Part shown: one piece after another, positions 1 through 64,000 of the stretch | How positions within the stretch are numbered: the stretch's first letter is position 1 | How the letters are laid out: each line of letters opens with the position of its first letter | Origin: an uncultured Clostridia bacterium | GTDB taxonomy: Bacteria; Bacillota; Clostridia; TANB77; CAG-508 | Direction of reading: 5' to 3' | Length of the DNA stretch: 64,000 bases | NCBI GenBank assembly: GCA_944387495.1 | Contig: CALXFD010000004.1 | Span: 6,798-70,797 of the forward strand | Program-made: the position numbers and the translations under genes | Notes under the pieces: generated by a model | Databases searched by the model: none | What the model saw: the letters and a program-made list of their open reading frames with translations, nothing else | Told to the model about the DNA's origin: nothing

Positions 1-639
1 TTTTTTATATTCATGACAAGCACAAGAGGGATAGTAAAAGCAAATGGAATAGTAGTACCATTATTAATAATATTTATAATCTATGTTGGAATGAAAGTAT
101 TTGGAACAATAGATATTGAGAATATTAGTAATTATACAATAAAAAACAATAGTTTAAATTTTATAATAGAAAGTGTTTTATATAGTAGCTATAACAGTAT
201 ATTATTAATTCCAGTATTAATAACTTTAAGAGATTATTTAAAAAATAAAAAAATAATAAAATATGTATCAATATTAACTTTAATTATAATACTTTTACTT
301 ACATTAACAATATATATGTTACTACTAAAAGTAGATGTAAATATAAAAAATTTAGAAATGCCAGCAGTATATGTGGTCTCAAAAATATCAAATATCTTAT
401 CTAAAATGTATGGGGTTGTAATATTAAGTTCAATATTCACAACAAGCATATCCCTTGGAGGAAGTTTTTTACAAAATGTATCGTCAAACAAAAAAAGTTA
501 TACACAAATAGCTATAATTATGTGTATAACATCATTGCTAATTTCAAAAATTGGATTTTCAAATTTAGTAAATATTCTATATCCTATATTTGGATATTTA
601 GGATTAATACAAATATATAAAATAGTAAAAAAAGATTAA
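1..639 (+). CDS. polytopic membrane protein, C-terminal part (frame open to left window edge; YkvI/transporter-like is only a guess)
   Basis: No stop between nt 1 and the ATG at 13 in this frame; product is almost entirely hydrophobic helices. Confidence 0.5.
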   Translation, partial: FFIFMTSTRGIVKANGIVVPLLIIFIIYVGMKVFGTIDIENISNYTIKNNSLNFIIESVLYSSYNSILLIPVLITLRDYLKNKKIIKYVSILTLIIILLLTLTIYMLLLKVDVNIKNLEMPAVYVVSKISNILSKMYGVVILSSIFTTSISLGGSFLQNVSSNKKSYTQIAIIMCITSLLISKIGFSNLVNILYPIFGYLGLIQIYKIVKKD

Positions 640-710
640 GATACAAATAATCTTGCAATTTTCCCGCCATTATAGTAGAATAATGATAACCAAAGACAAG
701 GAGAGAAAAT

Positions 711-1892
711 ATGGAAGATTACTGGAACAGAGATGTTAAAGAAAAGAAGATAAATAAGAAAAAAATAATAATATCAATTGTAATATCAATAGTAGTTGTA
801 GCTTTAATAGTAATAATAGCTCTATATATGACAAATGTCCAAATAAGAGAATGGGTAGATACAAATATACTTAGAAAAGAAGTATTACAAGACAAAGTTG
901 CAACAATTGATTTAGAAGAAGAACAAAGTGCAAATGTGTATGCATTTAATAAATATATTGGAATTTTGAACAAAAATCAATTTAGCATATATGGAAATAA
1001 TGGAAATGAAGAAGCAAAATTGGAAATTACAATTACAAATCCAATATTTAATGCTGATAATAGATTTTTAGTAATAGGTGAATCAAACGGTCAAAAAATA
1101 TATTTATTAGAAGATAAACAAATAATATGGGAAAATTCAATAGAAGGAAATATTTCACAAATATATGTAAACGAAAATGGCTATGTAGCAGTAATTATAT
1201 CAGATGCGAGTTATAAAAGTGTAGTTTCAATGTTTGACCCAAAAGGTAATGAAATATTTAAAACTTTCTTATCATCAACAATGGCGATTGATGTTAGTAT
1301 TTCTAAGGATAACAAATATTTAGCAATAGCAGAAGTAGATACGTCTGGCACAATAATTCAGTCAAACATAAGAATAATGTCAATAGAAAAAGCTAAAACT
1401 GACCCAGAAAATGCAATAGAAAAAAATTACAAAAGCGAACAAGATAAATTAATCACAAATGTTAAATATCAAGCTCAAAATAAATTAATATGTATGTATA
1501 CTGACAAAATAACAATTATAGAAAATGAACAAGAAAATACACTAGTAGATAATAAAGACAAAAAAATAATTTCTCAATCAATAGAACTAGAAAATAATGC
1601 AGTATCGATAGAAGAAAAATCATCAGGGATTTTTTCAGCAGATTCTGTTGTAAATATAACAAATATTGATACAAAAGAAGTTAAACAATATACAGTAGAT
1701 TCTGTTGTAAAAGAAATATATACAAAGGATAATGTAGTAGCCTTAAATTTAGGAACAGAAATTGAATTTGTAAGTACAAATGGATGGCTTATAAAAAGAT
1801 ATATTGCAAACCAGGAAATAACAAATGTAACAGTAGCAAATAATATAGCTGGAATAATTTATAGAGATAAAATAGAAATAATTAATTTATAG
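711..1892 (+). CDS. membrane-anchored protein of unknown function (single N-terminal TM, beta-rich ectodomain; DUF5711-like by recollection)
   Basis: GGAGAG RBS 7 nt upstream; K-rich N-terminus followed by TM IISIVISIVVVALIVIIALY; long clean ORF. Confidence 0.5.
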   Translation: MEDYWNRDVKEKKINKKKIIISIVISIVVVALIVIIALYMTNVQIREWVDTNILRKEVLQDKVATIDLEEEQSANVYAFNKYIGILNKNQFSIYGNNGNEEAKLEITITNPIFNADNRFLVIGESNGQKIYLLEDKQIIWENSIEGNISQIYVNENGYVAVIISDASYKSVVSMFDPKGNEIFKTFLSSTMAIDVSISKDNKYLAIAEVDTSGTIIQSNIRIMSIEKAKTDPENAIEKNYKSEQDKLITNVKYQAQNKLICMYTDKITIIENEQENTLVDNKDKKIISQSIELENNAVSIEEKSSGIFSADSVVNITNIDTKEVKQYTVDSVVKEIYTKDNVVALNLGTEIEFVSTNGWLIKRYIANQEITNVTVANNIAGIIYRDKIEIINL

Positions 1893-1904
1893 GGGGAAAA
1901 CATT

Positions 1905-2516
1905 ATGAATTTTGTAGTAGATATAATAATTGTATTAATTATTGTAATTTCTGCATTATTAGCATATAGAAAAGGACTAATATCATTATCAGTACAGTTA
2001 TTAGCAACAATAATTTCTATATTAATAATTATTGTAATATATAAACCAGTATCAAATTTAATAATTAATACAACAGGAATAGATGAATACATACAAAACG
2101 GAATTTTAGAAAAGGTAACAGATGTTGTTGAACAAGATAAAGAAAATAACAATCAAATAGTAGAGACAATAGAAAATGGAATGTTACCAGAAACTGCACG
2201 AAATTTATCAATAGACATAGTTCAAGGTGGAGTAATATTAATTTTATATATCTTACTTAGAATAGCACTAAGATTTGTAACAGGACTTGTGAACATAGTT
2301 GCAAAAGTACCAATTATTAAACAAATTAATAAATTAGGTGGAGTACTATATGGAATTATAAGAGGGATATTACTAGTATATGTAATATTACTACTTGTAA
2401 ATTTATCAGGAAATATCAATTCTAATAATACAGTATATAAATCAGTAGAAAGCTCAACACTAGGAAAATTCATGAATGAAAATAACCTAATAGCAATGGC
2501 TTTTAAATGGGAATAA
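1905..2516 (+). CDS. CvpA-family membrane protein
   Basis: Four hydrophobic segments; N-terminus MNFVVDIIIVLIIVISALLAYRKGLI is typical of CvpA (colicin V production) family; GGGGG RBS. Confidence 0.6.
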   Translation: MNFVVDIIIVLIIVISALLAYRKGLISLSVQLLATIISILIIIVIYKPVSNLIINTTGIDEYIQNGILEKVTDVVEQDKENNNQIVETIENGMLPETARNLSIDIVQGGVILILYILLRIALRFVTGLVNIVAKVPIIKQINKLGGVLYGIIRGILLVYVILLLVNLSGNINSNNTVYKSVESSTLGKFMNENNLIAMAFKWE

Positions 2517-2605
2517 TTGTAATAATATAAATTTGTCTGTATTTGTTGATTTTTGAAATCAAATTTGCTATACTATTAACATGAGTTTTTTAGGAGTGGA
2601 TTTTA

Positions 2606-3970
2606 GTGAAAAATAATAAAACAAACAATCAGAAAAAGGGGAAAAATAAGAAACCAAAGAAAAAAATGTCAGCATTTAAAAAAGTTGTATTAGTATTATT
2701 ACTTATAATATTAATTGCAGGAGGAGTATTTGCATACAAATGGCATAAAAATGGTGGAGGACTAAGTGGAATGCTAGCAACAGTAGTAGGACATGATGAA
2801 AACACCAAAAAAAGTTTAGGAGAATTCCAAGTATTAATAATGGGGGTTAGTACAGACCAAGCAGGAGTAGATTTAACAGATACAATAATGGTAGCTTCAT
2901 ATGACCCAAATAAACAAGATGCAGTGTTACTATCAATACCAAGGGATTCATATACAGGAAGTAATCCTAAAAAGGCAACAGCAGATAAGAAAATTAATGC
3001 ATTATATAATATAACAAAAGACCCAGAAGAAACACTAGATGCAGTTAACGAATTAACAGGACTAGACATACAATATTATGCAGTAGTAAAAACAGAAGCA
3101 TTAATTGAATTAGTAGATGCAATTGGACCAATAGAATATAATGTACCAATAGATATGGATTATGATGATGTAACACAAGATTTACATATTCATTTAAAAG
3201 CTGGCGTTCAAGAAATAGATGGGGAAAAAGCTGAACAACTTTTAAGATTTAGGCATAACAATGATGGAACAAGTTATCCTTCTGAATATGGAGATAATGA
3301 TATAGGTAGAATGAGAACACAAAGAGAATTCATTACAGCAGTAGTTGAACAAACAGTAAAACTTGAAAATATAACAAAATTAGGTTCTATATTAGATATT
3401 GCTAATAGAAACTTAATAACAAATATAAACTTTAATACATTAAAAGATTATTTACCATATGCAGTAGAATTTAGTACAGAGAACTTAAAAACAGCATCAT
3501 TACCAGGAAGCGTACCAGATTTACGACAAACAAATAATGTTAGTATATTTGTTGTAGATGAGGAAGAAACAGAGCAATTAGTTCAAGAATTATTTTATCC
3601 TGAACAATTAGAAGAAGAACAAAATGCAAATACAACAAATGAAACAAGTACATCTACAAATAGTACAAATACAACAAGTAGTAGTAAAACAAAAACAAAA
3701 TCAGATATAAAAATAGAAGTTTTAAATGGAAGCGGAAGTAGTAAAACATTACAAAATGTAATAGATGATTTAAAACAAAAAGGATATAATGTATCAAAAA
3801 CTGGTACAACAAATACTACAAGCAAAACTACAATTATAAATAAAAAAGATGTAAGTAGCACAATAATGCAAGATATAGAACAAGTTTTAGGAATAGGAAC
3901 AGTACAAGATAGTGAAGCAAATTCAAGTAAAGTAGATGTTACAATTATAATAGGAAAAGATTATAAATAA
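2606..3970 (+). CDS. LCP (LytR-CpsA-Psr) family cell-wall glycopolymer ligase with C-terminal LytR_C-like domain
   Basis: GTG start after AGGAGTGG; TM anchor; LCP core FQVLIMGVSTDQ..DTIMVASYDPNKQDAVLLSIPRDSY; S/T-rich linker; IKIEVLNGSGSSKTLQNV C-domain. Confidence 0.8.
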   Translation: MKNNKTNNQKKGKNKKPKKKMSAFKKVVLVLLLIILIAGGVFAYKWHKNGGGLSGMLATVVGHDENTKKSLGEFQVLIMGVSTDQAGVDLTDTIMVASYDPNKQDAVLLSIPRDSYTGSNPKKATADKKINALYNITKDPEETLDAVNELTGLDIQYYAVVKTEALIELVDAIGPIEYNVPIDMDYDDVTQDLHIHLKAGVQEIDGEKAEQLLRFRHNNDGTSYPSEYGDNDIGRMRTQREFITAVVEQTVKLENITKLGSILDIANRNLITNINFNTLKDYLPYAVEFSTENLKTASLPGSVPDLRQTNNVSIFVVDEEETEQLVQELFYPEQLEEEQNANTTNETSTSTNSTNTTSSSKTKTKSDIKIEVLNGSGSSKTLQNVIDDLKQKGYNVSKTGTTNTTSKTTIINKKDVSSTIMQDIEQVLGIGTVQDSEANSSKVDVTIIIGKDYK

Positions 3971-3976
3971 AAAAGG

Positions 3977-4012
3977 GGCAGAAGATTTAATCTAAATCAT
4001 CTGCCTTTTTTT
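3977..4012 (+). terminator. hairpin plus T-run between convergent LCP and carboxypeptidase genes
   Basis: ggcagaagattta / taaatcatctgcc stem (1 mismatch) followed by ttttttt; overlaps last codons of the minus-strand gene. Confidence 0.55.
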
Positions 4013-5246
4013 GTTTCTTTCTAAATAAAATTAAATATGTCATAATTAATAAAAACATGATAAAAACTATTTTAGCAATAAAACTTAATAACTTAGATGT
4101 TTCTACATTATGTGTAGCAACTAAATTAACTTCATAAGATACTCCATCAATATTATATATTGCTTTTCCCAAAACATCACCTTGCGAAATTGGAGCTAAA
4201 ATATTATTATCTAACTTAATTTCTGGAATATAATTTGTATCTTTATCTGAATTTTTAACAAGAGCATTAATACTATTACTAAATGCTAAATCTAATTTTT
4301 TTGTATCTGGTGACCCATTAGCAACATCAATTTGTTCTAATATATCTCCTTCATTTACAATATTTTTTAAAGAAAAATTATTAAATCCATATTCATATAA
4401 TAATTTTGATTCAGTAAACCTAGTAGAAACACCATTTATTTTAGTACCACCCAAAACTACACAAGTTAATTCTATATTATCTTTATAAGCACATGAAACT
4501 AAACATTCACCAGCCTCTGTTGTAAATCCTGTTTTACCAACTGTAACATAACTATAATAATTTTCATTATTAGGTACAATTAAATCATTTGTAGAAACAT
4601 AGCTTCTAGGTTCATGTTTATTAGTAGCAGGAATAGAACAAGAAGCACTGCCAGCTAATCTTCTAAAATCCTCATTTTTAATGCAATATTGCATAAGAAT
4701 TGCTAAATCGTGTGCAGTTGTGTAATGATTAGGGTCTTGTAATCCATATGTGTTAGTATAATGAGTATTAGTAAGACCTAAGTTACTAGCCTTTGTATTC
4801 ATCATAGATACAAAACTGTCAACAGAACCTCCAATATATTCTCCAAGAACATTTGAAGCGTCATTTGCAGAATGAACTAATATTAATTGAAGTAATTGTT
4901 CAACAGTTAATTGTTCTTCACCATCAATATTTGCTTTAACATATCCATCTGGGATAGACATGACTGCATCATAACTTGCAGTTACAACTTCATCTAATTT
5001 ACAATTTTCTAATGCTAAAATAGCAGTCATAATTTTAGTTGTACTAGCAGGAAACATTTTTTCATCTGCATTTTTACTGTATAAAACTTTATTTGTAGAA
5101 TTATCCACTAAAATAGCTGCTTTTGATTGCAAAGTAGGTTCTTCACTATCAGCATAAACAAAATTATAACTAAATAATGTTACAAATATGAAAATAAAAA
5201 ATAAAATTAAAAATCTTTTTATATCTTTACTTAAAATATATTTCAT
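3987..5246 (-). CDS. D-alanyl-D-alanine carboxypeptidase (PBP5/DacB-type low-MW PBP) with C-terminal membrane anchor
   Basis: SxxK (PASTTKIM), SxN (HSANDA) and KTG (GKTGFT) motifs in canonical order; signal peptide; C-terminal TM. Confidence 0.85.
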   Translation of the reverse strand: MKYILSKDIKRFLILFFIFIFVTLFSYNFVYADSEEPTLQSKAAILVDNSTNKVLYSKNADEKMFPASTTKIMTAILALENCKLDEVVTASYDAVMSIPDGYVKANIDGEEQLTVEQLLQLILVHSANDASNVLGEYIGGSVDSFVSMMNTKASNLGLTNTHYTNTYGLQDPNHYTTAHDLAILMQYCIKNEDFRRLAGSASCSIPATNKHEPRSYVSTNDLIVPNNENYYSYVTVGKTGFTTEAGECLVSCAYKDNIELTCVVLGGTKINGVSTRFTESKLLYEYGFNNFSLKNIVNEGDILEQIDVANGSPDTKKLDLAFSNSINALVKNSDKDTNYIPEIKLDNNILAPISQGDVLGKAIYNIDGVSYEVNLVATHNVETSKLLSFIAKIVFIMFLLIMTYLILFRKKQKKADDLD

Positions 5247-5389
5247 CTTAAAACTCCTAGTAATTTATGTATTTAGCATATAATACTATATAGCATTTTT
5301 CTAAATTTTTCAATCATTTTTTCTATAAATTTACAAATATAACAAAAATTCGTCAAATTTTATATATATCTAAGAAAGGAGAGGTATAA

Positions 5390-6031
5390 ATGCAAAAATT
5401 AAAAAAAGAGCAAAAAATAAAAATAGCAATAACCTTATTTGTTATTATAATAGCAATTTTTTACTATATATATTCACAAAATCAAAAAGAAATATTTTTT
5501 GAAGAAAGTAAACAAGAAAATGAAGTACAAGAAAAAACAGAAGAAACAGAAAATAAAAAAATAATTGTACATGTTTCAGGTGCTGTAAAAAATGAGGGGA
5601 TAGTTGAACTAGAAGAGGGAGCAAGAGTAGCTAATGCAATAGAAAAAGCAGGAGGAGTAAGAGATGATGCATATACCAAAGACATTAATTATGCTTTAAA
5701 ACTAGAAGATGGAATGAAGATTTATGTACCTACAATAGAAGAAACTAAACAGGAAAAAGAAGAAGTAAATATTAATAGCGAAAGTTCAAATTACATTATT
5801 TCATCTAATAACACTAAAACAAACGAAAACTCTAATGGGCAAAAGGTCAATATAAATAATGCAGATGAAAGTAAATTAGATGAATTACCAGGAGTAGGAC
5901 CATCAACAGCGCAGAAAATCATTCAATATAGAAAAGAAAATGGTGAGTTTAAGAGTATAGATGAACTAAAAAATGTAAGTGGAATAGGAGAAGCAAAATT
6001 TCAAAAAATTAAAGATTTAATTTGTGTATAG
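5390..6031 (+). CDS. comEA: competence protein ComEA (SLBB plus helix-hairpin-helix DNA receptor)
   Basis: N-terminal TM; IIVHVSGAVKNEGIVELEEGARVANAIEKAGG (SLBB-like); C-terminal HhH pair LDELPGVGPSTAQKII..LKNVSGIGEAKFQKI. Confidence 0.8.
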   Translation: MQKLKKEQKIKIAITLFVIIIAIFYYIYSQNQKEIFFEESKQENEVQEKTEETENKKIIVHVSGAVKNEGIVELEEGARVANAIEKAGGVRDDAYTKDINYALKLEDGMKIYVPTIEETKQEKEEVNINSESSNYIISSNNTKTNENSNGQKVNINNADESKLDELPGVGPSTAQKIIQYRKENGEFKSIDELKNVSGIGEAKFQKIKDLICV

Positions 6032-6063
6032 GAAAAGAATAGCCGAAATTTGCAAGAAAAGTA

Positions 6064-6108
6064 TTGACAAAAATACAGAATTGTTTTAAAATGTTAGCGT
6101 AAACTAAC
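6064..6108 (+). promoter_or_regulatory. sigma-A-type promoter with adjacent palindromic operator upstream of the DtxR-family gene
   Basis: TTGACA (6064-6069), 17-nt spacer, TAAAAT (6087-6092), then inverted repeat GTTAG-cgtaaa-CTAAC (6093-6108) before GAGGAGG RBS. Confidence 0.5.
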
Positions 6109-6123
6109 AAGAGGAGGAAAGTT

Positions 6124-6585
6124 ATGAAATTAACTAATTCGCAAGAAGAATATTTAAAAACAATATATTTGTTAGAAAAAAATAATAATAAAGTACGTGT
6201 TACAGATATTGCACAAAAGTTAAAAATAACTAAACCAAGTGTAAATAGAGCAATAAAAACATTAAGGGACATGGGACTTATTGAATATGAAGTATATGGA
6301 GATATTGCTTTTACTTATGAAGGCAAAGAAATTGCAAAAGATATTATTAAAAAATATGATATTATAAAAATGTTTTTAACAGATATCTTAGAAATTGAAG
6401 AAAGACAAGCTGAGGAAGAAGCCAAGTCAATGAAATATGCAATATCGGAAAACACTGCTAAAAAATTAGAGGATTATATTAGCAAAATAATGAATTTAGG
6501 AGATTTAGATTGTGACTATGATGAAAATAATCCAAAATGTAGAGACTGTGTAAAGATTACTGCAAAAAATAGATTAAAAAAATAG
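6124..6585 (+). CDS. DtxR/MntR-family metal-dependent transcriptional repressor
   Basis: N-terminal winged helix SQEEYLKTIYLLEKNNNKVRVTDIAQKLKITKPSVNRAIKTL typical of the family; Cys-rich tail CDYDENNPKCRDC. Confidence 0.8.
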   Translation: MKLTNSQEEYLKTIYLLEKNNNKVRVTDIAQKLKITKPSVNRAIKTLRDMGLIEYEVYGDIAFTYEGKEIAKDIIKKYDIIKMFLTDILEIEERQAEEEAKSMKYAISENTAKKLEDYISKIMNLGDLDCDYDENNPKCRDCVKITAKNRLKK

Positions 6586-6620
6586 GTTTATAGGTAAAAC
6601 CTTTATTAAAAAACCTAAAT
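6584..6620 (+). promoter_or_regulatory. leader motif copy A: small hairpin plus A-rich tail with pseudoknot potential
   Basis: AGGTTT(6584-6589)/AAACCT(6597-6602) stem, loop ATAGGTA; loop TAGGT can pair with ACCTA(6613-6617) after an A-tract; near-identical copy at 10997-11030. Confidence 0.4.
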
Positions 6621-6677
6621 ATATTAAGCAAGGAGTATATGATTATTTAAGAAATTAAATATATCATAAAAAAGATT

Positions 6678-7388
6678 ATGATTTTAGAATTAAAAGATAT
6701 ATATTTTGAAAGAGATAATAAAAAAATATTAAACAACATAAATTTAAACATAGAACTAGGAAAATTTATAGCAATTACAGGACCAAATGGTTCAGGAAAA
6801 TCAACATTAGCAAAAATAATAATGGGAATAGAAAAACCAGATAAAGGACAAATAATATTTGACGGAAAAGACATTACAAATATGTCTATAAACGAAAGAG
6901 CAAATTTAGGAATAAGCTTTGGTTTTCAACAACCAGTTAAATTTAAAGGAATAACAGTATATGATTTGCTAAAAATAGCTGCTAAAAAGAAAATTACAAA
7001 AAAAGAAGCATGTGAAGCATTATCAAAAGTAGGCTTATGTGCAAAAGAATATGTAGATAGAGAAGTTAATGGTTCGCTATCAGGAGGAGAGCTAAAAAGA
7101 ATAGAAATAGCAACAGTAGCATTAAGACAAACAAAATTAACAATATTTGATGAACCAGAAGCAGGAATAGATTTATGGAGTTTTAATAATTTAATAGAGA
7201 TTTTCGAAGATATGGGAGAATTAATAAAAGGAACAACATTAATAATATCACATCAAGAAAAAATCTTAAAAATAGCAGATGAAATAATCTTAATGAAATC
7301 AGGAAAAATTCAAAAAAGAGGAACAAGCAAAGAAATATTAGAAGATGAAATAGAAGACAAAAAATGCTGTAAATTAATTAAAGAATAG
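6678..7388 (+). CDS. sufC: SufC-like ABC ATPase (Fe-S cluster assembly)
   Basis: Walker A GPNGSGKST, signature LSGGELKR, Walker B TIFDEPEAGID, H-loop IISHQEK; no TM partner; followed by SufB/D-family gene. Confidence 0.8.
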   Translation: MILELKDIYFERDNKKILNNINLNIELGKFIAITGPNGSGKSTLAKIIMGIEKPDKGQIIFDGKDITNMSINERANLGISFGFQQPVKFKGITVYDLLKIAAKKKITKKEACEALSKVGLCAKEYVDREVNGSLSGGELKRIEIATVALRQTKLTIFDEPEAGIDLWSFNNLIEIFEDMGELIKGTTLIISHQEKILKIADEIILMKSGKIQKRGTSKEILEDEIEDKKCCKLIKE

Positions 7389-7420
7389 ACATTATAGTAA
7401 TTGAAATAAATCATAAGCAA

Positions 7421-7535
7421 AAAAAGACAACAGATGAAATAATTTTAAGGAAATCATGTAAAATCTAAAAAGAGGAACAAGCCAGTAATATCAGAAAATG
7501 AAGTAAAGGCAAAAAAATATGCTACTATTAGATAA
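7421..7535 (+). repeat. degenerate tandem duplicate of the sufC-like 3' end (7269-7388)
   Basis: ~80% identity by eye, e.g. aaaaagaggaacaagc shared; second copy carries stops. Confidence 0.6.
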
Positions 7536-7651
7536 TTAAAATAAAAGCAAAACATATTATAAATAAACATAAAAATAAATTATTAGTAAATAAAAATTAC
7601 AGAAATTTAATTACAAAAATATATGAATATATTTTTGGGAAAGGAATATTA

Positions 7652-8584
7652 ATGCAAGACAATAAATTAAATGATATAGACAAAAATCTATTAAACGAAG
7701 TATCTAACCTAGATAATCTAGAAAAAGGAGCATACAATATTAGAAAAAACGGAGAAGGAATAGAAAGACATGTTACAGAAAACATAAATATTGTGCCAAA
7801 AAAAGATTTACCAGGAATAGATATATATGTAAAAGAAAACACAAAATTTGAATTTATACATATACCAGTAATCATAACTCAAAGTGGATTAAATGATTTA
7901 GTATATAATGACTTTTACATTGGAAAAAATGCAAATGTAATAATAATAGCTGGATGTGGAATACATAATGACCATCACGCAAATTCACAACATGATGGTA
8001 TTCACAGATTTTATCTAGAAGAAGGAGCAAAAGTAAAATACATAGAAAAACACTATGGAGAAGGAAATGGTGATGGAAAAAGAATACTAAACCCAGTAAC
8101 AGAAGTATACTTAAAAAACGGAAGTAGCATGGAAATGGATAGTGTACAAATAAAAGGAGTAGATTCTACAATAAGAGAAACAAAAGGAGTTTTAGCCGAA
8201 AATACAAATTTTGTAGTAACAGAAAAAATAATGACACATGGAAACCAAACAGCAAAAACAACATTTGATGTAGAATTAAATGGAGAAAATTCAAGTACAC
8301 ATGTAACATCAAGATCAGTAGCAGCAGACAATTCAAAACAAGAATTTGTATCAAAAATATATGGAAATGAAAAATGTTTTGCACATAGTGAATGTGATGC
8401 AATAATAAAAGACAATGCAATAGTAACAGCAACACCAGAAATAACAGCAAACAATGTAGAAGCAAACCTAATACATGAAGCAGCAATAGGAAAGATTGCA
8501 GGGGAACAACTAACAAAATTAATGACACTAGGATTATCTGAAAAAGAAGCAGAAGAAGAAATAATAAATGGATTTTTAAGGTAA
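7652..8584 (+). CDS. SufB/SufD-family Fe-S assembly scaffold protein
   Basis: C-terminal hallmark EANLIHEAAIGKIAGEQLTKLMTLGLSEKEAEEEIINGFL; beta-helix-like repeats; pairs with the SufC-like gene. Confidence 0.75.
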   Translation: MQDNKLNDIDKNLLNEVSNLDNLEKGAYNIRKNGEGIERHVTENINIVPKKDLPGIDIYVKENTKFEFIHIPVIITQSGLNDLVYNDFYIGKNANVIIIAGCGIHNDHHANSQHDGIHRFYLEEGAKVKYIEKHYGEGNGDGKRILNPVTEVYLKNGSSMEMDSVQIKGVDSTIRETKGVLAENTNFVVTEKIMTHGNQTAKTTFDVELNGENSSTHVTSRSVAADNSKQEFVSKIYGNEKCFAHSECDAIIKDNAIVTATPEITANNVEANLIHEAAIGKIAGEQLTKLMTLGLSEKEAEEEIINGFLR

Positions 8585-8717
8585 AATATTAATAAAATTA
8601 ATTAATTGTAAAAAATTTATTAAATTAGCAAGAATGTAAAATTAAATTAAAAAGTATTTCTAAATAAATTATAGTATGATATAATAAAACTAGATTTATT
8701 TAGGAGAAGATGTATGT

Positions 8718-9731
8718 GTGAGAAGAGGAAAACATGCTAAAACAAGGGCTATAAAAATTCAATTTATGCCATATTCTAAAAGGAAAAAGAAAGTTCATTA
8801 TAAAAATATAGTATTTTTATTAGCAGTAATTATAATAATTATTGCATGTATAAAAATGCCTAAAAACAATGAAGAACAAACACAAGAAGCAAAAAGGCAA
8901 GAAGAAATAGCCCAAAATAAGGACAACCAAAATAATGCAGAAGAAGAAACAGCAGAAAATCAAACAATAGAAACAGCAAATGAACAAGTACAAACAATAG
9001 ACAATAATGTAGCAAGTCTAATAGAACAAATAAGAACAACAAATAACTTAAATGAAAATAATTTTGCATTTTTCTTTTTAAACTTAGACAATAACCAATA
9101 TTACTATTACAATGAAAATAAATATTTTAAAGCAGCAAGCACAATAAAAGTTCCAGTAGCAATGATATATTATGACAAAATAGCAAATGGAGAACTAAAA
9201 AAAGAAGACAAATTAACATATCATCAAGACGATTATGAAGAAGGAAATGGCTCAACATCTGCACGATACAATGTAGGAGATGGTGTACCAATATCATTTT
9301 TGCTAGAACAATCAATTGTAAATAGTGATAACACATCCAATAATATATTAATAAATAATTTAGGATATGAAGAATATAGAAAACAAATAGCTAAATATTC
9401 ACAAGAAAATTTAATAGAACAATTTTATGATGAAAACATAGAAACACCAGCATATTGTTTAGATGTATTGCAATATTTAGAACAAAATTCTAACAAATAT
9501 GCAGAACTAATAGAATTAATGAAAAAATCATCAGAAGGACTATACCTAAAACAAAATATCAGCCAATATGAAATAGCACACAAATATGGAAGCTATGAAA
9601 ACTATGTACATGACTATGGGATTATTTATGGAAAAAATACATATTTAGTAGGAGTATTTACACAAGGAGTTAGTGAAGCAGATCAATTAATAGCTAAAAT
9701 AGCAGAAGAAATAATAAAAGAAGTTGAATAA
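8718..9731 (+). CDS. membrane-anchored serine hydrolase (class A beta-lactamase-like fold)
   Basis: SxxK (AASTIKV) and SDN (VNSDNT) motifs; N-terminal TM; start codon uncertain (GTG 8718). Confidence 0.6.
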   Translation: MRRGKHAKTRAIKIQFMPYSKRKKKVHYKNIVFLLAVIIIIIACIKMPKNNEEQTQEAKRQEEIAQNKDNQNNAEEETAENQTIETANEQVQTIDNNVASLIEQIRTTNNLNENNFAFFFLNLDNNQYYYYNENKYFKAASTIKVPVAMIYYDKIANGELKKEDKLTYHQDDYEEGNGSTSARYNVGDGVPISFLLEQSIVNSDNTSNNILINNLGYEEYRKQIAKYSQENLIEQFYDENIETPAYCLDVLQYLEQNSNKYAELIELMKKSSEGLYLKQNISQYEIAHKYGSYENYVHDYGIIYGKNTYLVGVFTQGVSEADQLIAKIAEEIIKEVE

Positions 9732-9752
9732 AAACTATTCAACTTCTTTTTT
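9720..9752. terminator. bidirectional hairpin between convergent genes
   Basis: gaagttgaata / tattcaacttc perfect stem followed by tttttt. Confidence 0.55.
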
Positions 9753-10115
9753 CCATAAACCATGTTTATTACAATAAGCATATAAACAAGAACCTTTAAT
9801 ATATGGGAAACGACACTCAGCATTTTGCTCAGGATATAATTTAACCATATATTCTTTATTATCTGCAACCAAGCAAATCCATTCAATAAAATGTTCTTTT
9901 TCCATCACATGATTTACTTTTACAAAAATTTCATCTTCAACTTTTTCATAAGTTGGAACATGTTTTTCAACAGCAGCATCTACTGAATTAGGAACTAATT
10001 TTTCCATAGGTTCTCCACAGCAAATAATGCCACATCCATTACAATTACAATCTTCAATAACTTTTACTAATGCACCACATGATTTACATTTTTTTACTAT
10101 TAATTCATTTTTCAT
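9735..10115 (-). CDS. dfx: desulfoferrodoxin (2Fe superoxide reductase)
   Basis: N-terminal desulforedoxin Cys motif CKSCG..ICCGEPM, EKHVP, and centre II motif CNKHGLW. Confidence 0.85.
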   Translation of the reverse strand: MKNELIVKKCKSCGALVKVIEDCNCNGCGIICCGEPMEKLVPNSVDAAVEKHVPTYEKVEDEIFVKVNHVMEKEHFIEWICLVADNKEYMVKLYPEQNAECRFPYIKGSCLYAYCNKHGLWKKEVE

Positions 10116-10667
10116 GAAAATACCTCCTTAAATAAATTAAAAAATTATAATTTTTTTATATAGTAATATATAAGATTAATAAAAATATTAAGTATATACG
10201 ATTTTTGGAAATCAATATATATATAATTTACTATATAAATAGAGAATATTATAAAATATTATTCGAAAATAGTATATCATATAAAAGTAAAAAGATAAAT
10301 AGAAGTTTTTATAAAATATAAAAAGACGGACTACAAAAAGTTTAAGAATTTTTTGACAGAATAACAAATATGTGCTATTATATAGCTACATAAGTAATGT
10401 ACGCTCGGTCTGATTGTGTCATCTCATTTACCCCCTTTCCATCTTTATGGAAAAGACCGCCTTTTGACATTAAAAGGTTGACAATATTTTACAATATTTT
10501 TTTATTCCTTTAATATTCCTCCTATTTTAAATTTTATAATAACTAAAATAGGTTTTATTAGCTCGTATCAAAATATTTATACCTTTGCATTACCTCCATC
10601 AACTGAAATGTTATTTAGCAAACCTGTTTATTGACTTCAAAAATAATATTATACTTTCTATATTTTG

Positions 10668-10705
10668 ACAAACAAAAAACAAGGTATATTTCAACCTTGT
10701 TTTCT
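10668..10705 (-). terminator. rho-independent terminator downstream of the tRNA
   Basis: aacaaggt / accttgtt stem; on the minus strand it is followed by tttttgtttg. Confidence 0.6.
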
Positions 10706-10766
10706 TATTGTTATGCATAAAATGAACTCAGCTTAAAAATAAGTAAAAGTTCTTTTATGTCCGTTT

Positions 10767-10842
<76 letters not shown>

Positions 10843-10960
10843 ATATATCTGTTCAACAAAATTATTATACCACCATGGTAGTCAAAAGTCAATAGTTAAT
10901 CAAGAAAAAATATGGAAAAAATTTACTGCACACAAAATATGATAATTTAAAACAAAATAC

Positions 10961-10990
10961 TTGTAGAAAACAGCAAATTTGCTATATAAT
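10961..10990 (+). promoter_or_regulatory. sigma-A-type promoter for the methyltransferase transcript
   Basis: TTGTAG (10961-10966), 18-nt spacer, TATAAT (10985-10990); predicted transcription start falls at the start of leader motif copy B. Confidence 0.45.
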
Positions 10991-10996
10991 ATAAAA

Positions 10997-11030
10997 AGGT
11001 TTATAGGTAAAACCATTAAAAACCTAAATA
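10997..11030 (+). promoter_or_regulatory. leader motif copy B (same hairpin/A-tail element as 6584-6620)
   Basis: AGGTTTATAGGTAAAACC identical to copy A; same pairing options; homology continues to the start codon. Confidence 0.4.
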
Positions 11031-11074
11031 GGACACGAAGGAGATAAGATATATAAAAATATATCAAAAATAAA

Positions 11075-13177
11075 ATGCAAGTAAAAAATAGAGGACAAGT
11101 AATCACACCAAAAAATATAATCAAAGATATATTAGAATTATCAGACTATAAAGGCGAAAAAATACTAAAAAAACACGTAATGGAAAATAGTTGTGCAAAC
11201 GGAGCCTTTTTAGTAGAAATAGTAAAAAGATATATAAATGCATACAAGAGAAAAAACAAAACATTAAAAGGAATAGAAGAAGAATTAAGCACATATATAC
11301 ATGGAATAGAAATAGATAAAGAACTACACAAAGAATGTATAAAAGAACTAAATAATTTAGCGAAAGAGCAAAAAATAGGAGAAGTAAACTGGGATATCAT
11401 AAATGGAAATTCATTAAAAATAGATAAATATAACAATGAAATGGATTATGTCATAGGAAACCCACCATATGTAAGAACACATAATTTAGAAGACCAATAT
11501 CAAAATGTAAAAAACTCAATTTTTTGTACAAATGGAATGATAGACTTATACATAATATTTTTTGAAGTAGGGCTAAAAATGCTAAAAAACTCAGGAACAT
11601 TATGTTATATAACACCAAATTCATTTTATACAAGTGTAGCAGGAACAGAACTAAGAAACTATATAAAAACAGAGCAATGCCTAGAAACAATAATGGATCT
11701 AGGGCATTATCAACCATTTAAAGAAACCACATATACAACAATCACCAAAATACAAAAAGGAATAAAATTTAAGCACTGCAAATACTACAAATATAGCCAA
11801 GAAAGCGAAAGACCAATATATAAAAACATAATAAATTACAGTAAATTATTCATAGACGGCAGAATATATTTAGAAACAAATAAAAAGGGAAGTGCAGAAG
11901 TTTTGCAATATAACTCAAAAAGTCTAAAAACAAGAGTAAAAAATGGTTTTGCAACATTATCAGACAAAATCTTTATACAAAATGATTTTCCATTTGTAGA
12001 AAATACAATAGATGTAATAAAATCGTCAACAGGAAAATGGGCAAAATGTATATATCCATATGACGAAAATGGAAAAATAATACCATTTGAAAACCTCAAC
12101 CAAGATGTACAAGAATATCTAATGAATAATAAAGAAAAGCTAGAAAAAAGAAGTATAGACGAGAATACACCATGGTATGCATTTGGAAGAACACAAGCAA
12201 TAAATGACGTACAAAAACAAAAAATAAGTATAAACACAACAATAAAAGATATAGAATCAATAAAACTAAACCTAATAGAACCAGGACAAGGAGTATATAG
12301 TGGATTATACATATTAACAGACAAGCCATATGAATATATAGAAAAAATAATAAAAACAAAAAGATTTATAAAATATATAGAAGGGCTAAATAAATGTAAA
12401 AATGCTGGATACTATACATTTTCATCAAAAGATTTAGAAAAATATATAAATTATCACACGGAGGTGATGAATATGGACAATAACAAGTTTCTGAACATCA
12501 TAAGAGAATCATTTGAAAAATACTTAGAAACAAGTTCAAGAAGCAATGAAAAATTAAAAATACTACATGGAGAAATAGCAAAAGACTTAGCAGATAGATT
12601 AGGAGATGGATACAAAGTAAATTCATTAAACACAAAGGGGGGAAAAGAAAAAAATATTCAAGGAGAATATATGGTAAAAAAAGTAGACATTACAATATCA
12701 AAAAAAGAAAAAGACATAGCAGGAATAGCTCTAAAATTCATAATGAGCAACTACTGGCAAAATTCCAACAACTATTTTGAAAACATGCTAGGAGAAACAG
12801 CAAACATAAGAAGAGCAGGAAAACCATATTATCAAATCTTAGTACTACCAAGCAAACTACCATATTTTAACAAAAGTGGGGAAATAAAAAAATATGAAGA
12901 AATAAATCAGGACAGATTAGAAAAATATATAAAATTATCTAAGGAAGATATAAAACAAAATTTATACTGTCCAAATAAAATGCTAATTTACATAGTAGAT
13001 ATACCAATCCCAGGAGAAGATTGCAAGCAAAGAAAAGATTATATAGAGTTTTACCAAAATTTAGATGAATTTCATATTACGAAAAATAATGAAGAGTATG
13101 AATTTGGGGATATGGTGGTTTATAATGATTATGAGAGATTTATAAGTGAGATATGTGATGAAGTGGAAAATAATTAG
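11075..13177 (+). CDS. fused gamma-class N6-adenine DNA methyltransferase plus C-terminal putative restriction endonuclease domain
   Basis: Motif I ENSCANGAFL, motif IV GNPPYV, TaqI/Eco57I-like layout; residues ~465-700 form a separate domain preceded in frame by GGAGGTG-ATG (12460-12469). Confidence 0.7.
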   Translation: MQVKNRGQVITPKNIIKDILELSDYKGEKILKKHVMENSCANGAFLVEIVKRYINAYKRKNKTLKGIEEELSTYIHGIEIDKELHKECIKELNNLAKEQKIGEVNWDIINGNSLKIDKYNNEMDYVIGNPPYVRTHNLEDQYQNVKNSIFCTNGMIDLYIIFFEVGLKMLKNSGTLCYITPNSFYTSVAGTELRNYIKTEQCLETIMDLGHYQPFKETTYTTITKIQKGIKFKHCKYYKYSQESERPIYKNIINYSKLFIDGRIYLETNKKGSAEVLQYNSKSLKTRVKNGFATLSDKIFIQNDFPFVENTIDVIKSSTGKWAKCIYPYDENGKIIPFENLNQDVQEYLMNNKEKLEKRSIDENTPWYAFGRTQAINDVQKQKISINTTIKDIESIKLNLIEPGQGVYSGLYILTDKPYEYIEKIIKTKRFIKYIEGLNKCKNAGYYTFSSKDLEKYINYHTEVMNMDNNKFLNIIRESFEKYLETSSRSNEKLKILHGEIAKDLADRLGDGYKVNSLNTKGGKEKNIQGEYMVKKVDITISKKEKDIAGIALKFIMSNYWQNSNNYFENMLGETANIRRAGKPYYQILVLPSKLPYFNKSGEIKKYEEINQDRLEKYIKLSKEDIKQNLYCPNKMLIYIVDIPIPGEDCKQRKDYIEFYQNLDEFHITKNNEEYEFGDMVVYNDYERFISEICDEVENN

Positions 13178-13415
13178 AAATGGAAGAATTCACAAACTGA
13201 CAATTGAAATAAAATTTAATAAAAAAATGGAAATAAAAAGCTTCTATCGATACATGGTAGGAGCTTTTTTTATAAAATCTTAACATTAAAAAATATTGAG
13301 TATGTATAATAAGCAAATAAATTAAAGATAGTTAAAAATGACACCAGGGCATAAAAACTTATTTTGCTTTTAAATTCATTAATATATATCTATTTTAACA
13401 TATTTATTTTTTTAT

Positions 13416-13817
13416 TCATAAATACATACCCGTAATTTTTTCTGGGTTATATTTAAAACCAGCTTTTTGATAAAAAGATTCATTTCCAGCTGTTGGAGTA
13501 AGTTCAATTTGCATTTTTTCACCTTCATGAACATTAGAAGAAATTAAATTTTTTAATTCTTCAACAATTTTTAAACCAATACCGTGTTTCTGAAATTCAG
13601 GTTTTACACAAATATCAGTTAACATGCAAACAATGCTATAATCTCCTACAACTCTGCCAATTCCAGCTAATTTACCATCAACAGTTGCTTTTACCATATA
13701 CATAGTATTTGCCAAAGCATTATCAATTTGCTTTTTAGAATAAGTTTTCCAACCAACGGATTCTACCATTTCTAAAAATTCATCAGATGTTATGTTATAA
13801 TCAAATTTTATGTCCAT
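13416..13817 (-). CDS. GNAT-family N-acetyltransferase
   Basis: Motif A ICVKPEFQKHGIGLKIVEEL; typical 133-aa size; RBS AGGAGGA. Confidence 0.8.
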   Translation of the reverse strand: MDIKFDYNITSDEFLEMVESVGWKTYSKKQIDNALANTMYMVKATVDGKLAGIGRVVGDYSIVCMLTDICVKPEFQKHGIGLKIVEELKNLISSNVHEGEKMQIELTPTAGNESFYQKAGFKYNPEKITGMYL

Positions 13818-14191
13818 AACCAGTCCTCCTATTTAAAATAAATTTTATAGTTTATTGTAATTAAATTTTATTAACATTATTTAGTATAGTGGCTTAATTG
13901 TTTATTAGATGTTGTATTGGGATAAATAATATAAGATAATTTAAATATATTATAGAATAATAATTTAATTATTAAAAGGTTAATAAGAAAAAATATTAAA
14001 TATGCAAAAATATATGTAAAATTAAAAAAATAAGTATAAAAGTATATTACAAAAATATATTTGAAATATTTATACAACAAAAAGCAATAGTAAAAGCTAA
14101 AATTTATATTATTGTCGAATTTTATAATCATTTTACAAATTTCGACAAAAAATGCAACAATAAATTGATATTATAATTTAGGGGGAGATAA

Positions 14192-14935
14192 ATGAAAAAA
14201 AGTAAAAGAAAAATAATATCAATTTTATTAGTTGTAATAAGTATAATTTCAATAGGAATTAACGCATACGCACATTCAGGCAGAACAGATGCAAATGGAG
14301 GGCATAGAGACAATAAAAACAAAAGTGGATTAGGAAGTTACCATTATCATTGCGGAGGTAATCCAGCCCACTTGCATACTAATGGAGTATGTCCATACTC
14401 ATCAAGTAAAAGTAGTACATCAAGTTCTTCGTCATCAAGTAAAAGTACAAGCACTAGCACAAATACAAGTACAAAAGCAAAAACAGAGCCAAAGAGTACA
14501 GTGCCTGCAACAATCGATGTAACAGGAATACAAATAAATGAAAATGTAGAAAGCTTAAAAATAGGAGAAACAAAAATATTGACAGCAGTGATAACACCTG
14601 ATAATGCAACAAATAAAGAAATTACATGGAAATCAAGTGATGATAGCATAGCAACAATTAGTGCAACAGGAGAGATTAATCCAAAGAAGGCGGGAATTGT
14701 GTATATAACAGCAAGTAGTTCTAATGGAAAAACTGATAGTATAAAGATAGAGATTAAAGAAGAGGAAAAAATGGAAAATGTTAATATAACAAAAACATCA
14801 GCAGTTGAGGGAAATACGGCTAGTAATAATATTTCGACAAATGATGGAGAAGATTCGAATCCGTTAGGAGGGCTTGCTACATTAGGAATATTAGGTGGTT
14901 TAGGATATTGGGGGTATGGAAAGTTTAGAAAGTAA
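14192..14935 (+). CDS. secreted YHYH-motif protein with Big_2 Ig-like domain and C-terminal hydrophobic anchor
   Basis: Signal peptide; GGHRDNKNKSGLGSYHYHCGG; S/T linker; Big_2-like ITWKSSDDSIATISATGEINPKKAGIVYITA; C-terminal TM plus KFRK. Confidence 0.7.
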   Translation: MKKSKRKIISILLVVISIISIGINAYAHSGRTDANGGHRDNKNKSGLGSYHYHCGGNPAHLHTNGVCPYSSSKSSTSSSSSSSKSTSTSTNTSTKAKTEPKSTVPATIDVTGIQINENVESLKIGETKILTAVITPDNATNKEITWKSSDDSIATISATGEINPKKAGIVYITASSSNGKTDSIKIEIKEEEKMENVNITKTSAVEGNTASNNISTNDGEDSNPLGGLATLGILGGLGYWGYGKFRK

Positions 14936-14991
14936 ATGTAACGAAAGGGGATAAGCATAAAATAGATTATGAAATAGAATAAAAATTAGTA

Positions 14992-15008
14992 CTCATAACC
15001 CGAAGGTC
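14992..15008 (+). repeat. att core, left copy
   Basis: CTCATAACCCGAAGGTC, identical to 35706-35722. Confidence 0.8.
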
Positions 15009-15036
15009 GTAAGTTCGAGTCTTACCCCCGCAACCA
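14992..15036 (+). pseudogene. orphan 3' half of an initiator tRNA-Met (anticodon loop to CCA), no 5' half
   Basis: 42/45 identity to the reverse complement of 10767-10811; two of the three differences are compensatory in the T stem (gcaag/cttgc to gtaag/cttac); followed by hairpin atcacta..tagtgat plus T-run. Confidence 0.8.
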
Positions 15037-15130
15037 AAGTATGTATCACTAGAACTGTAAAGGTTTTAGTGATTTTTTATTGCTTAAAAATTGGTTGCAA
15101 TAATGCTTGAAAATGGCATTATTATGTCAA

Positions 15131-15153
15131 ATTGGGTAAAAATTGGGTAAAAT
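15131..15153 (+). repeat. arm-type repeat (left), candidate Int/Xis binding site
   Basis: ATTGGGTAAAAATTGGGTAAAAT identical to 35565-35587; both followed by CTCAAA..ATGCCC. Confidence 0.6.
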
Positions 15154-15292
15154 AACCACCTCAAATGCCCGAAATTCTAATAAAAATTCAATAAAAAATT
15201 TGCTAAAAATTTATAATTTTTATAAAAATCTACAAGTAAAAAACTTTTGGGAAAGAGATATAAAATCTCAAAGTTTTTTACTTTTTATATCG

Positions 15293-15319
15293 TGAAAATT
15301 TGTAATTTGTGAAAATTAG
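15293..15319 (-). repeat. inverted sub-terminal repeat (left)
   Basis: Reverse complement CTAATTTTCACAAATTACAAA matches 35668-35689 with one indel. Confidence 0.5.
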
Positions 15320-15331
15320 AAAAAAGTAAAA

Positions 15332-16525
15332 TTAAGACCTTGTTGGTAATAGTAAGTTTTCTAGTGCATATCCAGCTTTTCTATTATGAGAAAGTAGTGG
15401 ATGTACATAAAAGTCAAGTGTTGTACTTATTTGCGCATGACCAAGTCTTGCTGAAACAACAGCTATATCAACATTTTGTGCAACTAGTAAACTTGCATTT
15501 GTATGTCTTAATCCGTGAAAATTAATTACAGGTAGTCCTATTGTACCTACATATTTAACAAACCATTTACTTATAGAAGAAGGATGCATAGGTTTGCCAT
15601 CAGCTTGTACAAATAACCTATCAGAATTCGTCCATAATTCGCCATATAGCGATTTTTGATCTTCATACCATAACTTATATTCCTCAAGCAAAGAAATGAT
15701 AAATTCGGGTATTGCAATCTCTCTAATGGAGCTTTCTGTTTTAGGAACTTTTGTAAATACTCCCATATCTGATAGATACTGACTAGAACGGTTAATACTT
15801 ATAATTCCATTTCTAAAATCAACATCTTGCCATTCTAATCCCATTAATTCACCTAAACGAACACCAGTAAAGATAGTAAGAATGATAGCAACTTTGTATT
15901 TAGTATCTTCTATTGTAAGTTTTTCTAAGTTTTCTAACAATATTTTAGTTTGCTCATCATCATAAGATCTTCTTTTAGGTTTTTTAGCTCTAGGTGGTTG
16001 AACACGTTCAGCAGGATTGCTTACAATTAATTGCCAGTAAACTGCTCTATGAAGCATTGCTCTTAATAGTCTGTGATGTTCTAAAATAGTTTTACCAGAT
16101 AAAGGCTTTTTAGTTTTTGAACCATTGTTACCTTTTTTTCTAACTAATTGAGTATCTCTTTCAAGTAAGTCATAGAATTTCATAATATCAGTTGGTCTTA
16201 TTTTGTTAATATAGAAATGTCCGAAATATGGTAAAATTCTTGTTTCTAACATTCTACAATATCGTTTGTATGTTGTAGGAGCTAGTTCTTTTGAACCATA
16301 ATCTCTTTTCCATAATTCAACAAATTCAGAAAATTTAAGAGATTTACCATCTATGACTAAACAGTTTTGTACTTCAGTAACAAATTTTGCTAGTTCAACT
16401 TCTGCTTCTTTTTTAGTTCCATGAATAGTTTTTCTGTGTATCATGGGCCTTCCACTTAGGTCAAATCCTTCTGATACTGTTAACCTGTAACTATTTTTTC
16501 CTCTTTTTTCTATACTCCCAGCCAT
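15332..16525 (-). CDS. int: phage-type tyrosine integrase
   Basis: Catalytic signature FTGVRLGEL .. HGLRHTNASLL .. LGHAQISTTLDFYVH (R-HxxR-Y); N-terminal SAM-like core-binding domain; adjacent to att. Confidence 0.9.
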   Translation of the reverse strand: MAGSIEKRGKNSYRLTVSEGFDLSGRPMIHRKTIHGTKKEAEVELAKFVTEVQNCLVIDGKSLKFSEFVELWKRDYGSKELAPTTYKRYCRMLETRILPYFGHFYINKIRPTDIMKFYDLLERDTQLVRKKGNNGSKTKKPLSGKTILEHHRLLRAMLHRAVYWQLIVSNPAERVQPPRAKKPKRRSYDDEQTKILLENLEKLTIEDTKYKVAIILTIFTGVRLGELMGLEWQDVDFRNGIISINRSSQYLSDMGVFTKVPKTESSIREIAIPEFIISLLEEYKLWYEDQKSLYGELWTNSDRLFVQADGKPMHPSSISKWFVKYVGTIGLPVINFHGLRHTNASLLVAQNVDIAVVSARLGHAQISTTLDFYVHPLLSHNRKAGYALENLLLPTRS

Positions 16526-16806
16526 TACTTATTTCACCTCCTTTCAAGTATAACTATGGAAGGGAGAGTATTTATGTGTATTATATAGTATTTTTTGATA
16601 AATTACCAGCTATTTTTGCTTATTTTTAGCTACTTTCAAAGATTACAATAAAATTCATAAAAGAATATATGAAAAACATAAAGGAACTAAAAGAAATGTA
16701 ATAAAAAATTAATAAGATATGGTAAAATCATAATTTTTATGATAGAATACAAGACAAATGCACTAAAGAACAAAATAAAAAATAATGCTTAGCGTAAGGG
16801 ATAGAA

Positions 16807-18093
16807 ATGAATAAGAAAAGAAAGAATAGAATTAGAAAATTTGGAATAAATAAAACAAATAAAATAATGAGACAAAGGCATCGAGAAAAGTACCACCATA
16901 TAAAGGGGGTTAAAACTGGAAAAAATGCGAAGAAAAGATATATTCCTAATAAAGTTGTTAAATTATTAGATTTAAAAAAGTTTTATCATAAAATAGAAAG
17001 AAATAAAAATACTGTTATTATAGAAATTCCACTTAGATTTTCCTTAATTACAAATCCAGAAGAATCGTTAAAAACTTTAAAGAAAATATTTACAGCTATA
17101 CATGATGAAAAAGTACAAGAATTATTTTTGGATTATTCAAAATGTGAAGAATTGGGCTTATGTGCTTCTTCAGTAACAGATATAATTATACTTAATGGTT
17201 ATAAATATAGAAGAATATTAAATAAGCCTTTAAATACAAGAGGAAATGTTCCAAAATCCAATGAAGCCAAAGAAATTTTTATAATAAGTGGATTAGTAAA
17301 GCATTTAGGAATTTCAAAAATAGAAAATATAAATACTGTTAGATTAGATATAATACAGAATCAGGAACAATCAAAAATGACAGATGAAATTATTCAATAC
17401 TATGATAAATGTTTAAATACCCAAAATTATCAACTGACGGTACAAGGAAAAAGTAAATTTGCACATATGATAGGTGAAGTTTTAGATAATGTAAGTCAAC
17501 ATGCAGGTGAATTAGCCACTTGGTATGCATCGGGTCACTTTAACATAGATAAAGATAGAAAAGATGGCAAATGTAGATTAGTATTATTTGATTTTGGAGA
17601 TAGTATTTATGAAGGATTAAATAGAGAAGATACTACAGAATATACAAAAAAACTATTAAAAAATAAAACAAAAGAGCATTATAATATATTTAACAAAAAA
17701 TGGAACGAAGAACCTTTATGGATGCTATATGTTTTACAATATAATGTTAGTAGAAAAAGAGTAGATGTGAATGATGATAGAGGAAAAGGAACTATAAAAT
17801 TAATAAATAATTTTATGCATATTGGAAAAAATATGGAGGGCAATAATCCGATAATGGCAATAATAAGTGGAAATGGTTATATTTTATTTGATTCAACATA
17901 TACATTAAAAGAAGAAATAGTGAATGGCAAAAAAATACCGATAATAGCATTTAATGAGGAAAATGACTTATCTAAAAAACCAGATAGTAAATATGTAAAA
18001 AGGATAGATGAAAATTTTCCTGGAACTATGATAAGTATGGAATTTTATTTAGATAAAGAATATATAGAAAAGCAGATGGAGGTAAGAATATGA
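16807..18093 (+). CDS. GHKL (SpoIIAB/RsbW-like) ATPase-fold protein with uncharacterised K-rich N-terminal half
   Basis: N box EVLDNVSQHAG, G1-like LFDFGDSIY, G2-like DDRGKGTIKLI in the order expected for anti-sigma-type serine kinases/ATPases. Confidence 0.55.
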   Translation: MNKKRKNRIRKFGINKTNKIMRQRHREKYHHIKGVKTGKNAKKRYIPNKVVKLLDLKKFYHKIERNKNTVIIEIPLRFSLITNPEESLKTLKKIFTAIHDEKVQELFLDYSKCEELGLCASSVTDIIILNGYKYRRILNKPLNTRGNVPKSNEAKEIFIISGLVKHLGISKIENINTVRLDIIQNQEQSKMTDEIIQYYDKCLNTQNYQLTVQGKSKFAHMIGEVLDNVSQHAGELATWYASGHFNIDKDRKDGKCRLVLFDFGDSIYEGLNREDTTEYTKKLLKNKTKEHYNIFNKKWNEEPLWMLYVLQYNVSRKRVDVNDDRGKGTIKLINNFMHIGKNMEGNNPIMAIISGNGYILFDSTYTLKEEIVNGKKIPIIAFNEENDLSKKPDSKYVKRIDENFPGTMISMEFYLDKEYIEKQMEVRI

Positions 18094-18404
18094 AAAACAT
18101 AGATTTAAGTAAGTTAACACAAAATATAAAGGTTATTTCGGGTAGAGATAGAGGAATGGAGCTTAGAGAAAAACTTAAAATAGATGAAAAAGATATAGAT
18201 GAAGAGATTTATGAATTTGAAATAGCACAAGATGTGTATTCTTTTAATTCTTCGTGCTTTTTGGGCTTGTTTAGTGATAGCATAAAAAAATTAGGAGAGA
18301 AAAAATTTAGAGAAAAATACCAATTTAAATGTAGTGAATTAATAAGAATGAATATTGAAGATGGCATAAGAGATGCGGTAAATAAAGCTAATCCATTGGG
18401 GTGA
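18090..18404 (+). CDS. STAS-like small protein (DUF4325-type)
   Basis: ATGA overlap with upstream gene; 104 aa; ISGRDRGMELREKL .. SFNSSCFLGLFSDSI resembles the STAS_2/DUF4325 pattern that pairs with GHKL ATPases. Confidence 0.5.
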   Translation: MKNIDLSKLTQNIKVISGRDRGMELREKLKIDEKDIDEEIYEFEIAQDVYSFNSSCFLGLFSDSIKKLGEKKFREKYQFKCSELIRMNIEDGIRDAVNKANPLG

Positions 18405-18410
18405 TAAAAA

Positions 18411-19022
18411 ATGATAAAGAAAATTTTTATAATTGGTATAATTATAATATTTATGTGTATTGGACAAGTGAATGCTACAAATGAAATTGGTGATAAAATA
18501 GTCATAGATACAACAAGTTGGACAGATGTTTTAGTAATGGCAATAAGTTTTATAAATTTGATATTTATAGTTGCTTTTTATATTAATGATCAAAAAAACA
18601 GAGAAAGTGATCAAAAAATAAATTATAAATTTTTTTGGTACAAAGATTATGTACTAAAAGATGCTATAAATATTATAGAAGAACATATTGATAATTGTAA
18701 AAATATATTAGAAGAATGCAAACGATATAAATTGTCTGGTCCTAATGTAGAAGAATATAGTAGATATTTACAAGAGACAACAATATGGAATTTTAATAAA
18801 TCAAATAATAATACAAAAACAAGATTATCCGAATTGTTGCAAACAATGGGAGGAGATTTATCAGAAGATATTATTGAAGAATTTAGGAATATTCAAGATT
18901 TATTTACTGAAAGAATTCAAAATGTAAATAGTGATATTGATAGTTTATATGGAGAAATAGTAGAAAAGAAACCAAATTTAATGAATACATTATATAAATA
19001 TGGATTAGATATAATAAAATAA
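18411..19022 (+). CDS. two-TM membrane protein with helical cytoplasmic C-domain, unknown function
   Basis: 6 nt after previous stop; hydrophobic IFIIGIIIIFMCIG and VLVMAISFINLIFIVAFYI; remainder charged and helical. Confidence 0.5.
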   Translation: MIKKIFIIGIIIIFMCIGQVNATNEIGDKIVIDTTSWTDVLVMAISFINLIFIVAFYINDQKNRESDQKINYKFFWYKDYVLKDAINIIEEHIDNCKNILEECKRYKLSGPNVEEYSRYLQETTIWNFNKSNNNTKTRLSELLQTMGGDLSEDIIEEFRNIQDLFTERIQNVNSDIDSLYGEIVEKKPNLMNTLYKYGLDIIK

Positions 19023-19051
19023 AGTCTATACAAAGTAAGTATAGACTTTTT
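19023..19051. terminator. bidirectional terminator
   Basis: agtctatac / gtatagact perfect stem plus ttttt. Confidence 0.65.
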
Positions 19052-19062
19052 AATTATATATT

Positions 19063-20145
19063 TTAATTTTCTTTAATCCATTCGAGCAATTCTTCTTCTG
19101 AAATTTTATTATTGTTAAATTCCTTTATTTTTTCTTTAGCAAGTTTCTTCCAATTTTCAAAAGCTATTCGAATTTCTTCATCATTAGACCTTTTAACTTG
19201 CATTAATCTTCTTTGATAATTGTTTCTATAAAATTTAATTCCTTCAATAGTATTTCTCTTTTTAGAATAAGAATTATTAGCACCAATCATTTTACAAGTT
19301 ACTTCATTTTCACAATATACAATATCACAATATTTTTCAGTATTTCTAAGTGGAATAAAATATTTACCACAGTTCTTACAAACTTTAATTCTTATACTAG
19401 TATTAGAAGCTATTTCAAATAAAGAAATATACAGTATATTGGATAAATATGATGTATGAAAAATAGGACTATCACCTATATTTATTATTCCATTTTCTAA
19501 ATGTTCTCTAACTATTTTAGGTGTTATAGATTGTGAAGCTATATGGTATATATCATGTGCAAATTGTTGGTAATAATATACTTCTATGTTTGTAGAATAT
19601 TTAAATAAGTTATTAAAAATAGAATAAGAAAGATACTTTTCTAAAGGTGTATAATTCTTATCTATTGAATTATTATTTAAATTATACATATAGTCTACGC
19701 ATTGTTTTATCAAATATTGTAATTTCTTTAACTTAGGTTTAACTTTATTAAAAATTGGTTGATAAGTTTCTATAAATTCATCTTCTGTTTTAAAGAATTT
19801 TAATGAAGGAATAGATGCATAAAATTCACATAAAATAGAGAAACCATAAAAACAGAAGAAAGTACGATAAAATGTTTTAAAAGACGCAAAATTCGCATTA
19901 AGAAATTTTATTAAAAAAGTTCCATAACTTTCTTCAAAAGGCTCTAATAAAGTGGCTGAGGAAAAATAAATCTCTTTATCGTTCTTAGAATCATTAAAAA
20001 GTATATTTAAGAATCTATTACTTTTATCATGATAAAAAGTAGTTTTATACAAAGAAATTGAAGTTGTATAAAACTCTTTTCTTTTTTCCCTATTAAACCA
20101 AATGTTAAAGTAATCTTTTATTGGAATATTATCTTCTCTTAACAT
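19063..20145 (-). CDS. zinc-ribbon protein of mobile-element backbone (DUF6076-like by recollection)
   Basis: CKNCGKYFIPLRNTEKYCD..CENEVTC cluster; divergent from xis. Confidence 0.45.
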   Translation of the reverse strand: MLREDNIPIKDYFNIWFNREKRKEFYTTSISLYKTTFYHDKSNRFLNILFNDSKNDKEIYFSSATLLEPFEESYGTFLIKFLNANFASFKTFYRTFFCFYGFSILCEFYASIPSLKFFKTEDEFIETYQPIFNKVKPKLKKLQYLIKQCVDYMYNLNNNSIDKNYTPLEKYLSYSIFNNLFKYSTNIEVYYYQQFAHDIYHIASQSITPKIVREHLENGIINIGDSPIFHTSYLSNILYISLFEIASNTSIRIKVCKNCGKYFIPLRNTEKYCDIVYCENEVTCKMIGANNSYSKKRNTIEGIKFYRNNYQRRLMQVKRSNDEEIRIAFENWKKLAKEKIKEFNNNKISEEELLEWIKEN

Positions 20146-20415
20146 ATAAACACCTCAAAATATAAATTGCAATACATATTATAAAATAAAATTGCTAACA
20201 AAGTATCTTAATTATACAAAAATATAGTGAAAAATGCAATAAAAATTACAAATCAAAAACCATATAACTATTGAAAACACTATAAAAGAAGAAAATAAAA
20301 TAAAAAAATTAAAAAGTTTTAAAAAATAGCACAAGATTTTATGGTTGTACTGAGCTTTATAGTAGAAGGGAGGGAGAAAATGAATTTTTAAACGATAAAG
20401 AGAGGAGGAAGCATT

Positions 20416-20613
20416 ATGATGAATAATCAAATTCAAAGAACTACACTAACAATGAAAGAAGCATCAGAGTATTTGGGTATTTCATATTGGTTAATTAATC
20501 AACTGGTAAGGAAAAAACAAATTCCGTACTGTAAAGTTGGTGGAAAATATTTATTTAGAGTACAAGCACTAGACGAATATTTAAGAAATATGGAATTACA
20601 ATCTATGCTTTAA
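20416..20613 (+). CDS. xis: excisionase-family helix-turn-helix DNA-binding protein
   Basis: LTMKEASEYLGISYWLINQLVRKKQIPYCKVGGKYLFRVQALDEYL matches MerR-like excisionase HTH pattern; GAGGAGGA RBS. Confidence 0.75.
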   Translation: MMNNQIQRTTLTMKEASEYLGISYWLINQLVRKKQIPYCKVGGKYLFRVQALDEYLRNMELQSML

Positions 20614-20641
20614 ATTTTGAAGAAAGAGAGGAAAGGAGGCA

Positions 20642-21154
20642 ATGTATAAGTTACAATGGTTAAAAATTGATGCAAATTTATTTGCAAATAGGAAAATTCT
20701 AATATTACTTAAAGAACCTGATGGAGATACATATATTAGAGTCTGGATACAATTATTAATTATTGCTATGGAATGTAATAAAGAAGGAAATTTAGTAATA
20801 GGTGAGAATAAACCAATGACAATTGGATATTTTTCAAAGATTATGGGAAAGTCTTTTGAAAAAATGGAAGAAATAATTAAAAAATTTTTAGAATTAGAAA
20901 TGATAATTCTAGAAAATGAAGTTTACAAAATTAAAAATTGGAATAAATATCAAAGTATTGAAACATATGAAAAATATAAAGAACAAGGAAGATTAAGGCA
21001 ACAAAGATATCGTGAAAAATTAAAAAGTGAAAATGGAAAAAGTAACGTTACAGTAACGTTATGTAACGGAGAAGAAGAGAATAAAGAAAATAAAAGAAAA
21101 GAAATAAGAAAGGAAGAAGAGAACACAAATGGATTTAGAAAATACGAAATGTAA
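20642..21154 (+). CDS. phage replisome-organizer N-terminal-domain protein
   Basis: WLKIDANLFANRKILILLKEPDGDTYIRVWIQLLIIA typical of the replisome organizer family; precedes a DnaC-like loader. Confidence 0.6.
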   Translation: MYKLQWLKIDANLFANRKILILLKEPDGDTYIRVWIQLLIIAMECNKEGNLVIGENKPMTIGYFSKIMGKSFEKMEEIIKKFLELEMIILENEVYKIKNWNKYQSIETYEKYKEQGRLRQQRYREKLKSENGKSNVTVTLCNGEEENKENKRKEIRKEEENTNGFRKYEM

Positions 21155-21965
21155 TTCTAAAGAGGAGATTTTCCACAATAAATGCAAATTTTGTGGAAAA
21201 GATTTAAAAGCAATAGGCTTAGATTATTTATATGCAAATATACCATTAAGTTCAATAGAATATGAAAGATGCGATTGTAAACAGTCAAAGGATTATTGGG
21301 AAGAAGTAGATTTAAAAGAAGAAAAACAAAAGAAAAGGAAACAATTTGAGCAAATGACTAGACAATTTTATATACAAAATTATATTAACAAACGAATACA
21401 AGATTATCAATTTGAAAACTTTATAATAACAGAAATCAATAAGAAAGAAGTAGAAATTGCAAAAGATTTTACAGAAAAATGTATTAATAAAAATCAAAAA
21501 AATGGGCTTATTATTACTGGAAAATCAGGAACTGGAAAGACACATTTAGCAACAGCTATTTTAAATAAACTAACTGAAAAAGATATATTAGTTTTAATGG
21601 GAAGACTAATTGTATTGCTGGATGTAATTAAAGATACTTTTAAAGATTTTTCTAGTAAAGAAAAAGACATAATAGAATTGTATTCTAAAGTTGATATGCT
21701 TATAATTGATGATTTAGGAACAGAAAGAATTAGAAGTTGGGCACTAGAAAAATTATATACAATTATAGAAAATAGAAATGAAAATAAATTACCAATTATA
21801 GTAACAACTAGATTTAATAAAGAAAGCTTACTAGATAGATTTTGTCAAAGTGAAGATGAAGAATTATCAGAAGCTGTTATTCAAAAGTTGTATCAATTTT
21901 GTTATGGAATTGAACTGAAAAAGTATGATCAAAATGAAAAAGAAAAAGTTAGCAAAAGCGACTAA
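21129..21965 (+). CDS. DnaC/IstB-like AAA+ helicase-loader ATPase
   Basis: Walker A GKSGTGKTHLATAI, Walker B MLIIDDLGTE; N-terminal Cys cluster CKFCG..CDC; overlaps upstream gene. Confidence 0.8.
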   Translation: MDLENTKCNSKEEIFHNKCKFCGKDLKAIGLDYLYANIPLSSIEYERCDCKQSKDYWEEVDLKEEKQKKRKQFEQMTRQFYIQNYINKRIQDYQFENFIITEINKKEVEIAKDFTEKCINKNQKNGLIITGKSGTGKTHLATAILNKLTEKDILVLMGRLIVLLDVIKDTFKDFSSKEKDIIELYSKVDMLIIDDLGTERIRSWALEKLYTIIENRNENKLPIIVTTRFNKESLLDRFCQSEDEELSEAVIQKLYQFCYGIELKKYDQNEKEKVSKSD

Positions 21966-22126
21966 ACTAAATACTAACTTAATCCAAAAACTAAAATTAT
22001 TATAAAATATTTATAAACAAAAGTAAAGAGTATTTTAAACTAAAAAAGTTTAAATATTTTAGAAAATTTTTAATACAAAAGAAGAAAAGTGATATAAAAA
22101 ATATCCCTCGGAGAGCAAAAAAGGTT

Positions 22127-22263
22127 TTAGGGCATTTTGCCCTAAGCAGCTAAAACGGTGTCAAAACACCATGCTGGCGAATATTAGGTACTAAAAAATA
22201 CTACCCAATATTCGAGCAAAATAAATTTTGCAAATTCTTAATGCTACGTAAACTAGCATTAAG
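22127..22263 (+). other. four consecutive stem-loops (candidate ori/sso or structured RNA)
   Basis: ttagggc..gccctaa (22127-22145); ggtg..cacc (22157-22170); cgaatattaggta..tacccaatattcg (22178-22214); cttaatgcta..tagcattaag (22237-22263). Confidence 0.35.
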
Positions 22264-22282
22264 AAATTTTTATATATAGGAA

Positions 22283-22915
22283 GTGAAAAAAATGTATGTT
22301 AATTCGGAACAGGCGTTAGATAGTGTTTTCTTATCATACGATAAAATATTAAAGAAATTACATCTACTTGGATTAACTACTAAAAAAGGTAAAGAAATAA
22401 CAGAATTAGATTTAAGAAAAGCAATAGATGTTATGTTAGAAAAGCATCCAACTTGTAGATGGAGAAGTGAGAAAATAAAAAGCAGAAAATATTTTATTTT
22501 GACTGAAGGATATTATTGGTTATTAAATGTATATTTTCAAAAAGAAAAATCATTAATTGATGCAGATATAGATTTTTTTGAAGATAGAATTAAACAATAT
22601 GAGGAACTATTAAAAGTGGAGAATAATCAAAATTGGTGGAATAAAAACATGGATATAAAACAACTATGCAAATATTTTGATAGAAAAGAAATTACGATAA
22701 GAAAATCAATTAAGAAAATGTGTGATAGTGGATTTGAACAGTATAAATTTTTAATTAATAACAAAGTTGTTATTTCTAGTAAAGGTATTGAATGGCTAAG
22801 TAAAAATGTTTTTAAACAAAAATATTTAGAACTATTGGAAAAATATAAGATGGAGTTAACAGAGTTATATATTGAAAAAGGATATATTTATGATGAGTAT
22901 TTTGGAAGAAATTAA
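22283..22915 (+). CDS. hypothetical protein upstream of hsdR (start GTG 22283 or ATG 22292)
   Basis: Clean 210-aa ORF with normal composition; no motif recognised. Confidence 0.5.
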   Translation: MKKMYVNSEQALDSVFLSYDKILKKLHLLGLTTKKGKEITELDLRKAIDVMLEKHPTCRWRSEKIKSRKYFILTEGYYWLLNVYFQKEKSLIDADIDFFEDRIKQYEELLKVENNQNWWNKNMDIKQLCKYFDRKEITIRKSIKKMCDSGFEQYKFLINNKVVISSKGIEWLSKNVFKQKYLELLEKYKMELTELYIEKGYIYDEYFGRN

Positions 22916-23031
22916 AAAGAATAAAAGGATAAAATTGTAAAAAAATGAGGTAAAATGTAGAATGTTTTTTACTTTTATGATAAAATAACTTCGGATAAAT
23001 AAAAATTATCGGAAGTTATGGGGGAACGTTT

Positions 23032-25380
23032 ATGGGAATAGAAGAACAATTATCTGAGGAAGATATAAGAAACATGTATATAACACCGGCTTTGACCAAA
23101 AAATGGAGTCTGGAAAAGCAAATTAGAAGTGAAGTTTATTTTACTGCTGGAAGAGTAATTGTAAGAGGAAATATGTCTGCAAGAAAAAAAGGAGAAAAAG
23201 CAGATTATATATTATATTATAATAGTTCTAAACCTATTGCTGTGGTAGAAGCTAAAAAGAATACGCTATCAGTAGGAGCAGGAATGCAACAAGCAATGAA
23301 TTATGCAAAAATTTTAGATATTCCTTTTGCGTATTCAACTAATGGAAAAGCTTTTTTAGAACATGATTTTTTAACTGGAAAAGAGCGAGAAATTTCAATG
23401 GATGAATTTCCTTCTCCAGAAGAATTGTGGAATAGATATAAGATAGGGAAAAATCTTACATTGGATGAAGAAAAAATTATTAATGAACCATATTATTATG
23501 CCCCAGGAACAAATAAACCAAGATACTATCAAAGGATAGCAATTAATAGAACATGTGAAGCGATAGCAAGAAATCAAAAAAGAATACTATTAGTTATGGC
23601 TACAGGTACTGGAAAAACATTTACAGCTTTTCAAATTATACATAGGTTAAGAAAAGCGGGATTAAAAAAGAAAATACTTTATTTAGCAGATAGAAATATG
23701 CTTATAGATCAAACTATGAGTCAGGATTTTCAACCATTTAGTAATATAATGACTAAAGTAGAAAATAGAAAAATGGACAGCTCTTATGAAATATATATGG
23801 CATTATATCAACAACTTACTGATGGACAAGGGACAGATATATTTAAAAATTTCCAGAGAGATTTTTTCGATTTAATTATTGTAGATGAATGCCACAGAGG
23901 GAGTGCAGCTGACGACTCAAATTGGAGAAGAATATTAGAATATTATAGTAGTGCTACTCAAATTGGTTTAACTGCGACTCCAAAAGAAGATAAGGAAGTA
24001 TCTAACATAAGCTATTTTGGAGAACCAATTTATACATATTCACTAAAACAAGGAATAGATGATGGGTTTTTAGCTCCTTATAAAGTTATAAGAGTTAATT
24101 TAGATAAAGATTTAGTTGGATATAGACCAGAGGCAGGTAAGACTGATGTAAATGGTAATATCATAGATACAGATGAGACATATTATCAAGCTGATTTTGA
24201 CAAGAAAATAATTATAGATGAAAGAACACAAGTAGTAGCAAAAAGAGTTACTGAGTTCTTGAAGAATACAAATAGATATAATAAAACAATAGTTTTTTGT
24301 ATCGATATAGAACATGCTGAAAGAATGAGACAAGCATTAGTTAATGAAAATTCAGATATGATGTTAGAAAATCCAAATTATATTATGCGAATTACAGGTG
24401 ATAATCAAGAGGGAAAAGATCAATTAGAAAATTTTATAGATGTTGAAGAAAAATATCCAACAATTGTAACAACTAGCAAATTGTTAACAACGGGAGCTGA
24501 TTGTAAAACCTGTAAATTAATAGTGTTGGATTCTAATATTAATTCAATGACAGAATTTAAACAAATTATTGGTAGAGGAACTAGAATTAGGGAGGATTTT
24601 GGTAAAACATATTTTACAATATTGGATTTTAGAAATGCAAGTAGATTATTTAGTGATCCTGACTTTGATGGTGAACCAATTTCAATAAAAGTAGTAAAAC
24701 CTGGTGAACCAATGCCAACAGAAGATGAAGACAAAATTGAAAATAGTGGCGATGATACTAAACCTACTGATAAAAATAATGTAGATATAAATCATCCCGG
24801 AAAAACAGTTAATACGAATACAAAAATTAGAGTTAATGGTGTAGATGTAAATATCTATAATGAGATATGTTCATATTATGATAAAGATGGAAAATTAGTA
24901 ACCGAATCATTGAAAGATTTTAGTAAAAGAAGTATTTTAAACGAATATGCTTCATTAAATGATTTTATTAATAAATGGAATTCAACAGATAGGAAGCAAG
25001 CAATACTAGATGAATTAAAGGAACAAGGAGTATTACTTGATGAACTACGAAAAGATGTAGGAAATGAAGATATCGGAGATTTTGATTTGATTTTACATAT
25101 TGCTTATGATAAAAAACCTCTTACCAGATATGAAAGAGTAAATAAAGTATTAAAAAAAGGATATTTATATAAATATTCTGAGATGGCTCAAAATATTTTA
25201 AAAGATTTATTAGAAAAATATAGTGATAATAATGAATTAGAACTTACTGATACCAAAATATTACAATTAAAACCATTTGAGGGGTATGGATCTCCAATGG
25301 AAATTGTAGATGTATTTGGAGGAAAAGAGAAATATATAGAAGCTGTGGAAGAATTAGAAGATGAATTATATGCAAGTTAG
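23032..25380 (+). CDS. hsdR: type I restriction enzyme R subunit
   Basis: N-terminal PD-(D/E)xK KADYILYY..VVEAKK; helicase motifs VMATGTGKT, IIVDECHRG, LTATP, QIIGRGTR. Confidence 0.9.
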   Translation: MGIEEQLSEEDIRNMYITPALTKKWSLEKQIRSEVYFTAGRVIVRGNMSARKKGEKADYILYYNSSKPIAVVEAKKNTLSVGAGMQQAMNYAKILDIPFAYSTNGKAFLEHDFLTGKEREISMDEFPSPEELWNRYKIGKNLTLDEEKIINEPYYYAPGTNKPRYYQRIAINRTCEAIARNQKRILLVMATGTGKTFTAFQIIHRLRKAGLKKKILYLADRNMLIDQTMSQDFQPFSNIMTKVENRKMDSSYEIYMALYQQLTDGQGTDIFKNFQRDFFDLIIVDECHRGSAADDSNWRRILEYYSSATQIGLTATPKEDKEVSNISYFGEPIYTYSLKQGIDDGFLAPYKVIRVNLDKDLVGYRPEAGKTDVNGNIIDTDETYYQADFDKKIIIDERTQVVAKRVTEFLKNTNRYNKTIVFCIDIEHAERMRQALVNENSDMMLENPNYIMRITGDNQEGKDQLENFIDVEEKYPTIVTTSKLLTTGADCKTCKLIVLDSNINSMTEFKQIIGRGTRIREDFGKTYFTILDFRNASRLFSDPDFDGEPISIKVVKPGEPMPTEDEDKIENSGDDTKPTDKNNVDINHPGKTVNTNTKIRVNGVDVNIYNEICSYYDKDGKLVTESLKDFSKRSILNEYASLNDFINKWNSTDRKQAILDELKEQGVLLDELRKDVGNEDIGDFDLILHIAYDKKPLTRYERVNKVLKKGYLYKYSEMAQNILKDLLEKYSDNNELELTDTKILQLKPFEGYGSPMEIVDVFGGKEKYIEAVEELEDELYAS

Positions 25381-25391
25381 GAGAAAGAATA

Positions 25392-26879
25392 ATGGGAATA
25401 GGAAATATATTAAAAAGACTACAAGATATCATGAGAAATGATGAAGGAGTAAATGGAGATGCACAACGATTAGAACAAATTGTATGGATATTGTTTTTAA
25501 AAGTGTATGATGCTAAAGAAACACAATGGGAATTTGATGACGAAGGATATGTCTCAGTAATTCCAGAAGAATTAAGATGGAGAAATTGGGCGGTAGATAA
25601 GAAAGATGGGAAAGCATTGACAGGTGAAGAATTACTTAATTTTATTAATAATGAATTGTTTCCAAGATTAAAGAACTTAGATATAGATGCAGACACACCG
25701 ATAAAAAAGGCAATTGTAAAATATACATTTACAGACATTAATAATTATATGAAAAATGGTATATTACTAAGACAAGTAATCAATATTATTGATGAAATAA
25801 AATTTACTAACCCTAATGAAAGACATGAATTTAACGAAATCTATGAAACTATGTTAAAAGAGTTACAAAGTGCAGGAAATGCAGGAGAATTTTATACTCC
25901 TAGACCAGTTACTAACTTTATGGTAAATATGATAAAGCCTAAATTAGGAGAAAAGATTGCAGACTTTGCTTGTGGTACAGGAGGATTTTTAACTTCAGCT
26001 TTAGATTATTTAAAAGAGCAAGTAAAAACAGCAGAGGATTTGGATTTATATAATGATTCAATATATGGTGTAGAAATGAAATCATTACCATATTTATTGT
26101 GTATTACTAATTTATTGCTACATGACATAGATAATCCTAAAGTAGAGCATAGAAATAGTTTTGATAGAAACATAAAAGATTATTCTGAAGATGAGAAATA
26201 TGATGTAGTATTAATGAATCCACCTTATGGGGGAAATTTGTTGAAAGAATATTTAGTTAATTTTCCATCAAATTTAAGAGGATCAGAAACAGCAGATTTA
26301 TTTATAGCATTAATCATGTATAGACTTAAGTCTTTTGGAAGAGCGGCAGTAATACTTCCAGATGGATTCTTGTTTGGAACAGATAATACTAAAATAAATA
26401 TAAAAACAAAACTACTAAAAGAATTTAATTTACATACTATAATTAGATTACCAAGTTCTGTTTTTGCACCATATACATCTATAACAACTAACATATTATT
26501 TTTTGATAAATCAATGCCAACAAGTGAAATATGGTTTTATAGATTGGATATGCCAGAGGGATACAAGAATTTTTCAAAAACAAAACCAATAAAAAATGAG
26601 CATTTTAAAGAAGTAAGCGAGTGGTGGGATAATAGAAAAGAAATTATAGACGAAAAACAAAACGAGGAATCTACTACAACTTATAAATCTAAATGTTATT
26701 CAGTAAAAGAAATAATTGAAAATGGATATAATTTGGATTTGTGTGGATATCCTCATGAAGAAGAAATAATATTAGAGCCTAAAGAATTAATTGCAAAGTA
26801 TCAAAAAGAAAGAGCTAAATTGAATGCGGAAATTGATAAAATTTTAGAAGAAGTAAGTAAATTATTGGAGGAAGACTAA
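25392..26879 (+). CDS. hsdM: type I R-M N6-adenine methyltransferase subunit
   Basis: FYTPRPV, motif I DFACGTGGFL, motif IV LMNPPYGG. Confidence 0.9.
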   Translation: MGIGNILKRLQDIMRNDEGVNGDAQRLEQIVWILFLKVYDAKETQWEFDDEGYVSVIPEELRWRNWAVDKKDGKALTGEELLNFINNELFPRLKNLDIDADTPIKKAIVKYTFTDINNYMKNGILLRQVINIIDEIKFTNPNERHEFNEIYETMLKELQSAGNAGEFYTPRPVTNFMVNMIKPKLGEKIADFACGTGGFLTSALDYLKEQVKTAEDLDLYNDSIYGVEMKSLPYLLCITNLLLHDIDNPKVEHRNSFDRNIKDYSEDEKYDVVLMNPPYGGNLLKEYLVNFPSNLRGSETADLFIALIMYRLKSFGRAAVILPDGFLFGTDNTKINIKTKLLKEFNLHTIIRLPSSVFAPYTSITTNILFFDKSMPTSEIWFYRLDMPEGYKNFSKTKPIKNEHFKEVSEWWDNRKEIIDEKQNEESTTTYKSKCYSVKEIIENGYNLDLCGYPHEEEIILEPKELIAKYQKERAKLNAEIDKILEEVSKLLEED

Positions 26880-28480
26880 TGACTGCTCAAGAATTAAAAA
26901 ATTCAATTCTTCAATTAGCAATACAAGGAAAATTAGTAAAGCAAGATCCGAATGATGAACCAGCAACTGTATTGCTTGAAAAAATAAAAGAAGAACGTAA
27001 AAAATTAATCAAAGAAAAGAAAATAAAAAAAGAAAAATACTCAGAAATATATAAAGATCCTTCAGATAATCATTATTATGAGAAGTTTGAAGATGGTACT
27101 ATAAATGATATCACAGAAGAAATTCCTTTTGATATTCCTGATACTTGGAAATGGGTTAGATTAAAGAATATTGCAAGATTATTTTCTGGGTATGCTTTTA
27201 AGGGACAAGATTTGACAGATACAAAACAAGTAAGAGTAATTAGAATATCAGACTTTGATGACAATAGATTAAAAAATAACAAAATTGTAAGAATAGATGA
27301 AAATAAAATTTATGATAAATTTATTATAGAAAATAATAGTATTTTATTAGCGATGACAGGTGGAACTGTCGGAAAAAGTATTTTGTTAAAAAATATTAAA
27401 GAAAAAATGTATTTAAACCAACGTATTGTGTCTATTAGTCAATTGTATTCTTTTATATGCATTGATTATTTAGATCTTAACATCCAATCACCATATATAC
27501 AGCAACTCATAAATGATAATAAAAATTCAACTAATGATAATATTTCTATGAATTTAATTAATAACTTTTTAATACCATTACCGCCATTTAATGAACAACA
27601 ACAAATCATAAATAAGATAGAAAACGTTTTACCATATATTGAAAAATATAATTTTGTATATAGTAAATTAACAAGATTAAACAATTCATATAAAGAAGAA
27701 TTAAAAAAATCAATCCTACAATATGCAATACAAGGGAAATTAGTACAACAAGATCAAAATGATGAACCAGCAGATATTTTAATTAATAAAATTCTAAGCG
27801 AAAAACGTGAATTAATTAAATCTAAACAAATTAAAAAAGAAAATTTATCTGTAATTTATAAAAATAATACAGATAATCAATTTTATGAGAAGTTTGATGA
27901 TGGTACTATTAAAAATATTACAGAAGAAATACCTTTTGAAATTCCAGATAATTGGGCTTGGACTAGACTTGAAAATCTAACAACCAAACAAATAAAAAGG
28001 GGAAAATCACCTAAATATATTAATAAGAGCAATGTATATGTCTTTTCACAAAAATGTAATCAGAAAGATGGAATAATTTCATTAGAACAGTCTAAATTTT
28101 TAGATGAAAAGACTTTAAAGAAATATGATGATACAGATTACATAATTAAATCGGATATTGTTATAAATTCAACTGGTAATGGCACCTTAGGTAGAATAGG
28201 AATTATAAAAGATAGAAATATATATTCCAATAAAGTTGTTACTGATTCTCATGTTACTTTGGTACGAGTATTTGATGAGATAGAAGCTGATTACATATTC
28301 TACTTTTTAAAATGTAATCAAAAATATTTAGAATTGAAAGCAACCGGATCAACAAATCAAACAGAATTAAGCCCCGAAGTAATAAAAAAAATGATGGTTC
28401 CTTTACCTAATAATATAGAGCAACAAAAAATTAAAAACAAAATAGAAAAAATATTTAACACGATAAAAACAGCTGAATAG
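26879..28480 (+). CDS. hsdS: type I R-M specificity subunit (expressed copy; two TRDs, each preceded by a conserved region)
   Basis: TAATG overlap with hsdM; repeated conserved segments ILQ.AIQGKLV.QD.NDEPA .. YEKF.DGTI..ITEEIPF.IPD.W.W. Confidence 0.9.
   Translation: MTAQELKNSILQLAIQGKLVKQDPNDEPATVLLEKIKEERKKLIKEKKIKKEKYSEIYKDPSDNHYYEKFEDGTINDITEEIPFDIPDTWKWVRLKNIARLFSGYAFKGQDLTDTKQVRVIRISDFDDNRLKNNKIVRIDENKIYDKFIIENNSILLAMTGGTVGKSILLKNIKEKMYLNQRIVSISQLYSFICIDYLDLNIQSPYIQQLINDNKNSTNDNISMNLINNFLIPLPPFNEQQQIINKIENVLPYIEKYNFVYSKLTRLNNSYKEELKKSILQYAIQGKLVQQDQNDEPADILINKILSEKRELIKSKQIKKENLSVIYKNNTDNQFYEKFDDGTIKNITEEIPFEIPDNWAWTRLENLTTKQIKRGKSPKYINKSNVYVFSQKCNQKDGIISLEQSKFLDEKTLKKYDDTDYIIKSDIVINSTGNGTLGRIGIIKDRNIYSNKVVTDSHVTLVRVFDEIEADYIFYFLKCNQKYLELKATGSTNQTELSPEVIKKMMVPLPNNIEQQKIKNKIEKIFNTIKTAE
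27063..27154 (+). repeat. hsdS inversion repeat IR1 (plus copy)
   Basis: 92 bp, perfect reverse complement of 30633-30724. Confidence 0.85.
27717..27967 (+). repeat. hsdS inversion repeat IR2 (plus copy)
   Basis: ~251 bp, identical as far as checked by eye to the reverse complement of 29820-30070. Confidence 0.85.
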
Positions 28481-28492
28481 ACAGCTGTTTTT

Positions 28493-29296
28493 TTACCAAT
28501 CAATTATTTTGTTTACAATTTCTTGCTGCTCTGTACTAGTTCTTCTTAAATATATTCTAGTTGTTTCGATACTTTCGTGCCCCATCAAATCTGCTAAAAG
28601 CGATATATCATTAAATCTATCTAAAAAACTCTTAGCAAATCTATGTCTAAAAGAATGAGGATATATTACTTTTGGATTTAAGCCATATTTTATACCAAGT
28701 TTTTTTAATTCTCCGCTAATTCCCCTAGCTGTTATACGGTTTCCATATTTATTTTTAAATATAAAGCCTTCTGTAAGATTACTTTTATCAAACCATGATA
28801 AAGCTTCTTTTTGTAGTTTTTCCGGTATATATATTCTTCTTAATTTTCCACCCTTAGAATATAAATCAAAATATCCTATCTTTACATGTTCAACCTTAAA
28901 CTGAATTAATTCACTAATTCTAGCACCAGTTGCTGTAATAAATCTTATAACAAAATACCAATACATTTCTTTATCATTTTTTAGACATTTTTTAAAATAT
29001 TCATAATCAGCTTCACTTATAACATTTTCCAAAAAGTTCTTTTGTTGCAATTTTAGTAATGGTAGCCTTAAATGGTCTTTTTTTAAATATTTTAAGTAAG
29101 TATTTATTGCTTGAATTCTTAAATTTACAGTCTTAATTTTATAATTTTCAACTAGAAATGTTTTATATGCTTGTAAATTTTTTTTATTAATTATTAAATA
29201 TTTTGATTGGTATTGATTAACTGTAAATAAGTAAGACTTAATAGTATTTTGTGAAAGATTTCTTTTCCTTAAATATTCTTCAAAACTGAATGCCAT
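28493..29296 (-). CDS. tyrosine site-specific recombinase (hsdS shufflon invertase)
   Basis: TGARISEL .. HSFRHRFAKSF .. LMGHESIETTRIYL (R-HxxR-Y); located between the inverted hsdS copies. Confidence 0.85.
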   Translation of the reverse strand: MAFSFEEYLRKRNLSQNTIKSYLFTVNQYQSKYLIINKKNLQAYKTFLVENYKIKTVNLRIQAINTYLKYLKKDHLRLPLLKLQQKNFLENVISEADYEYFKKCLKNDKEMYWYFVIRFITATGARISELIQFKVEHVKIGYFDLYSKGGKLRRIYIPEKLQKEALSWFDKSNLTEGFIFKNKYGNRITARGISGELKKLGIKYGLNPKVIYPHSFRHRFAKSFLDRFNDISLLADLMGHESIETTRIYLRRTSTEQQEIVNKIIDW

Positions 29297-29333
29297 ACTG
29301 AAACCCTCCTTTCCAATATGGCATTATATAAAA

Positions 29334-30724
29334 TTATATTATTGAAAACAAAGTATTGAGCTTTTTTGTGATTTTTAATTGTTCGTTATGAGGCGGAATT
29401 GCTATTAATGTTTTAGCTATGTCTTTCATAACCCAATTTTTATTTCCAACCCCTTTTGTATTTTCTTTACATTGTTTTTGAACCAGTGGCGATAAGATTA
29501 AATTTTTTAAATATTCCCTATCTATATATTCATTATTGAATTTTAATAAAGCTAGACTAACAAATAAGCTAAATTCTATGTCGGTTTCTACTATAACAGG
29601 TATTCCTGTTGTTCCGACTTTACTTAAAATAATGTCTCCTTTCTGAGGATTACATCTTTGAAATAATATTTTGTGTTCTTCTTTTGTAATGTGCTTTGTA
29701 TTGTCTAATTTTAATGTTCCAGAACTTATATCTTTAACAGAAATAAAAGGAACACCATTTTCTACATATTTAGGAGTTTTATGCGTTCCATCAGTTAATT
29801 TTGTTAAAATATTTACTATTCTAGTCCAAGCCCAATTATCTGGAATTTCAAAAGGTATTTCTTCTGTAATATTTTTAATAGTACCATCATCAAACTTCTC
29901 ATAAAATTGATTATCTGTATTATTTTTATAAATTACAGATAAATTTTCTTTTTTAATTTGTTTAGATTTAATTAATTCACGTTTTTCGCTTAGAATTTTA
30001 TTAATTAAAATATCTGCTGGTTCATCATTTTGATCTTGTTGTACTAATTTCCCTTGTATTGCATATTGCAATATTGATTTCTTTAAATCTTCTTTATAAT
30101 TATTATTTATTTTTTCTAATCGCTCATATATATCATCATATCTGCTTATATATGGCAATAAATTTTCATATTTTTCTATAATACGTTGTTGTTCTTTTAG
30201 TGGTGGTATAGGAATTAAGAATTTTTTTAACCACCCAGTATTTAAATTTTTCTGAGCAGCTCCTTTTACATTTCTATTTATTTGTTCCTGAAAAAGTAAA
30301 GATTCCATCCATAATACAATATAGTGTTTATTCATTATATCTAAATGGTCTCTGAAAAATCCTAAACTCACAAAAATACAAAATTCTTCATCTGTTTCAA
30401 TTATTTGAGGTTTACCCATAGTTCCAACTCTACCAAACAATATGTCACCTTTATGTGGTTTACTACCATAAGAAGCTTTGTCATATGTTTCTCGACTTAC
30501 CTTTTTAGCTTTTGAAAAATCAATTTTTCCACCAGAAATATCTTTTACAGATAAGAAATATACTCCTTCGCTTGTATAATCTGGTTTATATGTAAAACCT
30601 AAATTTATTTCTTCAAAATTTTCAATTCTACACCATTTCCAAGTATCAGGAATATCAAAAGGAATTTCTTCTGTGATATCATTTATAGTACCATCTTCAA
30701 ACTTCTCATAATAATGATTATCTG
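29334..30724 (-). CDS. hsdS: silent, 5'-truncated alternative hsdS cassette (two different TRDs, no start or promoter of its own)
   Basis: Frame stays open upstream of the listed ORF through 30724, where homology to active hsdS residue ~62 begins; TRDs differ from the active copy. Confidence 0.8.
29820..30070 (-). repeat. hsdS inversion repeat IR2 (minus copy)
   Basis: Inverted copy of 27717-27967; the encoded 90 aa are identical in both ORFs. Confidence 0.85.
30633..30724 (-). repeat. hsdS inversion repeat IR1 (minus copy)
   Basis: Perfect inverted copy of 27063-27154. Confidence 0.85.
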
Positions 30725-30782
30725 CATTAATATAGTATTTCTTAGGAAAATATGATATAATTCACTGGAATGGAGGAAGAAA

Positions 30783-31556
30783 ATGTCAAATTTAAAAGCA
30801 GCAGATATACTTATAATTCAAAAGATGATAGAAAAGAAAACAAAGGATAAAGGATTAGTATGGGATTTTACTAATGCTTCATTTAATGACTTTGTAGAAT
30901 CATATACTGGATTAGATATATATGATGACAAATATATTGCAGAAGATGGTGGTTCAAAAATGAAACGTTTAAAAATGTTCTTAAAAGTAGAAGAAAACAC
31001 CTATGTAATAATGTTGCTACAAGGAATTAGTGAGTATGGTAAAAAGAGAAAGTATCTTTGTAAAAGCAATATAGAAGAATTAGAAAGATATATAAGAAAA
31101 TTGAAAAAACTTGAAAAAAATTTAAAATTTGACAAAAGTATATTTAAGAGTGAAAAAAGAGTAGAATTATTAATAAATGATATAAATGAAAAAGTGGCAA
31201 AAAAGCAATTTGAACTAGCAATAGATAGAGTTCATACATTTTTTAAAGGATATATAGAAATAATATGTGAAAGTAAAGGAATCAGCATACATGATAAATC
31301 ATTAGATGCTTTATATGGTGAATTGCTGAAATATATTCATGATAATGAGATTATAGAAGAGGGAGTTACTAAAGACATATTATCATCTTCAAAAAAAATA
31401 ATGAAAAGTTTTGATTATGCTAGAAACAATAGGTCTTTTGCACATACAAATGATATAATGAAACAAAATGAAGCAGAATTTCTATGCTTGTATATTATAG
31501 ATTTGTATAAATTTTTAAGTAAAATTAACTTGGAGAAAGATAGCTCAATTGAATAA
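30783..31556 (+). CDS. Abi_C/HEPN-like protein (candidate abortive-infection effector)
   Basis: C-terminal FDYARNNRSFAHTND carries an Rx4-6H HEPN-type motif in a helical context; GGAGGAAG RBS. Confidence 0.5.
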   Translation: MSNLKAADILIIQKMIEKKTKDKGLVWDFTNASFNDFVESYTGLDIYDDKYIAEDGGSKMKRLKMFLKVEENTYVIMLLQGISEYGKKRKYLCKSNIEELERYIRKLKKLEKNLKFDKSIFKSEKRVELLINDINEKVAKKQFELAIDRVHTFFKGYIEIICESKGISIHDKSLDALYGELLKYIHDNEIIEEGVTKDILSSSKKIMKSFDYARNNRSFAHTNDIMKQNEAEFLCLYIIDLYKFLSKINLEKDSSIE

Positions 31557-31717
31557 ATAAAATTAAGAATAATCTAATATTTAAATATTTTATTATTCTG
31601 ATAATTTATGTGTAAAGTAATTGATACAGTTATTTTAATAGAAATATATATAATTAAAAATTTATTAATATTGAAAAGAAGTATTTAAAAATATAGATTT
31701 TATAAAGGAGTTAATAA

Positions 31718-32611
31718 ATGATATTAAAAGAGAATAATGAATTAAAACAAAAAGATTTTAAGAATGAAAAAGAATTACAGATATTTTTTGAAAGAAATAT
31801 TGAAACTATATTGGGTTATAAACTTATTGATACTGAATTTTCAGTAGGAAATTTTAGAATTGATTCATTGGCTTTTGATGAAGAGACTAAATCATTCAGA
31901 ATAATTGAATACAAGAATGTGAGAAATGCTTCTTTAGTTGACCAAGGGTATACATATTTAAAATTGATGCTTGAAAGAAAAGCAGATTTTGTACTTCAAT
32001 ATAATATAAAGACTAAATTATCTTTAACTATTAAAGACATTGATTGGAGCCAATCAAGAATCATATTTGTTTCACCAATATTTACGGTATATCAATTAAA
32101 TGCTACGGATTTTAAAAATATTCCAGTGGATTTAGTAAAGGTAACAAGATATGAAGAAAATATTGTAGAAATTGATTTTATAAAAAAGATGAGTAATGTA
32201 AAAATACAAGATATCCAAACTGATTCGATACAAAATGAAGTTAATAATGAAATTATTGTATATACCGAAGAAGAGCATTTATCTAAAGTCTCAGAGAATA
32301 TAAGAAATATATATGAAAAACTAAAAAATAGAATATTAGAATTAGATGATATAGATGTTGAAGCCAAGAAATTATATATAGCATTTAAAGGATCAAGAAA
32401 TATTACAGATATAGAATTTCATAAAAACAAATTAAAAATTTATATAAATATGAAAAAAGACAGTTTAAATGATCCTTTAAAGATAGCTAAGGATATAAGT
32501 AACAAAGGACATTGGGGTAATGGAGACTATTGTGTTGAAATAAACAATGAAGATGATATAGATAATATTATTCCATTAATAAAACAATCTTTAAAATTAA
32601 ATAAAAAATAG
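31718..32611 (+). CDS. PD-(D/E)xK nuclease-fold N-domain protein with C-terminal DUF5655-like domain
   Basis: RIDSLAFDEETKSFRIIEYK fits D..(D/E)xK; C-terminal assignment is only from recollection. Confidence 0.45.
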   Translation: MILKENNELKQKDFKNEKELQIFFERNIETILGYKLIDTEFSVGNFRIDSLAFDEETKSFRIIEYKNVRNASLVDQGYTYLKLMLERKADFVLQYNIKTKLSLTIKDIDWSQSRIIFVSPIFTVYQLNATDFKNIPVDLVKVTRYEENIVEIDFIKKMSNVKIQDIQTDSIQNEVNNEIIVYTEEEHLSKVSENIRNIYEKLKNRILELDDIDVEAKKLYIAFKGSRNITDIEFHKNKLKIYINMKKDSLNDPLKIAKDISNKGHWGNGDYCVEINNEDDIDNIIPLIKQSLKLNKK

Positions 32612-32731
32612 ATAAAATAAAGCAAGATTTTTGCTTCTATTATGGAAATTATGGGAAACATTATTTTAAAAACTTTCTTTTTTGGAAATAATATGGTATA
32701 ATATATTATAGAGAAAAGGAGAGTTTTTATT

Positions 32732-33655
32732 ATGTTAGGAGAAAAAATTAAAAAATATAGAGAAGAAAAGAAAATGACTCAAGTAGAAGTTGCAGACGTA
32801 TTAGGAGTAAAACCAGCTACAATATCTAAATACGAGGCTGGAACTTTAGAGCCTAATATTGAGTCATTAAAAAAGTTAGCTGAATTATTTGAAGTTTCAG
32901 TTGATGAATTATTAAAAGAAGATGAATTTGATGTTTCTAAAATTAATGTATTAGAAGTATTAAGAGAGCAAAAAAAAATGAAACTAAAAGGGAACTTGTA
33001 TCATAATACACAGATAATTTTTGCGTATAATACAAATCACATTGAAGGAAGCAAACTAACAGAAGATCAAACAAGATACATTTATGAAACAAATACTTTA
33101 TTAACAGAAAAAGAATCAATTACAAATTTAGATGATATTATTGAAACTGCCAATCATTTTAAATTAGTTGATTATATGTTAGATGTAGCTGATAAAGAGC
33201 TAACAGAAGAAATGATTAAAGAATTTCATAAAATATTGAAAGAGGGAACATCAGATAGTAGAAAAGACTGGTTTAATGTTGGTGATTATAAGAAGTTGGC
33301 AAATGAAGCAGGAAATATGAAAACGACATTACCTAAAAATGTACAAAAAGATATGGTAAAACTAATGCAATGGTATAATTCATTAGGAAAAGTAACGATA
33401 GAAGATATAATAGAATTTCATTATAGGTTTGAATGTATTCATCCATTTCAAGATGGAAATGGTAGAGTAGGTAGAATTATAATGTTTAAGGAATGCTTAA
33501 AAAACAATATTATTCCATTTATTATATTAGATAAATATAAATTATTTTACTATAGGGGATTAAGAGAATATAAGACTGAAAAAGGTTACTTAATAGATAC
33601 TTGTTTAAATGCACAAGATCAATATACAGAAATGATTAAATATTTTTTGAGATAA
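32732..33655 (+). CDS. XRE-HTH plus Fic-domain protein (AMPylase family)
   Basis: N-terminal HTH MTQVEVADVLGVKPATISKYEAG; Fic motif HPFQDGNGRVGR. Confidence 0.85.
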   Translation: MLGEKIKKYREEKKMTQVEVADVLGVKPATISKYEAGTLEPNIESLKKLAELFEVSVDELLKEDEFDVSKINVLEVLREQKKMKLKGNLYHNTQIIFAYNTNHIEGSKLTEDQTRYIYETNTLLTEKESITNLDDIIETANHFKLVDYMLDVADKELTEEMIKEFHKILKEGTSDSRKDWFNVGDYKKLANEAGNMKTTLPKNVQKDMVKLMQWYNSLGKVTIEDIIEFHYRFECIHPFQDGNGRVGRIIMFKECLKNNIIPFIILDKYKLFYYRGLREYKTEKGYLIDTCLNAQDQYTEMIKYFLR

Positions 33656-33675
33656 TTATTAAAAGGAGAAGAGTT

Positions 33676-35097
33676 ATGAATGATTTAATAGTTTTAAATA
33701 ATAATGATATAGCAAAGAATTTAACAGAATATGATGAGAAAATGTTAAATATATATAATTATCTAGGTTTGCCAACAGAAAATATACTAGTTGGTGTTGA
33801 GGAAAGAAAAAAAGTTTTTAAGAATATTGAAGATGTAGTTGACCTATTAGAGCCAGATATTGCTATAAAATCCACTTATATATCAAAGTTTTTATCTGCA
33901 GTAAGTGCCGGATTATTTGATGCTGCATTAAATTATTTGTGGGATGAAACTGTTAACCAATTGAGATACAGAATAGCTCAATATGATATACAATATTTTT
34001 TCGATTTAGCAGTGACATCGGATAAAAGAAATAAATTATCAACGGAAGCTGATTTAGTAAAGATAGATGATAGCGAATTAATACAAGGAGCAAAAGAAAT
34101 AGGATTAATATCTGACATAGGATATCGCATGCTAGATAATATAAAATTTATGAGAAACTGGGCAAGTGCAGCTCATCCTAATCAAGTAGAGTTAACAGGT
34201 CTTCAATTAATTTCATGGCTTGAAACATGTATAAAAGAAGTAATATCATTACCATTATCTAATATTAGTATTGAGATTAGAAAACTTCTCTATAATATAA
34301 AAAATAATGAAATAACTGACACAGAAGCAGAAATAATAAGTGAATTTTTTGGAGATTTAACATTTGATAAAGCAGATTCACTTTGTAATGGATTTTTTGG
34401 AATATATTGTAGAGAAGATACGACTATTGAAACAAGAAGAAATATAAAGATGTTATTGCCAAAACTATGGAATATAGTTTCAGAGGAAAATAAATGGAAT
34501 TTAGGTATTAAGTTTGGTAAGTTTCAGGTAAATAACGATCAAAATGAAGCAAAATTGGCTAGAGAATTTTTACAAATTGTAGATGCAGAGTCATATTTGC
34601 CAGAAAATATAAAAGTTGCCGAATTAAAAATTGAATTAGAACATTTATACATAGCACATAATGCACCGATGAATAATTTTTATTTGGAACCTCCATATGC
34701 AGAGCATATAAAAAGGCTGTTAGGAAATAATTCAGTTCCTGCTCCTATAAATGATTATTACATAAAAGTTATAATAGATGCATTTTTAACTAATGGAAAT
34801 GGTATATGTTGGGGAGCAGATACAATTTATAGAGAGTTAATAAATAAATTTTCACAAAGACAGTTTTTGTTAGCAGTTACTTCTTTTTCAACTGATAAAA
34901 TATCCAGTAAACTACAGTTTACTTTATGCGTAAAGCAGTATAAAGAGCTATTAAAGATAGCAAAAGAAAATGTAACTTCACCATTATTTATTGAATTAAT
35001 AAATGAATTAGAGGGTTACAATAGTAGCTTACCTGAGTTGAGAAAAAATGAAAAGCTTATGCAAAAAATTCAACATTTAAGAAATATTATTAAATAG
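33676..35097 (+). CDS. 473-aa protein of unknown function with HEPN-like RNxxSxAH motif
   Basis: 20 nt after the Fic stop with AGGAGAAG RBS; KFMRNWASAAHPN shares the signature RNxxSxAH with 30783-31556. Confidence 0.45.
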   Translation: MNDLIVLNNNDIAKNLTEYDEKMLNIYNYLGLPTENILVGVEERKKVFKNIEDVVDLLEPDIAIKSTYISKFLSAVSAGLFDAALNYLWDETVNQLRYRIAQYDIQYFFDLAVTSDKRNKLSTEADLVKIDDSELIQGAKEIGLISDIGYRMLDNIKFMRNWASAAHPNQVELTGLQLISWLETCIKEVISLPLSNISIEIRKLLYNIKNNEITDTEAEIISEFFGDLTFDKADSLCNGFFGIYCREDTTIETRRNIKMLLPKLWNIVSEENKWNLGIKFGKFQVNNDQNEAKLAREFLQIVDAESYLPENIKVAELKIELEHLYIAHNAPMNNFYLEPPYAEHIKRLLGNNSVPAPINDYYIKVIIDAFLTNGNGICWGADTIYRELINKFSQRQFLLAVTSFSTDKISSKLQFTLCVKQYKELLKIAKENVTSPLFIELINELEGYNSSLPELRKNEKLMQKIQHLRNIIK

Positions 35098-35136
35098 AAA
35101 AATTAATTTTTCACTAATTTGAAAAAAGTACCTAAA

Positions 35137-35176
35137 AATCCAAAGTTTTTTCAAAATTTTGAAAAAACTTTGGATT
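35137..35176. terminator. long perfect palindrome, bidirectional terminator
   Basis: aatccaaagttttttcaaaa / ttttgaaaaaactttggatt, 20-bp arms. Confidence 0.65.
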
Positions 35177-35187
35177 AATTTTAACTA

Positions 35188-35478
35188 TTAATCAATACAA
35201 CCAATAATCAATTCAACTCCATCACAAAAGCCATTCCTATAATACTTCTCATTCCAATAAACAATATAATCTAAAAAGCTAGAATTAAGCAATTCAAGTT
35301 GCTTTTCTACAAATTTTCTATTCTGTTTAGGAATACTATTTAAAATCTTCTCAGAAATTTCATCAAATTTAACAGTATGTTTTCTATCTTCATCATTAAC
35401 AAAAGCAAGATTTGTTTCCTCTCTAAAATCTAACCAATCTTTTAAAATATCATCATTAACTTCTCTAAAATTATTCAT
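35188..35478 (-). CDS. small hypothetical protein at the island's right end
   Basis: GGAGGA RBS; 96 aa with normal composition. Confidence 0.5.
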   Translation of the reverse strand: MNNFREVNDDILKDWLDFREETNLAFVNDEDRKHTVKFDEISEKILNSIPKQNRKFVEKQLELLNSSFLDYIVYWNEKYYRNGFCDGVELIIGCID

Positions 35479-35564
35479 AATCTAAATCCTCCAAAATTAA
35501 AATTTTTATCAATAAAAATATTCTTTATAAGAGCCCAAACTCTAAGAACAAATGTACTACACCT

Positions 35565-35587
35565 ATTGGGTAAAAATTGGGTAAAAT
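35565..35587 (+). repeat. arm-type repeat (right)
   Basis: Identical 23-mer to 15131-15153, 118 bp inside the right core. Confidence 0.6.
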
Positions 35588-35667
35588 TTTCTCAAAAAAT
35601 GCCCTAAAAATGCACAAATGTTCTGTAAAGCAAAACTCTCGTAAATAGCTAAATACCAACAAAAACT

Positions 35668-35689
35668 CTAATTTTCACAAACTTACAAA
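35668..35689 (+). repeat. inverted sub-terminal repeat (right)
   Basis: CTAATTTTCACAAACTTACAAA, 16 bp before the right core. Confidence 0.5.
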
Positions 35690-35705
35690 AAAGGCCTAAG
35701 TCTTG

Positions 35706-35722
35706 CTCATAACCCGAAGGTC
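35706..35722 (+). repeat. att core, right copy
   Basis: CTCATAACCCGAAGGTC; the next 11 nt (aaaattcaaat) match the tRNA T-arm at 6/11, with 4 of 5 differences G-to-A. Confidence 0.8.
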
Positions 35723-35846
35723 AAAATTCAAATATATATGCCATACCTAAATAAACGAAAAATCCTTAAAAAAGTTTACCCATGACTCCATTCCATTCTT
35801 CCACAACCAATGATATAATTACAAAAAAACAAGGAGCCAATAAAAA

Positions 35847-36428
35847 ATGCCAAACATCGAAAAATACTATAACAACACCGAATTTACTACCCCAAAAGCC
35901 AATGTAAAATACTTCATCGAAAAAATACAACCACCACCAGGCAAAGCCATAGAATTAGGTTGTGGAGCAGGAAATGAAACCGTATACCTAATAAAAAACA
36001 ACTGGAAAGTGCTAGCAATTGACAGAGAAGATGTAGAACAAAGAATAGCAAAAAGGCTAAATGCAAATGAAAGAGAAAAATTCAAGTTTAAAAAAGAAAA
36101 CTTTGAAAACATAAAACTAGAAAAAACGAATGCAATCATAGCAAATGATAGCCTACCATTTTGCCAAAAAACAAAATTCCAAGAATTATGGAACAAAATA
36201 AAAGAAAACATATTAGAAGGAGGATATTTTGTAGGCAATTTCTTCGGAATAAATGACAGCTGGAAACCTCTAAGAACTGAAATGGTATTTTTAACCAAAG
36301 AACAAGTAATAAATTTATTTACAGATTTTGAAATTATAAAACTTAAAGAAATAGAAAAAGATGCAGTTACAGGCTTAGGAAAAATGAAACATTGGCATAT
36401 ATTTGAAATAACTGCAAAGAAAAAGTAG
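35847..36428 (+). CDS. class I SAM-dependent methyltransferase (TehB-like)
   Basis: Motif I AIELGCGAGNETVYL followed by acidic LAIDRE. Confidence 0.75.
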   Translation: MPNIEKYYNNTEFTTPKANVKYFIEKIQPPPGKAIELGCGAGNETVYLIKNNWKVLAIDREDVEQRIAKRLNANEREKFKFKKENFENIKLEKTNAIIANDSLPFCQKTKFQELWNKIKENILEGGYFVGNFFGINDSWKPLRTEMVFLTKEQVINLFTDFEIIKLKEIEKDAVTGLGKMKHWHIFEITAKKK

Positions 36429-36437
36429 GAGATAATT

Positions 36438-36833
36438 ATGAAAGTTTTAACAATAAAGCAACCATGGGCAACATTGATTATGCAGAAAGATAAAGAGTAT
36501 GAATTTAGAAGTTGGAAAACTCAATATAGAGGCGATTTACTAATACATGCAGGTAAAGGAATTGATAAAGAAGCATTAAATAGATTAAAAAAATATTTAC
36601 CAAAAGAATTGCCATTAGGCAAAATATTAGGAAAAGTTAAGCTGGTAGATTGTATAAAATGTGATAAAGAATTCAGAGATATGTGCCAAAGAAAGAATAA
36701 GGATATATATTCTAAAAGTATATTCAAAGAAGAATATGCATGGCAATTAGAGGATGTAGAAGTTTTTGAAGAACCAATAGAGGCAAAAGGAAAATTGAGT
36801 TTATGGGAATTTGATATGGGAGGAAATTCATGA
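36438..36833 (+). CDS. ASCH-domain protein
   Basis: LTIKQPWATLIMQKDKEYEFRSW typical ASCH N-terminus. Confidence 0.65.
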   Translation: MKVLTIKQPWATLIMQKDKEYEFRSWKTQYRGDLLIHAGKGIDKEALNRLKKYLPKELPLGKILGKVKLVDCIKCDKEFRDMCQRKNKDIYSKSIFKEEYAWQLEDVEVFEEPIEAKGKLSLWEFDMGGNS

Positions 36834-37132
36834 ATAATAAAAAATATGATGAAAGTAAAGCAAAAGAAGAAAATATAATGAATGAAATAAAAACAACTAT
36901 TAATAATACAAATGAAGATAATGTTAATAAAATCAATTGGACAAAAGTATGGAGTAAGAAATATCCTGTATTAAATACCTATCAAGAACAAGTTGATATA
37001 GAAAAATATGCAAAAGAAATTAGAAGATTATTAGACCAATTAAAACAAGACTATAATTATAGTGAGCTAGATGCAATGCTAGTGTTAAAAGATATATTAG
37101 CAAATGTATGGAAAAATAGAAAATCTATTTAA
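36830..37132 (+). CDS. hypothetical protein
   Basis: ATGA overlap with upstream gene; no motif. Confidence 0.4.
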   Translation: MNNKKYDESKAKEENIMNEIKTTINNTNEDNVNKINWTKVWSKKYPVLNTYQEQVDIEKYAKEIRRLLDQLKQDYNYSELDAMLVLKDILANVWKNRKSI

Positions 37133-37208
37133 AATGAAAGAAAGGATATGTTTATAAAATCTTAAATTAAATAAAGTTTTTAAACATATCATACGAGGTA
37201 AAAAATAT

Positions 37209-37808
37209 ATGAAGTTAGAAATATCTAATAAAAACAAAGTAGATGAAATAATATTTGTTACACATAATAAAGGAAAAATTGCTTCTGCACAAAGAGCATT
37301 AAAAAATGTAAATTTAAAAATATTTGAATATGAATTAGAAGAGCCAAGAAGTGATGATATAAAATATATATCTAAATACAAAGTAGAACAGGCATATAAA
37401 ATTGTAAATAAGCCTTGTATATCACTAGATTGTGGATTTTGGATTGATGAGTTAAATGGTTTCCCAAGGGCTTTTGTTAATTTTGCACTAGAAACTATTG
37501 GAATTCAAGGAATTTTAAAATTAATGGAAGGAAAAGATAATCGAAAATGCAGATTTACAGAGTGCCTATCTTATTATGATGGAAATGAACTTAAACAATT
37601 CATGGGATATCATGAAGGATTTTTATCAGAAAAAGTATTAGGAAAAGATACTAGTGATAAATGGTCAGAGTTGTGGTACATTTATATTCCTTATGGATAT
37701 GACAAAACTTTGGCTCAGATGACAGAAGAGGAGAGAGAAAATAGAATAAGAAATAAATCTGTAAATTCAATGGAAGAATTTGCAAAGTGGTATGAAGAAA
37801 ATCGATAG
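37209..37808 (+). CDS. non-canonical purine NTP pyrophosphatase (Ham1/ITPase family)
   Basis: FVTHNKGKIASA .. EEPRSDD .. LDCGFWIDELNGFPRAFVNFALETIGIQGILKLM matches the ITPase pattern. Confidence 0.7.
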   Translation: MKLEISNKNKVDEIIFVTHNKGKIASAQRALKNVNLKIFEYELEEPRSDDIKYISKYKVEQAYKIVNKPCISLDCGFWIDELNGFPRAFVNFALETIGIQGILKLMEGKDNRKCRFTECLSYYDGNELKQFMGYHEGFLSEKVLGKDTSDKWSELWYIYIPYGYDKTLAQMTEEERENRIRNKSVNSMEEFAKWYEENR

Positions 37809-37982
37809 TTAACAAAATGTAAAAGATAATAGGAAATGATAAACTATAAAAATAATTAAGAAAAATACAAGTCCACAAAAAATGAAAAATATAGTAAAAA
37901 TAGGCAATCACAAAAGATAAAAAAATGCAAATAATAGTTAGAAAAGATAAAATTTATAAAAAAATGGAAAAAATTACAAAAA

Positions 37983-38015
37983 ACTATTGACAAATATTGT
38001 CAATAGTTTTATACT
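37983..38015 (+). promoter_or_regulatory. strong sigma-A-type promoter embedded in a palindromic operator
   Basis: TTGACA (37987-37992), 17 nt, TATACT (38010-38015); ACTATTGACA / TGTCAATAGT 10-bp arms (37983-37992 and 37998-38007). Confidence 0.55.
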
Positions 38016-38107
38016 ATATACAGATTTCGAAATTCAAAATTATTTTAATTTAAAATTTTATTCAAAAAATCAGTTGTTCAACAAAAATTCATTAAACAAC
38101 AAAAACA

Positions 38108-38138
38108 TATATAATTTCAATATTTGAGGCTATTATAA
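38108..38138 (+). repeat. segment A left inverted repeat
   Basis: TATATAATTTCAATATTTGAGGCTATTATAA, perfect inverted copy at 38332-38362. Confidence 0.8.
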
Positions 38139-38331
38139 AATAATGTTATATTATTTAGATAAAGATTTTAAAACAGTAAAAGATAGTAAATGGAAAAAAC
38201 TTGGAAAATATATTAAAGTGAAATTTTAGATTTTTAGTATACAAAATTCATGAACAATAAAATAATTTAGATGTTAAAAAAGTAAAAAAATATAAAAAGT
38301 ATATTTAAAGAAATATATCATCATACTCCGA

Positions 38332-38362
38332 TTATAATAGCCTCAAATATTGAAATTATATA
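38332..38362 (-). repeat. segment A right inverted repeat
   Basis: Perfect 31-bp reverse complement of 38108-38138. Confidence 0.8.
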
Positions 38363-38375
38363 AAAAAATTAAATC

Positions 38376-38409
38376 TTAAATGCTTCAAATGTTTGAGGCT
38401 ATTATATCT
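38376..38409 (+). repeat. segment B left inverted repeat
   Basis: TTAAATGCTTCAAATGTTTGAGGCTATTATATCT; 32/34 inverted match to 38634-38667; shares core TTTGAGGCTATTATA with segment A. Confidence 0.8.
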
Positions 38410-38633
38410 TATAATTTATATCTAAATAAAATAAAAAAGTTTATTCATATAATAAATCCATATAAAAAATTGGTAATAATAAACTTTATTGCGGCTCATG
38501 TAGTCTTATGCAACTATTTTTCTTGTTATAAACTAAAATACGTCAATAAATTAAATAGAAAATTAGATTTTCTATTTAAAAAATTCACATCCATAACCCC
38601 TAAAATATGATAAAAGTTAATTCCTAAAAAAAT

Positions 38634-38667
38634 AGATATAATAGCTTCAAACATTTGAAGTATTTAA
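38634..38667 (-). repeat. segment B right inverted repeat
   Basis: Inverted copy (2 mismatches) ending 21 nt before the comM start. Confidence 0.8.
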
Positions 38668-38688
38668 GTAGAAAGGACAGCAGAGAGT

Positions 38689-40227
38689 TTGTTATCAAAT
38701 GTAAAAAGTATAACTTTACTAGGTTTAAAAGGTCATTTAATATCGATTCAAGTTGATATTTCAAGAGGAATGCCTACTTTTGAAATAGTAGGCTTGCCTG
38801 GAACTAGTATAAAAGAAGCGAAGGAAAGAGTGAAAATTGCTATAAAAAATGCAGGTATAGAATTTTTAAGTAGAAAAATAGTAGTAAATTTATCACCTGC
38901 AAATATTAGGAAAGAAGGCTCTTCTTTTGATTTGCCAATAGCTGTGGGTATTTTACTTGCTTCTGAAAAGGTGAAATATGTAAAAGAGCTTTTTAATGAA
39001 AGTATTTTTGTAGGAGAACTTTCATTAGATGGCACAATTGAAAAGATTAATGGAATATTACCAATTTGCATAGAGGCTAAAAGATTAGGTATTAAAAATA
39101 TATTTTTACCTGTTCAAAATGCAAAAGAAGCAAGTATTGTAAAAGGATTAAATATAATTCCTATTAATAATTTAAAAGAGATTATTGATTTTTTGAATGG
39201 AAATCTTGAAATTAAATTTGAAAATAATAATTTTAATATGCTAAAAGGAGAGCCAACATATGATGTTGATTTTTCAGAAGTTAAAGGTCAAGAAAATGTA
39301 AAAAGGGCATTAGAAATTGCAGCAGCTGGTGGGCATAATTGCTTGTTAATTGGAAGCCCAGGAAGCGGGAAGACAATGCTTGCAAAAAGAATACCAACAA
39401 TCTTGCCTGATATGAATTTAGAAGAAATATTAGAAGTTACTAAAATTTATAGTATTGTTGGATTAACTTCAAATGAACAGCCATTAATAGAGACGAGACC
39501 ATTTAGAAGTCCACATCATACTATAACATCAACCTCATTAGTAGGTGGAGGTAAAAGCCCAAAACTTGGGGAAGTTAGCTTAGCACATTTGGGTGTGCTT
39601 TTTCTAGATGAGCTGACTGAATTTAATAAAAATACATTAGAGGTATTAAGAGGACCATTAGAAGATAGAAAAATAACTATAAGTAGAATTAATTCTGCAA
39701 TATCTTATCCTTGTAATTTTATGCTAATTGCTAGTATGAATCCATGTCCATGTGGATATTATGGGTCAAAAGAAAAAGCCTGTACTTGTACAGAAGAGCA
39801 GATAAGAAAATATATAAATAAAATAAGTGGCCCTATGTTAGATAGAATTGATATACATATTGAAGTTAATAGTGTAAATTATGATAATTTAAGTTCAAAA
39901 GTAGAAACTGAAAAATCAATAGATATACGAAAAAGAGTAAATACAGCAAGAAAAAAACAATTAGAAAGATATAAAAAATACAAAATTTATTCTAATTCAG
40001 AATTAAATTCTACCCAATTAGAGTTATTTTGTAAATTAGATGAAAAATGTAAAAGAATTCTAGAAATTGCATTTGAAAAACTAGCATTAAGTTCAAGAGC
40101 ATATTCAAGAATTTTGAAAGTTGCAAGAACAATAGCAGATTTAGCTAATTCAGATAATATAAAACAAGAACATTTAGCAGAAGCTATACAATATAGAAGT
40201 TTAGATAGAAAATACTGGAAACATTAG
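38689..40227 (+). CDS. comM: ComM/YifB Mg-chelatase-like AAA+ ATPase
   Basis: TTG start; Walker A LIGSPGSGKTMLA, Walker B LFLDEL; N-terminal Lon-like domain; Cys cluster CPCGYYGSKEKACTC. Confidence 0.9.
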   Translation: MLSNVKSITLLGLKGHLISIQVDISRGMPTFEIVGLPGTSIKEAKERVKIAIKNAGIEFLSRKIVVNLSPANIRKEGSSFDLPIAVGILLASEKVKYVKELFNESIFVGELSLDGTIEKINGILPICIEAKRLGIKNIFLPVQNAKEASIVKGLNIIPINNLKEIIDFLNGNLEIKFENNNFNMLKGEPTYDVDFSEVKGQENVKRALEIAAAGGHNCLLIGSPGSGKTMLAKRIPTILPDMNLEEILEVTKIYSIVGLTSNEQPLIETRPFRSPHHTITSTSLVGGGKSPKLGEVSLAHLGVLFLDELTEFNKNTLEVLRGPLEDRKITISRINSAISYPCNFMLIASMNPCPCGYYGSKEKACTCTEEQIRKYINKISGPMLDRIDIHIEVNSVNYDNLSSKVETEKSIDIRKRVNTARKKQLERYKKYKIYSNSELNSTQLELFCKLDEKCKRILEIAFEKLALSSRAYSRILKVARTIADLANSDNIKQEHLAEAIQYRSLDRKYWKH

Positions 40228-40239
40228 AAGGAGGATAAT

Positions 40240-41217
40240 ATAGAAAAGATAACAATAGATAGTAAGATATATCCAGAAAACTTAAAAAATATAAAAAATA
40301 GTCCAAAAGCACTATATTACAAAGGAAATATAGAATTACTAAATACAAATAAAATAGCAATAATAGGTTCAAGGTTAAATAGTGAATATGGGGAAATATT
40401 AGCAAAAAAATTTGCAAAAGAATTGGTAAAACAAGGTATTACAATAGTAAGTGGAATGGCAATAGGGATAGATTCAATAGCACATAAAGCAGTACTAGAA
40501 GAACATGGAAATACAATAGCAGTTTTGCCATGTGGCTTAGAAAATATATATCCAGAAGAAAATAAAAAATTATTCCAAGATATAATAAATAATAATGGTT
40601 TAGTTTTAAGCGAATATCCACCAAAGAAACAAGCAACATCAAAGAAATTTTTAGAAAGAAATAGAATAGTAAGTGGCTTATCAATAGGAGTTCTAATAGT
40701 AGAAGCAATGCATAGAAGTGGAACTAGTGTAACTGCAAGATATGCAATAGAACAAAAAAGAAAAGTCTTTGTGCCACCACATGAAATCGGAGATAAAAAT
40801 GGTGTAGGAACTAATAAATTATTAAAACAAGGAGCTATAATAGTAACAAAAACAAAAGATATAATAGATAACTTTAAATTTCTAAAATATAAAGACATGG
40901 AAGAAATAAAGCTAAATTGTGAGAAAAAATTCAAAAATATTTCCCCAATAGACAAAAAGCAAACACAAAAAGATAGTAAAATACTTATAAATAAAAAAAT
41001 AGAAGTACTAAAAAACAAAAGAAAATTACAAATAAATAGTAAAGAAACAAATGACTTACACAAAATTTATGAACTAATAGAAAATACTGCAATTACAATA
41101 GATGAAATACAAGAAAAAACCAATATAAACATAAGCAAAATAAATAATTGCTTATTTATCCTAGAAATAGAAGGATATATTAAAAAAGTAGCAGGAGGTG
41201 GTTATATATGCAATTAA
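40240..41217 (+). CDS. dprA: DNA-processing protein DprA/Smf (non-canonical start; N-terminus extended beyond the listed ORF)
   Basis: Rossmann core IVSGMAIGIDSIAHKA; in-frame upstream sequence encodes the typical N-terminus IYPENLKNIKNSPKALYYKGN..IAIIGSR; AAGGAGGA RBS then ATA at 40240. Confidence 0.8.
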   Translation: MEKITIDSKIYPENLKNIKNSPKALYYKGNIELLNTNKIAIIGSRLNSEYGEILAKKFAKELVKQGITIVSGMAIGIDSIAHKAVLEEHGNTIAVLPCGLENIYPEENKKLFQDIINNNGLVLSEYPPKKQATSKKFLERNRIVSGLSIGVLIVEAMHRSGTSVTARYAIEQKRKVFVPPHEIGDKNGVGTNKLLKQGAIIVTKTKDIIDNFKFLKYKDMEEIKLNCEKKFKNISPIDKKQTQKDSKILINKKIEVLKNKRKLQINSKETNDLHKIYELIENTAITIDEIQEKTNINISKINNCLFILEIEGYIKKVAGGGYICN

Positions 41218-41567
41218 AAGAATTAGGAGATTTAGGCGAAAACATAGCATGCGATTACTTACAAAATCATGAATACCAAATAATCGAAAGAAATTTTAAG
41301 TGTAGGCAAGGAGAAATTGATGTAATAGCAGCAGATTTACAAAAGAAAGAATTAGTATTTATAGAAATTAAAACAAGGACAAGTTTAAATTATGGCTTAC
41401 CATCAGAAGCTGTAACTAAGAAAAAAAGAGAACATATATTTAAAAGTATAGAATATTACATATATAAAAACCATATAAGAAATATAGCAATAAGATTAGA
41501 TGTGATGGAAATATATTTATACAGAAGCTCAAATAAAGTAAATCACATAAAAAAAGCTTTTATATAA
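41208..41567 (+). CDS. yraN: YraN-family (UPF0102) endonuclease-like protein
   Basis: LGENIACDYLQNHEYQIIERNFKCRQGEIDVIA..FIEIKTR signature. Confidence 0.8.
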   Translation: MQLKELGDLGENIACDYLQNHEYQIIERNFKCRQGEIDVIAADLQKKELVFIEIKTRTSLNYGLPSEAVTKKKREHIFKSIEYYIYKNHIRNIAIRLDVMEIYLYRSSNKVNHIKKAFI

Positions 41568-41705
41568 AATATAAAAATAAAAAACTAAAAACATATAAAA
41601 ACCTTATACCCCTAGCATTTTTATTAAAAGGTTAAACTAAATGTAAATAAAATGTCATAAAAATGTAAAATATGCTACCAGCAAAAGAAAAATGCAGAGC
41701 CGTAG

Positions 41706-42332
41706 CACAAGAAAAGACAACCCAAAAAACTGCAAAATACTTCCATTTACAACTTTCTACATAAATGGATATCAAAAGTAAATATAAATGGTTTAACACA
41801 AAATGCACAAAATTATAGCCAAAGAAACGAACTATACAAAATAGATATCCATAGAAACAAAATAGAAAATTCAAGCATAAAAGTAACATACACAATAAGA
41901 ATAACAAACACAGGAGAAATAGAAGGAAATGTTACAAGATTAACAGAAATAATCCCAAACGGATTTAGTTATCATCAAGAAGATAACGAACTAAGCTGGA
42001 AAGAAGAAAGTGGAATACTAACAACAGATAGTCTAAAAGATGAAGCAATAAAACCAGGAGAACACAAAGACATAGAAATAGTATTAAGATGGAACGGAGG
42101 AGAAAACAACCTAGGAGAAAAAGACAACACAGTAATACTAAGCACAACAACAAACCCAGCAGGATATCAAGACATAAACAAAGAAGATAACAGTAGTAAA
42201 TCAAAAATGCTAATAACAATAGCAACAGGATTAGATAGTAATGATAGAGTAATAATGATAGGAGCATTACAAATATTAATATTACTAGCAGTAGGATTAA
42301 TGTTCGGGAGAAAAAAAGCACAACATAGATAA
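41706..42332 (+). pseudogene. 5'-truncated surface-protein gene (DUF11-type repeat plus C-terminal anchor)
   Basis: 208 sense codons with no start until the last 41; VTYTIRITNTGEIEGNVTRLTEIIPNGF is a DUF11-like repeat; C-terminal hydrophobic stretch plus GRKKAQHR. Confidence 0.65.
42214..42332 (+). repeat. direct repeat, copy 1 (3' end of adhesin fragment)
   Basis: Matches 44388-44503 with 2 substitutions and a 3-nt indel. Confidence 0.85.
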
Positions 42333-42342
42333 AAATACTAAT

Positions 42343-42376
42343 AAAAGGTCGTAAATATATAAATTTGCGACCTTTT
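42343..42376 (+). terminator. hairpin terminator after repeat copy 1
   Basis: aaaaggtcg / cgacctttt stem. Confidence 0.5.
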
Positions 42377-42441
42377 AAAAAGTACATATTAAAATCCTCA
42401 AAAAATCTATACATATTTTAAAAAAGTTTTATGCAAAAAAC

Positions 42442-42470
42442 TTGCATAAAATAACTCAAAATAGTATAAT
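42442..42470 (+). promoter_or_regulatory. promoter of the ATPase/RloB cassette with overlapping palindrome
   Basis: TTGCAT, 17 nt, TATAAT; ttatgcaa / ttgcataa inverted repeat spans the -35. Confidence 0.5.
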
Positions 42471-42523
42471 AATAATATATGTCATATGAAAGGAGGAACC
42501 CGATAAACTTCGGTATGTAAATT

Positions 42524-43777
42524 ATGATAACAAAAATAAAAATAAATAATTGTTTTACTTTTAATAAACCAGTAGAATTAAATTTAAAAGCAGATATGAG
42601 AACAAAAAGATTTTCTTGTAATGTGTACACAGTAAACAATATAAATATTATTAAATCAGCAATAATATATGGACCAAATAATACAGGAAAAACAGCATTC
42701 ATATCATCAGTCAAAGCAATAAAAGAAACTCTTTTAAACGAAAGCATACATTTAAAAAGTAATATATTTAATAAAAATAACATTTGTGAGCTAGGAATTT
42801 CATTCATATACGAAGAAAAAAATTACAATTATGAATTCAAATATGATGATGTTAGTCACGAATTTATATACGAAAAAATGTCACAAATTGTTTACGAACA
42901 AAATGGAAAAGAAAACGAAAATATAATTTTTGAAAAAAATACGATAGACAAAATCTATCAATGTAAATCAGACGAAAAATTAAAAAATGCATTAGAAATA
43001 ATTTCAAAAGACAATATACTTATTTATACATTAGCAACAGAAAATTTTGAAATTTTAAAAACAGTCAAAAACATATTAACAAGTATTGCAAAAAACATAG
43101 AAATAGTAGATATGAATAACATTCCAAATAAAAAAACAATAGAATTACTAAAACTAAATGATACTACAACAAAAAAAGTAGTTGATTTTATAAAAAATGC
43201 AGATTTATATTTAGAAAACTATCGATATGAAGAAAATCCAAAATTAGATATAGAAATGGATACAGAACAAATTGATGAAAAAACATTAAAAAATCAAAAT
43301 ATAGTAGAACAAGCAAAGTTAGTTTCTGTATATAAAGGAAAAGCAGTTCCAAGTATCCAATTTGACTCAGTAGGTACAAGAAAATTTGCCTCACTTGCAA
43401 GTTATATTATAGAAAGCTTAGAGAAAGGAAAAACTTTATTTGTAGATGAACTAGATAGTAGTCTACATTCTAAAATAACAAGAGCAATTATAAGTATGTT
43501 TAATAATAGTTTAAATAAAAATGCTCAATTAATTGCAACTTTACATGATATAAGTTTATTAGATTGCAAAAGAATGTTTAGAAAAGAGCAAATATGGTTT
43601 ACAGATAAAAATGAAAATGAAACTGAATTATACTCATTAAAAGACTTTAACTATGCAGACAGTGGAATTAGAGAAACTTCTGATATTCAAGATAGATATA
43701 ATAAAGGAGCTTTTGGAGCAGTACCTAATCCAGATTTAATATCTTGCCTATTGGAGGTGGAAGATATTGAGGAATAG
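42524..43777 (+). CDS. AAA_15/21-type ABC-like ATPase (AbiLi-like)
   Basis: Walker A GPNNTGKT, Walker B LFVDELDSSLH, LIATLHD. Confidence 0.8.
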   Translation: MITKIKINNCFTFNKPVELNLKADMRTKRFSCNVYTVNNINIIKSAIIYGPNNTGKTAFISSVKAIKETLLNESIHLKSNIFNKNNICELGISFIYEEKNYNYEFKYDDVSHEFIYEKMSQIVYEQNGKENENIIFEKNTIDKIYQCKSDEKLKNALEIISKDNILIYTLATENFEILKTVKNILTSIAKNIEIVDMNNIPNKKTIELLKLNDTTTKKVVDFIKNADLYLENYRYEENPKLDIEMDTEQIDEKTLKNQNIVEQAKLVSVYKGKAVPSIQFDSVGTRKFASLASYIIESLEKGKTLFVDELDSSLHSKITRAIISMFNNSLNKNAQLIATLHDISLLDCKRMFRKEQIWFTDKNENETELYSLKDFNYADSGIRETSDIQDRYNKGAFGAVPNPDLISCLLEVEDIEE

Positions 43778-44375
43778 TAGAGAAAGAAAAATATGTATTA
43801 TCTGTGAAGGTTTTGAAGAAATAGATTATCTAAATGCTCTAATAAATAAAGCAGTATTTTCAAATAAATATGAATTTGTTTTGATAAATAGTAAATCAAT
43901 AAATAATATAAGTAGTATATATCAAATAAGATATCAATCAAATTCTTACGACCTGGTTTTAGCGTTTTGTGATACAGATAAACGTCCTTCAACTAGATAT
44001 AAAGAAATAAAAAGAGAAATTAACGAATTTCATGGAAAAATAGTAGCTGATGATATTGTTATATTTGGCAATCCATGCACAATGCAAATAATAATTTCAC
44101 ATTTTGCAGAGATAAAACTAACAAGCCAAAGTAAAACAATAAACAGTAAATTTATAGAGCGATATGTTGGAATTAAGAACTATAAAGCAACAGATGAGCA
44201 AAGAAAAGAATTATTTAGGAAGATAAAAAGAGATAACTATGAAAAAATGAAAGAAAATGTAGGTAAGTTATCAGTAGATGATAATATTACATCAAGTACT
44301 AATATATTGAAATTTTTAAAAAGATTTGAAGATGAGAATACAATATGGATAGATGAAATTAATAAAAAATTATAA
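43767..44375 (+). CDS. RloB-like (Toprim-like) protein (AbiLii-like)
   Basis: 11-nt overlap with the ATPase gene; ICIICEGFEEIDYL and FCDTDKRP match the RloB pattern. Confidence 0.7.
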   Translation: MRNSRERKICIICEGFEEIDYLNALINKAVFSNKYEFVLINSKSINNISSIYQIRYQSNSYDLVLAFCDTDKRPSTRYKEIKREINEFHGKIVADDIVIFGNPCTMQIIISHFAEIKLTSQSKTINSKFIERYVGIKNYKATDEQRKELFRKIKRDNYEKMKENVGKLSVDDNITSSTNILKFLKRFEDENTIWIDEINKKL

Positions 44376-44387
44376 ATTAAATAGAAC

Positions 44388-44503
44388 TAACAATAGCAAC
44401 AGGATTAGATAGTAATGATAGAGTAATAATGATAGGAGCATTACAAATATTAATATTACTAGCAGTAGGATTAATGTTTGGAAGAAAAAAAGCACAACGA
44501 TAA
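44388..44503 (+). repeat. direct repeat, copy 2 (orphan 3' end)
   Basis: Preceded by stops, so not attached to a gene body. Confidence 0.85.
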
Positions 44504-44509
44504 ATAAAA

Positions 44510-44538
44510 AATCCAACTTTTAACAAGTTGGATTTTTT
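44510..44538. terminator. bidirectional terminator
   Basis: aatccaactt / aagttggatt stem plus tttt. Confidence 0.65.
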
Positions 44539-44540
44539 AT

Positions 44541-45452
44541 TTATTCATCATCTTTATCAATAATAGCTTTTTTCTCTAAAAAATGTTTAACCCATTCAAG
44601 TCCTAACACAATAACTCCTCCAAGAATGAAGAAAATAATACTAAAATTACTAAAAGACAATGGACCTTGTGCTGACTCTAATGTAGTTGGCCCCATAACA
44701 ATTGCATATAAAGAACCAATCATTAAACCTATAATAGTATAAATTGTTTGGCTTCTATATTTTTCTAAAGCTTTTTTAACTAATTTAATAACTAATGCTA
44801 TACCAGCCAAAATACCTAAACCAAAAACAATTAAAATAGGTAAATAATTCATATTAAAATGTAAAAATTCTTTAATAGCATTAATAATAGGCATATATAA
44901 ACCAAAAATTAGTAATAAAGTTGAACCTGAAATACCAGGTAAAATCATAGCAGAAATAGCTATCATAGCAACTACAAAAGCATAAATACATAAACCAATA
45001 TTCAAATTACCTGCACTAACATTTATACCATCAGATGCAGAAGTTGGGTTGAAAAATGTAATAACACAAACAATTGCAATACCAATAACAGTAAAGATTA
45101 AATATTTATACTTACCCTTTAAAACCTTAAAATCATCTTTAATAATTAAAGGTATAGCAAAAATAATAAATCCCATAAATAAAGAACTTACAGAATAAAT
45201 ATGTTTTTCAAATAAGCTAGATAAAACAAGAGAAGCCAAACACATACCAATAACCCAACCTATAAGTAACTTTGCTAAAAACTTAATAGCCTTAATTTTC
45301 TCTTCCTTAGTTCCAGAAATAAAAGCATCTAATGAATTAATAAATTTATCATAAAAACCTAAAATAAACGCAATTGAACCACCTGAAACACCAGGAACGC
45401 TATCTGCTAATGCCATACAAAAACCTCTAAATGCATTAATTAAAGTGTTCAT
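44541..45452 (-). CDS. DUF368-family membrane protein (undecaprenyl-phosphate translocase family)
   Basis: ADSVPGVSGGSIAFILG and ILPGISGSTLLLIFG paired motifs; start moved to MNTLINAF after AAGGAGGAAAAAG. Confidence 0.75.
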   Translation of the reverse strand: MNTLINAFRGFCMALADSVPGVSGGSIAFILGFYDKFINSLDAFISGTKEEKIKAIKFLAKLLIGWVIGMCLASLVLSSLFEKHIYSVSSLFMGFIIFAIPLIIKDDFKVLKGKYKYLIFTVIGIAIVCVITFFNPTSASDGINVSAGNLNIGLCIYAFVVAMIAISAMILPGISGSTLLLIFGLYMPIINAIKEFLHFNMNYLPILIVFGLGILAGIALVIKLVKKALEKYRSQTIYTIIGLMIGSLYAIVMGPTTLESAQGPLSFSNFSIIFFILGGVIVLGLEWVKHFLEKKAIIDKDDE

Positions 45453-45649
45453 CTTTTTCCTCCTTTTTAAATTTGTTATGAAATAACTATAACATAGACA
45501 AAGAAAAAAATAAATACTTTTGTCGAAAAAATGTCTCAAAAAGAAACGTCCCCAATTGGACATTTTTTATAAAAAAGTACTTGAAAAATAAGTGAATTAA
45601 TAGTAATATAAACTTGTAATTTTAAAATAAAAATGTAAGGAGAATTCTA

Positions 45650-48046
45650 ATGATAAAAAATAATAAAGGTGTTACTTTAATATCATTAACGATAGCAGTA
45701 ATGATAATTCTTTTAATCACAGGAGTTTTAATCTATAAGGCAACAGATAGTATAGGAATAAGAAATTTAACAAATCTATATAATGATATATCAAATATAA
45801 GAGATAAAATAACAGCATATTATGAGGAATACGGAACGTTACCAAAAGCAGGAGAATACACAAATACACAAGGTTTAGATGATGCAGGTGTATTAGGTGC
45901 TAATGATACAGGAAAATTCTATGTAGTTGATTTACAAGAATTAGATGGCTTAACATTAAACTATGGAAAAGATTATGAAAAAGTTAAATCAGGAAGTGCT
46001 TCCAATGTTAATGAGTTAACTGATTTATACATAGTAAATGAAAATAGTAATAATATTTTTTATGTAAAAGGTATTGAGATAGAACAAAACAACACAACAA
46101 AAACTTATTATACAGACGAAGAAAATCCAGATAGAGAAACACTTATATTGCATAATGGTTTTGAGGCACAACCAGGTGTAATAGTAGAGGGAGATAATAA
46201 AACATATACAGATAAATATGGAAATAAAGTAACAATACCAGTTGGATTTAAAGTATCTGAAAAAGCAGATGAACAAACAGTACCAACAGGATTAGTTATA
46301 GCAGATGCAGATGGAAACGAATTTGTTTGGATTCCTTGTTCAGAAGATGGGGAAATATATAATATAAATGAAAAAAGAGATACAAAAACAGAGGAGTTAT
46401 CAAGAAGGACATTTACAGAGGAAGAGGCAACAAAGGTAATAGGAGATAATGCAATATCAACTAATAATTATGGCGAAGGAAATGAAAATTCTTGTTTATA
46501 TCAATATGCACAAAAAGTTTATGAAGATGATTATAAATATTCAATAAACTATTTTAAAGATAGTGTAAACACATATGGTGGATTTTTTATAGCAAGATAT
46601 GAAGCAAGTAAAAATGGAGATAATGTACAAAGTAAAGCAAATCAGACACCATCTACAAATATGACAAAAGATATTGCATTACAAGATTCAATAAAAATGT
46701 ATAAGGATAGCACTAGTGTGGTAAGTTCTCTTGCAAATAGTTATTCATGGGATACAATGGTAGACTTTGTTTGCCAAAATAATGAACAAGGATACGCAAT
46801 GACATCATGGAAAGATGCTAAATATGGAAATGTAGCAACAGGACAAGTAAAAAATACAGCAAGCTATACGTATAATGGGAATACAGTAGATAAATATTGT
46901 AATATTTATGATTTATTAGGAAATGTATCAGAATTTACAACTGAATATGTTGAATCTCAATATCCAAGTGCAATAAGAGGAGGAACTTTTGATACAGAAC
47001 ATCTATTAGGAATAGCTGGTAGAAATAATACGGGGATTTCTTACTCTTGGCTAGGGTTTAGACCAATAATATATCTTCAATTTGAAAGAACAACAGAAGC
47101 AGGAAACAGAGTAGAAGATGCAAATAAAATATATACAGATACAGATGGAGATAAAACAGTAATTCCAAAAGAATTTACAGTATCAGGAATTCAAAGTGAA
47201 CAAAATATATCAGACGGCTTAGTAATATATGATATTCCAGATGGAGAAGTTGTAAATTGGGAAGATGATACAGATAATAATGGAGTAGCAGATGTGAAAC
47301 AAAAATACAATCAATTTGTCTGGGTGCCAGTTACAAATGATGCTGACTTTAAAACTTATGAGGGATATGCTAATAAAAAATTAGATTCAAAATTAGCTAA
47401 CTGTGAAGAGCCATTTTCAAATGGTTATGACACAGAAGAAGATGAATATAATGATATGAAGAAAAGTGTATTAAACAATAACGGATTTTATGTAGCAAGA
47501 TATGAGGCAGGAACAGAAAATGGAAAAAGACAAGATGGAAGTAATATAGAAGCTGAACCAGTATCTAAACAAGGAGTAGATGTATATAACTATATAAAAT
47601 GGGGAAATTCAATGACAGACCCAACAGGTGGAGCAGTGGAAAAATCAAAAGAAATGTATACAGGTAAAAATAAATATGGAGCAACAAGTACATTGATATA
47701 TAATATACAATGGGATGCTATAATGGCGTGGATAGACCCAGCATATAAGACAGGAAAATGTGATACAGAAAAATCATTTGTAGCAAATTCGACAGGAAAA
47801 GGTCATTATAAGCAATCAGAACCAGCAAAAACTGGCTCAAATGATAATTATGCAGTAAAAAATATATATGACTTAGCAGGAAACCTTTATGAATGGACGA
47901 TGGGAGGATATTCTACTAATAATAGGACCACAAGAGGTGGAAATTACCTTTCTTCACCAGATTCAATTCCAGCCTCTTATCGTAATAGTGATGTACCTAC
48001 TGACAGTAATGACAACCTAGGTTTCAGACTTGCTTTATACTTGTAA
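45650..48046 (+). CDS. prepilin-like N-terminus fused to two FGE-sulfatase (SUMF1/DUF323) domains
   Basis: KGVTLISLTIAVMIILL resembles a class III signal (Ser at +5 instead of Glu); domains end AIRGGTF..WLGFRPIIYL and TTRGGNY..NLGFRLALYL. Confidence 0.6.
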   Translation: MIKNNKGVTLISLTIAVMIILLITGVLIYKATDSIGIRNLTNLYNDISNIRDKITAYYEEYGTLPKAGEYTNTQGLDDAGVLGANDTGKFYVVDLQELDGLTLNYGKDYEKVKSGSASNVNELTDLYIVNENSNNIFYVKGIEIEQNNTTKTYYTDEENPDRETLILHNGFEAQPGVIVEGDNKTYTDKYGNKVTIPVGFKVSEKADEQTVPTGLVIADADGNEFVWIPCSEDGEIYNINEKRDTKTEELSRRTFTEEEATKVIGDNAISTNNYGEGNENSCLYQYAQKVYEDDYKYSINYFKDSVNTYGGFFIARYEASKNGDNVQSKANQTPSTNMTKDIALQDSIKMYKDSTSVVSSLANSYSWDTMVDFVCQNNEQGYAMTSWKDAKYGNVATGQVKNTASYTYNGNTVDKYCNIYDLLGNVSEFTTEYVESQYPSAIRGGTFDTEHLLGIAGRNNTGISYSWLGFRPIIYLQFERTTEAGNRVEDANKIYTDTDGDKTVIPKEFTVSGIQSEQNISDGLVIYDIPDGEVVNWEDDTDNNGVADVKQKYNQFVWVPVTNDADFKTYEGYANKKLDSKLANCEEPFSNGYDTEEDEYNDMKKSVLNNNGFYVARYEAGTENGKRQDGSNIEAEPVSKQGVDVYNYIKWGNSMTDPTGGAVEKSKEMYTGKNKYGATSTLIYNIQWDAIMAWIDPAYKTGKCDTEKSFVANSTGKGHYKQSEPAKTGSNDNYAVKNIYDLAGNLYEWTMGGYSTNNRTTRGGNYLSSPDSIPASYRNSDVPTDSNDNLGFRLALYL

Positions 48047-48067
48047 AAATATAAATTTTTAATAAAG

Positions 48068-48111
48068 CTATACAATTTTTAAATTTAATTTGAAAAAATT
48101 GTATAGTTTTT
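48068..48111 (+). terminator. rho-independent terminator
   Basis: ctatacaatttt / aaaattgtatag stem plus ttttt. Confidence 0.65.
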
Positions 48112-48153
48112 CTAATTTAAAACAAAAAAATATTTAAAATAACTTTAAATACT

Positions 48154-48256
48154 AGTAGTAAACCAAATAAAAAATGCCAACAAATGAAGAAAAATGCGAT
48201 GAAAAAGCAACTATAATCATAAAAACATATTGAAAAAATCTTGATTTCGTGTAAAA
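48154..48256 (+). repeat. direct repeat copy 1 (promoter/iteron region)
   Basis: ~92% identical by eye to 49275-49376; contains TTGAAA, 16 nt, TAAAAT and two iterons (48239, 48272). Confidence 0.8.
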
Positions 48257-48434
48257 TTGGGCAAATAAAAATCTTGATTTCGTGAAATTAAAAATATATG
48301 ATTAAACCATAAATAGAAAAATATATGGAAATTGATAAATCTTTCTATATCTCACACAAAAAAATCTGAAAATAACTCAAATTTCTAGTTTTTTTAAAAG
48401 AAATATGTTATACTTATATTGAATGTAAAGGTAG

Positions 48435-48797
48435 GTGATTAAAATGCCAAATATTCCAAAGAAAATTAATAGTATATTAGAAGAATTTATAGAAGGGGCA
48501 AAGAATATTCTTGGCAATAGAATGAAAAAAATAATCCTTTATGGTTCATATGCAAGAGGAGATTATAAAAAGGATTCTGATATAGATATAATGATATTAA
48601 CAGATTTAAAAGATGATGAAATATCAGAATATAGAGATAAAATATGGGAATTTGCTTATAATATTGAATTTGATAACAATTTTGATATTACTTTATCACC
48701 ATTAATTAAGAATATAGATAAGTTTAATTATTGGTTAGAAGCATTACCTTTTTATATTAATGTTCAAAATGAAGGAGTGGTATTAAGTGAGTCCTAA
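48435..48797 (+). CDS. MNT-type nucleotidyltransferase (MntA-like antitoxin)
   Basis: GSYARGDYKKDSDIDI minimal nucleotidyltransferase motif (GS..DxD); start GTG 48435 or ATG 48444. Confidence 0.85.
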   Translation: MIKMPNIPKKINSILEEFIEGAKNILGNRMKKIILYGSYARGDYKKDSDIDIMILTDLKDDEISEYRDKIWEFAYNIEFDNNFDITLSPLIKNIDKFNYWLEALPFYINVQNEGVVLSES

Positions 48798-49188
48798 AAT
48801 TTCAAAAGAATTATCTAAACATAGACTGGAACAAGCAAAAGAAGACTTAAAAGCAAGTAAAGTATTATATGACATGAAACTATTTAAATCTGCTAATAAT
48901 AGAGCATATTATTCAATATTTCATAGTATAAAAGCAGTTTTAGCACTAGAACCGATAGATTTTAAAAGACATAAAGATGTGATAGCATATTTTAATAAAA
49001 ATTATATTCATCCAGAAATATTTCCTAAAAGCATGGGAAGAAGAATATCAGATGCAAGTAGAATAAGAGAAGATAGTGATTATGATGATGAATTTGTGGT
49101 TAAAACAGAAGATACATTAGCTCAAATAGAAACAGCAGAAAAAATGATAAAACTAACAGAAAAATATATAAATACTAAAAAAATATAG
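48787..49188 (+). CDS. HEPN-domain protein (HepT-like toxin)
   Basis: 11-nt overlap with the MNT gene; ~130-aa helical protein with AYYSIFHSIKAVL..RIREDSDYD typical of PF05168-type HEPN. Confidence 0.8.
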   Translation: MSPKISKELSKHRLEQAKEDLKASKVLYDMKLFKSANNRAYYSIFHSIKAVLALEPIDFKRHKDVIAYFNKNYIHPEIFPKSMGRRISDASRIREDSDYDDEFVVKTEDTLAQIETAEKMIKLTEKYINTKKI

Positions 49189-49198
49189 TAATATGTGA

Positions 49199-49228
49199 AA
49201 AAGTATCCTTATAGGATACTTTTATTTT
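49199..49228 (+). terminator. terminator of the MNT/HEPN cassette
   Basis: aagtatcct / aggatactt stem plus T-rich tail. Confidence 0.6.
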
Positions 49229-49274
49229 AAACGAGAAAATTAAAATAACTAATAAATATACAATTGAAAGTATA

Positions 49275-49376
49275 AGTAGTAAACCAAATAAAAATGCCAA
49301 CAAATGTAGAAAAATGCGATGAAAAAACAGCTATAATTATAAAAAATATTGAAAAAATCTTGATTTCGTGTTAAAA
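49275..49376 (+). repeat. direct repeat copy 2 (promoter/iteron region)
   Basis: Same sequence as 48154-48256 with a few substitutions. Confidence 0.8.
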
Positions 49377-49474
49377 TATACTTGTAAAAATCTTGATTTC
49401 GTGTAAAATATTCAAAACAAAAATCTTGATTTCGTGTAAAAACAGCCAAATAAAAATCTTGTTTTCGTGAAAAA
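49349..49474 (+). promoter_or_regulatory. promoter plus four phased iterons upstream of the DUF4143 ATPase
   Basis: TTGAAA (49349), 17 nt, TAAAAT (49372); AAAAATCTTGATTTCGTG units with TCTTG at 49358, 49391, 49424, 49457 (exactly 33 bp apart; last unit has 1 mismatch). Confidence 0.55.
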
Positions 49475-49489
49475 AGAGGTGGTTAAAAT

Positions 49490-50842
49490 ATGAAAAGAAA
49501 AATATATGAAAAACTGCTAGAATGGAAAGAAAATAGCAATGGAAAAACAGCATTATTAATAGATGGGGCAAGACGAGTAGGAAAAAGCTACATAGTAGAA
49601 AAATTTGCACAAGAGAATTATAAAAGTTATATAATAATAGACTTTAACAAAGTTTCAAATGATGTAAAAGACTTATTCCAATATTACTTAAACGATATGG
49701 ATAATCTATTTTTATACTTATCAAACTACTTTAATGTAACACTTCATCCTCATGAAAGCTTAATAGTATTTGATGAAGTACAATTATACCCAAGAGCAAG
49801 GTCAGCAATAAAATATTTAGTAGAAGATGGAAGATATGACTATATAGAAACAGGTTCACTAATGTCCATAAAAAAGAATGTAAAAGATATATTAATACCA
49901 TCAGAAGAACAACACATAGAAATGCACCCAATGGACTTTGAAGAATTTTTATGGGCAGTAGGAAATGATACATTGATGGATTTAATAAAAAAATGTTATG
50001 AAGAAAAAAAGCCGTTAGGTCAAGCTATGCATAGAAAGGCAATGGACTATTTTAGACAATATATGATTGTTGGAGGTATGCCACAGGCTGTACAGGAGTA
50101 TGTAGATACCAAAGATTTTAAAAAGGTTGACCAAATAAAACGAAATATATTAAACCTATATAGACAAGATATAGGAAAATATGCCCAAGAATACAGTTTA
50201 AAAGTTGAAAGCATTTTTGACGAAATACCAGCACAATTGCAAAAACATGAAAAAAAATTCAAATTAGCTTCTATTAGTAAAGAAGCAAGATTTAGAGATT
50301 ATGAAGATGCAATGTTTTGGCTAAAAGATGCTATGATAATAAATCCATGTTATAACTCAACAGAACCTAGTATAGGACTAAAACTAAATACAGATTTTAT
50401 GACTTTAAAATGTTATATGGCAGATACAGGGCTTCTAATATCACATTCTTTTGATGAAAACGGAATAGTAACAGAAGAAATTTATAAAAAAATATTATTC
50501 GATAAATTAGAATTTAATGAAGGAATGCTTATGGAAAATATGGTAGCACAAATGTTAGTTGCATCTGGACACAAACTATATTTCTATTCAAATAGTTCAA
50601 GAGAAGATGCATCAAGTAGAATGAAAATAGATTTTTTAATAGCAAAATCTAAAATAAGTAATAGGCATAATATATCTCCAATAGAAGTAAAATCAGGGAA
50701 AAATTATACATTAACATCACTTAGAAAATTCATCAAAAAATATAATGAACAATTATACATTCCATATGTTTTACACACAGGAGATTTTAAAGAAGAAGAA
50801 GGAATTATATACTTACCTTTATATATGACATCATTATTATAA
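49490..50842 (+). CDS. AAA+ ATPase with DUF4143 domain (COG1373-like)
   Basis: Walker A GARRVGKSYIV, Walker B IVFDEVQ; size and layout typical. Confidence 0.8.
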   Translation: MKRKIYEKLLEWKENSNGKTALLIDGARRVGKSYIVEKFAQENYKSYIIIDFNKVSNDVKDLFQYYLNDMDNLFLYLSNYFNVTLHPHESLIVFDEVQLYPRARSAIKYLVEDGRYDYIETGSLMSIKKNVKDILIPSEEQHIEMHPMDFEEFLWAVGNDTLMDLIKKCYEEKKPLGQAMHRKAMDYFRQYMIVGGMPQAVQEYVDTKDFKKVDQIKRNILNLYRQDIGKYAQEYSLKVESIFDEIPAQLQKHEKKFKLASISKEARFRDYEDAMFWLKDAMIINPCYNSTEPSIGLKLNTDFMTLKCYMADTGLLISHSFDENGIVTEEIYKKILFDKLEFNEGMLMENMVAQMLVASGHKLYFYSNSSREDASSRMKIDFLIAKSKISNRHNISPIEVKSGKNYTLTSLRKFIKKYNEQLYIPYVLHTGDFKEEEGIIYLPLYMTSLL

Positions 50843-50859
50843 AAATTTCCAATTTTTTC

Positions 50860-50889
50860 TTGACATCCACCCACCCAATAATGTATAAT
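50860..50889 (+). promoter_or_regulatory. sigma-A-type promoter ~400 nt upstream of rpoB
   Basis: TTGACA, 18 nt, TATAAT. Confidence 0.5.
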
Positions 50890-51285
50890 ATAGAAGATTA
50901 TACAAAAAAATATTTTAGCCTAGATTTTTAAAAAATAAGGTGATAAAAATAAATAGAAAAATAATTTTGTAATAAATAAATATATTCTTAGAGCCAGTTG
51001 AAAAATTTAAAATTTTTTGACAGCTCTTTTATTGCCGTTTTAATATTCAACATAAAATCTTAACTAGGCTAAAAGCCAAAAATTTTAAAAATCAAAACAT
51101 TTCATTCAAAAGTAAAAAAATAAAAGAAGAGGAATCAAATATAAGTTTCCCTAGGGTTCTAGAAAGAAAAGCAGACTTTCTAGCTTCCATAGAAAGAGCT
51201 TATAGGAGAGAAGGACTTCTTTTAAAAAGATAAATTAATCAACTAAAAAGTTGATATTCCATTCTGCTTAATATTTTCATTAGAG

Positions 51286-54200
51286 GTGATTTTCTTGAAA
51301 TTAAAAGAAGTTAAATACGAGAAAGCTTCTCGTAAAGATTTCGCAAAAGTTGGCGATTATATCGAAATGCCAAATTTAATCAAAGTTCAAAGAGATTCAT
51401 ATGAATGGTTCCTAGAAGAAGGATTAGGAGAAGTATTAAAAGACATATCTCCAATAGAAGACTATTCAGGAAACTTAGTATTAGAATTCTTTGATTACTA
51501 CATGGAAGACAAAACAAAATACACAGTAGAAGAAGCAAAAGAAAGAGATGCAACATATTCAACAAGATTACATGTAAAAGTAAGATTAATTAACCGTGAA
51601 ACAGGAGAAATCAAAGAACAAGAAATCTATTTAGGCGATTTCCCATTAATGACAGATAGTGGAACATTTGTAATCAATGGGGCAGAAAGAGTTGTAGTAA
51701 GCCAATTAGTACGTTCACCAGGTTGTTATTATGGAGAAGAATTTGACACAAAGACAGGAAAGAGAACATATACATCAACAGTAATGCCACTTAGAGGTGC
51801 ATGGCTAGAATATGAAACAGATGGAAATGATATTTTCTGGGTACGTGTTGATAGAACAAGAAAAGTACCAGTAACAACATTATTAAGAGCAATAGGAATT
51901 GCAACAGATGCTCAAATAACAGAATTATTTGGTGATGAACCATTATTAAAAGCAACAATAAATAAAGACACAATAAAAGAACAAGATGAAGCATTAATAG
52001 AAATCTACAAAAAATTAAGACCAGGAGAACTTCCAACAGCAGATGCTGCAAGAAACTTATTTAATGGTCTATTCTATGATAATAGAAGATATGACTTAGC
52101 AAAAGTTGGTAGATATAAATTTAACCAAAAATTAAATTTAGCTACTAGAATAAAAGGAAAAGTTGCAGCAGAAGATATAATGGACGAAGAAACAGGAGAA
52201 GTATTTGTACAAGCAGGAGAAGTTATAAAACCAGAAGTTGCAGAAGATATCCAAAATGCAGGAATAAATATAGTAGATATAATGCTTGGAGAAAGAAAAG
52301 TTAGAATTATAGGAAATAGTACAGTAAATATCCACAAAGTATTACCAAATGTGGATTTAAGCAAATTACATTTTAAAGAATTAGTAAATTACAATGTACT
52401 AAAAAATATAATAGATAATACAGACGAAAAAGACTTAGTAAAAATTATAGAAGAAAGAAAAGATGAATTAGTACCAAAACATATCACAACAGAAGATATG
52501 ATAGCATCTATAAATTATCTATTAAACCTATCACATGGATTAGGAAAACCAGATGATATAGACCACTTATCAAACCGTAGAATAAGAAGTGTTGGTGAAT
52601 TGTTACAAAACCAATTCAGAATTGGTTTAACAAGACTTGAAAGAGTAGTTCGTGAAAGAATGACAATACAAGACTTAGATGTAATAACACCACAAACATT
52701 AATAAATACAAAACCAATAACATCATCAATAAGAGAATTCTTTGGAAGCTCACAATTATCACAATTTATGGACCAAACAAACCCACTTTCAGAATTAACA
52801 CATAAAAGAAGAATTTCAGCATTAGGACCAGGTGGATTAACAAGAGAAAGAGCAGGATTTGAGGTTCGTGATATTCACTATACACATTATGGTAGATTAT
52901 GTCCAATAGAATCACCAGAAGGACCAAACATAGGACTTATATCAGCATTATCATCATTTGCACAAATAAATGAATATGGATTTATAGAAACACCATATAG
53001 AAAAGTAGACCCAGAAACACATAAATTAACAGACACAGTAGAATATATGAGTGCAGATGTAGAAGATAACTATATAATTGCACAAGCGTCAGAACCAGTA
53101 GATAAAGATGGTAGATTTACAAACCCACGTGTAAGAGTAAGATTTAGAAATGAAGTAATAGAAGTTGATAGAGATAGTGTACAATATGTAGATGTATCTC
53201 CAAAACAATTAGTTTCTATTGCAGCAGCAATGATACCATTCTTAGAGCATGATGATGCAAAAAGAGCGCTAATGGGTGCAAACATGCAACGTCAAGCAGT
53301 ACCATTAATGATTACAGAAAGTCCAATAGTAGGAACAGGTATGGAATATAGAGCAGCAAAAGATTCTGGAATATTAGTATTAGCAGAAGATGATGGAGTA
53401 ATAGAAAAAGTAACAGGTGACGCAATAACTGTTAAATATAATAATGGAAAAACAGTAGTACATAAATTACGTAAGTTCAAAAGAACAAATGGTGGTACAT
53501 GTATCAACCAAAAACCAATAGTTAAAAAAGGTGAAATAGTTAAAAAAGGAGATAGCATAGCAGATGGACCATCAACAAAAAACGGAGAAATGGCATTAGG
53601 TAAAAACGTATTAGTAGCTTTCTCAACATGGGAAGGATATAACTACGAGGATGCTATATTATTAAATGAAAGACTAGTAAAAGAAGATGTATTTACATCA
53701 ATTCATATAGAAGAATATGACTGTGAATGTAGAGACACAAAACTAGGAGCAGAAGAAATAACAAGAGATATCCCAAATATTGGTGATGACTCATTAAAAG
53801 ATCTAGATGAAAACGGAATTATACGTATAGGTGCAGAAGTTAGACCAGGAGATATCTTAGTTGGTAAAGTTACTCCAAAAGGAGAAACAGAACTAACAGC
53901 AGAAGAAAGATTATTAAGAGCAATCTTTGGTGAAAAAGCTAGGGAAGTAAGAGATACATCATTAAGAGTACCACATGGAGAAGCTGGAACAATAGTAGAT
54001 GTAAAAATCTTTACAAGAGAAAATTCAGATGAATTAGGACCTGGTGTAAACCAAATAATAAGATGTTATATAGCAACAAAAAGAAAAATATCAGTTGGAG
54101 ATAAAATGGCAGGACGTCACGGAAATAAAGGTGTTATATCAAGAGTATTACCAGAAGAAGATATGCCATTTATGCCAGATGGAACACCAATAGACATATT

Positions 54201-55053
54201 ATTAAACCCATTAGGTGTACCTTCACGTATGAACTTAGGTCAAGTACTAGAAGTTCACTTAGGAGGAGCTGCAAAAGCACTAGGATGGCATGTATCTACA
54301 CCAGTATTTGATGGTGCAACACAAGAAGATGTTGAAGAATTACTAGAAAAAGCAGGAATGAGTAAAGACGGAAAAACAACATTATATGACGGAAGAACAG
54401 GAGAACCATTTGCAAGTCCAATTACAGTTGGAGTAATGTACATGTTAAAACTACATCACTTAGTAGATGACAAAATACATGCTCGTTCAACAGGACCATA
54501 CTCATTAGTAACACAACAACCACTAGGAGGAAAAGCACAATTTGGTGGACAACGTTTTGGAGAAATGGAAGTTTGGGCATTAGAAGCATATGGTGCAGCA
54601 TACACATTACAAGAAATGTTAACAGTAAAATCAGACGATGTTGTAGGAAGAGTAAAAACATATGAAGCAATAGTAAAAGGAGAAAACATCCCAGAACCAG
54701 GAGTACCAGAAAGCTTCAAGGTATTAGTAAAAGAACTTCAATCATTAGGACTAGATGTAAGACTATATTCAGAAGACAATGAAGAATTAGAACTAAAAGA
54801 AAATATAGAAGACGGAATAGAATATGACCCAGAAAAAGAAAAACAACTATTAGCCGAAGATGAAGTTGTAGCAGATGGGGACTTAGATGATGGATACACA
54901 GAAAGCACAGATGATGACATACTTTTAGACGAAGAACCATTAGATGACGGAAATGACGATTTATTTGAAGGTCTAGATGATGAAGGAGACGAAATGCTAT
55001 ATGACAACGATTTAGCAAATGACAATCTAGATGACGAAAGGGGGGAAGCATAG
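51286..55053 (+). CDS. rpoB: DNA-directed RNA polymerase beta subunit (start GTG 51286 or more likely TTG 51295)
   Basis: Universal motifs e.g. [32 protein letters not shown]; ~100-aa acidic C-terminal extension. Confidence 0.97.
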
Positions 55054-57236
55054 TGGACGAATTAGATATCTTTAATAAAATAAAAATAGGTATTGCATCA
55101 GATGAAAAGATAAGAGAATGGTCAAAAGGTGAAGTAAAAAAACCAGAGACTATAAATTACAGAACATTAAAACCAGAAAAAGATGGTCTATTTTGTGAAA
55201 GAATATTTGGACCAACAAAAGACTGGGAATGTCACTGTGGAAAATATAAAAGAGTAAGATATAAAGGAATTGTCTGTGATAGATGTGGTGTTGAAGTAAC
55301 AAAAGCAAAAGTTAGACGTGAAAGAATGGGACATATCGAACTTGCAGCACCAGTTGCACATATATGGTATTTTAAAGGTATTCCAAGTAGAATAGCTTTA
55401 ATGTTAGATATCTCACCAAGAAATCTAGAAAAAATCATATATTTTGCATCATATGTTGTAACAGATAAAGGAACATCAGGATTAGAAAAATGTCAAGTTT
55501 TAAATGAAAAAGAATATCATGAAGCAGAAGAAAAATATGGTAGAGGTTCATTTAAAGCAAAAATGGGAGCAGAAGCATTAAGAGAACTATTAGAACAAAT
55601 AGATTTAGAAAAATTATCTGCTCAAATTAGAAAAGAATTAGAAAAAGCAAGTGAACAAAAAAAGGGAAAACTAATAAAAAGATTAGATACAGTAGAAGCT
55701 TTTAGAATTTCTGGAAATAGACCAGAATGGATGGTAATGAATGTTGTTCCAGTAATTCCACCAGAATTAAGACCAATGGTACAATTAGATGGTGGTAGAT
55801 TTGCAACATCAGACCTAAATGATTTATATAGAAGAGTTATAAACAGAAATAATAGATTAAAAAGACTATTAGAATTAGGAGCACCTGAAATAATTGTAAG
55901 AAATGAAAAAAGAATGTTACAAGAATCAGTAGATGCCTTAATAGATAATGGAAGAAGAGGAAGACCAGTAACAGGAGCTGGAAATAGACCATTAAAATCT
56001 TTATCAGACTTATTAAAAGGAAAACAAGGTCGTTTCCGTCAAAACTTACTTGGAAAACGTGTTGACTACTCAGGACGTTCAGTTATAGTTGTAGGACCCG
56101 AACTTAAAATATATCAATGTGGACTTCCAAAAGAAATGGCGGTAGAGTTATTTAAACCATTTGTTATGAAAGAACTAGTAGGAAGAGGAATAGCACAAAA
56201 CATAAAAAATGCAAAAAGAATGGTAGAAAGACTAAAACCAGAAGTATGGGGAATATTAGAAGATGTTATAAAAGACCATCCTGTAATGTTAAACCGTGCA
56301 CCTACACTACATAGATTAGGTATACAAGCATTTGAACCAGTTTTAGTAGAAGGTAGAGCTATAAAACTTCACCCATTAGTTTGTGAAGCATTTAACGCAG
56401 ACTTCGACGGTGACCAAATGGCTGTGCATTTACCATTATCACCAGAAGCACAAGCAGAATCAAGATATTTAATGCTTGCAACAAACAACTTACTAAAACC
56501 ACAAGATGGTAAACCAGTTGCAACACCAAGACTAGACATGATTTTAGGAAGTTACTACTTAACAATGGTATTAGATGGAGAACAAGGTGAAGGAACATAT
56601 TATAAAGACCCAGAAGAAGCACTTATGGCATTTGCAAACCATGAAGTTGGAATACATGCAAAAATCTATGTTAGGGTAACAAAAGAAATAGATGGAGAAA
56701 TGAAATCTAAAAAAATAGAAACAAGTGTTGGAAGAATAATCTTTAATGAAGGAATACCACAAGACTTAGGATTTATAGACAGAAAAGAAGACCCATTCCA
56801 ATATGAAATAAGCTTCCCAGTTATGAAAAAATCAATGGGAAATATTATAGAAAGAGTTATCAGAACACATGGATTAACAGAATCAGCAGAAGTAATAGAC
56901 TATATCAAAGCATTAGGATTCAAATACTCAACATTAGCTGGTATAACATTCTCAATGAGTGATGTACAAGTACCAGAAGCTAAAAAAGGACTATTAAAAG
57001 AAGCAGATGCGAAAATAGAGAATATAAGAAAACAATATGCAAGAGGTTTAATTACAAACGATGAACGTTATAACGAAGTAATTAAAGTTTGGGAAGAAAC
57101 AACAAACAAAGTTAGTGATGCAATGGAAGAAAACTTTGATGAGTTAAACCCAATATATATGATGGTTAAATCAGGAGCAAGACGGAAATATGAGCCAGTT
57201 AAGACAAATAGCAGGTATGCGTGGACTTATGGCTAG
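55053..57236 (+). CDS. rpoC: RNA polymerase beta' subunit, N-terminal 727 codons (frame broken at 57183)
   Basis: Zn ribbon CHCGKY..CDRCGV, catalytic NADFDGDQM; ends 18 codons after a frame change inside the conserved SGARG motif. Confidence 0.95.
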
Positions 57237-58602
57237 TACAACTGGTAAAGCGGTAGAAATACCAATTAAATCATCATTTGCAGAAGGACTAGATGCGTTA
57301 GAGTACTTCATATCAGCCCATGGAGCAAGAAAAGGACTTTCAGATACAGCGTTAAGAACAGCTGACTCTGGATACTTAACAAGAAGATTAGTAGATGTAT
57401 CACAAGACATTATCGTAAGAGAACATGATTGTGGAACAGACGAAGGAATTATAGTATATGACATAAAAGACGGACAACAAATAATCGAAAAAATGCAAGA
57501 AAGACTACTTGGAAGATATCCAGTAAAAGACGTATATAATCCAGAAACAAACGAATTAATAGTAGATACAAATACTATGATTACAGAAAAAATCGCAGAC
57601 AAAATAGTAAATGCAGGAATAGAAAAACTAGAAGTTCGTTCAGTACTAGGATGTAAATCAAAACACGGTGTATGTCAAAAATGTTATGGTATGGGCTTAG
57701 CAAGACGTGACTTAGTTTCAATAGGAGAAGCAATAGGAATTATAGCAGCACAATCAATAGGTGAACCTGGTACACAATTAACAATGAGAACAATTCACTC
57801 AGGTGGTGTTGCAGGTGTAGCAGATATTACACAAGGTCTTCCAAGGGTTGAAGAGTTATTTGAAGCTAGAAAACCAAAGGGACTTGCAATAATATCAGAA
57901 ATTGATGGTAAAGTTAAAATTAAAGAAACTAAGAAGAAAAAAGAAGTTATTGTTACAAGTAATGATAATTCTAAAACATATACAATACCATTTGGTTCAA
58001 AAATGAAAGTAAAAGACGGAGACTATGTAGAAGTTGGTCAAGCCTTAATTGAAGGTTCAATAAACCCAGCAGAAATACTAGCTTTGAAAGGACCAGAAGG
58101 AGTATATGAATACTTAATTACAGAAGTACAAAAAGTTTATAGAAACCAAGGTGTTGATATAAACGATAAACACATCGAAGTTATAGGAAGACAAATGCTT
58201 AAAAAAGTTAGAATTGATGATAATGGAGATACAGATATGTTCCCAGGTTCATTAATAGACATGTATGAATTTGAAGACAAAAATGCAGAAGCAGTAGCAG
58301 AAGGAAGAAGACCAGCAACAGGAAAGAGAGTATTATTAGGAATTACAAAAGCATCACTTGCAACAGATAGCTTCCTATCAGCAGCATCATTCCAAGAAAC
58401 AACAAGAGTACTTACAGATGCAGCAGTAAAAGGTAAAACAGATGACCTAGTAGGTCTAAAAGAAAACGTAATTATAGGTAAATTAATTCCAGCAGGAACT
58501 GGAATGAAAAGATATCAAAACCTTCACATTAATACTGAACAAGAATTAGAAAAGGTTTCAGATATTGAAGAAAATACAAATCCTAGCACAAATGCAGGAT
58601 AA
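57190..58602 (+). CDS. rpoC: RNA polymerase beta' subunit, C-terminal 470 codons
   Basis: [53 protein letters not shown] continues beta' (trigger loop onward). Confidence 0.95.
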
Positions 58603-58625
58603 AAGAAAAGTGAGGTAAGATAATT

Positions 58626-59267
58626 ATGAAAAAAGGAACAAAAGAAACAGTAGTAAGCAACAATGGAAAAGGCAAAAAAATTGCATTAATAGCAATTATA
58701 GCAATAATAGTAATAGCAGTAATAGCTACAATAATATATTTTGTAGTAAAAAATAACAAAGAAGAAGAAGCACAAAAGGCTCAAAATGAAAATTCATTAA
58801 TAGATATGAATAACACAGAAAATGCTGAAATCATAGAAGGAAACAAACAAAACACATCAGAAGCATTAGTACAAAATAAAGTATATGAAGGAATGACAAT
58901 AACAGGTATAAACTTAGCAGTATATGATGGAGTATCAAGTTTTACAGCAACAGTAGAAAACACAAGTGATAAAGATTATGAAGGTGGAATAGTAGTATTA
59001 ATATTCACAAACCAAGATGGTTCAGAATATGCAAGACTAGAAGCATCAATACCAGAAGTTAAAAAAGGAGAATCAACATATATAGATGCAGGAACAACAT
59101 CAGATATAACTAATGCATATGATTTCAGAATAGAAAAAGCAACAGCTGAAAATACAGGATTAAATGCAGATGGAAGTCTAGCAGAAGGACAAGAAAATAC
59201 AGAACAAGATACAGTAGAAACACCAGCTGAAACAGGAAATGAAGGAACAACACCTGCAACAGAATAA
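58626..59267 (+). CDS. membrane-anchored hypothetical protein
   Basis: Single TM IALIAIIAIIVIAVIATIIYFVV; GAGG RBS; 23 nt after rpoC. Confidence 0.5.
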   Translation: MKKGTKETVVSNNGKGKKIALIAIIAIIVIAVIATIIYFVVKNNKEEEAQKAQNENSLIDMNNTENAEIIEGNKQNTSEALVQNKVYEGMTITGINLAVYDGVSSFTATVENTSDKDYEGGIVVLIFTNQDGSEYARLEASIPEVKKGESTYIDAGTTSDITNAYDFRIEKATAENTGLNADGSLAEGQENTEQDTVETPAETGNEGTTPATE

Positions 59268-59298
59268 GAAATAAGATATATAAATAAAAGGTTAATAT

Positions 59299-59329
59299 AG
59301 GCTAATATATATTGGCCTTTTATTTTTTT
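59299..59329 (+). terminator. terminator after the rpoBC cluster
   Basis: aggctaatat / atattggcct imperfect stem followed by tttatttttt. Confidence 0.55.
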
Positions 59330-59624
59330 GTAAAACTACTATTAATCTTCCAAACACACTAATCCGTAGCAATTTTGCAACTATTACAACGTAAAGTAAC
59401 AAAATTGTAACACAAATTTAATATATTCTTAACTATCATAAAGTATTTATTTCCGTATATATAACCAAACTTATCATTTTTTTGCAATTATACCCTAGTT
59501 GTTTTTTCATTTTAATTATTTTAGAATATAAAAAGGCAAATAGTATGATATTTTAATTTATAAAATTTTGTACAAAATAGCAGTTTAGTGAACAAGAAAA
59601 ATAATCAAAAGAGGAGATTAAAAT

Positions 59625-62600
59625 ATGAAACAAAAAACAGAAAATCTTATTCCAAAAATGAAAAATGAAAAAGGTGCAATAACATTATTTGTGTTATTAG
59701 CCATCTTATTTTTCCTAATTGTAGCACTAAGTGTATACACGACTACAAAGAACAAAGAGATGGTTCAAAGTCAGCAGGCTGAGCAAATTAGGGAAAACTA
59801 TGAAAAAGATATAAATAATATAGATGAGATATATGATGAAGAATTTGAGGAAGAATACGGAGATTTCGCTGTTAATTTCATCAAAAAAGATACAATAAAT
59901 GATGAGGAAAAAGAATATTATGATATAAACACATGGACAAATGAAGATGTTGTTTTAGAAATAATATTGAGAGATGAAACACTAGGACAATATACTCAAA
60001 TTACAGTTATAAATGACGATGATGGATTTACAAAAATATACACATATGAACAAGCTAAAAATAATGAAATAGTCATAGGAGAAAACTGTAAAGTTATAGT
60101 AAATTCTAAAAACAAAGAAAAAGAATATAAACTATCTAAATTTGATAAAGAGATTCCATTAGTTTCATATAAAGCATTCTATCAAGACGGAAATGAACCA
60201 TATACATCTGGAACATGGACAAATAAGCAAGTATATACAAAAATTATAGCAACAGAAAATATATCTGGAATACAAAAAATAGAATATTCAAGAGATAAAC
60301 AAAGCTGGACACAATTACAATTAGGATATAGTGGAGGAATAAAACAAGAGAATTCAAATACTTACTATGGTAGTGAAATATGGTCAATAAGAGAAGAAAG
60401 AATAGAAGATGTATATTTTAGAGTATTAGATTTAGCAGGGAACTATTCAGAACCTTCTAATGTATTCCAAATAAGATATGATACAGTAGCACCAACAACA
60501 CCAGAAATTACAAATAAAAAAGAAGGACAATGGGTAAGTACAACTATTGAAATTTCTGCAAAAAGTACAGATAAAACATCAAAAATAGCAAAAATACAAT
60601 ATAGTTATGATGACAAAACATGGAAAGAAGATTGGGGAAACGATTTAGTATTAAATGGAACAGAAGCTAGTATACAAGGGGTATTAAAAACAAATCCTTC
60701 AAATAAAATATATGTAAGAGCAATAGATAATGCTGGTAATATAAGCAAGTCAGGAATAACAACATATAAAAGAGATGTTATACTACCAACAGTATCATTA
60801 AGCCCTAATGGTGGAGCATATACAATGCCAACAAAAGGAGATGCAACAATTAAAACCACATTAAATGCAGCAGATACAGGAGGAAGTGGTTTAAGTAGTT
60901 TGGAATATGCGTGGTCAACATCAAAAACAACAGAACCAACAAAATGGACAAAATTTACAAATGGTTCAACAGTAAGTAAAACAGATGTTAAAGAAGCAGG
61001 TATATGGTATTTATGGACAAAGGTAACCGATGTTGCAGGTAACAGAGCAGAAGAAATAAAAATATCTAATGCGTTTGTTGTACATTCAAATACAGATGTA
61101 AATTCATTAATAACAATTACACCAAGTACAACAGCATGGACAAATAAAGATGTTATAGGAACAGTAACTTATGGAAGCACATTGACAAATAATAAAAAAG
61201 CAGGATATGGAACAACATTAGAAACAGCTCAAAGTTCTGCAAGTACAAGTACTGCATATGAAGTAAAAGCAACACAAAATGGATATTTCTATGCAGAAGC
61301 AACAGATATTGCAGGAAATAAAGTAACAAAGAGCTTACAAATTTCTAATATAGATAAAACAGACCCAACTATAAATGCATATAGTGGTGCAATATTATAT
61401 ACAGACCCAACATTTAAATCAGGCGTAAATAGTACATATGTATATAATAATTCTGGAAATGGAACAGTAACAGTTACAAGAAAAGCAATGAGTGACAACC
61501 CAGAAGGTTCTGGCTATGGACTAGAAATAAAAACAACAGGTAAAGCATCACCAGGACATGGTGGATTCTCATTTAGAACACAAAGTGCGGCAAATAAAGA
61601 ATTTGTAACAAGAATAGTAGCAAAAATACCAAAAGGATATACATTAAACTGGGTAACAAATGAAGTTGGAACAGGAAGAGTAACAGAATGGTTAACATCA
61701 CAAGCAGGTACAGGAGCATGGCAAGAATATGTATTTAGAGTAAAATGTGGTGCATCAGGAACATTTAGTACAACAAACTACTTCTATTTAACAGGTGGAA
61801 GTACAGCCACAACATCAAATCCTGTAACATGGCAAGTAGGTTATGCAACAGTTATAGATGTAACAAAATGGTCAACATCTAAAAACATAATTTCAGCAGG
61901 AAAAGATTCACAATCTGGAATAGTAGCATATGGAATAAACCAAAGCTCAACAACACAGCCTACATGGACAACAGTAACAGCAACAGCTAACTTAGGAAAA
62001 ATATCAAGTGCCTATACAGCAACAGGAACATATTATGTATGGATGAAAGATAGAGCAGGAAATGTTGCAAACAAAGCAGTTACTATTGTAAATATAGATA
62101 GAACAGCACCAACAATAAATGCATATGCAGGTGCGAGCCTATATTCAGACCCAAGCTTTAAATCAGGATTAAATAGTATAAAAGTATATAATAATTCTGG
62201 AAATGGAACAGTAACACATACAAGAAAAGCCATGAGTGATAACCCAGAAGGTTCTGGTTATGGTGTAGAAATAAAAACAACAGGTAAAGCATCACCAGGG
62301 CATGGTGGATTCTATTTCGCAACAACAGCATCAGCAAATAAAGAATTTATAACAAGAATAGTTGCAAAAATACCAACGGGATATACTATTAATTGGGCTA
62401 CAAATGCAACTGGAACAGGTTCAACAAATGGATGGTTAACATCACAAGCAGGAACTGGTAAATGGCAAGAATATATATTTAGAGTAAAATGTGGTTCAAG
62501 TGGTTCATTTAATAATACAAACTTCTTCTATCTAACAGGAGGAAGTACAGCTACAACATCAGCACCAGTAACATGGCAATTAGGATATGCACAAGTTATA

Positions 62601-64000
62601 GATGTAACAAAATGGTCAACAAGTAAGAATATAATGTTTGCAGGTCAAGATTCACAATCTGGAATAGTAGCATATGGAATAAACCAAAGCTCAACAACAC
62701 AGCCTACATGGACAAGTGTAACAACAACTGCAAACTTAGGAAAAATAACAGGAGCTTATACAGCAACAGGAACATATTATGTATGGATGAAAGATGCAGT
62801 AGGAAACGTTTCAAAAAAGGCAGTTACAATAACTAATATAGATAGAGTATTACCAACAGTAACAATAAGTCCAAATGGAGGAACATTTACAAAACCAACA
62901 ACAGGAAATGCAGTATTGAAAGTAGGATTAAAAGCAGCAGATACAGGAGGAAGTGGACTAAATCTATTACAATATGCATGGTCTACATCAAATACAACTG
63001 AGCCAACATCTTGGACAACATTTACAAACAATTCTACAATAACGAAAAATGACATAACAAAAGCAGGAACATGGTATTTATGGACAAAAGTAACTGACGT
63101 TGCAGGAAATAGAGCATCAAGTGTAAAAGTTTCAAATGCATTTGTAATTGGAAATTACACAATAACAATCACAGCAAGTCCAACAGGATGGACAAATGGA
63201 AATGTAACAGGAACGATAACATATGCAAGCGTATTAAGCCAAAATAGAAAAGCAGGATATGGAACAAGCCTATCAGCAGCCCAAAGTTCAGCAACAGCTA
63301 CAACTGCAACTACATTAACAAAAACAGCAACAGCAAATGGATATTTCTATGCAGAAGCAACAGATACAATGGGAAATAAAGTAACAAAATCATTACAAGT
63401 TACAAATATAGATAAAAAAGCCCCAACAGTAAGTTTAAGTGTAAATGGAGGAACATTTGCAAAACCAACAAGTGGAAATGCAACATTAAAAGTAGCATTA
63501 ACAGCAGCAGATACAGGAGGAAGTGGATTAAATCTACTACAATATGCATGGTCAACATCAAAAACAACAGAGCCAACCTCAACAGCATGGAAGACATTTA
63601 CAAATGGAAACACAGTAACTTACTCTTGTAGAGCAGGAACATATTATCTATGGACAAAGGTAACAGACGTAGCAGGAAACAGAGCTACAAGTATTAAAAC
63701 TTCAAATGCATTTACAGTAGGAAATTACACAATAACAATAACACCAAGCCCAACAGGATGGACAAATGGAAATGTAACAGGAACAGTAGCATATGCAAGT
63801 GTATTAAGCCAAAATAGAAAAGCAGGATATGGAACAACATTAGCAAATGCCCAAAATGCAGCAAAAGCAAATGCAACAAGCTTAACAGCAACAGCAAATG
63901 GATATTTCTATGCAGAAGCAACAGACACAATGGGAAATAAAGTAACAGTATCAAGACAAGTAACAAATATAGATAAAAAAGCCCCAACAGTAAGTTTAAG
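59625..64000 (+). CDS. giant repetitive surface protein with pilin/PilX-like N-terminal hydrophobic segment (3' partial, >1458 codons)
   Basis: GAGGAG RBS; frame checked open at several points to nt 64000, and absent from the ORF track only because it has no stop; modular repeats; KGAITLFVLLAILFFLIVAL N-terminus. Confidence 0.75.
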   Translation, partial: MKQKTENLIPKMKNEKGAITLFVLLAILFFLIVALSVYTTTKNKEMVQSQQAEQIRENYEKDINNIDEIYDEEFEEEYGDFAVNFIKKDTINDEEKEYYDINTWTNEDVVLEIILRDETLGQYTQITVINDDDGFTKIYTYEQAKNNEIVIGENCKVIVNSKNKEKEYKLSKFDKEIPLVSYKAFYQDGNEPYTSGTWTNKQVYTKIIATENISGIQKIEYSRDKQSWTQLQLGYSGGIKQENSNTYYGSEIWSIREERIEDVYFRVLDLAGNYSEPSNVFQIRYDTVAPTTPEITNKKEGQWVSTTIEISAKSTDKTSKIAKIQYSYDDKTWKEDWGNDLVLNGTEASIQGVLKTNPSNKIYVRAIDNAGNISKSGITTYKRDVILPTVSLSPNGGAYTMPTKGDATIKTTLNAADTGGSGLSSLEYAWSTSKTTEPTKWTKFTNGSTVSKTDVKEAGIWYLWTKVTDVAGNRAEEIKISNAFVVHSNTDVNSLITITPSTTAWTNKDVIGTVTYGSTLTNNKKAGYGTTLETAQSSASTSTAYEVKATQNGYFYAEATDIAGNKVTKSLQISNIDKTDPTINAYSGAILYTDPTFKSGVNSTYVYNNSGNGTVTVTRKAMSDNPEGSGYGLEIKTTGKASPGHGGFSFRTQSAANKEFVTRIVAKIPKGYTLNWVTNEVGTGRVTEWLTSQAGTGAWQEYVFRVKCGASGTFSTTNYFYLTGGSTATTSNPVTWQVGYATVIDVTKWSTSKNIISAGKDSQSGIVAYGINQSSTTQPTWTTVTATANLGKISSAYTATGTYYVWMKDRAGNVANKAVTIVNIDRTAPTINAYAGASLYSDPSFKSGLNSIKVYNNSGNGTVTHTRKAMSDNPEGSGYGVEIKTTGKASPGHGGFYFATTASANKEFITRIVAKIPTGYTINWATNATGTGSTNGWLTSQAGTGKWQEYIFRVKCGSSGSFNNTNFFYLTGGSTATTSAPVTWQLGYAQVIDVTKWSTSKNIMFAGQDSQSGIVAYGINQSSTTQPTWTSVTTTANLGKITGAYTATGTYYVWMKDAVGNVSKKAVTITNIDRVLPTVTISPNGGTFTKPTTGNAVLKVGLKAADTGGSGLNLLQYAWSTSNTTEPTSWTTFTNNSTITKNDITKAGTWYLWTKVTDVAGNRASSVKVSNAFVIGNYTITITASPTGWTNGNVTGTITYASVLSQNRKAGYGTSLSAAQSSATATTATTLTKTATANGYFYAEATDTMGNKVTKSLQVTNIDKKAPTVSLSVNGGTFAKPTSGNATLKVALTAADTGGSGLNLLQYAWSTSKTTEPTSTAWKTFTNGNTVTYSCRAGTYYLWTKVTDVAGNRATSIKTSNAFTVGNYTITITPSPTGWTNGNVTGTVAYASVLSQNRKAGYGTTLANAQNAAKANATSLTATANGYFYAEATDTMGNKVTVSRQVTNIDKKAPTVSL

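What the first reader, a model, noticed from the sequence alone, without database searches (positions are those of the whole stretch)
6584..6680. Conserved ~95-nt leader with hairpin/A-tract pseudoknot potential upstream of the SufC/SufBD-like operon, duplicated elsewhere in the window
AGGTTTATAGGTAAAACC..AAAAACCTAAATA occurs at 6584-6620 and again at 10997-11030. Similarity continues through an AAGGAG box and AAATATATCA to the start codons of two unrelated genes. The fold options are P1 AGGTTT/AAACCT, with the loop TAGGT able to pair with the downstream ACCTA after an A-tract. This is an H-type pseudoknot reminiscent of preQ1-I or SAM-II-type riboswitches. The two AGGT and two AACCT elements also allow mutually exclusive pairings. 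In both loci the strong SD-like AAGGAG sits 30-40 nt from the real ATG. In copy A it instead serves a 3-codon mini-ORF (ATG ATT ATT TAA). The element starts immediately after the DtxR-family gene, so a protein operator is the alternative explanation.
Basis: seen in the sequence. Interest (0 to 1): 0.7.

Follow-up and report, generated by a model that had tools for sequence, protein, structure and literature searches.

The report
Widespread pseudoknot leader before ribosome-binding sites
The two look-alike leaders are copies of a previously uncatalogued, about 35-nt RNA pseudoknot that sits a fixed distance upstream of the ribosome-binding site of many unrelated genes in low-GC gut Clostridia (with relatives on Bacillus cereus-group plasmids), so it is a general gene "front end" rather than a switch for the Suf operon.

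Summary
AGGTTTATAGGTAAAACC…AAAACCTAAAT occurs at 6584-6620 and 10997-11029, and these are the only two copies in the window.

It is not a local duplication. Every copy is co-oriented with, and about 13 nt upstream of, an AAGGA Shine-Dalgarno. The 142 downstream proteins span 176 Pfam families.

With G11 forced to be non-G, all 42 real metagenome hits have A11 together with a C-to-U change at the predicted tail partner. The nested alternative is broken in those sequences. Single-locus compensations, G·U wobbles, and a G1-C19 swap in homologous Bacillus plasmid leaders add support.

Membership of preQ1-I or SAM-II, and a DtxR operator, are not supported. Rfam 15 and sequence searches of the literature find nothing.

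The function is inferred, not shown. I favour a portable RNA module at the 5' edge of the ribosome footprint that insulates and protects the RBS. A site for a trans-acting regulator is the main rival.

Both window copies belong to a minority class with a hairpin inserted between the SD and the AUG.

The parts
6584..6620 (+). Pseudoknot leader, copy A (A1 = 6584; ends with the invariant AAAT)
   Evidence: Exact motif; nhmmer E 6e-10; identical in 9 strain-level contigs except for linker length
6584..6589 (+). Copy A, P1 5' arm AGGUUU (core pairs are G6585-C6601, G6586-C6600, U6587-A6599)
   Evidence: Pair counts; compensated P1 variants L056b and L038b; G1-C19 in Bacillus
6591..6595 (+). Copy A, P2 5' strand UAGGU, in the P1 loop
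   Evidence: Pairs with 6613-6617; G11 to tail-C covariation
6597..6602 (+). Copy A, P1 3' arm AAACCU
6603..6612 (+). Copy A, L3: a variable linker followed by the invariant A-run
   Evidence: Linker length is 2-13 nt and its sequence is free across the family; the A-run is fixed
6613..6617 (+). Copy A, P2 3' strand ACCUA
6630..6635 (+). AAGGAG Shine-Dalgarno belonging to the module, at fixed spacing from the pseudoknot
   Evidence: GG at +15/+16 after AAAACCTA in about 83 of 123 members; AAGGA in 86% of pseudoknot genes against 31% of other ORFs
6638..6668 (+). Inserted hairpin between the SD and the real AUG; it contains the 3-codon mini-ORF at 6639-6650
   Evidence: MFE fold, z = -3.6. Absent from the pseudoknot-bearing SufC-like leaders L013 and L175
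6678..7388 (+). SufC-like ABC ATPase gene served by copy A
   Evidence: Pfam ABC_tran; the N-terminus is conserved in homologues
10997..11029 (+). Pseudoknot leader, copy B (P1 10998-11000 with 11012-11014; P2 11004-11008 with 11022-11026)
   Evidence: Exact motif; nhmmer E 3.7e-10
11038..11043 (+). AAGGAG of copy B
11048..11065 (+). Hairpin GAUAUAU-AAAA-AUAUAUC between the SD and the AUG of copy B
   Evidence: z = -4.6
11075..13177 (+). Eco57I-type methyltransferase gene served by copy B
   Evidence: Pfam Eco57I; same context in 6 other contigs
10961..10990 (+). Promoter-like TTGTAG-18-TATAAT, which would start the copy B transcript a few nt before the pseudoknot
   Evidence: Read from the sequence. 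Inference only: the family shows no fixed -10 position

Best explanation
Shown: the element is an RNA structure on the mRNA strand. It is a compact H-type pseudoknot.
- P1: a GGU/ACC core, extendable to AGGUUU/AAACCU.
- L1: UUA.
- P2: UAGGU in the P1 loop pairs with ACCUA in the tail.
- L2: 3 variable nt.
- L3: a variable linker followed by an invariant A-run.

After the pseudoknot come an AU-rich spacer of about 10 nt and an AAGGA Shine-Dalgarno at fixed distance. The whole 55-60-nt unit is a module found in front of many unrelated genes, either at 5' UTRs or directly after the stop codon of the preceding gene.

Inferred (my commitment): the module acts constitutively in cis as a portable front end of the ribosome-binding site. 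The pseudoknot sits at about -27 to -62 from the AUG, which is the 5' edge of the 30S footprint. With an A-rich L3 and a U-rich L1, it is of the type that resists unwinding from the 5' side. I propose that it does three things:
1. It keeps the spacer and SD single-stranded whatever lies upstream.
2. It stops 5'-to-3' decay (RNase J type) and upstream ribosomes from running into the RBS.
3. It thereby gives the downstream cistron context-independent stability and initiation.

At 6584 it makes the SufC-like gene an independent translation unit behind the DtxR-family gene. At 10997 it heads the methylase mRNA.

Both window copies carry an extra hairpin that loops out 18-31 nt between the SD and the AUG. 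This is a split-RBS arrangement that probably tunes initiation down or makes it depend on structure.
For: RNA pairing:
- A metagenome scan forced G11 to be non-G and left C17 and the tail C free. It gave 43 hits. All 42 real ones have A11 with U at the tail partner, and C17 is unchanged in 41. They come from about 18 distinct loci.
- P2 is 100% paired, with pair 11-23 as GC 18, AU 14 and GU 1. The nested model breaks in 14 of 33 sequences.
- A second P2 pair is swapped G-C to A-U in L079b.
- P1 is compensated in L056b (U-A) and L038b (one G and one C both deleted).
- A1-U19 becomes G1-C19 in the Bacillus homologues.
- G·U wobbles in L145b, L187, L147b and L175 fit only the sense strand.

The module is tied to the RBS:
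- All 123 canonical copies are co-oriented with, and followed by, an SD and a start codon. The start codon lies 19-29 nt after AAAT in most.
- The SD GG is at a fixed offset.
- The SD register is AAGGA in 86% of pseudoknot genes against 31% of other ORFs. GGAGG is 0% against 21%.
- The AAGGAG keeps its place next to the pseudoknot even in the 17 long-spacer members.

The role looks generic, not pathway-specific:
- The 142 downstream proteins match 176 Pfam families, none with more than 5 members.
- Downstream genes include mobile ones: an RM methylase, a serine-recombinase-like ORF (my reading of its N-terminal sequence), and a phage portal and holin in Bacillus.
- 29 of 78 copies lie within 30 nt of a same-strand upstream stop, and 11 within 3 nt.
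- The pseudoknot sits at different junctions of the comEA-dtxR-sufC-sufB cluster in different lineages.
- It is gained, lost or decayed among SufC-like homologues of 80-84% identity.
- It is conserved across the classes Clostridia and Bacilli.

Precedent: folded pseudoknot RNAs can block bacterial RNase J1. I take this from the search listing for PMC5760640, which shows 13 mentions of RNase J1. I did not read the paper.
Against: - Nothing here measures stability or translation.
- Simple protection does not explain why nearly every nucleotide is invariant, helices included. Only 3 near-variants were found in 965 kb.
- It does not explain why one P2 pair switched G-C to A-U in all copies of one lineage, including genes whose homologues in the other lineage carry the canonical form, at equal GC content. 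That pattern suits a sequence-reading partner.
- Only a few per cent of genes carry the element (2 in 64 kb here).
- No sharp -10 peak places it at transcript 5' ends.
- The family census is biased, because the search patterns were anchored on the window sequence.
Confidence: 0.4

Rival explanations
1. The pseudoknot is an operator for a trans-acting, sequence-specific RNA-binding factor: a dedicated protein, or a ribosomal component on the 30S platform. The bound factor would hinder or help 30S binding at the adjacent SD. The carrier genes would then form a post-transcriptional regulon.
For: - Loops and helices are near-invariant.
- A lineage-wide concerted G-C to A-U switch occurs in P2, including at homologous genes, with no GC difference.
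- There is regulon-like turnover among SufC-like homologues.
- The spacing to the SD is fixed.
- The element is conserved at the same homologous genes (der x4, gpsA x3, spoVAC, spoVAD, spoIIAB) across species.
Against: - The target genes have no common function and include mobile genes.
- The factor would have to be shared by Clostridia and Bacillus plasmids.
- No RNA-binding protein gene was found among 10 small downstream ORFs, so there is no obvious autoregulated candidate.
Confidence: 0.28
2. The element is a small-molecule riboswitch of the preQ1-I / SAM-II architectural type. It would sense a global signal such as an alarmone, an ion or a polyamine and tune many genes.
For: - It has the same topology and size as preQ1-I: P1 hairpin, loop-tail P2, A-rich L3, and a tail AAAAACCUA against AAAAAACUA in preQ1-I (the preQ1-I sequence is from my memory).
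- It has the strong nucleotide conservation typical of a ligand pocket.
Against: - No Rfam hit at E<=10.
- L2, which reads the ligand in preQ1-I, is variable.
- Neither the SD nor a terminator is part of any alternative pairing that I could find, so there is no expression platform.
- The gene set is not a pathway.
Confidence: 0.1
3. The element is a DNA-level site: an operator of the adjacent DtxR-family repressor or of another DNA-binding protein.
For: - The motif contains TAGGT…ACCTA inverted repeats that resemble DtxR/IdeR half-sites (the consensus is from my memory).
- Copy A abuts the DtxR-family gene.
- A lineage-wide symmetric change of both half-sites is what protein co-evolution would give.
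Against: - The half-site spacing varies by 11 nt.
- Only the second and fourth of the four AGGT/ACCT units changed, following pseudoknot pairing.
- Single-locus compensations and G·U wobbles are not expected for a DNA site.
- The motif is strictly co-oriented with the gene and fixed in distance to the SD, not to promoters.
- The downstream genes are not metal-related.
- A better operator candidate, the palindrome TGTTAG-N6-CTAACA, overlaps the DtxR-family gene's own promoter at 6092-6109.
Confidence: 0.03
4. The element is a selfish or passive repeat, REP- or MITE-like, or part of an IS110 element or its landing pad, with no role in expression.
For: - It is multi-copy and intergenic.
- An about 80-nt identical subfamily sits at MAG contig ends in L048, L080, L081 and L126.
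- IS110-family elements lie 38-47 nt upstream of it in Bacillus plasmids and in one MAG. IS110 elements are known to target repeated intergenic sequences (abstract of 10.1101/2025.01.17.633520, listed).
Against: - Every copy is co-oriented with a gene and at fixed distance from its SD.
- Linkers differ between copies while the core is invariant, which indicates selection rather than recent copying.
- It is kept at homologous genes across species and conserved across classes.
- Only 1 of about 160 Clostridial loci has the IS.
- Between pHT73 and ATCC 10792 the aligned IS end shows no differences, while the hairpin-pseudoknot flank differs by roughly 15%.
Confidence: 0.07

Closest known systems
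preQ1-I riboswitch (Rfam RF00522)
   Same: It is an H-type pseudoknot of about 34 nt. It has a short P1 hairpin whose loop pairs with a 3' tail after an A-rich L3. The tail sequence is similar, and it lies just upstream of an SD.
   Different: - There is no covariance-model match.
- L2 is variable and lacks the ligand-reading C.
- The SD lies 13-14 nt outside P2.
- There are no queuosine genes downstream.
- Several copies occur per genome assembly: up to 3 among the rows shown, and 2 in this 64-kb window.
SAM-II / SAM-V riboswitches and other triple-helix pseudoknots
   Same: A classic H-type fold with a U-rich L1 and an A-rich L3.
   Different: There is no model match, no methionine or SAM gene context, and no SD sequestration.
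Phage T4 gene 32 mRNA leader pseudoknot (from my own knowledge)
   Same: A 5' H-type pseudoknot is followed by an unstructured AU-rich stretch that runs into the RBS. In T4 the pseudoknot nucleates binding of a protein that covers the RBS.
   Different: The T4 element serves one autoregulated gene. Here, dozens of unrelated genes carry the element, and no binding protein is known.
Firmicute 5' mRNA stabilisers (aprE leader stem-loop, cry3A STAB-SD) and viral exoribonuclease-resistant RNAs (the Firmicute examples are from my own knowledge; the xrRNA and RNase J1 link rests on the search listing for PMC5760640, which I did not read)
   Same: A structured element plus an SD near the 5' end could block 5'-to-3' decay. 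Here the AAGGAG is kept next to the pseudoknot even when it is not the proximal SD.
   Different: Known bacterial stabilisers are idiosyncratic hairpins. They are not a conserved multi-copy pseudoknot family. Resistance to exonuclease is untested here.
REP / BOX / Correia-type repeated intergenic elements
   Same: A short repeated intergenic sequence with inverted repeats. It is used as a landmark by IS110-family elements.
   Different: The motif is always sense-oriented and at fixed distance from a start codon. It is conserved across classes rather than specific to a species, and its internal linker is variable.
Split Shine-Dalgarno hairpins of phage T4 genes 38 and 25 (from my own knowledge). 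This comparison applies only to the long-spacer class.
   Same: The SD lies 30-40 nt from the AUG with a looped-out hairpin in between. There are 1-5 nt before the hairpin and 8-11 nt after it in 14 of 17 members.
   Different: The effective spacing after looping is 10-15 nt, compared with 7-10 nt in normal family members. It is therefore not clearly optimal.

Membership tests
preQ1-I riboswitch | Match to the Rfam covariance model at or above the gathering score | tested here: not met
   No hit even at E<=10 on either copy
preQ1-I riboswitch | H-type pseudoknot: hairpin loop pairs with the 3' tail after an A-rich loop | tested here: met
   P2 covariation, 100% paired
preQ1-I riboswitch | Conserved cytidine in L2 that base-pairs with the ligand | tested here: not met
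   L2 (positions 13-15) is AAA in 91 of 123 and otherwise ATA, AGA, TAA, GCC and others. No conserved C
preQ1-I riboswitch | Association with queuosine synthesis or transport genes | tested here: not met
   176 Pfam families downstream; no que families among the 25 most frequent listed
preQ1-I riboswitch | Binds preQ1 | not testable with these tools
   Needs in-line probing or ITC
SAM-II / SAM-V riboswitch | Covariance-model match and methionine or SAM gene context | tested here: not met
DtxR/IdeR-type DNA operator | Palindrome with fixed half-site spacing at promoters of metal-homeostasis genes | tested here: not met
   Spacing varies 2-13 nt. There is no fixed promoter relation. The genes are unrelated to metals. 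DtxR-family homologues were found within the fetched DNA at only a handful of locus types, which appear to be the same gene cluster.
DtxR/IdeR-type DNA operator | Bound by the repressor | not testable with these tools
   Needs EMSA
REP/MITE-type mobile repeat | Copies in both orientations, without a fixed relation to start codons | tested here: not met
   All 123 are co-oriented, with the SD at a fixed offset
REP/MITE-type mobile repeat | Copies near-identical throughout, reflecting recent copying | tested here: not met
   The core is invariant but the linker and L2 differ between copies, including homologous ones
Terminal part of an IS110-family element | Travels with the IS and diverges together with it | tested here: not met
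   IS homology stops at CACTCTATCTA, 38-47 nt upstream. Between pHT73 and ATCC 10792 the aligned IS end shows no differences while the flank differs by roughly 15%. Only 1 of about 160 Clostridial loci has the IS. Empty sites exist at L187 and L073.
Exoribonuclease-resistant RNA (xrRNA-like) | Stalls a 5'-to-3' exonuclease at its 5' border | not testable with these tools
   Needs RNase J1 assays or 5'-end mapping
Split-SD hairpin (T4 gene 38/25 type), long-spacer class only | SD far from the AUG, with an intervening stable hairpin of free sequence | tested here: met
   17 members; hairpins of 7-13 bp; z from -2 to -9 in 16 of 17; flanks of 1-5 nt and 8-11 nt in 14 of 17
Split-SD hairpin (T4 gene 38/25 type), long-spacer class only | Looping restores optimal SD-AUG spacing | tested here: inconclusive
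   The effective spacing is 10-15 nt, against 7-10 nt in normal members

The most novel reading that the evidence does not exclude
The pseudoknot would be the first cellular, genome-wide bacterial class of 'mechanical' leader RNA. In this reading it is a 35-nt triple-helix pseudoknot that stalls RNase J-type 5'-to-3' decay, or docks the 30S platform. It would define the stable 5' end and translation competence of individual cistrons across Firmicute operons, as a 5' counterpart of REP elements, and it would be conserved from gut Clostridia to Bacillus plasmids. Alternatively, it could be a global riboswitch or protein operator that links dozens of housekeeping and sporulation genes to one signal.
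Probability: 0.25. Interest if true: 0.9.

Novelty: new variant of a known kind. Interest (0 to 1): 0.72.

Why it matters
If the structure-function link holds, this is an uncatalogued RNA family that is absent from Rfam 15 and was not found in the literature. Three features are unusual:
- It has many copies per genome.
- It is physically coupled to the ribosome-binding site of unrelated genes.
- It is conserved across two classes of Firmicutes.

It would bear on how low-GC Gram-positive bacteria set expression of single cistrons inside operons. It would also offer a compact, portable RBS insulator or stabiliser for engineering. The copies on B. thuringiensis plasmids (for example pHT73 at 56.8 kb) make it testable in a culturable host, although most carriers are uncultured.

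For the window itself, the finding removes the idea of a Suf-specific riboswitch or a DtxR operator at 6584.

Tried and rejected
- **Nested fold** (AGGUUU with the tail; GGU-triloop-ACC). This is the RNAfold MFE for both copies. I rejected it because pair 11-17 breaks in 14 of 33 sequences while pseudoknot P2 covaries.
- **Promoter reading** (block 1 as -35, TAAAT/TATATT as -10). The block spacing is variable and there is no positional -10 peak upstream.
- **preQ1-I, SAM-II or any Rfam family.** No hits.
- **DtxR operator.** See the rival explanations.
- **CsrA site.** The SD context UAUACAAGGAA resembles the CsrA SELEX consensus (from my memory). However, the loop has GGU, which becomes GAU in the variant lineage, so there is no second GGA site.
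- **Anti-SD sequestration by the CCU elements.** Only 3 bp are possible, judged by inspection.
- **AT mutational pressure as the cause of the lineage-wide G-C to A-U switch.** GC content is equal: 27.8% against 28.1%.
- **Pseudoknot as part of the IS110 element.** Rejected.
- **Phage origin.** No real hits in IMG/VR or in GenBank phages.
- **Literature search** with the sequence strings found nothing relevant.
- **Autoregulated RNA-binding protein** among small downstream ORFs. None found.
- **16S complementarity.** Could not be tested, because no rRNA is present in any fetched locus.
Full report
**1. Observation**

The 18-mer AGGTTTATAGGTAAAACC is present exactly at 6584-6601 and 10997-11014. 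With up to 3 mismatches there are 3 matches in the window against 0.13 expected, and no shuffle reaches 3. The tail AAAAACCTAAATA follows at 6609-6621 and 11018-11030.

Both copies continue with AAGGAG and a shared AAATATATCA before the start codons at 6678 and 11075.
- a DtxR-family gene at 6124-6585, whose TAG stop overlaps the first two bases of copy A;
- a SufC-like ABC ATPase at 6678-7388;
- a SufBD gene;
- an Eco57I-type methylase at 11075-13177.

A profile of the family finds no further copy in the window.

**2. It is a large family, not a local duplication**

I scanned one genome per species with AGGTNNNTAGGTNNNACCN{2,14}AAAACCTA. Every title shown is an uncultured low-GC Clostridia, Clostridium or Bacillota gut MAG (human, chicken, rabbit, ruminant; for example Clostridium sp. 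CAG:440). By my count of accession prefixes, at least about 66 assemblies appear among the 80 rows shown. Several assemblies have 2-3 hits.

Across the 123 copies:
- The three free positions 5-7 are TTA in 122.
- The three bases after AAAACCTA are AAT in all 123, although the pattern did not require it.
- Positions 13-15 vary.
- The linker is 2-13 nt of free sequence.
- Nothing upstream is conserved except an A at -2.
- Every copy is co-oriented with, and followed by, an SD (GG at +15/+16) and a start codon, mostly 19-29 nt after AAAT.

The 142 distinct downstream proteins match 176 Pfam families, none in more than 5 members. Some homologous genes carry the motif in several species, namely der x4, gpsA x3, spoVAC, spoVAD, spoIIAB and DUF881.

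In 29 of 78 cases the motif lies within 30 nt of a same-strand upstream stop, and in 11 within 3 nt, as in copy A. No sharp -10 peak precedes it.

Fuzzy searching of 965 kb around the hits found 124 exact copies and only 3 near-variants.

**3. Structure**

RNAfold prefers a nested fold. To discriminate, I spent the single metagenome scan on a pattern that forces G11 to be non-G and leaves both candidate partners free: C17 (nested model) and the tail C (pseudoknot model).

The scan returned 43 hits. One is spurious. The other 42 all have A11 with AAAAUCUAAAU, and C17 is unchanged in 41. They come from about 18 distinct loci.

On a 33-row alignment of distinct cores:
- In the pseudoknot model, P2 is 100% paired. 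Pair 11-23 is GC 18, AU 14 and GU 1, and 0 of 500 shuffles reach the observed covariation score.
- In the nested model, pair 11-17 breaks in 14 rows.

Copies that the patterns did not constrain add further support:
- G10-C to A-U in L079b.
- P1 G2-C18 to U-A in L056b.
- A paired deletion of one G and one C in L038b.
- U·G wobbles in L147b and L175.

P1 pairs 5-15 and 6-14 are often unpaired. The P1 core is therefore 3 bp, with UUA acting as L1. G·U pairs place the fold on the sense strand.

Caveat: the patterns fixed many positions, so most pairs could not vary by design. The A-U version is also lineage-wide. Every copy on those contigs has the U tail, and three homologous gene sets span both versions. 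The number of independent events is therefore small. GC content does not differ between the lineages. I cannot explain this concerted switch.

**4. Relatives in Bacillus**

BLASTN against plasmids found 57 Bacillus cereus-group records with 77-86% identity over the whole 52-nt module. The sequence is GGGUUUAUAGGUAAAUCCC-UUUCCU-AAAAAACCUAAC-UUUAUCAUAC-GAGGAGGUG. It lies 6-9 nt before the starts of a phage portal gene, a holin gene, a Kunitz inhibitor gene and hypothetical genes.

A1-U19 is replaced there by G1-C19. Rfam finds nothing in these loci either, and GenBank phages have no match.

**5. The IS110 link**

Five of the six Bacillus loci I examined have an IS110-family (ISBth13-like) element 236-238 nt upstream on the other strand. 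The homology of its left end stops at CACTCTATCTA, 38-47 nt before the pseudoknot.

One MAG locus, L086, has the same arrangement, with a transposase 60% identical to the Bacillus one. Empty sites that carry the 11-mer exist at L187 and at L073, where it has one mismatch.

Between pHT73 and ATCC 10792 the aligned IS end shows no differences, while the flank containing the pseudoknot differs by roughly 15%. The pseudoknot is therefore target-side DNA and not part of the IS. IS110 elements are known to land in repeated intergenic sequences (abstracts listed).

**6. What it is not**

- No Rfam family matches at E<=10, including preQ1-I and SAM-II.
- L2 has no conserved C.
- The SD lies outside P2.
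- There is no terminator and no convincing anti-SD pairing, so I see no riboswitch expression platform.
- A DtxR operator is contradicted by the variable spacing, by pseudoknot-type rather than symmetric changes, by single-locus compensations, and by the gene set. DtxR-family homologues occur near the motif only where the comEA-dtxR-sufC-sufB cluster is involved, and the pseudoknot sits at different junctions of that cluster in different lineages.
- The palindrome TGTTAG-N6-CTAACA at 6092-6109, overlapping the DtxR-family gene's own -10, is a better operator candidate.
- Among SufC-like homologues of 80-84% identity, the pseudoknot is present in L175 (and also in the SufC-like leader L013 from the genome scan), decayed in L178, and absent in L174, L176 and L177, which have GGAGG SDs.

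**7. How it most likely works**

Shown: an RNA pseudoknot that is coupled in position and SD type to the RBS. AAGGA occurs in 86% of pseudoknot genes against 31% of other ORFs, and GGAGG in 0% against 21%.

Inferred: a portable cis module at the 5' edge of the 30S footprint that insulates and protects the RBS. It would block 5'-to-3' decay and upstream ribosomes, and keep the spacer and SD open. Supporting this:
- the generic gene set;
- the inclusion of mobile genes;
- the frequent intercistronic placement;
- the cross-class conservation;
- the known ability of folded pseudoknot RNAs to stop RNase J1 (search listing for PMC5760640; I did not read the paper).

I give this about 0.4. The near-total sequence invariance and the lineage-wide pair switch fit better with a sequence-reading partner, either a protein or the ribosome. 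That rival gets about 0.28. A global riboswitch gets about 0.1. A DNA site or a selfish repeat are each below 0.1.

**8. The window copies are atypical**

Seventeen family members, including both window copies, have the start codon 44-58 nt after AAAT. Their layout is AAGGAG, then 1-5 nt, then a hairpin of 7-13 bp with unrelated sequence (z from -2 to -9 in 16 of 17), then 8-11 nt, then the AUG. No SD lies next to the AUG.

Other pseudoknot-bearing SufC-like leaders (L013, L175) lack the hairpin, so it is an insertion of about 30 nt in this lineage. Many of these hairpins start with an AUG only 3 nt after the SD.

This resembles the split-SD hairpins of phage T4. However, the looped-out spacing of 10-15 nt is longer than the 7-10 nt of normal members, so its effect is uncertain.

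**9. Novelty**

The element is not in Rfam 15, and searches of the literature with its sequence strings found nothing. The fold is of a known kind. The distribution and the coupling to the RBS are not.

Noticed in passing
L185:2266-2500, L188, L189, L190, L186 (Bacillus plasmids); L086:2122-3541 (MAG); empty sites L187:1454-1464 and L073: An IS110-family (ISBth13-like) element sits with its non-coding left end abutting the 11-mer CACTCTATCTA, 38-47 nt upstream of the pseudoknot, in both Bacillus and a Clostridial MAG. The left end contains TAGATAGTG, which is complementary to the 11-mer apart from one base, so it may be a bridge-RNA guide.
   Followed up: partly
window 6636-6677 and 11044-11074; 15 further loci (e.g. 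L017, L025, L039, L081, L095, L101, L113, L124, L155): A long-spacer class has the layout SD, 1-5 nt, a hairpin of free sequence, 8-11 nt, AUG. About half of the hairpins begin with UAUGAU and end with AUCAUA, with an AUG only 3 nt after the SD.
   Followed up: partly
loci L131-L173 compared with L011-L130: There is a lineage-wide switch of one P2 pair (G11-C to A-U) in every copy on the variant contigs. It includes SpoVAD and Ddl genes, whose homologues carry the canonical pair elsewhere. GC content is equal. No explanation so far accounts for the concerted change.
   Followed up: partly
window 6092-6109: The perfect palindrome TGTTAG-CGTAAA-CTAACA overlaps the -10 (TAAAAT, 6087-6092) of the promoter-like site in front of the DtxR-family gene. 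It is a plausible autoregulatory operator.
   Followed up: no
window 7389-7651: A 264-nt AT-rich stretch without an ORF separates the SufC-like and SufBD genes. Relatives have 14-36 nt here (L175-L177), and strain L002 has 419 nt.
   Followed up: no
L048:1-25, L080, L081, L126 (contig ends): Four MAG contigs end 24-25 nt upstream of the pseudoknot within a shared sequence (…AAAAATATAACAATGGTGGCAAT). This suggests an about 80-nt leader subfamily repeated so exactly that it breaks assemblies.
   Followed up: partly
L185:2470-2500, L188:1468-1500 and other Bacillus loci: The Bacillus leaders carry an extra hairpin between the 11-mer and the pseudoknot, with compensatory differences: AGTATCT…AGATACT against GTATT…AAATAC.
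   Followed up: no
window 10770-10842 (- strand): A tRNA gene (63.9 bits) lies about 155 nt upstream of copy B. Three strain contigs (L182-L184) begin about 280-310 nt upstream of the methylase start, which is about where the tRNA gene lies in the window.
   Followed up: no
window 30582-30607: There is a partial look-alike, TGGTTTATATGTAAAACCTAAATT (2 mismatches in the 18-mer, nhmmer E 0.17). It has no SD or start codon after it and is probably chance.
   Followed up: partly

Follow-up and report, generated by a model that had tools for sequence, protein, structure and literature searches.

PICIs (SaPIs and other Gram-positive representatives) have an integrase at one end, a divergent regulator/xis switch and a replication module of their own, lack structural and lysis genes, and carry accessory or defence genes in two places, one between int and the regulator and the other behind the replication module. 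The island described here has all these features. It differs from PICIs in having, in place of a primase-replicase, a replisome organiser and a DnaC-like loader, in lacking small terminase, capsid-remodelling and interference genes, in its attachment site, which is common to prophages, and in its size of 20.7 kb. Satellites have cargo hotspots. Tycheposons and the marine virion-encapsidated integrative elements resemble the island in combining a tyrosine recombinase, a replication module and cargo, and in using tRNA sites where tandem arrays and partial remnants of the tRNA occur, but they have other hosts and other backbone genes, and some of them were found in particles or vesicles. The Firmicutes IMEs (Tn6104 and streptococcal elements; PMC5704250) share with the island the integrative character, the kind of maintenance/replication genes, the richness in cargo and the frequent tandem composites. 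These IMEs carry a relaxase and mostly serine recombinases and insert into genes of conjugative elements, whereas the island family lacks a relaxase and combines a tyrosine integrase with a site derived from a tRNA. In the tandem-accretion, cis-mobilisable elements of gut Clostridia (PMC12084326) remnants persist between copies, as they do here, and some consist, in a further likeness, of a recombinase and cargo only; the island has a prophage and related islands as partners but no conjugative element, and its backbone has a full replication module.

The integrase-driven island occupies positions 14992-35722 of the window, the whole 64,000-nt stretch of DNA analysed, which comes from the 1.53-Mb assembly of an uncultured Clostridia bacterium (CAG-508). 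We interpret it, with a probability of about 0.72, as an integrative element that is active and belongs to a hitherto undescribed family widespread in low-GC gut Clostridia. The features of its ends and of the neighbouring tRNA gene are the following.

10767-10842, minus strand: intact initiator tRNA-fMet gene (ARAGORN), the unoccupied primary attachment site
14992-15008, plus strand: left 17-bp core (attL core), exact match
15009-15038, plus strand: island-borne tRNA-fMet 3' rest (T-arm and acceptor strand), by comparison with the real gene
15045-15073, plus strand: terminator hairpin directly after the tRNA 3' rest, with an equivalent hairpin in relatives
15131-15153, plus strand: P' arm, two tandem copies of the 11-mer ATTGGGTAAAA, candidate Int arm-type site
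15293-15319, plus strand: P' arm, GTGAAAA repeats, inverted relative to 35668-35689 and kept in relatives
35565-35587, plus strand: P arm, exact copy of the tandem 11-mer
35668-35689, plus strand: P arm, inverted GTGAAAA motif (sequence match)
35706-35722, plus strand: right 17-bp core (attR core), exact match, followed by non-tRNA DNA

The first-pass annotation had taken perfect 17-bp direct repeats as the limits of the element. The core, CTCATAACCCGAAGGTC, is present in two exact plus-strand copies (14992-15008 and 35706-35722) and, with one mismatch, in a third copy on the minus strand (10795-10811). The whole assembly contains only these three, and the core did not occur in 100 shuffles. 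The ends were mapped by comparison with about 40 gut-metagenome contigs. On the left, identity with contigs from other hosts (L073, L075 and L080) breaks at 14990-14992; on the right, identity with nine contigs having different right-hand neighbours breaks at 35721/35722. The comparison thus backed the repeats independently and showed that the island ends at 14992 and 35721/35722.

An island at least 99.8% identical was found in at least five host backgrounds, where the flanking genes are only 65-81% identical. Identity to the island was 100% over 7534 nt in L073, 99.98% over 5781 nt in L082, 100% over 5074 nt in L085, 99.8% in L083 and 99.93% in L089, and the flanks of these contigs were either 65-81% identical to the own genome or located elsewhere in it. 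The comparison of relatives proposed in the first-pass annotation therefore revealed near-identical islands amid divergent flanks, which indicates recent spread between species. The term "transfer-deficient", applied earlier to this architecture, is misleading because the island clearly moved between species recently. In the same-species contigs the site was always occupied, and neither a circular junction nor an empty site was seen; two of them (L067 and L071) have a second occupant at the same site. The called replication genes of L074 are broken into short fragments, by decay or by long-read assembly error. The distribution of the family is patchy: the gene of the 207-aa backbone protein was detected in 34 of 301 species and 15 of 43 genera of the order, its identity not tracking taxonomy, and the element-type 44-mer in 36 of 101 species of the genus. 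An identical integrase protein is encoded on 13 metagenome contigs.

Inside both ends, the 23-mer ATTGGGTAAAAATTGGGTAAAAT is repeated exactly at 15131 and 35565, where similarity reaches 65 nt at 72%, and an inverted motif (TTTGTGAAAATTAG at ~15305-15319, its complement at ~35668-35681) is also real. These sequences had been read as the arm sites of Int and Xis, and they vary as such sites would: in G002, G003, G024 and the int402 variant a different integrase goes with a different tandem 11-mer. The genes and the spacer between the arms are listed below.

15332-16525, minus strand: tyrosine integrase (int), 397 aa (Phage_integrase 4e-24, Phage_int_SAM_3 1.8e-15)
16807-19022, plus strand: cargo slot 1, a 428-aa GHKL-like protein (sequence motif) with a 104-aa and a 203-aa protein
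19063-20145, minus strand: DUF6076 protein, 360 aa, four-Cys motif (PF19553 3.5e-10), divergent from xis
20416-20613, plus strand: excisionase / AlpA-type HTH_17 protein (xis; HTH_17 3.7e-12, Tn916-Xis 4.8e-5)
20642-21154, plus strand: phage-type replisome organiser (Phage_rep_org_N 1.3e-24; phrog_4880)
21129-21965, plus strand: DnaC/IstB-like helicase loader (IstB_IS21 2.8e-15, Bac_DnaA 1.4e-11)
22090-22270, plus strand: spacer of five hairpins (fold z = -6.3), 94% conserved across island variants
22292-22915, plus strand: 207-aa backbone protein, tandem winged-helix domains, predicted to bind DNA (AF2 pLDDT 85.2)
23032-30440, plus strand: phase-variable type I R-M system, hsdR, hsdM and hsdS, with a recombinase gene and an inverted hsdS' on the minus strand (Pfam; inverted repeats)
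30783-31556, plus strand: Abi_C-domain protein (Abi_C 8.1e-5, 23.1 bits, just under the cut-off of 24)
31718-32611, plus strand: DUF5655 protein, defence candidate PDC-S18 (Pfam; PADLOC 3.5e-107)
32732-33655, plus strand: HTH-Fic protein, defence candidate PDC-S04, SoFic-like (Pfam; PADLOC 9.3e-110)
33676-35097, plus strand: 473-aa protein (phrog_27609 1.5e-57, function unknown)
35188-35478, minus strand: 96-aa backbone gene adjoining the P arm, kept at the right end of both integrase types

The family backbone consists of int, the DUF6076 regulator, xis, the replisome organiser, the DnaC-like loader, the hairpin-rich spacer, the 207-aa winged-helix protein and the 96-aa gene, and all backbone genes are intact in the window. 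Pfam supported the earlier calls of int, xis, replisome organiser and loader. In the DUF6076 protein C256, C259, C273 and C284 are invariant, and its AF2 model (pLDDT 84.7) had no PDB neighbour. Its position, together with a fusion of DUF6076 to HTH_3 in the int402 variant, suggests that it is likely the master regulator. The model of the 207-aa protein matched winged-helix or excisionase-like domains only, with E > 0.06; the best 120 of its 2060 homologues are all at least 87% identical. The hairpin spacer, which gave no match in Rfam, phage or plasmid sequences, could act as an ori, as an oriT, as a pac site or as a leader. Known relatives are lacking for the spacer and for two of the backbone proteins, the DUF6076 protein and the one of 207 aa. 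Profile searches gave no family match for the 96-aa protein.

A mechanism consistent with this gene set would be as follows. Int, acting on the 17-bp core and the arm repeats, would recombine a circular P-core-tRNA 3' rest with a chromosomal core, and Xis would reverse the reaction. The DUF6076 protein would keep the xis-replication operon off. Once the island is excised, its replisome organiser and DnaC-like loader would recruit the host helicase, and the circle would therefore replicate. In the present genome the island would have bypassed the tRNA gene, which has a different base at position 11 of its core, and used a perfect 17-bp secondary site 4.2 kb away. Transfer from cell to cell would depend on another element. 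Phage particles, with the island either satellite-like or co-packaged beside a tandem prophage, are a tentative first choice for the route; conjugative mobilisation in trans or in cis is a weaker candidate, and the rest falls to other routes.

As stated in the first-pass annotation, the island has no recognisable virion or transfer genes: profile searches (Pfam, PHROG, NCBIfam) and two confident structure models revealed no capsid, terminase, relaxase or coupling protein, and the structural, packaging and lysis genes of a prophage were not found in the island. Several features speak for a true PICI-type satellite: int is followed by a divergent regulator and xis, then by a replication module and by accessory genes, structural genes are missing, the replication genes are of phage type, and the cargo hotspots are like those of satellites. 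Such an element would excise and replicate after a helper phage had lifted repression, and would be packaged in helper capsids via a cos/pac mimic, a role for which the hairpin spacer and the DNA-binding protein of 207 aa are conceivable candidates. The attachment site is common to temperate phages, and one related copy directly follows a siphovirus late region. However, three of the five core PICI components listed in PMC10085698 are absent. The integrase (Pfam) and the regulation module (an alpA, merR or stl homologue; here HTH_17 at 20416-20613 with the divergent DUF6076 gene) are present. No primase or replicase family was found, the replisome organiser and DnaC-like loader being there instead; no small terminase was matched in Pfam, PHROG or NCBIfam, the fold of the 207-aa candidate being winged-helix only and not terminase-like; and no profile matched a capsid-morphogenesis gene. 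Temperate phages targeting the tRNA (IMG/VR G042-G044) carry, like the island, an exact 45-nt tRNA-fMet 3' half beside a tyrosine integrase, and the identity block begins at the same base, CTCATAA, but their integrases are only about 30% identical and their records measure 36-49 kb and are rated complete by CheckV. The island has no DNA in common with phages of this site, and megablast against 50,697 phage records gave no match. Cultured-phage records do not contain it, and no IMG/VR contig consists of it; the sole match there is a fragment of int on the edge of a prophage contig. The host assembly gave no match to a large terminase or HK97 capsid. A true satellite is possible but doubtful. 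Membership of the satellites, as suggested earlier, was not borne out, since the three components are missing and the att site is shared with true temperate phages; calling the island a satellite is an analogy.

The island could instead be an integrative mobilisable or cis-mobilisable element, which would excise itself and be transferred by a co-resident conjugative element via an oriT in trans or by tandem accretion. It has an integration/excision module of its own (int, xis and exact ends), Firmicutes IMEs with replisome organiser and DnaC modules are listed in PMC5704250, and gut Clostridia often carry tandem composites and elements that have only a recombinase (PMC12084326). The host assembly holds MobA-type relaxase and TraG-like coupling proteins, a Mob_Pre module adjoins the island in L074, and a single distant homologue of the 207-aa protein occurs as a fusion with MobC. 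Against this, profile search found no relaxase in the island, and relaxase, coupling protein and recognisable oriT are absent from the island and from six surveyed variants; the conserved hairpin spacer at 22090-22270 may nevertheless be an oriT. The MobC link is a single weak homologue, and no tandem partner observed is a conjugative element. We consider this reading unlikely.

The 17-bp repeat corresponds to the initiator tRNA-fMet from the anticodon loop to the variable loop, and the left core runs on into the tRNA 3' rest to give 47 nt (14992-15038) that are 94% identical to the real gene. Canonical integration would rebuild the tRNA from this island-borne 3' part of attP, as in islands integrating into tRNA genes; in G024 and G010 the 3' rest yields an intact tRNA followed by the island arm. 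The same tRNA 45-mer is present in phage attP sites. The present copy, however, does not lie within a tRNA gene. ARAGORN found no intact tRNA at the left or right junction, and the right junction has no tRNA 3' rest. "tRNA-associated" is thus correct for the attachment sequence and wrong for the insertion site, because neither junction has an intact tRNA. The assembly contains only two CAT tRNAs. One of them, the intact tRNA-fMet, shows the initiator signs (C1:A72 mismatch, GGG/CCC anticodon stem) and lies unoccupied and inverted 4.2 kb from the island. It has its own core variant, CTCATAACCCaAAGGTC, which differs at position 11, and its own T-arm (GCAAG/CTTGC). Six related genomes were compared at this position. 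In all four hosts with A (G000, the L073 host, G341 and G293) the tRNA is unoccupied and the island is at a G-type site 2-8.5 kb off; in both hosts with G (G024 and G010) the island is in the tRNA. An older element probably left its right end behind as the secondary site; the right flank is marginally similar to a decayed tRNA end or to the sequence downstream of a native tRNA (p 0.01-0.08). A tRNA-derived 17-bp core suffices for insertion away from any tRNA gene.

The inverted tRNA could also have resulted from integrase-mediated inversion between the tRNA core and the attL core, not from secondary-site insertion. The 47-nt arms at 10765-10811 and 14992-15038 are inverted, the tRNA of G022 and G007 is oppositely oriented relative to the left-flank genes, and a Big_2 gene that lies left of the island in the present genome is on its right-hand side in G019 and L083. 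But when the inversion is undone, the right junction still has no tRNA 3' rest and an orphan inverted tRNA half is left beside the left flank. A tRNA that had never recombined would be expected to retain its own core and T-arm, and this one does (core A, T-arm GCAAG). G341 and G293 show this inverted layout too, with different genes in between, and excision from the tRNA with re-insertion at X-core-Z gives the observed order in one step. Inversion is thus unlikely, and insertion at the secondary site is the preferred explanation.

Tandems with related islands are frequent (L081, L086, L090, L091 and L075), and one related copy abuts a prophage in the order siphovirus late region, core, island int. 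The family could also represent a hitchhiker of a separate kind, distinct from satellites and IMEs. It would insert at the att on the outer side of resident tRNA-fMet prophages or islands, or at 17-bp relics of such sites, and be carried onward, the spacer and the double winged-helix protein forming a new transfer/replication-start module; we regard this as rather improbable. Examples of such carriage are the first headfuls of in-situ (lateral) packaging and cis-mobilisation. An immobile remnant of a dead prophage, composed of an early region and acquired genes, would account for the order int, regulator, xis, replisome organiser, DnaC, usual in the early arm of temperate siphoviruses, but is very improbable because near-identical copies with exact ends occur in hosts 20-35% divergent, the backbone genes are intact, and the family is conserved in one gene order with differing cargo.

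The family has two variable slots filled with exchangeable defence genes. In slot 1 the GHKL-like protein has a readable N-box-like motif (GEVLDNVSQHA); its proteins had no Pfam, NCBIfam or PADLOC match, phrog_3364 being of unknown function, and the slot is swapped for other systems in relatives. Much of the remaining cargo agrees with the defence role first proposed for it, consisting of known or candidate systems: the type I R-M shufflon, whose inverted isomer was found in L083, the Abi_C protein, PDC-S18 and PDC-S04/Fic. In relatives the slots are occupied by modules such as Septu-like, KAP NTPase and PIN.

In uncultured gut Clostridia this family appears to be one of the major carriers of anti-phage systems and to be active at present, with the 207-aa backbone gene in about 11% of the sampled species of the order and the element-type attachment sequence in about a third of those of the genus. 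Its cell-to-cell route, once worked out, would fill a gap in the understanding of how defence genes circulate in the gut. The swap slots, with known and unknown systems, are a ready source of candidate new defence genes. Their contents include the GHKL three-gene set and KAP NTPase, PIN, Septu-like, Fic and DUF5655 modules.

About 40 human-gut metagenome contigs were collected by exact-protein look-ups of the integrase (int), the 96-aa protein and the products of two flanking genes. ENA data sets that carry the island include ERZ28615349, ERZ24773382, ERR209806 and ERR4096412. The identity of the contigs to the window broke off at 14990-14992 (left end of the island) and 35721/35722 (right end), and the neighbouring sequences varied. 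The left neighbour was a GNAT/PNP locus with a tRNA-fMet 2 kb away (contig L073) or the right end of another island (L075). To the right of the island, L082 has a complete tRNA 3' rest, L081, L086 and L090 have another island in tandem, L083 has a Big_2 gene, L085 and L088 have a radical-SAM gene, and L089 has a helicase gene. The island portions of contigs from other hosts were 99.8-100% identical to the window, whereas their flanks matched the window's own genome at 65-81% or mapped to other contigs of that genome. This combination of a near-identical island and divergent flanks, as read from the sequences, indicates recent transfer between species. In two contigs of the window's species the same left flank and core (the 17-bp end repeat) lead into another island, which has an arm motif of its own, showing that the site has been reused. 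The first-pass annotation had regarded the region as a mobile island, and exact ends in near-identical copies amid differing neighbours strongly support that reading. The ENA and Logan contigs retrieved with the flanking genes, int and the 96-aa gene contained neither a circular junction nor an empty site, and the joined P (right) arm and core had no match in JGI metagenomes or IMG/VR.

The tRNA and the repeats at the island ends are the following:
10767-10842, minus strand: the sole tRNA of the window
10795, minus strand: third copy of the 17-mer, one mismatch
14992, plus strand: exact left copy of the 17-mer CTCATAACCCGAAGGTC
14992-15038: left copy with its extension into T-arm and acceptor strand
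15131 and 35565: exact copies of the arm 23-mer, made up of the tandem 11-mer ATTGGGTAAAA
35706, plus strand: exact right copy of the 17-mer

No copy of the 17-mer is expected by chance; the entire 1.53-Mb assembly contains three, all in the window. An inverted GTGAAAA-type motif was found in both the P and the P' arm. Thus the exact direct repeats, the paired 23-mer and the inverted arm motif noted earlier were all borne out and could be defined more sharply.

The tRNA was identified as initiator tRNA-fMet by a C1:A72 mismatch and by the GGG/CCC pairs of the anticodon stem. Within it the 17-mer begins in the anticodon loop, covers the 3' strand of the anticodon stem and reaches the variable loop. 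The extended left copy is identical to the tRNA-fMet gene at 42 of 45 positions, has a compensatory T-stem change relative to the intact gene, and is followed by a terminator hairpin. In the window sequence no tRNA 5' half precedes the left core, and the DNA beyond the right core is unrelated to tRNA; therefore the island carries a tRNA 3' half and lies outside any tRNA gene. The proposed tRNA association holds in that the repeat is part of tRNA-fMet, but the insertion site itself is not in a tRNA gene.

The simplest account of this layout is that tRNA-fMet is an unoccupied primary site and that the island occupies a secondary site consisting of a core between unrelated sequences. The tRNA-fMet of the window retains its own core, in which position 11 is A, as well as its own T-arm. 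In all four hosts with an A-type tRNA (the window's genome G000, the host of L073, and genomes G341 and G293) the tRNA was free and an island was at a G-type core 2-8.5 kb away. In G024 and G010, the two hosts whose tRNA is G-type, the island was inside the tRNA, a comparison that comprises a small sample of six genomes related to each other. In G341 (contig C8, locus L109) and G293 (C20, L110), which are other species of the genus, the intact tRNA-fMet is inverted relative to an island junction at distances of 5.5 and 8.5 kb, respectively, with different intervening genes. Right junctions consisting of P arm, 16-17 nt of core and unrelated DNA were found in at least five contexts, and left junctions of unrelated DNA, perfect core and tRNA 3' rest in at least six. 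From these recurrent core-only junctions it follows that the 17-mer behaves as the minimal target. A model in which strands are exchanged close to the 3' end of the core, with accretion onto relics of older elements, fits most of the data. An integrase-mediated inversion is a possible origin of the same arrangement but takes more steps than secondary-site insertion. Derivation of the right flank from a decayed or deleted tRNA was set aside, as comparison with such ends gave marginal statistics; no degenerate second core was found within five mismatches upstream of Big_2 in the window.

Several other differences were seen around the island. The tRNA and GNAT genes are separated by a gene for a 700-aa Eco57I-type methyltransferase (11075-13177), which some contigs of the same species (L065 and L069) have in a disrupted or partially deleted form. 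Another same-species contig (L053, 6449-6550 versus window 37064-37118) has an insertion or duplication of approximately 100-150 nt near a 100-aa gene downstream of the island. In one metagenome (L074, 7500-13194) the left end of the island is cut within the tRNA 3' rest, and the abutting module has the appearance of a resistance element, with genes for a Y1 (IS200-like) transposase, Mob_Pre relaxase, rRNA adenine methyltransferase and double-ABC protein.

The relatives share a common gene order, with two variable slots: int, slot 1, the DUF6076 gene on the opposite strand, xis, replisome organiser, DnaC-like loader, the 207-aa gene (in close variants), slot 2, the 96/97-aa gene, P arm and core. 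Slot 1 contains a GHKL-like three-gene set in the window; in relatives its occupants are a KAP NTPase, a PIN set, an ATPase/HNH pair of Septu-like type, or others. Slot 2 of the window carries a type I R-M shufflon, Abi_C, DUF5655 (PADLOC PDC-S18 match, 3.5e-107) and HTH-Fic (PDC-S04, 9.3e-110); relatives have a set comprising methylase, helicase, MutH, MazG and SLFN genes, or a kinase/TPR set. The tandem arm motif changes along with the integrase, as arm-type Int sites would: an integrase of 89% identity goes with TTGGGAAAAA, those of 82% and 75% go with TTGGGGAA, and one of 49% goes with TGGGCAC. In the order, the 207-aa gene was present in 34 of 301 species and 15 of 43 genera, with identities that do not track taxonomy. 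Of the 101 species in the genus, 36 contained an element-type 44-mer, in some cases as directly repeated pairs spaced 8-19 kb apart. The shufflon flips: in metagenome contig L083 the hsdS region between the repeats at 27063-27178 and 30610-30724 is inverted, which is direct evidence. L081, L090 and L091 have, at a position corresponding to approximately 30700, a 75-aa plus 437-aa HTH_38 gene pair, presumably IS30-like, between Abi_C and the silent hsdS.

Between the DnaC-like and the 207-aa genes (22090-22270) lie five consecutive hairpins, together approximately 170 nt long (fold z = -6.3). Islands with 207-aa proteins of 91-95% identity share 94% identity in this spacer, whose conservation exceeds that of the neighbouring proteins. 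It had no match in Rfam, phage or plasmid collections and may act as an origin, oriT, packaging site or leader.

Searches with Pfam, PHROGs, NCBIfam and PADLOC detected no capsid, portal, terminase, tail, lysis, relaxase or coupling protein gene in the island and, together with two fold searches, upheld the earlier statement that virion and transfer genes are absent. The confident model of the 207-aa protein (pLDDT 85.2, pTM 0.81) has two winged-helix units and no full-length structural neighbour in PDB or BFVD (E > 0.06), and on this predicted fold a small terminase was ruled out. A C-terminal MobC domain on one distant homologue is a weak lead. The DUF6076 protein, likewise confidently modelled (pLDDT 84.7) and with four invariant cysteines, had no PDB neighbour (E > 0.5), and a role as relaxase, primase or capsid was rejected on that ground. 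Its fusion to an HTH_3 domain in the int402 variant, a related island with another integrase, and the divergent position of its gene suggest a repressor. No mention of DUF6076 was found in the papers searched. A 74-aa ORF (20212-20436), considered as a split HTH, was judged not to be a gene because its translation is hydrophobic and of low complexity.

The phage and plasmid record collections contained no match to the element, which we rate as a variant of integrative hitchhiking elements already known. Its designation as a satellite has to be taken as an analogy, not a classification: three core parts of phage-inducible chromosomal islands (PMC10085698) are missing, the island has no contig of its own in IMG/VR, and no cultured-phage record matches it. 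The same points weigh against transfer by phages, as does the lack of large terminase or HK97 capsid matches in the 98%-complete host assembly. Nevertheless, we slightly prefer phages over conjugation as the route between cells: the island has phage-type replication genes, the exact 45-mer of the tRNA 3' half is present in true phages next to integrases approximately 30% identical, and in one IMG/VR contig the core and the int of the island come after genes for small and large terminase, portal, capsid, tape measure and lysin. As for cos or pac DNA shared with phages using the same site, only trivial 50-nt matches were obtained. Conjugative transfer is a slightly less likely route. No relaxase was found in any family member surveyed, but replisome organiser plus DnaC modules occur in Firmicutes integrative mobilisable elements (PMC5704250), gut Clostridia typically contain composite elements in tandem (PMC12084326), and the host encodes a MobA-type relaxase and TraG-like coupling proteins (C13:43499-43879 and C14:26650-27015).

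Follow-up and report, generated by a model that had tools for sequence, protein, structure and literature searches.

A widespread three-gene operon of mobile elements encoding a STAS-GHKL kinase, a DUF4325 STAS-like protein and a membrane protein: a candidate kinase-gated toxin-antitoxin or abortive-infection module

Organisation of the operon

In a 64,000-nucleotide stretch of DNA from an uncultured Clostridia bacterium (the window), three tightly coupled open reading frames on the plus strand encode proteins of 428, 104 and 203 amino acids (ORF1, ORF2 and ORF3; Table 1). An earlier interpretation made from the letters alone (the sequence-only reading) had described a tightly coupled operon that lies close to an integrase, is closed by a terminator and belongs to an island containing restriction-modification (R-M) genes. 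A check of the sequence and its ORFs confirms this description and recovers all the features noted there at their positions. The ORF1/ORF2 junction is an ATGA in which the ATG of ORF2 (18090-18092) sits on the TGA of ORF1 (18091-18093), giving a 4-nt overlap, while ORF2 and ORF3 are separated by a 6-nt gap (18405-18410). The operon is 2.2 kb long. A tyrosine integrase gene adjoins it on the upstream side, and the island within the window also includes Type I R-M genes and a gene for an Abi_C protein.

The leader between the integrase gene and ORF1 is presumed to contain the promoter region. In this AT-rich DNA, however, promoter-like matches upstream of ORF1 number 22 versus 24.1 expected in shuffled sequence, and therefore no promoter can be assigned to the operon. 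Downstream of ORF3, a strong hairpin with T-runs is the sole terminator-like site on either strand between 16400 and 19300 (0.6 expected). It is common to the triad and to a convergent DUF6076 gene (19063-20145).

Table 1. Features of the operon and its flanks, with positions counted from the first nucleotide of the window.
Feature	Position	Strand	Description
Tyrosine integrase	15332-16525	-	adjoins operon on upstream side
Leader between integrase and ORF1	16526-16806	+	intergenic; presumed promoter region
ORF1 (K)	16807-18093	+	428 aa
ORF1 basic arm, aa 1-60	16807-16986	+	K/R-rich; long helix then disordered stretch predicted
ORF1 internal STAS-like domain, aa ~64-185	16996-17361	+	beta-alpha repeats
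ORF1 GHKL (Bergerat) kinase domain, aa ~196-421	17392-18069	+	
ORF2 (S)	18090-18404	+	104 aa
ORF3 (M)	18411-19022	+	203 aa
Bidirectional intrinsic terminator	19021-19049	both	11-pair stem, 7-nt loop, T-run on each strand

ORF1 is a predicted STAS-GHKL kinase

Single-sequence scans of the three proteins against Pfam, NCBIfam and PADLOC return nothing. None of them is covered by a model in PADLOC-DB v2 (2023), where ORF1 and ORF3 have no match and ORF2 only noise (E = 0.025). Their affiliations come from family alignments and AlphaFold2 (AF2) models.

The first 60 residues of ORF1 contain 23 Lys and Arg but only two Asp and Glu, a net charge of +21, and the median net charge of this arm across the family is +15 over about 58 residues. 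In the AF2 model of ORF1 (pLDDT 85.7, pTM 0.83) the arm forms a helix at residues 3-29, followed by a stretch at 30-42 with pLDDT below 50. The STAS-like domain comes next, with P75, F78, C113, A120, S121, G146 and G162 as its conserved residues by column counts. The sequence-only reading had called the N-terminal half of ORF1 lysine-rich and without recognisable motif; the first description stands, but the second gives way to a basic arm followed by the protein's own STAS domain.

The C-terminal half carries the stretches EVLDNVSQHAG (aa 224-234), FDFGDS (261-266) and DDRGKGTIKLI (323-333), previously read as Bergerat-fold motifs in SpoIIAB/RsbW order. That assignment is corroborated by structure, by conservation and by profile comparison. 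The motifs comprise an N-box (E224/N228/H232), a G1 box (D262-F-G264), a G2 box (R325-G326-x-G328-T329) and a G3 box (G406-T407). E224, N228, G264, G326, G328 and G406 are invariant in 127/127 family sequences and H232 is found in 123, so that the N-box reads E-x3-N-x3-H. Searched with Foldseek, the GHKL part of the model matches SpoIIAB (1til_E, TMt 0.62) and UsfX (8ih8_C), whereas the STAS part matches SpoIIAA (1h4x_A and 1thn_B, probability 0.87-0.94) and TM1442 (1vc1). The model also matches a viral protein of 233 aa (J7KH07, E = 1.6e-5), and ORF1 matches phrog_3364 in PHROGs (E = 2.9e-20); it is not matched by tblastn in the INPHARED phages. The G1-box Asp contacts adenine in canonical GHKL proteins. 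Of the 127 family sequences, 88 have Asn at this position, 18 have Ser and 16 have Asp, and Ser or Thr replaces the second Gly; the ORF1 of the window keeps the Asp.

Two recently characterised systems provide the closest relatives of this kinase. In VapKSC, the ssDNA-activated kinase VapK phosphorylates the STAS antitoxin VapS, which releases the PIN toxin VapC (Chambers et al., EMBO J 2026; PMC13373217). CapK and CapS are transcriptional controllers of immune operons, the C-terminal wHTH of CapS repressing the downstream operon (PMC13373217). In hhalign comparisons, the ORF1 family aligns with VapK-like kinases at 97.4% (E = 1.3e-11) over 276 columns, collinearly across the STAS and GHKL domains; the E-values are 2e-4 over 284 columns against VapK alone and 7e-4 against the GHKL region of CapK. 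The GHKL motifs of ORF1 fall on those of VapK and CapK in these alignments. N228 of ORF1 corresponds to the N-box residue N218 of CapK, mutation of which abolishes phosphorylation (PMC13373217). Homology thereby identifies ORF1 as a predicted STAS-GHKL serine kinase of the SpoIIAB/RsbW/VapK lineage, with CapK/VapK architecture.

This relationship is not visible to all methods. The Pfam search with HATPase_c_2 (PF13581) proposed in the sequence-only reading gives no match for ORF1: neither that model nor HATPase_c (PF02518) detects ORF1 or its 26 homologues at E <= 1, beyond noise, and even VapK and CapK score below threshold against HATPase_c. Family HMMs built from 27 and 127 sequences retrieve only chance matches among PDB sequences (bromodomains and ribosomal proteins), because of the basic arm.

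CapK W68 and VapK F54 are aromatic residues that stack on ssDNA (PMC13373217). In an alignment anchored by C113 and A120, VapK F54 falls on E115 of ORF1, a column that is not aromatic in the family (25 Glu, 12 Asp, 11 Lys, 11 Val, 11 Asn and 9 Tyr), and the trigger may therefore differ from that of CapK and VapK. F78 had been considered as the counterpart of CapK W68, given the identical 150-residue spacing to the N-box Asn (F78-N228 and W68-N218), and was dropped in view of this alignment.

ORF2 is a divergent DUF4325 protein

The AF2 model of ORF2 (pLDDT 91.1) has a beta-alpha-beta-alpha-beta-alpha order. The sequence-only reading had assigned the protein to the STAS-like DUF4325 type, and the assignment holds, although the search that it proposed succeeds only through homologues. 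PF14213 (DUF4325) does not match the window's own ORF2 at E <= 1 but matches eight of 22 homologues at that cutoff; against a gathering threshold of 23 bits, the homologues at loci L036, L030 and L008 score 27.4, 19.5 and 14.6 bits, the first of which passes. VapS is itself a DUF4325 protein (62.7 bits, E = 2.7e-17). By hhalign, the ORF2 family aligns in the correct register with a small VapS/CapS alignment (E = 4.3e-4), whereas comparison with the single VapS sequence (hhalign, HMMER) and direct HMM comparison with VapS/CapS failed or were misaligned. ORF2 also matches phrog_37359 (E = 4.4e-5). A Foldseek search of the PDB with the ORF2 model finds nothing significant in an April-2026 library from which the CapS/VapS structures (9Z7x) are apparently absent; the best STAS match is RsbS (TMq 0.45), below ClpP-like alpha/beta matches. 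The ORF2 profile returns noise (Csm5) from PDB sequences.

Ser55 (encoded at 18252-18254) is invariant in 80/80 sequences. It begins the second helix of the AF2 model (residues 54-76) and aligns to the SSF column containing S54 of CapS, the phospho-acceptor of that protein. No HTH or other DNA-binding domain is found in the 104 residues of ORF2, either by Pfam or in the AF2 model. By homology, ORF2 is assigned as a divergent STAS-like member of DUF4325, the family in which Pfam also places VapS, and is presumed to be both kinase substrate and antitoxin.

ORF3 represents a new family of membrane proteins

Hydropathy and alignment place two hydrophobic segments in ORF3, a signal-like or hydrophobic segment at aa 1-24 and a conserved transmembrane (TM) helix at aa ~35-60, with a short external loop between them. 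The TM helix is followed by a basic stretch and a charged, helical cytoplasmic domain of ~140 aa in which W76 is invariant and D163 near-invariant. The earlier description as a small two-TM protein with a helical cytoplasmic domain is accordingly right as to the membrane and the helical tail, but the conserved core has one TM helix. The family HMM detects ORF3 in all distant loci. What is conserved is the TM helix and the cytoplasmic domain; the external segment ranges from absent, as in the Lachnospiraceae versions, to about 130 aa. This pattern fits an effector or an anchor and led to rejection of ORF3 as an external sensor.

Searches of Pfam, NCBIfam, PADLOC, PHROGs and PDB sequences find no match for ORF3, which resembles no known pore-former or effector there, and neither a PIN nor any other Pfam domain is found in ORF3 and 20 homologues. 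It is presumed to be the effector.

Distribution and genomic context

The triad, with overlapping or nearly abutting junctions, recurs at about 35 independent loci, among which ORF1 identity falls as low as 28%, and in each the kinase gene is immediately followed by the small STAS/DUF4325 gene, as in CapK/VapK-type systems. Because it recurs in so many independent loci, the three-gene arrangement is far beyond chance. The loci span at least five phyla (Bacillota, Pseudomonadota, Bacteroidota, Verrucomicrobiota and Oligoflexia) and include non-sporulating organisms. The kinase family comprises at least 310 clusters at 50% identity, and the kinase alone is represented by 991 representative clusters. 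All three proteins are annotated as "hypothetical protein" in all three plasmid records inspected. Decay is seen at two loci: L001 has a frameshifted kinase gene with intact ORF2 and ORF3, and at L037 all three genes have decayed and ORF3 is undetectable, a pattern that counts in favour of the function proposed below.

Several triads lie close to R-M or candidate defence genes. Four (L004-L007) are directly downstream of hsdMSR, one (L002) is beside genes for Upx-like and STAND NTPase proteins, and another (L011) is beside a BnzB-like gene; Type I R-M subunits, DpnII, PDC-S13 and PDC-S05 are also among the neighbours. Many other neighbours, however, are housekeeping or plain mobile-element genes, and hence the association with defence genes, as read from neighbour lists, is moderate and not universal. 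Of the two properties that the sequence-only reading proposed to check, conservation of the triad is evident, whereas enrichment near R-M and Abi genes is only moderate. Tyrosine recombinase genes lie beside the triad in the window, in Pantoea and in Spirosoma; on the Pantoea plasmid the triad adjoins partition and replication genes, and relaxases and recombinases are found near it at other loci. The module is cargo of integrative elements, plasmids and prophage-like regions.

No gene for a sigma factor is found beside the triad within about 5 kb in the window, in the annotated loci or among the families common to at least two of 146 neighbours, in agreement with the sequence-only reading. Likewise, no response regulator is consistently adjacent in the annotated neighbourhoods. 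Phage-borne pairs of the kinase and STAS genes (K-S pairs) occur without a membrane third gene. The small ORFs that follow these pairs were considered as membrane toxins and ruled out, as they are not hydrophobic.

Proposed function and alternative explanations

The operon is, on balance, probably a kinase-gated module of the CapK/VapK type that acts as a toxin-antitoxin or abortive-infection system and has a predicted membrane effector. In the resting cell, ORF2 would bind the cytoplasmic helical domain of membrane-anchored ORF3 and hold it inactive. An infection or DNA-damage signal would switch on the ORF1 kinase; judging from CapK and VapK, the signal could be a single-stranded nucleic acid, which the +21 arm may help to capture. 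ORF1 would then phosphorylate ORF2 at Ser55, as suggested by the invariance of this residue, by its place at the start of helix 2 and by its alignment to CapS Ser54. Phosphorylated ORF2 would dissociate, allowing ORF3 to oligomerise or otherwise perturb the membrane, and growth would stop or the cell would die before the release of phage progeny. The sequence-only reading had proposed a candidate uncharacterised defence module based on partner switching. Its three domain calls stand, and the defence function is one that we infer.

The same genes could serve other ends. ORF3 might recruit ORF2 as an anchor in the membrane or as a sensor of the envelope state, with the kinase and STAS proteins passing a non-lethal signal on to a target whose gene lies elsewhere, such as one involved in envelope stress or in the biology of the element. 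The lack of resemblance between ORF3 and any known toxin is compatible with such signalling, as is the classically regulatory role of STAS/GHKL partner switching in SpoIIAB and RsbW, and the phage-borne K-S pairs indicate that the switch can drive outputs from other places in the genome. This explanation is nevertheless unlikely: the extracytoplasmic part of ORF3 is not conserved and is missing in the Lachnospiraceae versions, which argues against an external sensor, and strict co-inheritance of the three genes on mobile DNA in unrelated phyla argues against dependence on a host-specific target. Nor is a sigma factor or response regulator consistently adjacent in the annotated neighbourhoods. 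A classical anti-sigma pair of the RsbW/RsbV or SpoIIAB/SpoIIAA type, acting on a sporulation or stress sigma factor, is highly improbable. Although the N-box, the structural matches and the Clostridium-like host are all of the expected kind, a sigma factor gene is missing beside the triad in the window and in the annotated loci, Pfam HATPase_c_2 detects 0/27 members, and the kinase is unlike anti-sigma factors in carrying a basic arm and, as in CapK and VapK, a fused STAS domain. Moreover, the unit travels on mobile elements and plasmids through phyla that include non-sporulating organisms.

The remaining alternative retains the kinase-STAS-membrane toxin mechanism but assigns it to the addiction or stabilisation of mobile elements, through post-segregational killing or control tied to excision, and not to phage defence. 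The tyrosine recombinases, the partition and replication genes of the Pantoea plasmid, the relaxases and the many neighbours that are not defence genes would all suit this role, and the authors of the VapKSC study themselves describe the line between toxin-antitoxin or stress responses and immunity as fuzzy (PMC13373217). Kinase-gated release, however, needs a signal, whereas classical addiction uses antitoxin instability, of which ORF2 gives no sign. The triad also recurs beside R-M and candidate defence genes, and the sister system VapKSC protects against phage Bas42 (PMC13373217). An addiction role is thus quite improbable.

A kinase-gated module with a membrane effector remains the preferred reading. 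In its broadest form, put forward here tentatively, the triad could be a widespread unnamed defence or toxin-antitoxin system, spread over at least five phyla and at least 310 kinase clusters at 50% identity, in which phosphorylation of a DUF4325 antitoxin by a SpoIIAB-like kinase unleashes a new family of single-pass membrane effectors. Its sensor, with a basic arm, without the ssDNA-stacking aromatic and with mostly Asn at the adenine-binding Asp position, may use a trigger or nucleotide other than ssDNA or ATP. If so, the kinase/STAS switch of CapKS and VapKSC would be a general portable trigger that can be wired to different killing devices, here a membrane protein. A function would be provided for three large unnamed families, including a kinase without a Pfam, NCBIfam or PADLOC model, and a new family of membrane effectors would be defined. 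The triad is also a natural comparison for what STAS-GHKL sensors detect, since the ORF1 family does not conserve the residues linked to ssDNA sensing, and at 2.2 kb the system is small and directly testable.

Comparison with known systems

With the SpoIIAB-SpoIIAA and RsbW-RsbV modules, which provide the best structural matches in the PDB, the triad shares the GHKL Ser-kinase fold, the E-x3-N-x3-H N-box and a STAS substrate whose phosphorylation site lies at the start of helix 2 (predicted for Ser55 of ORF2). It differs from them in lacking a sigma factor and a PP2C phosphatase, in its location on mobile elements, in the fusion of the kinase to its own STAS domain, and in that the Pfam HATPase_c_2 and STAS models miss its proteins. 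Small membrane effectors are also found in abortive-infection systems, such as the TM effectors of CBASS and Pycsar, and RexB. Like these, the triad couples a sensor to a small membrane protein, the presumed killing device, and occurs in defence islands. ORF3, however, has no sequence or profile similarity to such effectors in PADLOC or Pfam, and activation in the triad would proceed by protein phosphorylation and release instead of a nucleotide second messenger.

The sequence-only reading did not recognise the architecture as a named defence system. It is correct that the triad itself has not been described, but its kind is now known, since VapKSC and CapKS are characterised sister systems. 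CapK, like ORF1, has an extra N-terminal domain followed by STAS and GHKL domains and an equivalent N-box Asn, and the predicted substrate Ser of ORF2 lies in an SSF motif like S54 of CapS. In addition, 88/443 capKS pairs are directly downstream of hsdMSR (PMC13373217), and the triad is sometimes found immediately downstream of an R-M operon. In contrast, the N-terminal domain of ORF1 is a basic arm and not an HTH, ORF2 is without the wHTH DNA-binding domain of CapS, and ORF3 is followed by a terminator and a convergent gene instead of an immune operon. The module is therefore self-contained, and a role as a CapKS-type regulator of a downstream operon was rejected.

The closest known system is VapKSC. 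The gene order is the same (kinase, small STAS protein, third gene), and the kinases are homologous over both an N-terminal STAS domain and a SpoIIAB-like GHKL domain. In both systems the product of the second gene is of the DUF4325 type, is about 100-116 aa long and has an invariant Ser opening helix 2, and both systems are mobile and often near other defence genes. Compared with VapK, ORF1 is about 125 aa longer, carries an arm of +15 to +21 where VapK has none, contains two insertions in the GHKL domain and belongs to a family whose column at the ssDNA-stacking Phe54 is not aromatic, while ORF2 has diverged so far from VapS that direct HMM comparison does not match the two. The third gene differs in kind: in VapKSC it encodes a PIN nuclease, in the triad a helical, membrane-anchored member of a new protein family.

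Operon organization

The triad consists of three genes encoding a kinase (ORF1, K), a STAS-like protein (ORF2, S) and a membrane protein (ORF3, M). All three lie where the sequence-only reading had placed them, with an ATGA junction at 18090–18093, at which the ATG of ORF2 overlies the TGA of ORF1, and a 6-nt gap between ORF2 and ORF3. The closing terminator it described was likewise recovered, as the sole terminator-like site within 16400–19300. Because this hairpin scores on both strands, it also serves the convergent gene downstream, whose DUF6076 product contains Cys-rich motifs. An opposite-strand gene at related locus L016 resembles it in size and position. Promoter-like matches upstream of the operon are no more frequent than in shuffled sequence, and no promoter was therefore assigned.

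Coordinates of the triad, its neighbours and features of related loci
Locus	Feature	Position	Strand	Remark
Window	tRNA-Met (CAT)	10767–10842	-	only tRNA gene in the window
Window	Tyrosine integrase	15332–16525	-	upstream of triad
Window	ORF1	16807–18093	+	428 aa
Window	ORF1 G117	17155–17157		helix 2 N-cap, internal STAS
Window	ORF1 D262	17590–17592		G1 Asp
Window	ORF2	18090–18404	+	104 aa
Window	ORF3	18411–19022	+	203 aa
Window	Terminator	19021–19049	both	11-pair hairpin, 7-nt loop, T-run
Window	DUF6076 gene	19063–20145	-	downstream; 360 aa; C-terminal DUF6076 domain, E = 3.5e-10
Window	hsdR	23032–25380		Type I R-M
Window	hsdM	25392–26879		Type I R-M
Window	hsdS	26879–28480		Type I R-M
Window	Tyrosine recombinase	28493–29296	-	adjoins Type I R-M
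Window	Second hsdS	29334–30440		inverted
Window	Abi_C-domain protein	30783–31556		after R-M locus
Window	DUF5655 protein	31718–32611		after R-M locus
Window	HTH + phrog_11900 protein	32732–33655		island cargo
Window	473-aa protein	33676–35097		phrog_27609 match, E = 1.5e-57
L001	Bro-N protein	15491–16183		near triad
L002	Bro-N protein	14335–15231		near triad
L016	Opposite-strand gene	12296–13342		
L020	Upstream gene	8975–9784		Clostridium clade
L021	Upstream gene	4423–5202		Clostridium clade
L022	Upstream gene	5545–6324		Clostridium clade
L023	Upstream gene	8967–9746		Clostridium clade
L037	Pseudogenised triad	9841–11478		Haloplasmataceae
L044	K-S pair	2411–3764		Marinitoga phage MPV1
L045	K-S pair	2501–3708		Burkholderia phage vB_E188
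L046	K-S pair	2111–3300		Streptococcus phage Javan140

Domain composition of the three products

A GHKL ATPase with a STAS-like partner had been proposed, with direct HATPase_c_2 and DUF4325 scans as the check and failed profile searches counting against it. Neither model matches the window's own proteins, and ORF1, ORF2 and ORF3 have no meaningful match in Pfam, NCBIfam or PADLOC. A Pfam scan of 27 ORF1 homologues and a search of PDB sequences with ORF1 family HMMs also returned nothing. Since the simple scans had failed, an unfavourable outcome for the proposal, structure, deeper homology and gene neighbourhoods were examined.

An exhaustive HMMER search recovered 991 representative clusters of ORF1 homologues at E <= 1e-3, 310 of them at E <= 1e-30, the best 150 being mostly 420–490 aa in length. 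The AlphaFold2 model of ORF1 (pLDDT 85.7, pTM 0.83; built on a 27-sequence alignment) matches two groups of PDB structures: STAS anti-sigma antagonists, namely SpoIIAA (1h4x_A and 1thn_B, probability 0.87–0.94) and TM1442 (1vc1), and GHKL anti-sigma kinases, namely SpoIIAB (1til_E, TMt 0.62) and UsfX (8ih8_C). The STAS matches place a STAS domain at approximately aa 64–185, in the N-terminal half in which the sequence-only reading had recognised no motif. The lysine-rich character noted there does hold for the arm: its first 60 residues contain 23 K+R against 2 D+E, and the family median net charge is +15. ORF1 is thus a basic arm followed by STAS and GHKL kinase domains. Phage family phrog_3364 (304 positions) matches aa 69–419 (E = 2.9e-20), and the best match in a viral structure library is an unnamed 233-aa protein, J7KH07 (E = 1.6e-5, probability 1.00, TMt 0.62).

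The Bergerat-fold motifs recognised earlier are invariant or nearly so among 127 diverse ORF1 homologues and, in the order noted then, make up the signature of SpoIIAB/RsbW-type proteins, with E-x3-N-x3-H preceding the G boxes. N-box E224 and N228, G1 glycine G264, G2 glycines G326 and G328, and G3 glycine G406 are present in all 127, while H232 of the N-box is found in 123, R325 and T329 of the G2 motif (R-G-x-G-T) in 119 and 123, and T407 of G3 in 115. In canonical GHKL proteins, the G1 Asp contacts adenine. In the alignment of ORF1 homologues, the corresponding position (D262, Asp in the window) is Asn in 88/127, Ser in 18/127 and Asp in 16/127; with all other ATP-site motifs invariant, these substitutions may indicate altered nucleotide recognition. 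In the internal STAS domain, motif alignment places G117 in the column of the SpoIIAA-type phospho-serine; this position is Gly in the window and Asp/Glu in 81 of the 127 homologues, and the domain may mimic a phosphorylated substrate.

The DUF4325 assignment of ORF2 was borne out through its homologues. The 22 ORF2 partners from related loci align well, and eight match PF14213 (‘STAS-like domain of unknown function’) at E <= 1, one of which (L036, 27.4 bits) exceeds the Pfam threshold of 23, with L030 close (E = 8e-4). ORF2 is accordingly classed, from these sequence matches, as a predicted divergent DUF4325 STAS-like protein. Its AlphaFold2 model (pLDDT 91.1) has a beta-alpha-beta-alpha-beta-alpha topology; a Foldseek search of the PDB found nothing significant, the best STAS match being RsbS (TMq 0.45). 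Ser55 is invariant in 80/80 ORF2 sequences, along with G22, R26, F57, F73 and F79, and lies at the N-terminus of helix 54–76 in the model. The phospho-serine of SpoIIAA-type STAS proteins occupies the same helix N-terminal site.

ORF3 represents a new membrane-protein family, with only noise in searches of Pfam (21 members scanned), NCBIfam, PADLOC, PHROGs and PDB sequences. The two-TM description fits the window protein, which has hydrophobic segments at aa 1–24 and 35–60 and a charged helical tail of ~140 aa, but not the family, whose conserved core comprises one TM helix (the second), a basic stretch, invariant W76, near-invariant D163 and a helical domain. Given the basic stretch after the conserved helix, the positive-inside rule places the tail in the cytoplasm. 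The segment before this helix differs between hosts: Lachnospiraceae versions lack it, and those of Salinivibrio, Oligoflexia and Verrucomicrobia carry a signal-like segment and a linker of up to ~130 aa.

Conservation and genomic neighbourhood

Homologous triads are conserved, as the earlier proposal had asked to be checked. The same gene order (~430–490, 104–113 and 170–300 aa), with junctions overlapping or a few nucleotides apart, repeats around ORF1 homologues of 28–99% identity, and ORF2 and ORF3 HMMs confirm both partners at distant loci. Triads occur in metagenome contigs, 27 genome loci and plasmids of Pantoea, Spirosoma and Salinivibrio, in all three of whose records every gene is a ‘hypothetical protein’. 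Hosts include Clostridia, Bacillales, Halanaerobiales, Lachnospiraceae, Haloplasmataceae, Gammaproteobacteria, Cytophagia, Oligoflexia and Verrucomicrobia.

The window's triad rides on an integrative element, as its first cargo past the integrase, together with genes for an excisionase-like HTH protein, an IstB/DnaC-like ATPase and a phage replisome organiser. The tRNA-Met gene lies ~4.5 kb from the integrase, which makes it no obvious attachment site for the element. The R-M locus (23032–30440) has a predicted phase-variable (shufflon-type) specificity layout. Elsewhere, the triad lies directly 3′ of hsdMSR (L004–L007), adjoins an Upx-like gene, a Bro-N gene and a STAND NTPase (L002) or a BnzB-like gene (L011), or sits beside prophage lysis genes (L001). 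Raw counts over 146 genes within 5 kb at 21 further loci gave Bro-N (6), relaxase (3), recombinases, Type I specificity and methylase subunits, and DpnII as recurrent families, and PDC-S13 (5) and PDC-S05 (4) as PADLOC candidates, with housekeeping genes also present. The proposed setting, first cargo of an island with R-M genes, holds in the window (integrase, Type I R-M, Abi_C). Taken together, these neighbourhoods mark the triad as mobile cargo, moderately associated with defence genes.

In one Clostridium clade, genes of ~260–270 aa lie directly upstream of the triad (L020–L023), and Bro-N proteins are annotated near it at L001 and L002. That the upstream genes are the source of the Bro-N/PDC-S13 matches is a guess, as the matches are not tied to individual genes.

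Relatives of the triad

In CapKS, CapK (HTH-STAS-GHKL) responds to ssDNA by phosphorylating Ser54 of CapS (STAS-wHTH), and this de-represses an adjacent immune operon (Chambers et al., EMBO J 2026, PMC13373217). In VapKSC, VapK (STAS-GHKL) acts on the STAS antitoxin VapS, phosphorylating Ser48 and so releasing the PIN toxin VapC, and vapKSC gives ~2 logs of protection against phage Bas42 (PMC13373217). A VapC clade ‘transcriptionally coupled to DUF4325’ had already been noted in a 2017 survey.

Sequences of CapK, CapS, VapK and VapS were taken from the supplementary files of PMC13373217. VapS matches DUF4325 strongly (E = 2.7e-17); VapK and CapK give only below-threshold matches to HATPase_c. 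For the ORF1-family profile, the alignment to VapK alone spans 284 collinear columns (VapK 11–296, ORF1 68–421; E = 2e-4) and that to the GHKL region of CapK reaches E = 7e-4; when VapK is joined by three VapK-like phage proteins detected with tblastn, 276 columns match (hhalign, 97.4% probability, E = 1.3e-11). ORF2 could not be matched directly to VapS on its own; once CapS and three phage S proteins are added to VapS, the ORF2 family aligns in the correct register (E = 4.3e-4), with Ser55 in an SSF column with CapS Ser54.

Three temperate phages (L044–L046) encode a short VapK-like kinase of ~300 aa, with an acidic tail and terminal Trp (...DEEFSW, ...EEEFEW, ...DEEW), then a DUF4325-like protein of ~100–120 aa, adjoined by integrase or lysis genes; neither a PIN nor a membrane third gene follows these pairs. 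In Francisella phage vB_FhiM_KIRK, Fhv_0046–0048, beside the integrase, are tabulated as a 293-aa hypothetical, a 112-aa DUF4325 and a 125-aa TM protein (PMC7924643) and, by these table descriptions, may be a prophage short-kinase version of the triad.

Proposed function

The triad is, on balance, probably a kinase-gated toxin-antitoxin or abortive-infection module. The analysis shows what K and S are related to and how they are built, that their catalytic and acceptor residues are conserved, how M is placed in the membrane, and that the three genes are inherited together on mobile DNA; the sequence of events is modelled on VapKSC. S would keep the cytoplasmic domain of M inactive until a nucleic-acid or damage signal activates K, for which the basic arm is a candidate polyanion-binding element; K would then phosphorylate S on Ser55, S~P would dissociate, and M, once freed, would perturb the membrane.

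At L001, the kinase is frameshifted and ORF2 and ORF3 are intact; at L037, the kinase reading is spread across three frames, ORF2 carries a frameshift and no ORF3 can be detected. Decay at these two loci is consistent with toxin-antitoxin logic. The same mechanism could serve addiction, a role we regard as improbable for a triad with R-M genes among its recurrent neighbours. Signalling without killing, in which M would serve as an anchor or a sensor, is unlikely, though a little less so. The SpoIIAB-like motifs would also suit a classical anti-sigma switch, which we consider very improbable: as observed earlier for the window, annotated neighbourhoods contain no sigma factor, nor do the families common to at least two neighbours.

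Comparison with known systems

The kinase-gated module favoured here can be compared directly with VapKSC and CapKS. A CapKS-type regulator was rejected, because ORF2, unlike the wHTH-bearing CapS, lacks a DNA-binding domain and a terminator closes the operon. Chambers et al. (PMC13373217) make no mention of a transmembrane third gene, and the literature search found no description of a kinase-DUF4325-membrane protein triad. The earlier view that this is not a named system thus stands for the exact triad, which is undescribed (literature, PADLOC) and unannotated yet widespread, and directly testable, but its sister VapKSC/CapKS is characterised. With that addition, and ORF1's own STAS domain, the sequence-only interpretation was essentially right. 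Relative to both systems, ORF1 has a long basic arm and two insertions, one separating G1 from G2 and the other G2 from G3, and in most family members the G1 Asp is replaced by Asn or Ser. At the column (E115) that aligns with the aromatic residue implicated in ssDNA stacking (VapK F54, CapK W68), the ORF1 family does not conserve an aromatic. Where the third gene of VapKSC encodes a PIN nuclease, that of the triad encodes a membrane protein of a new family.
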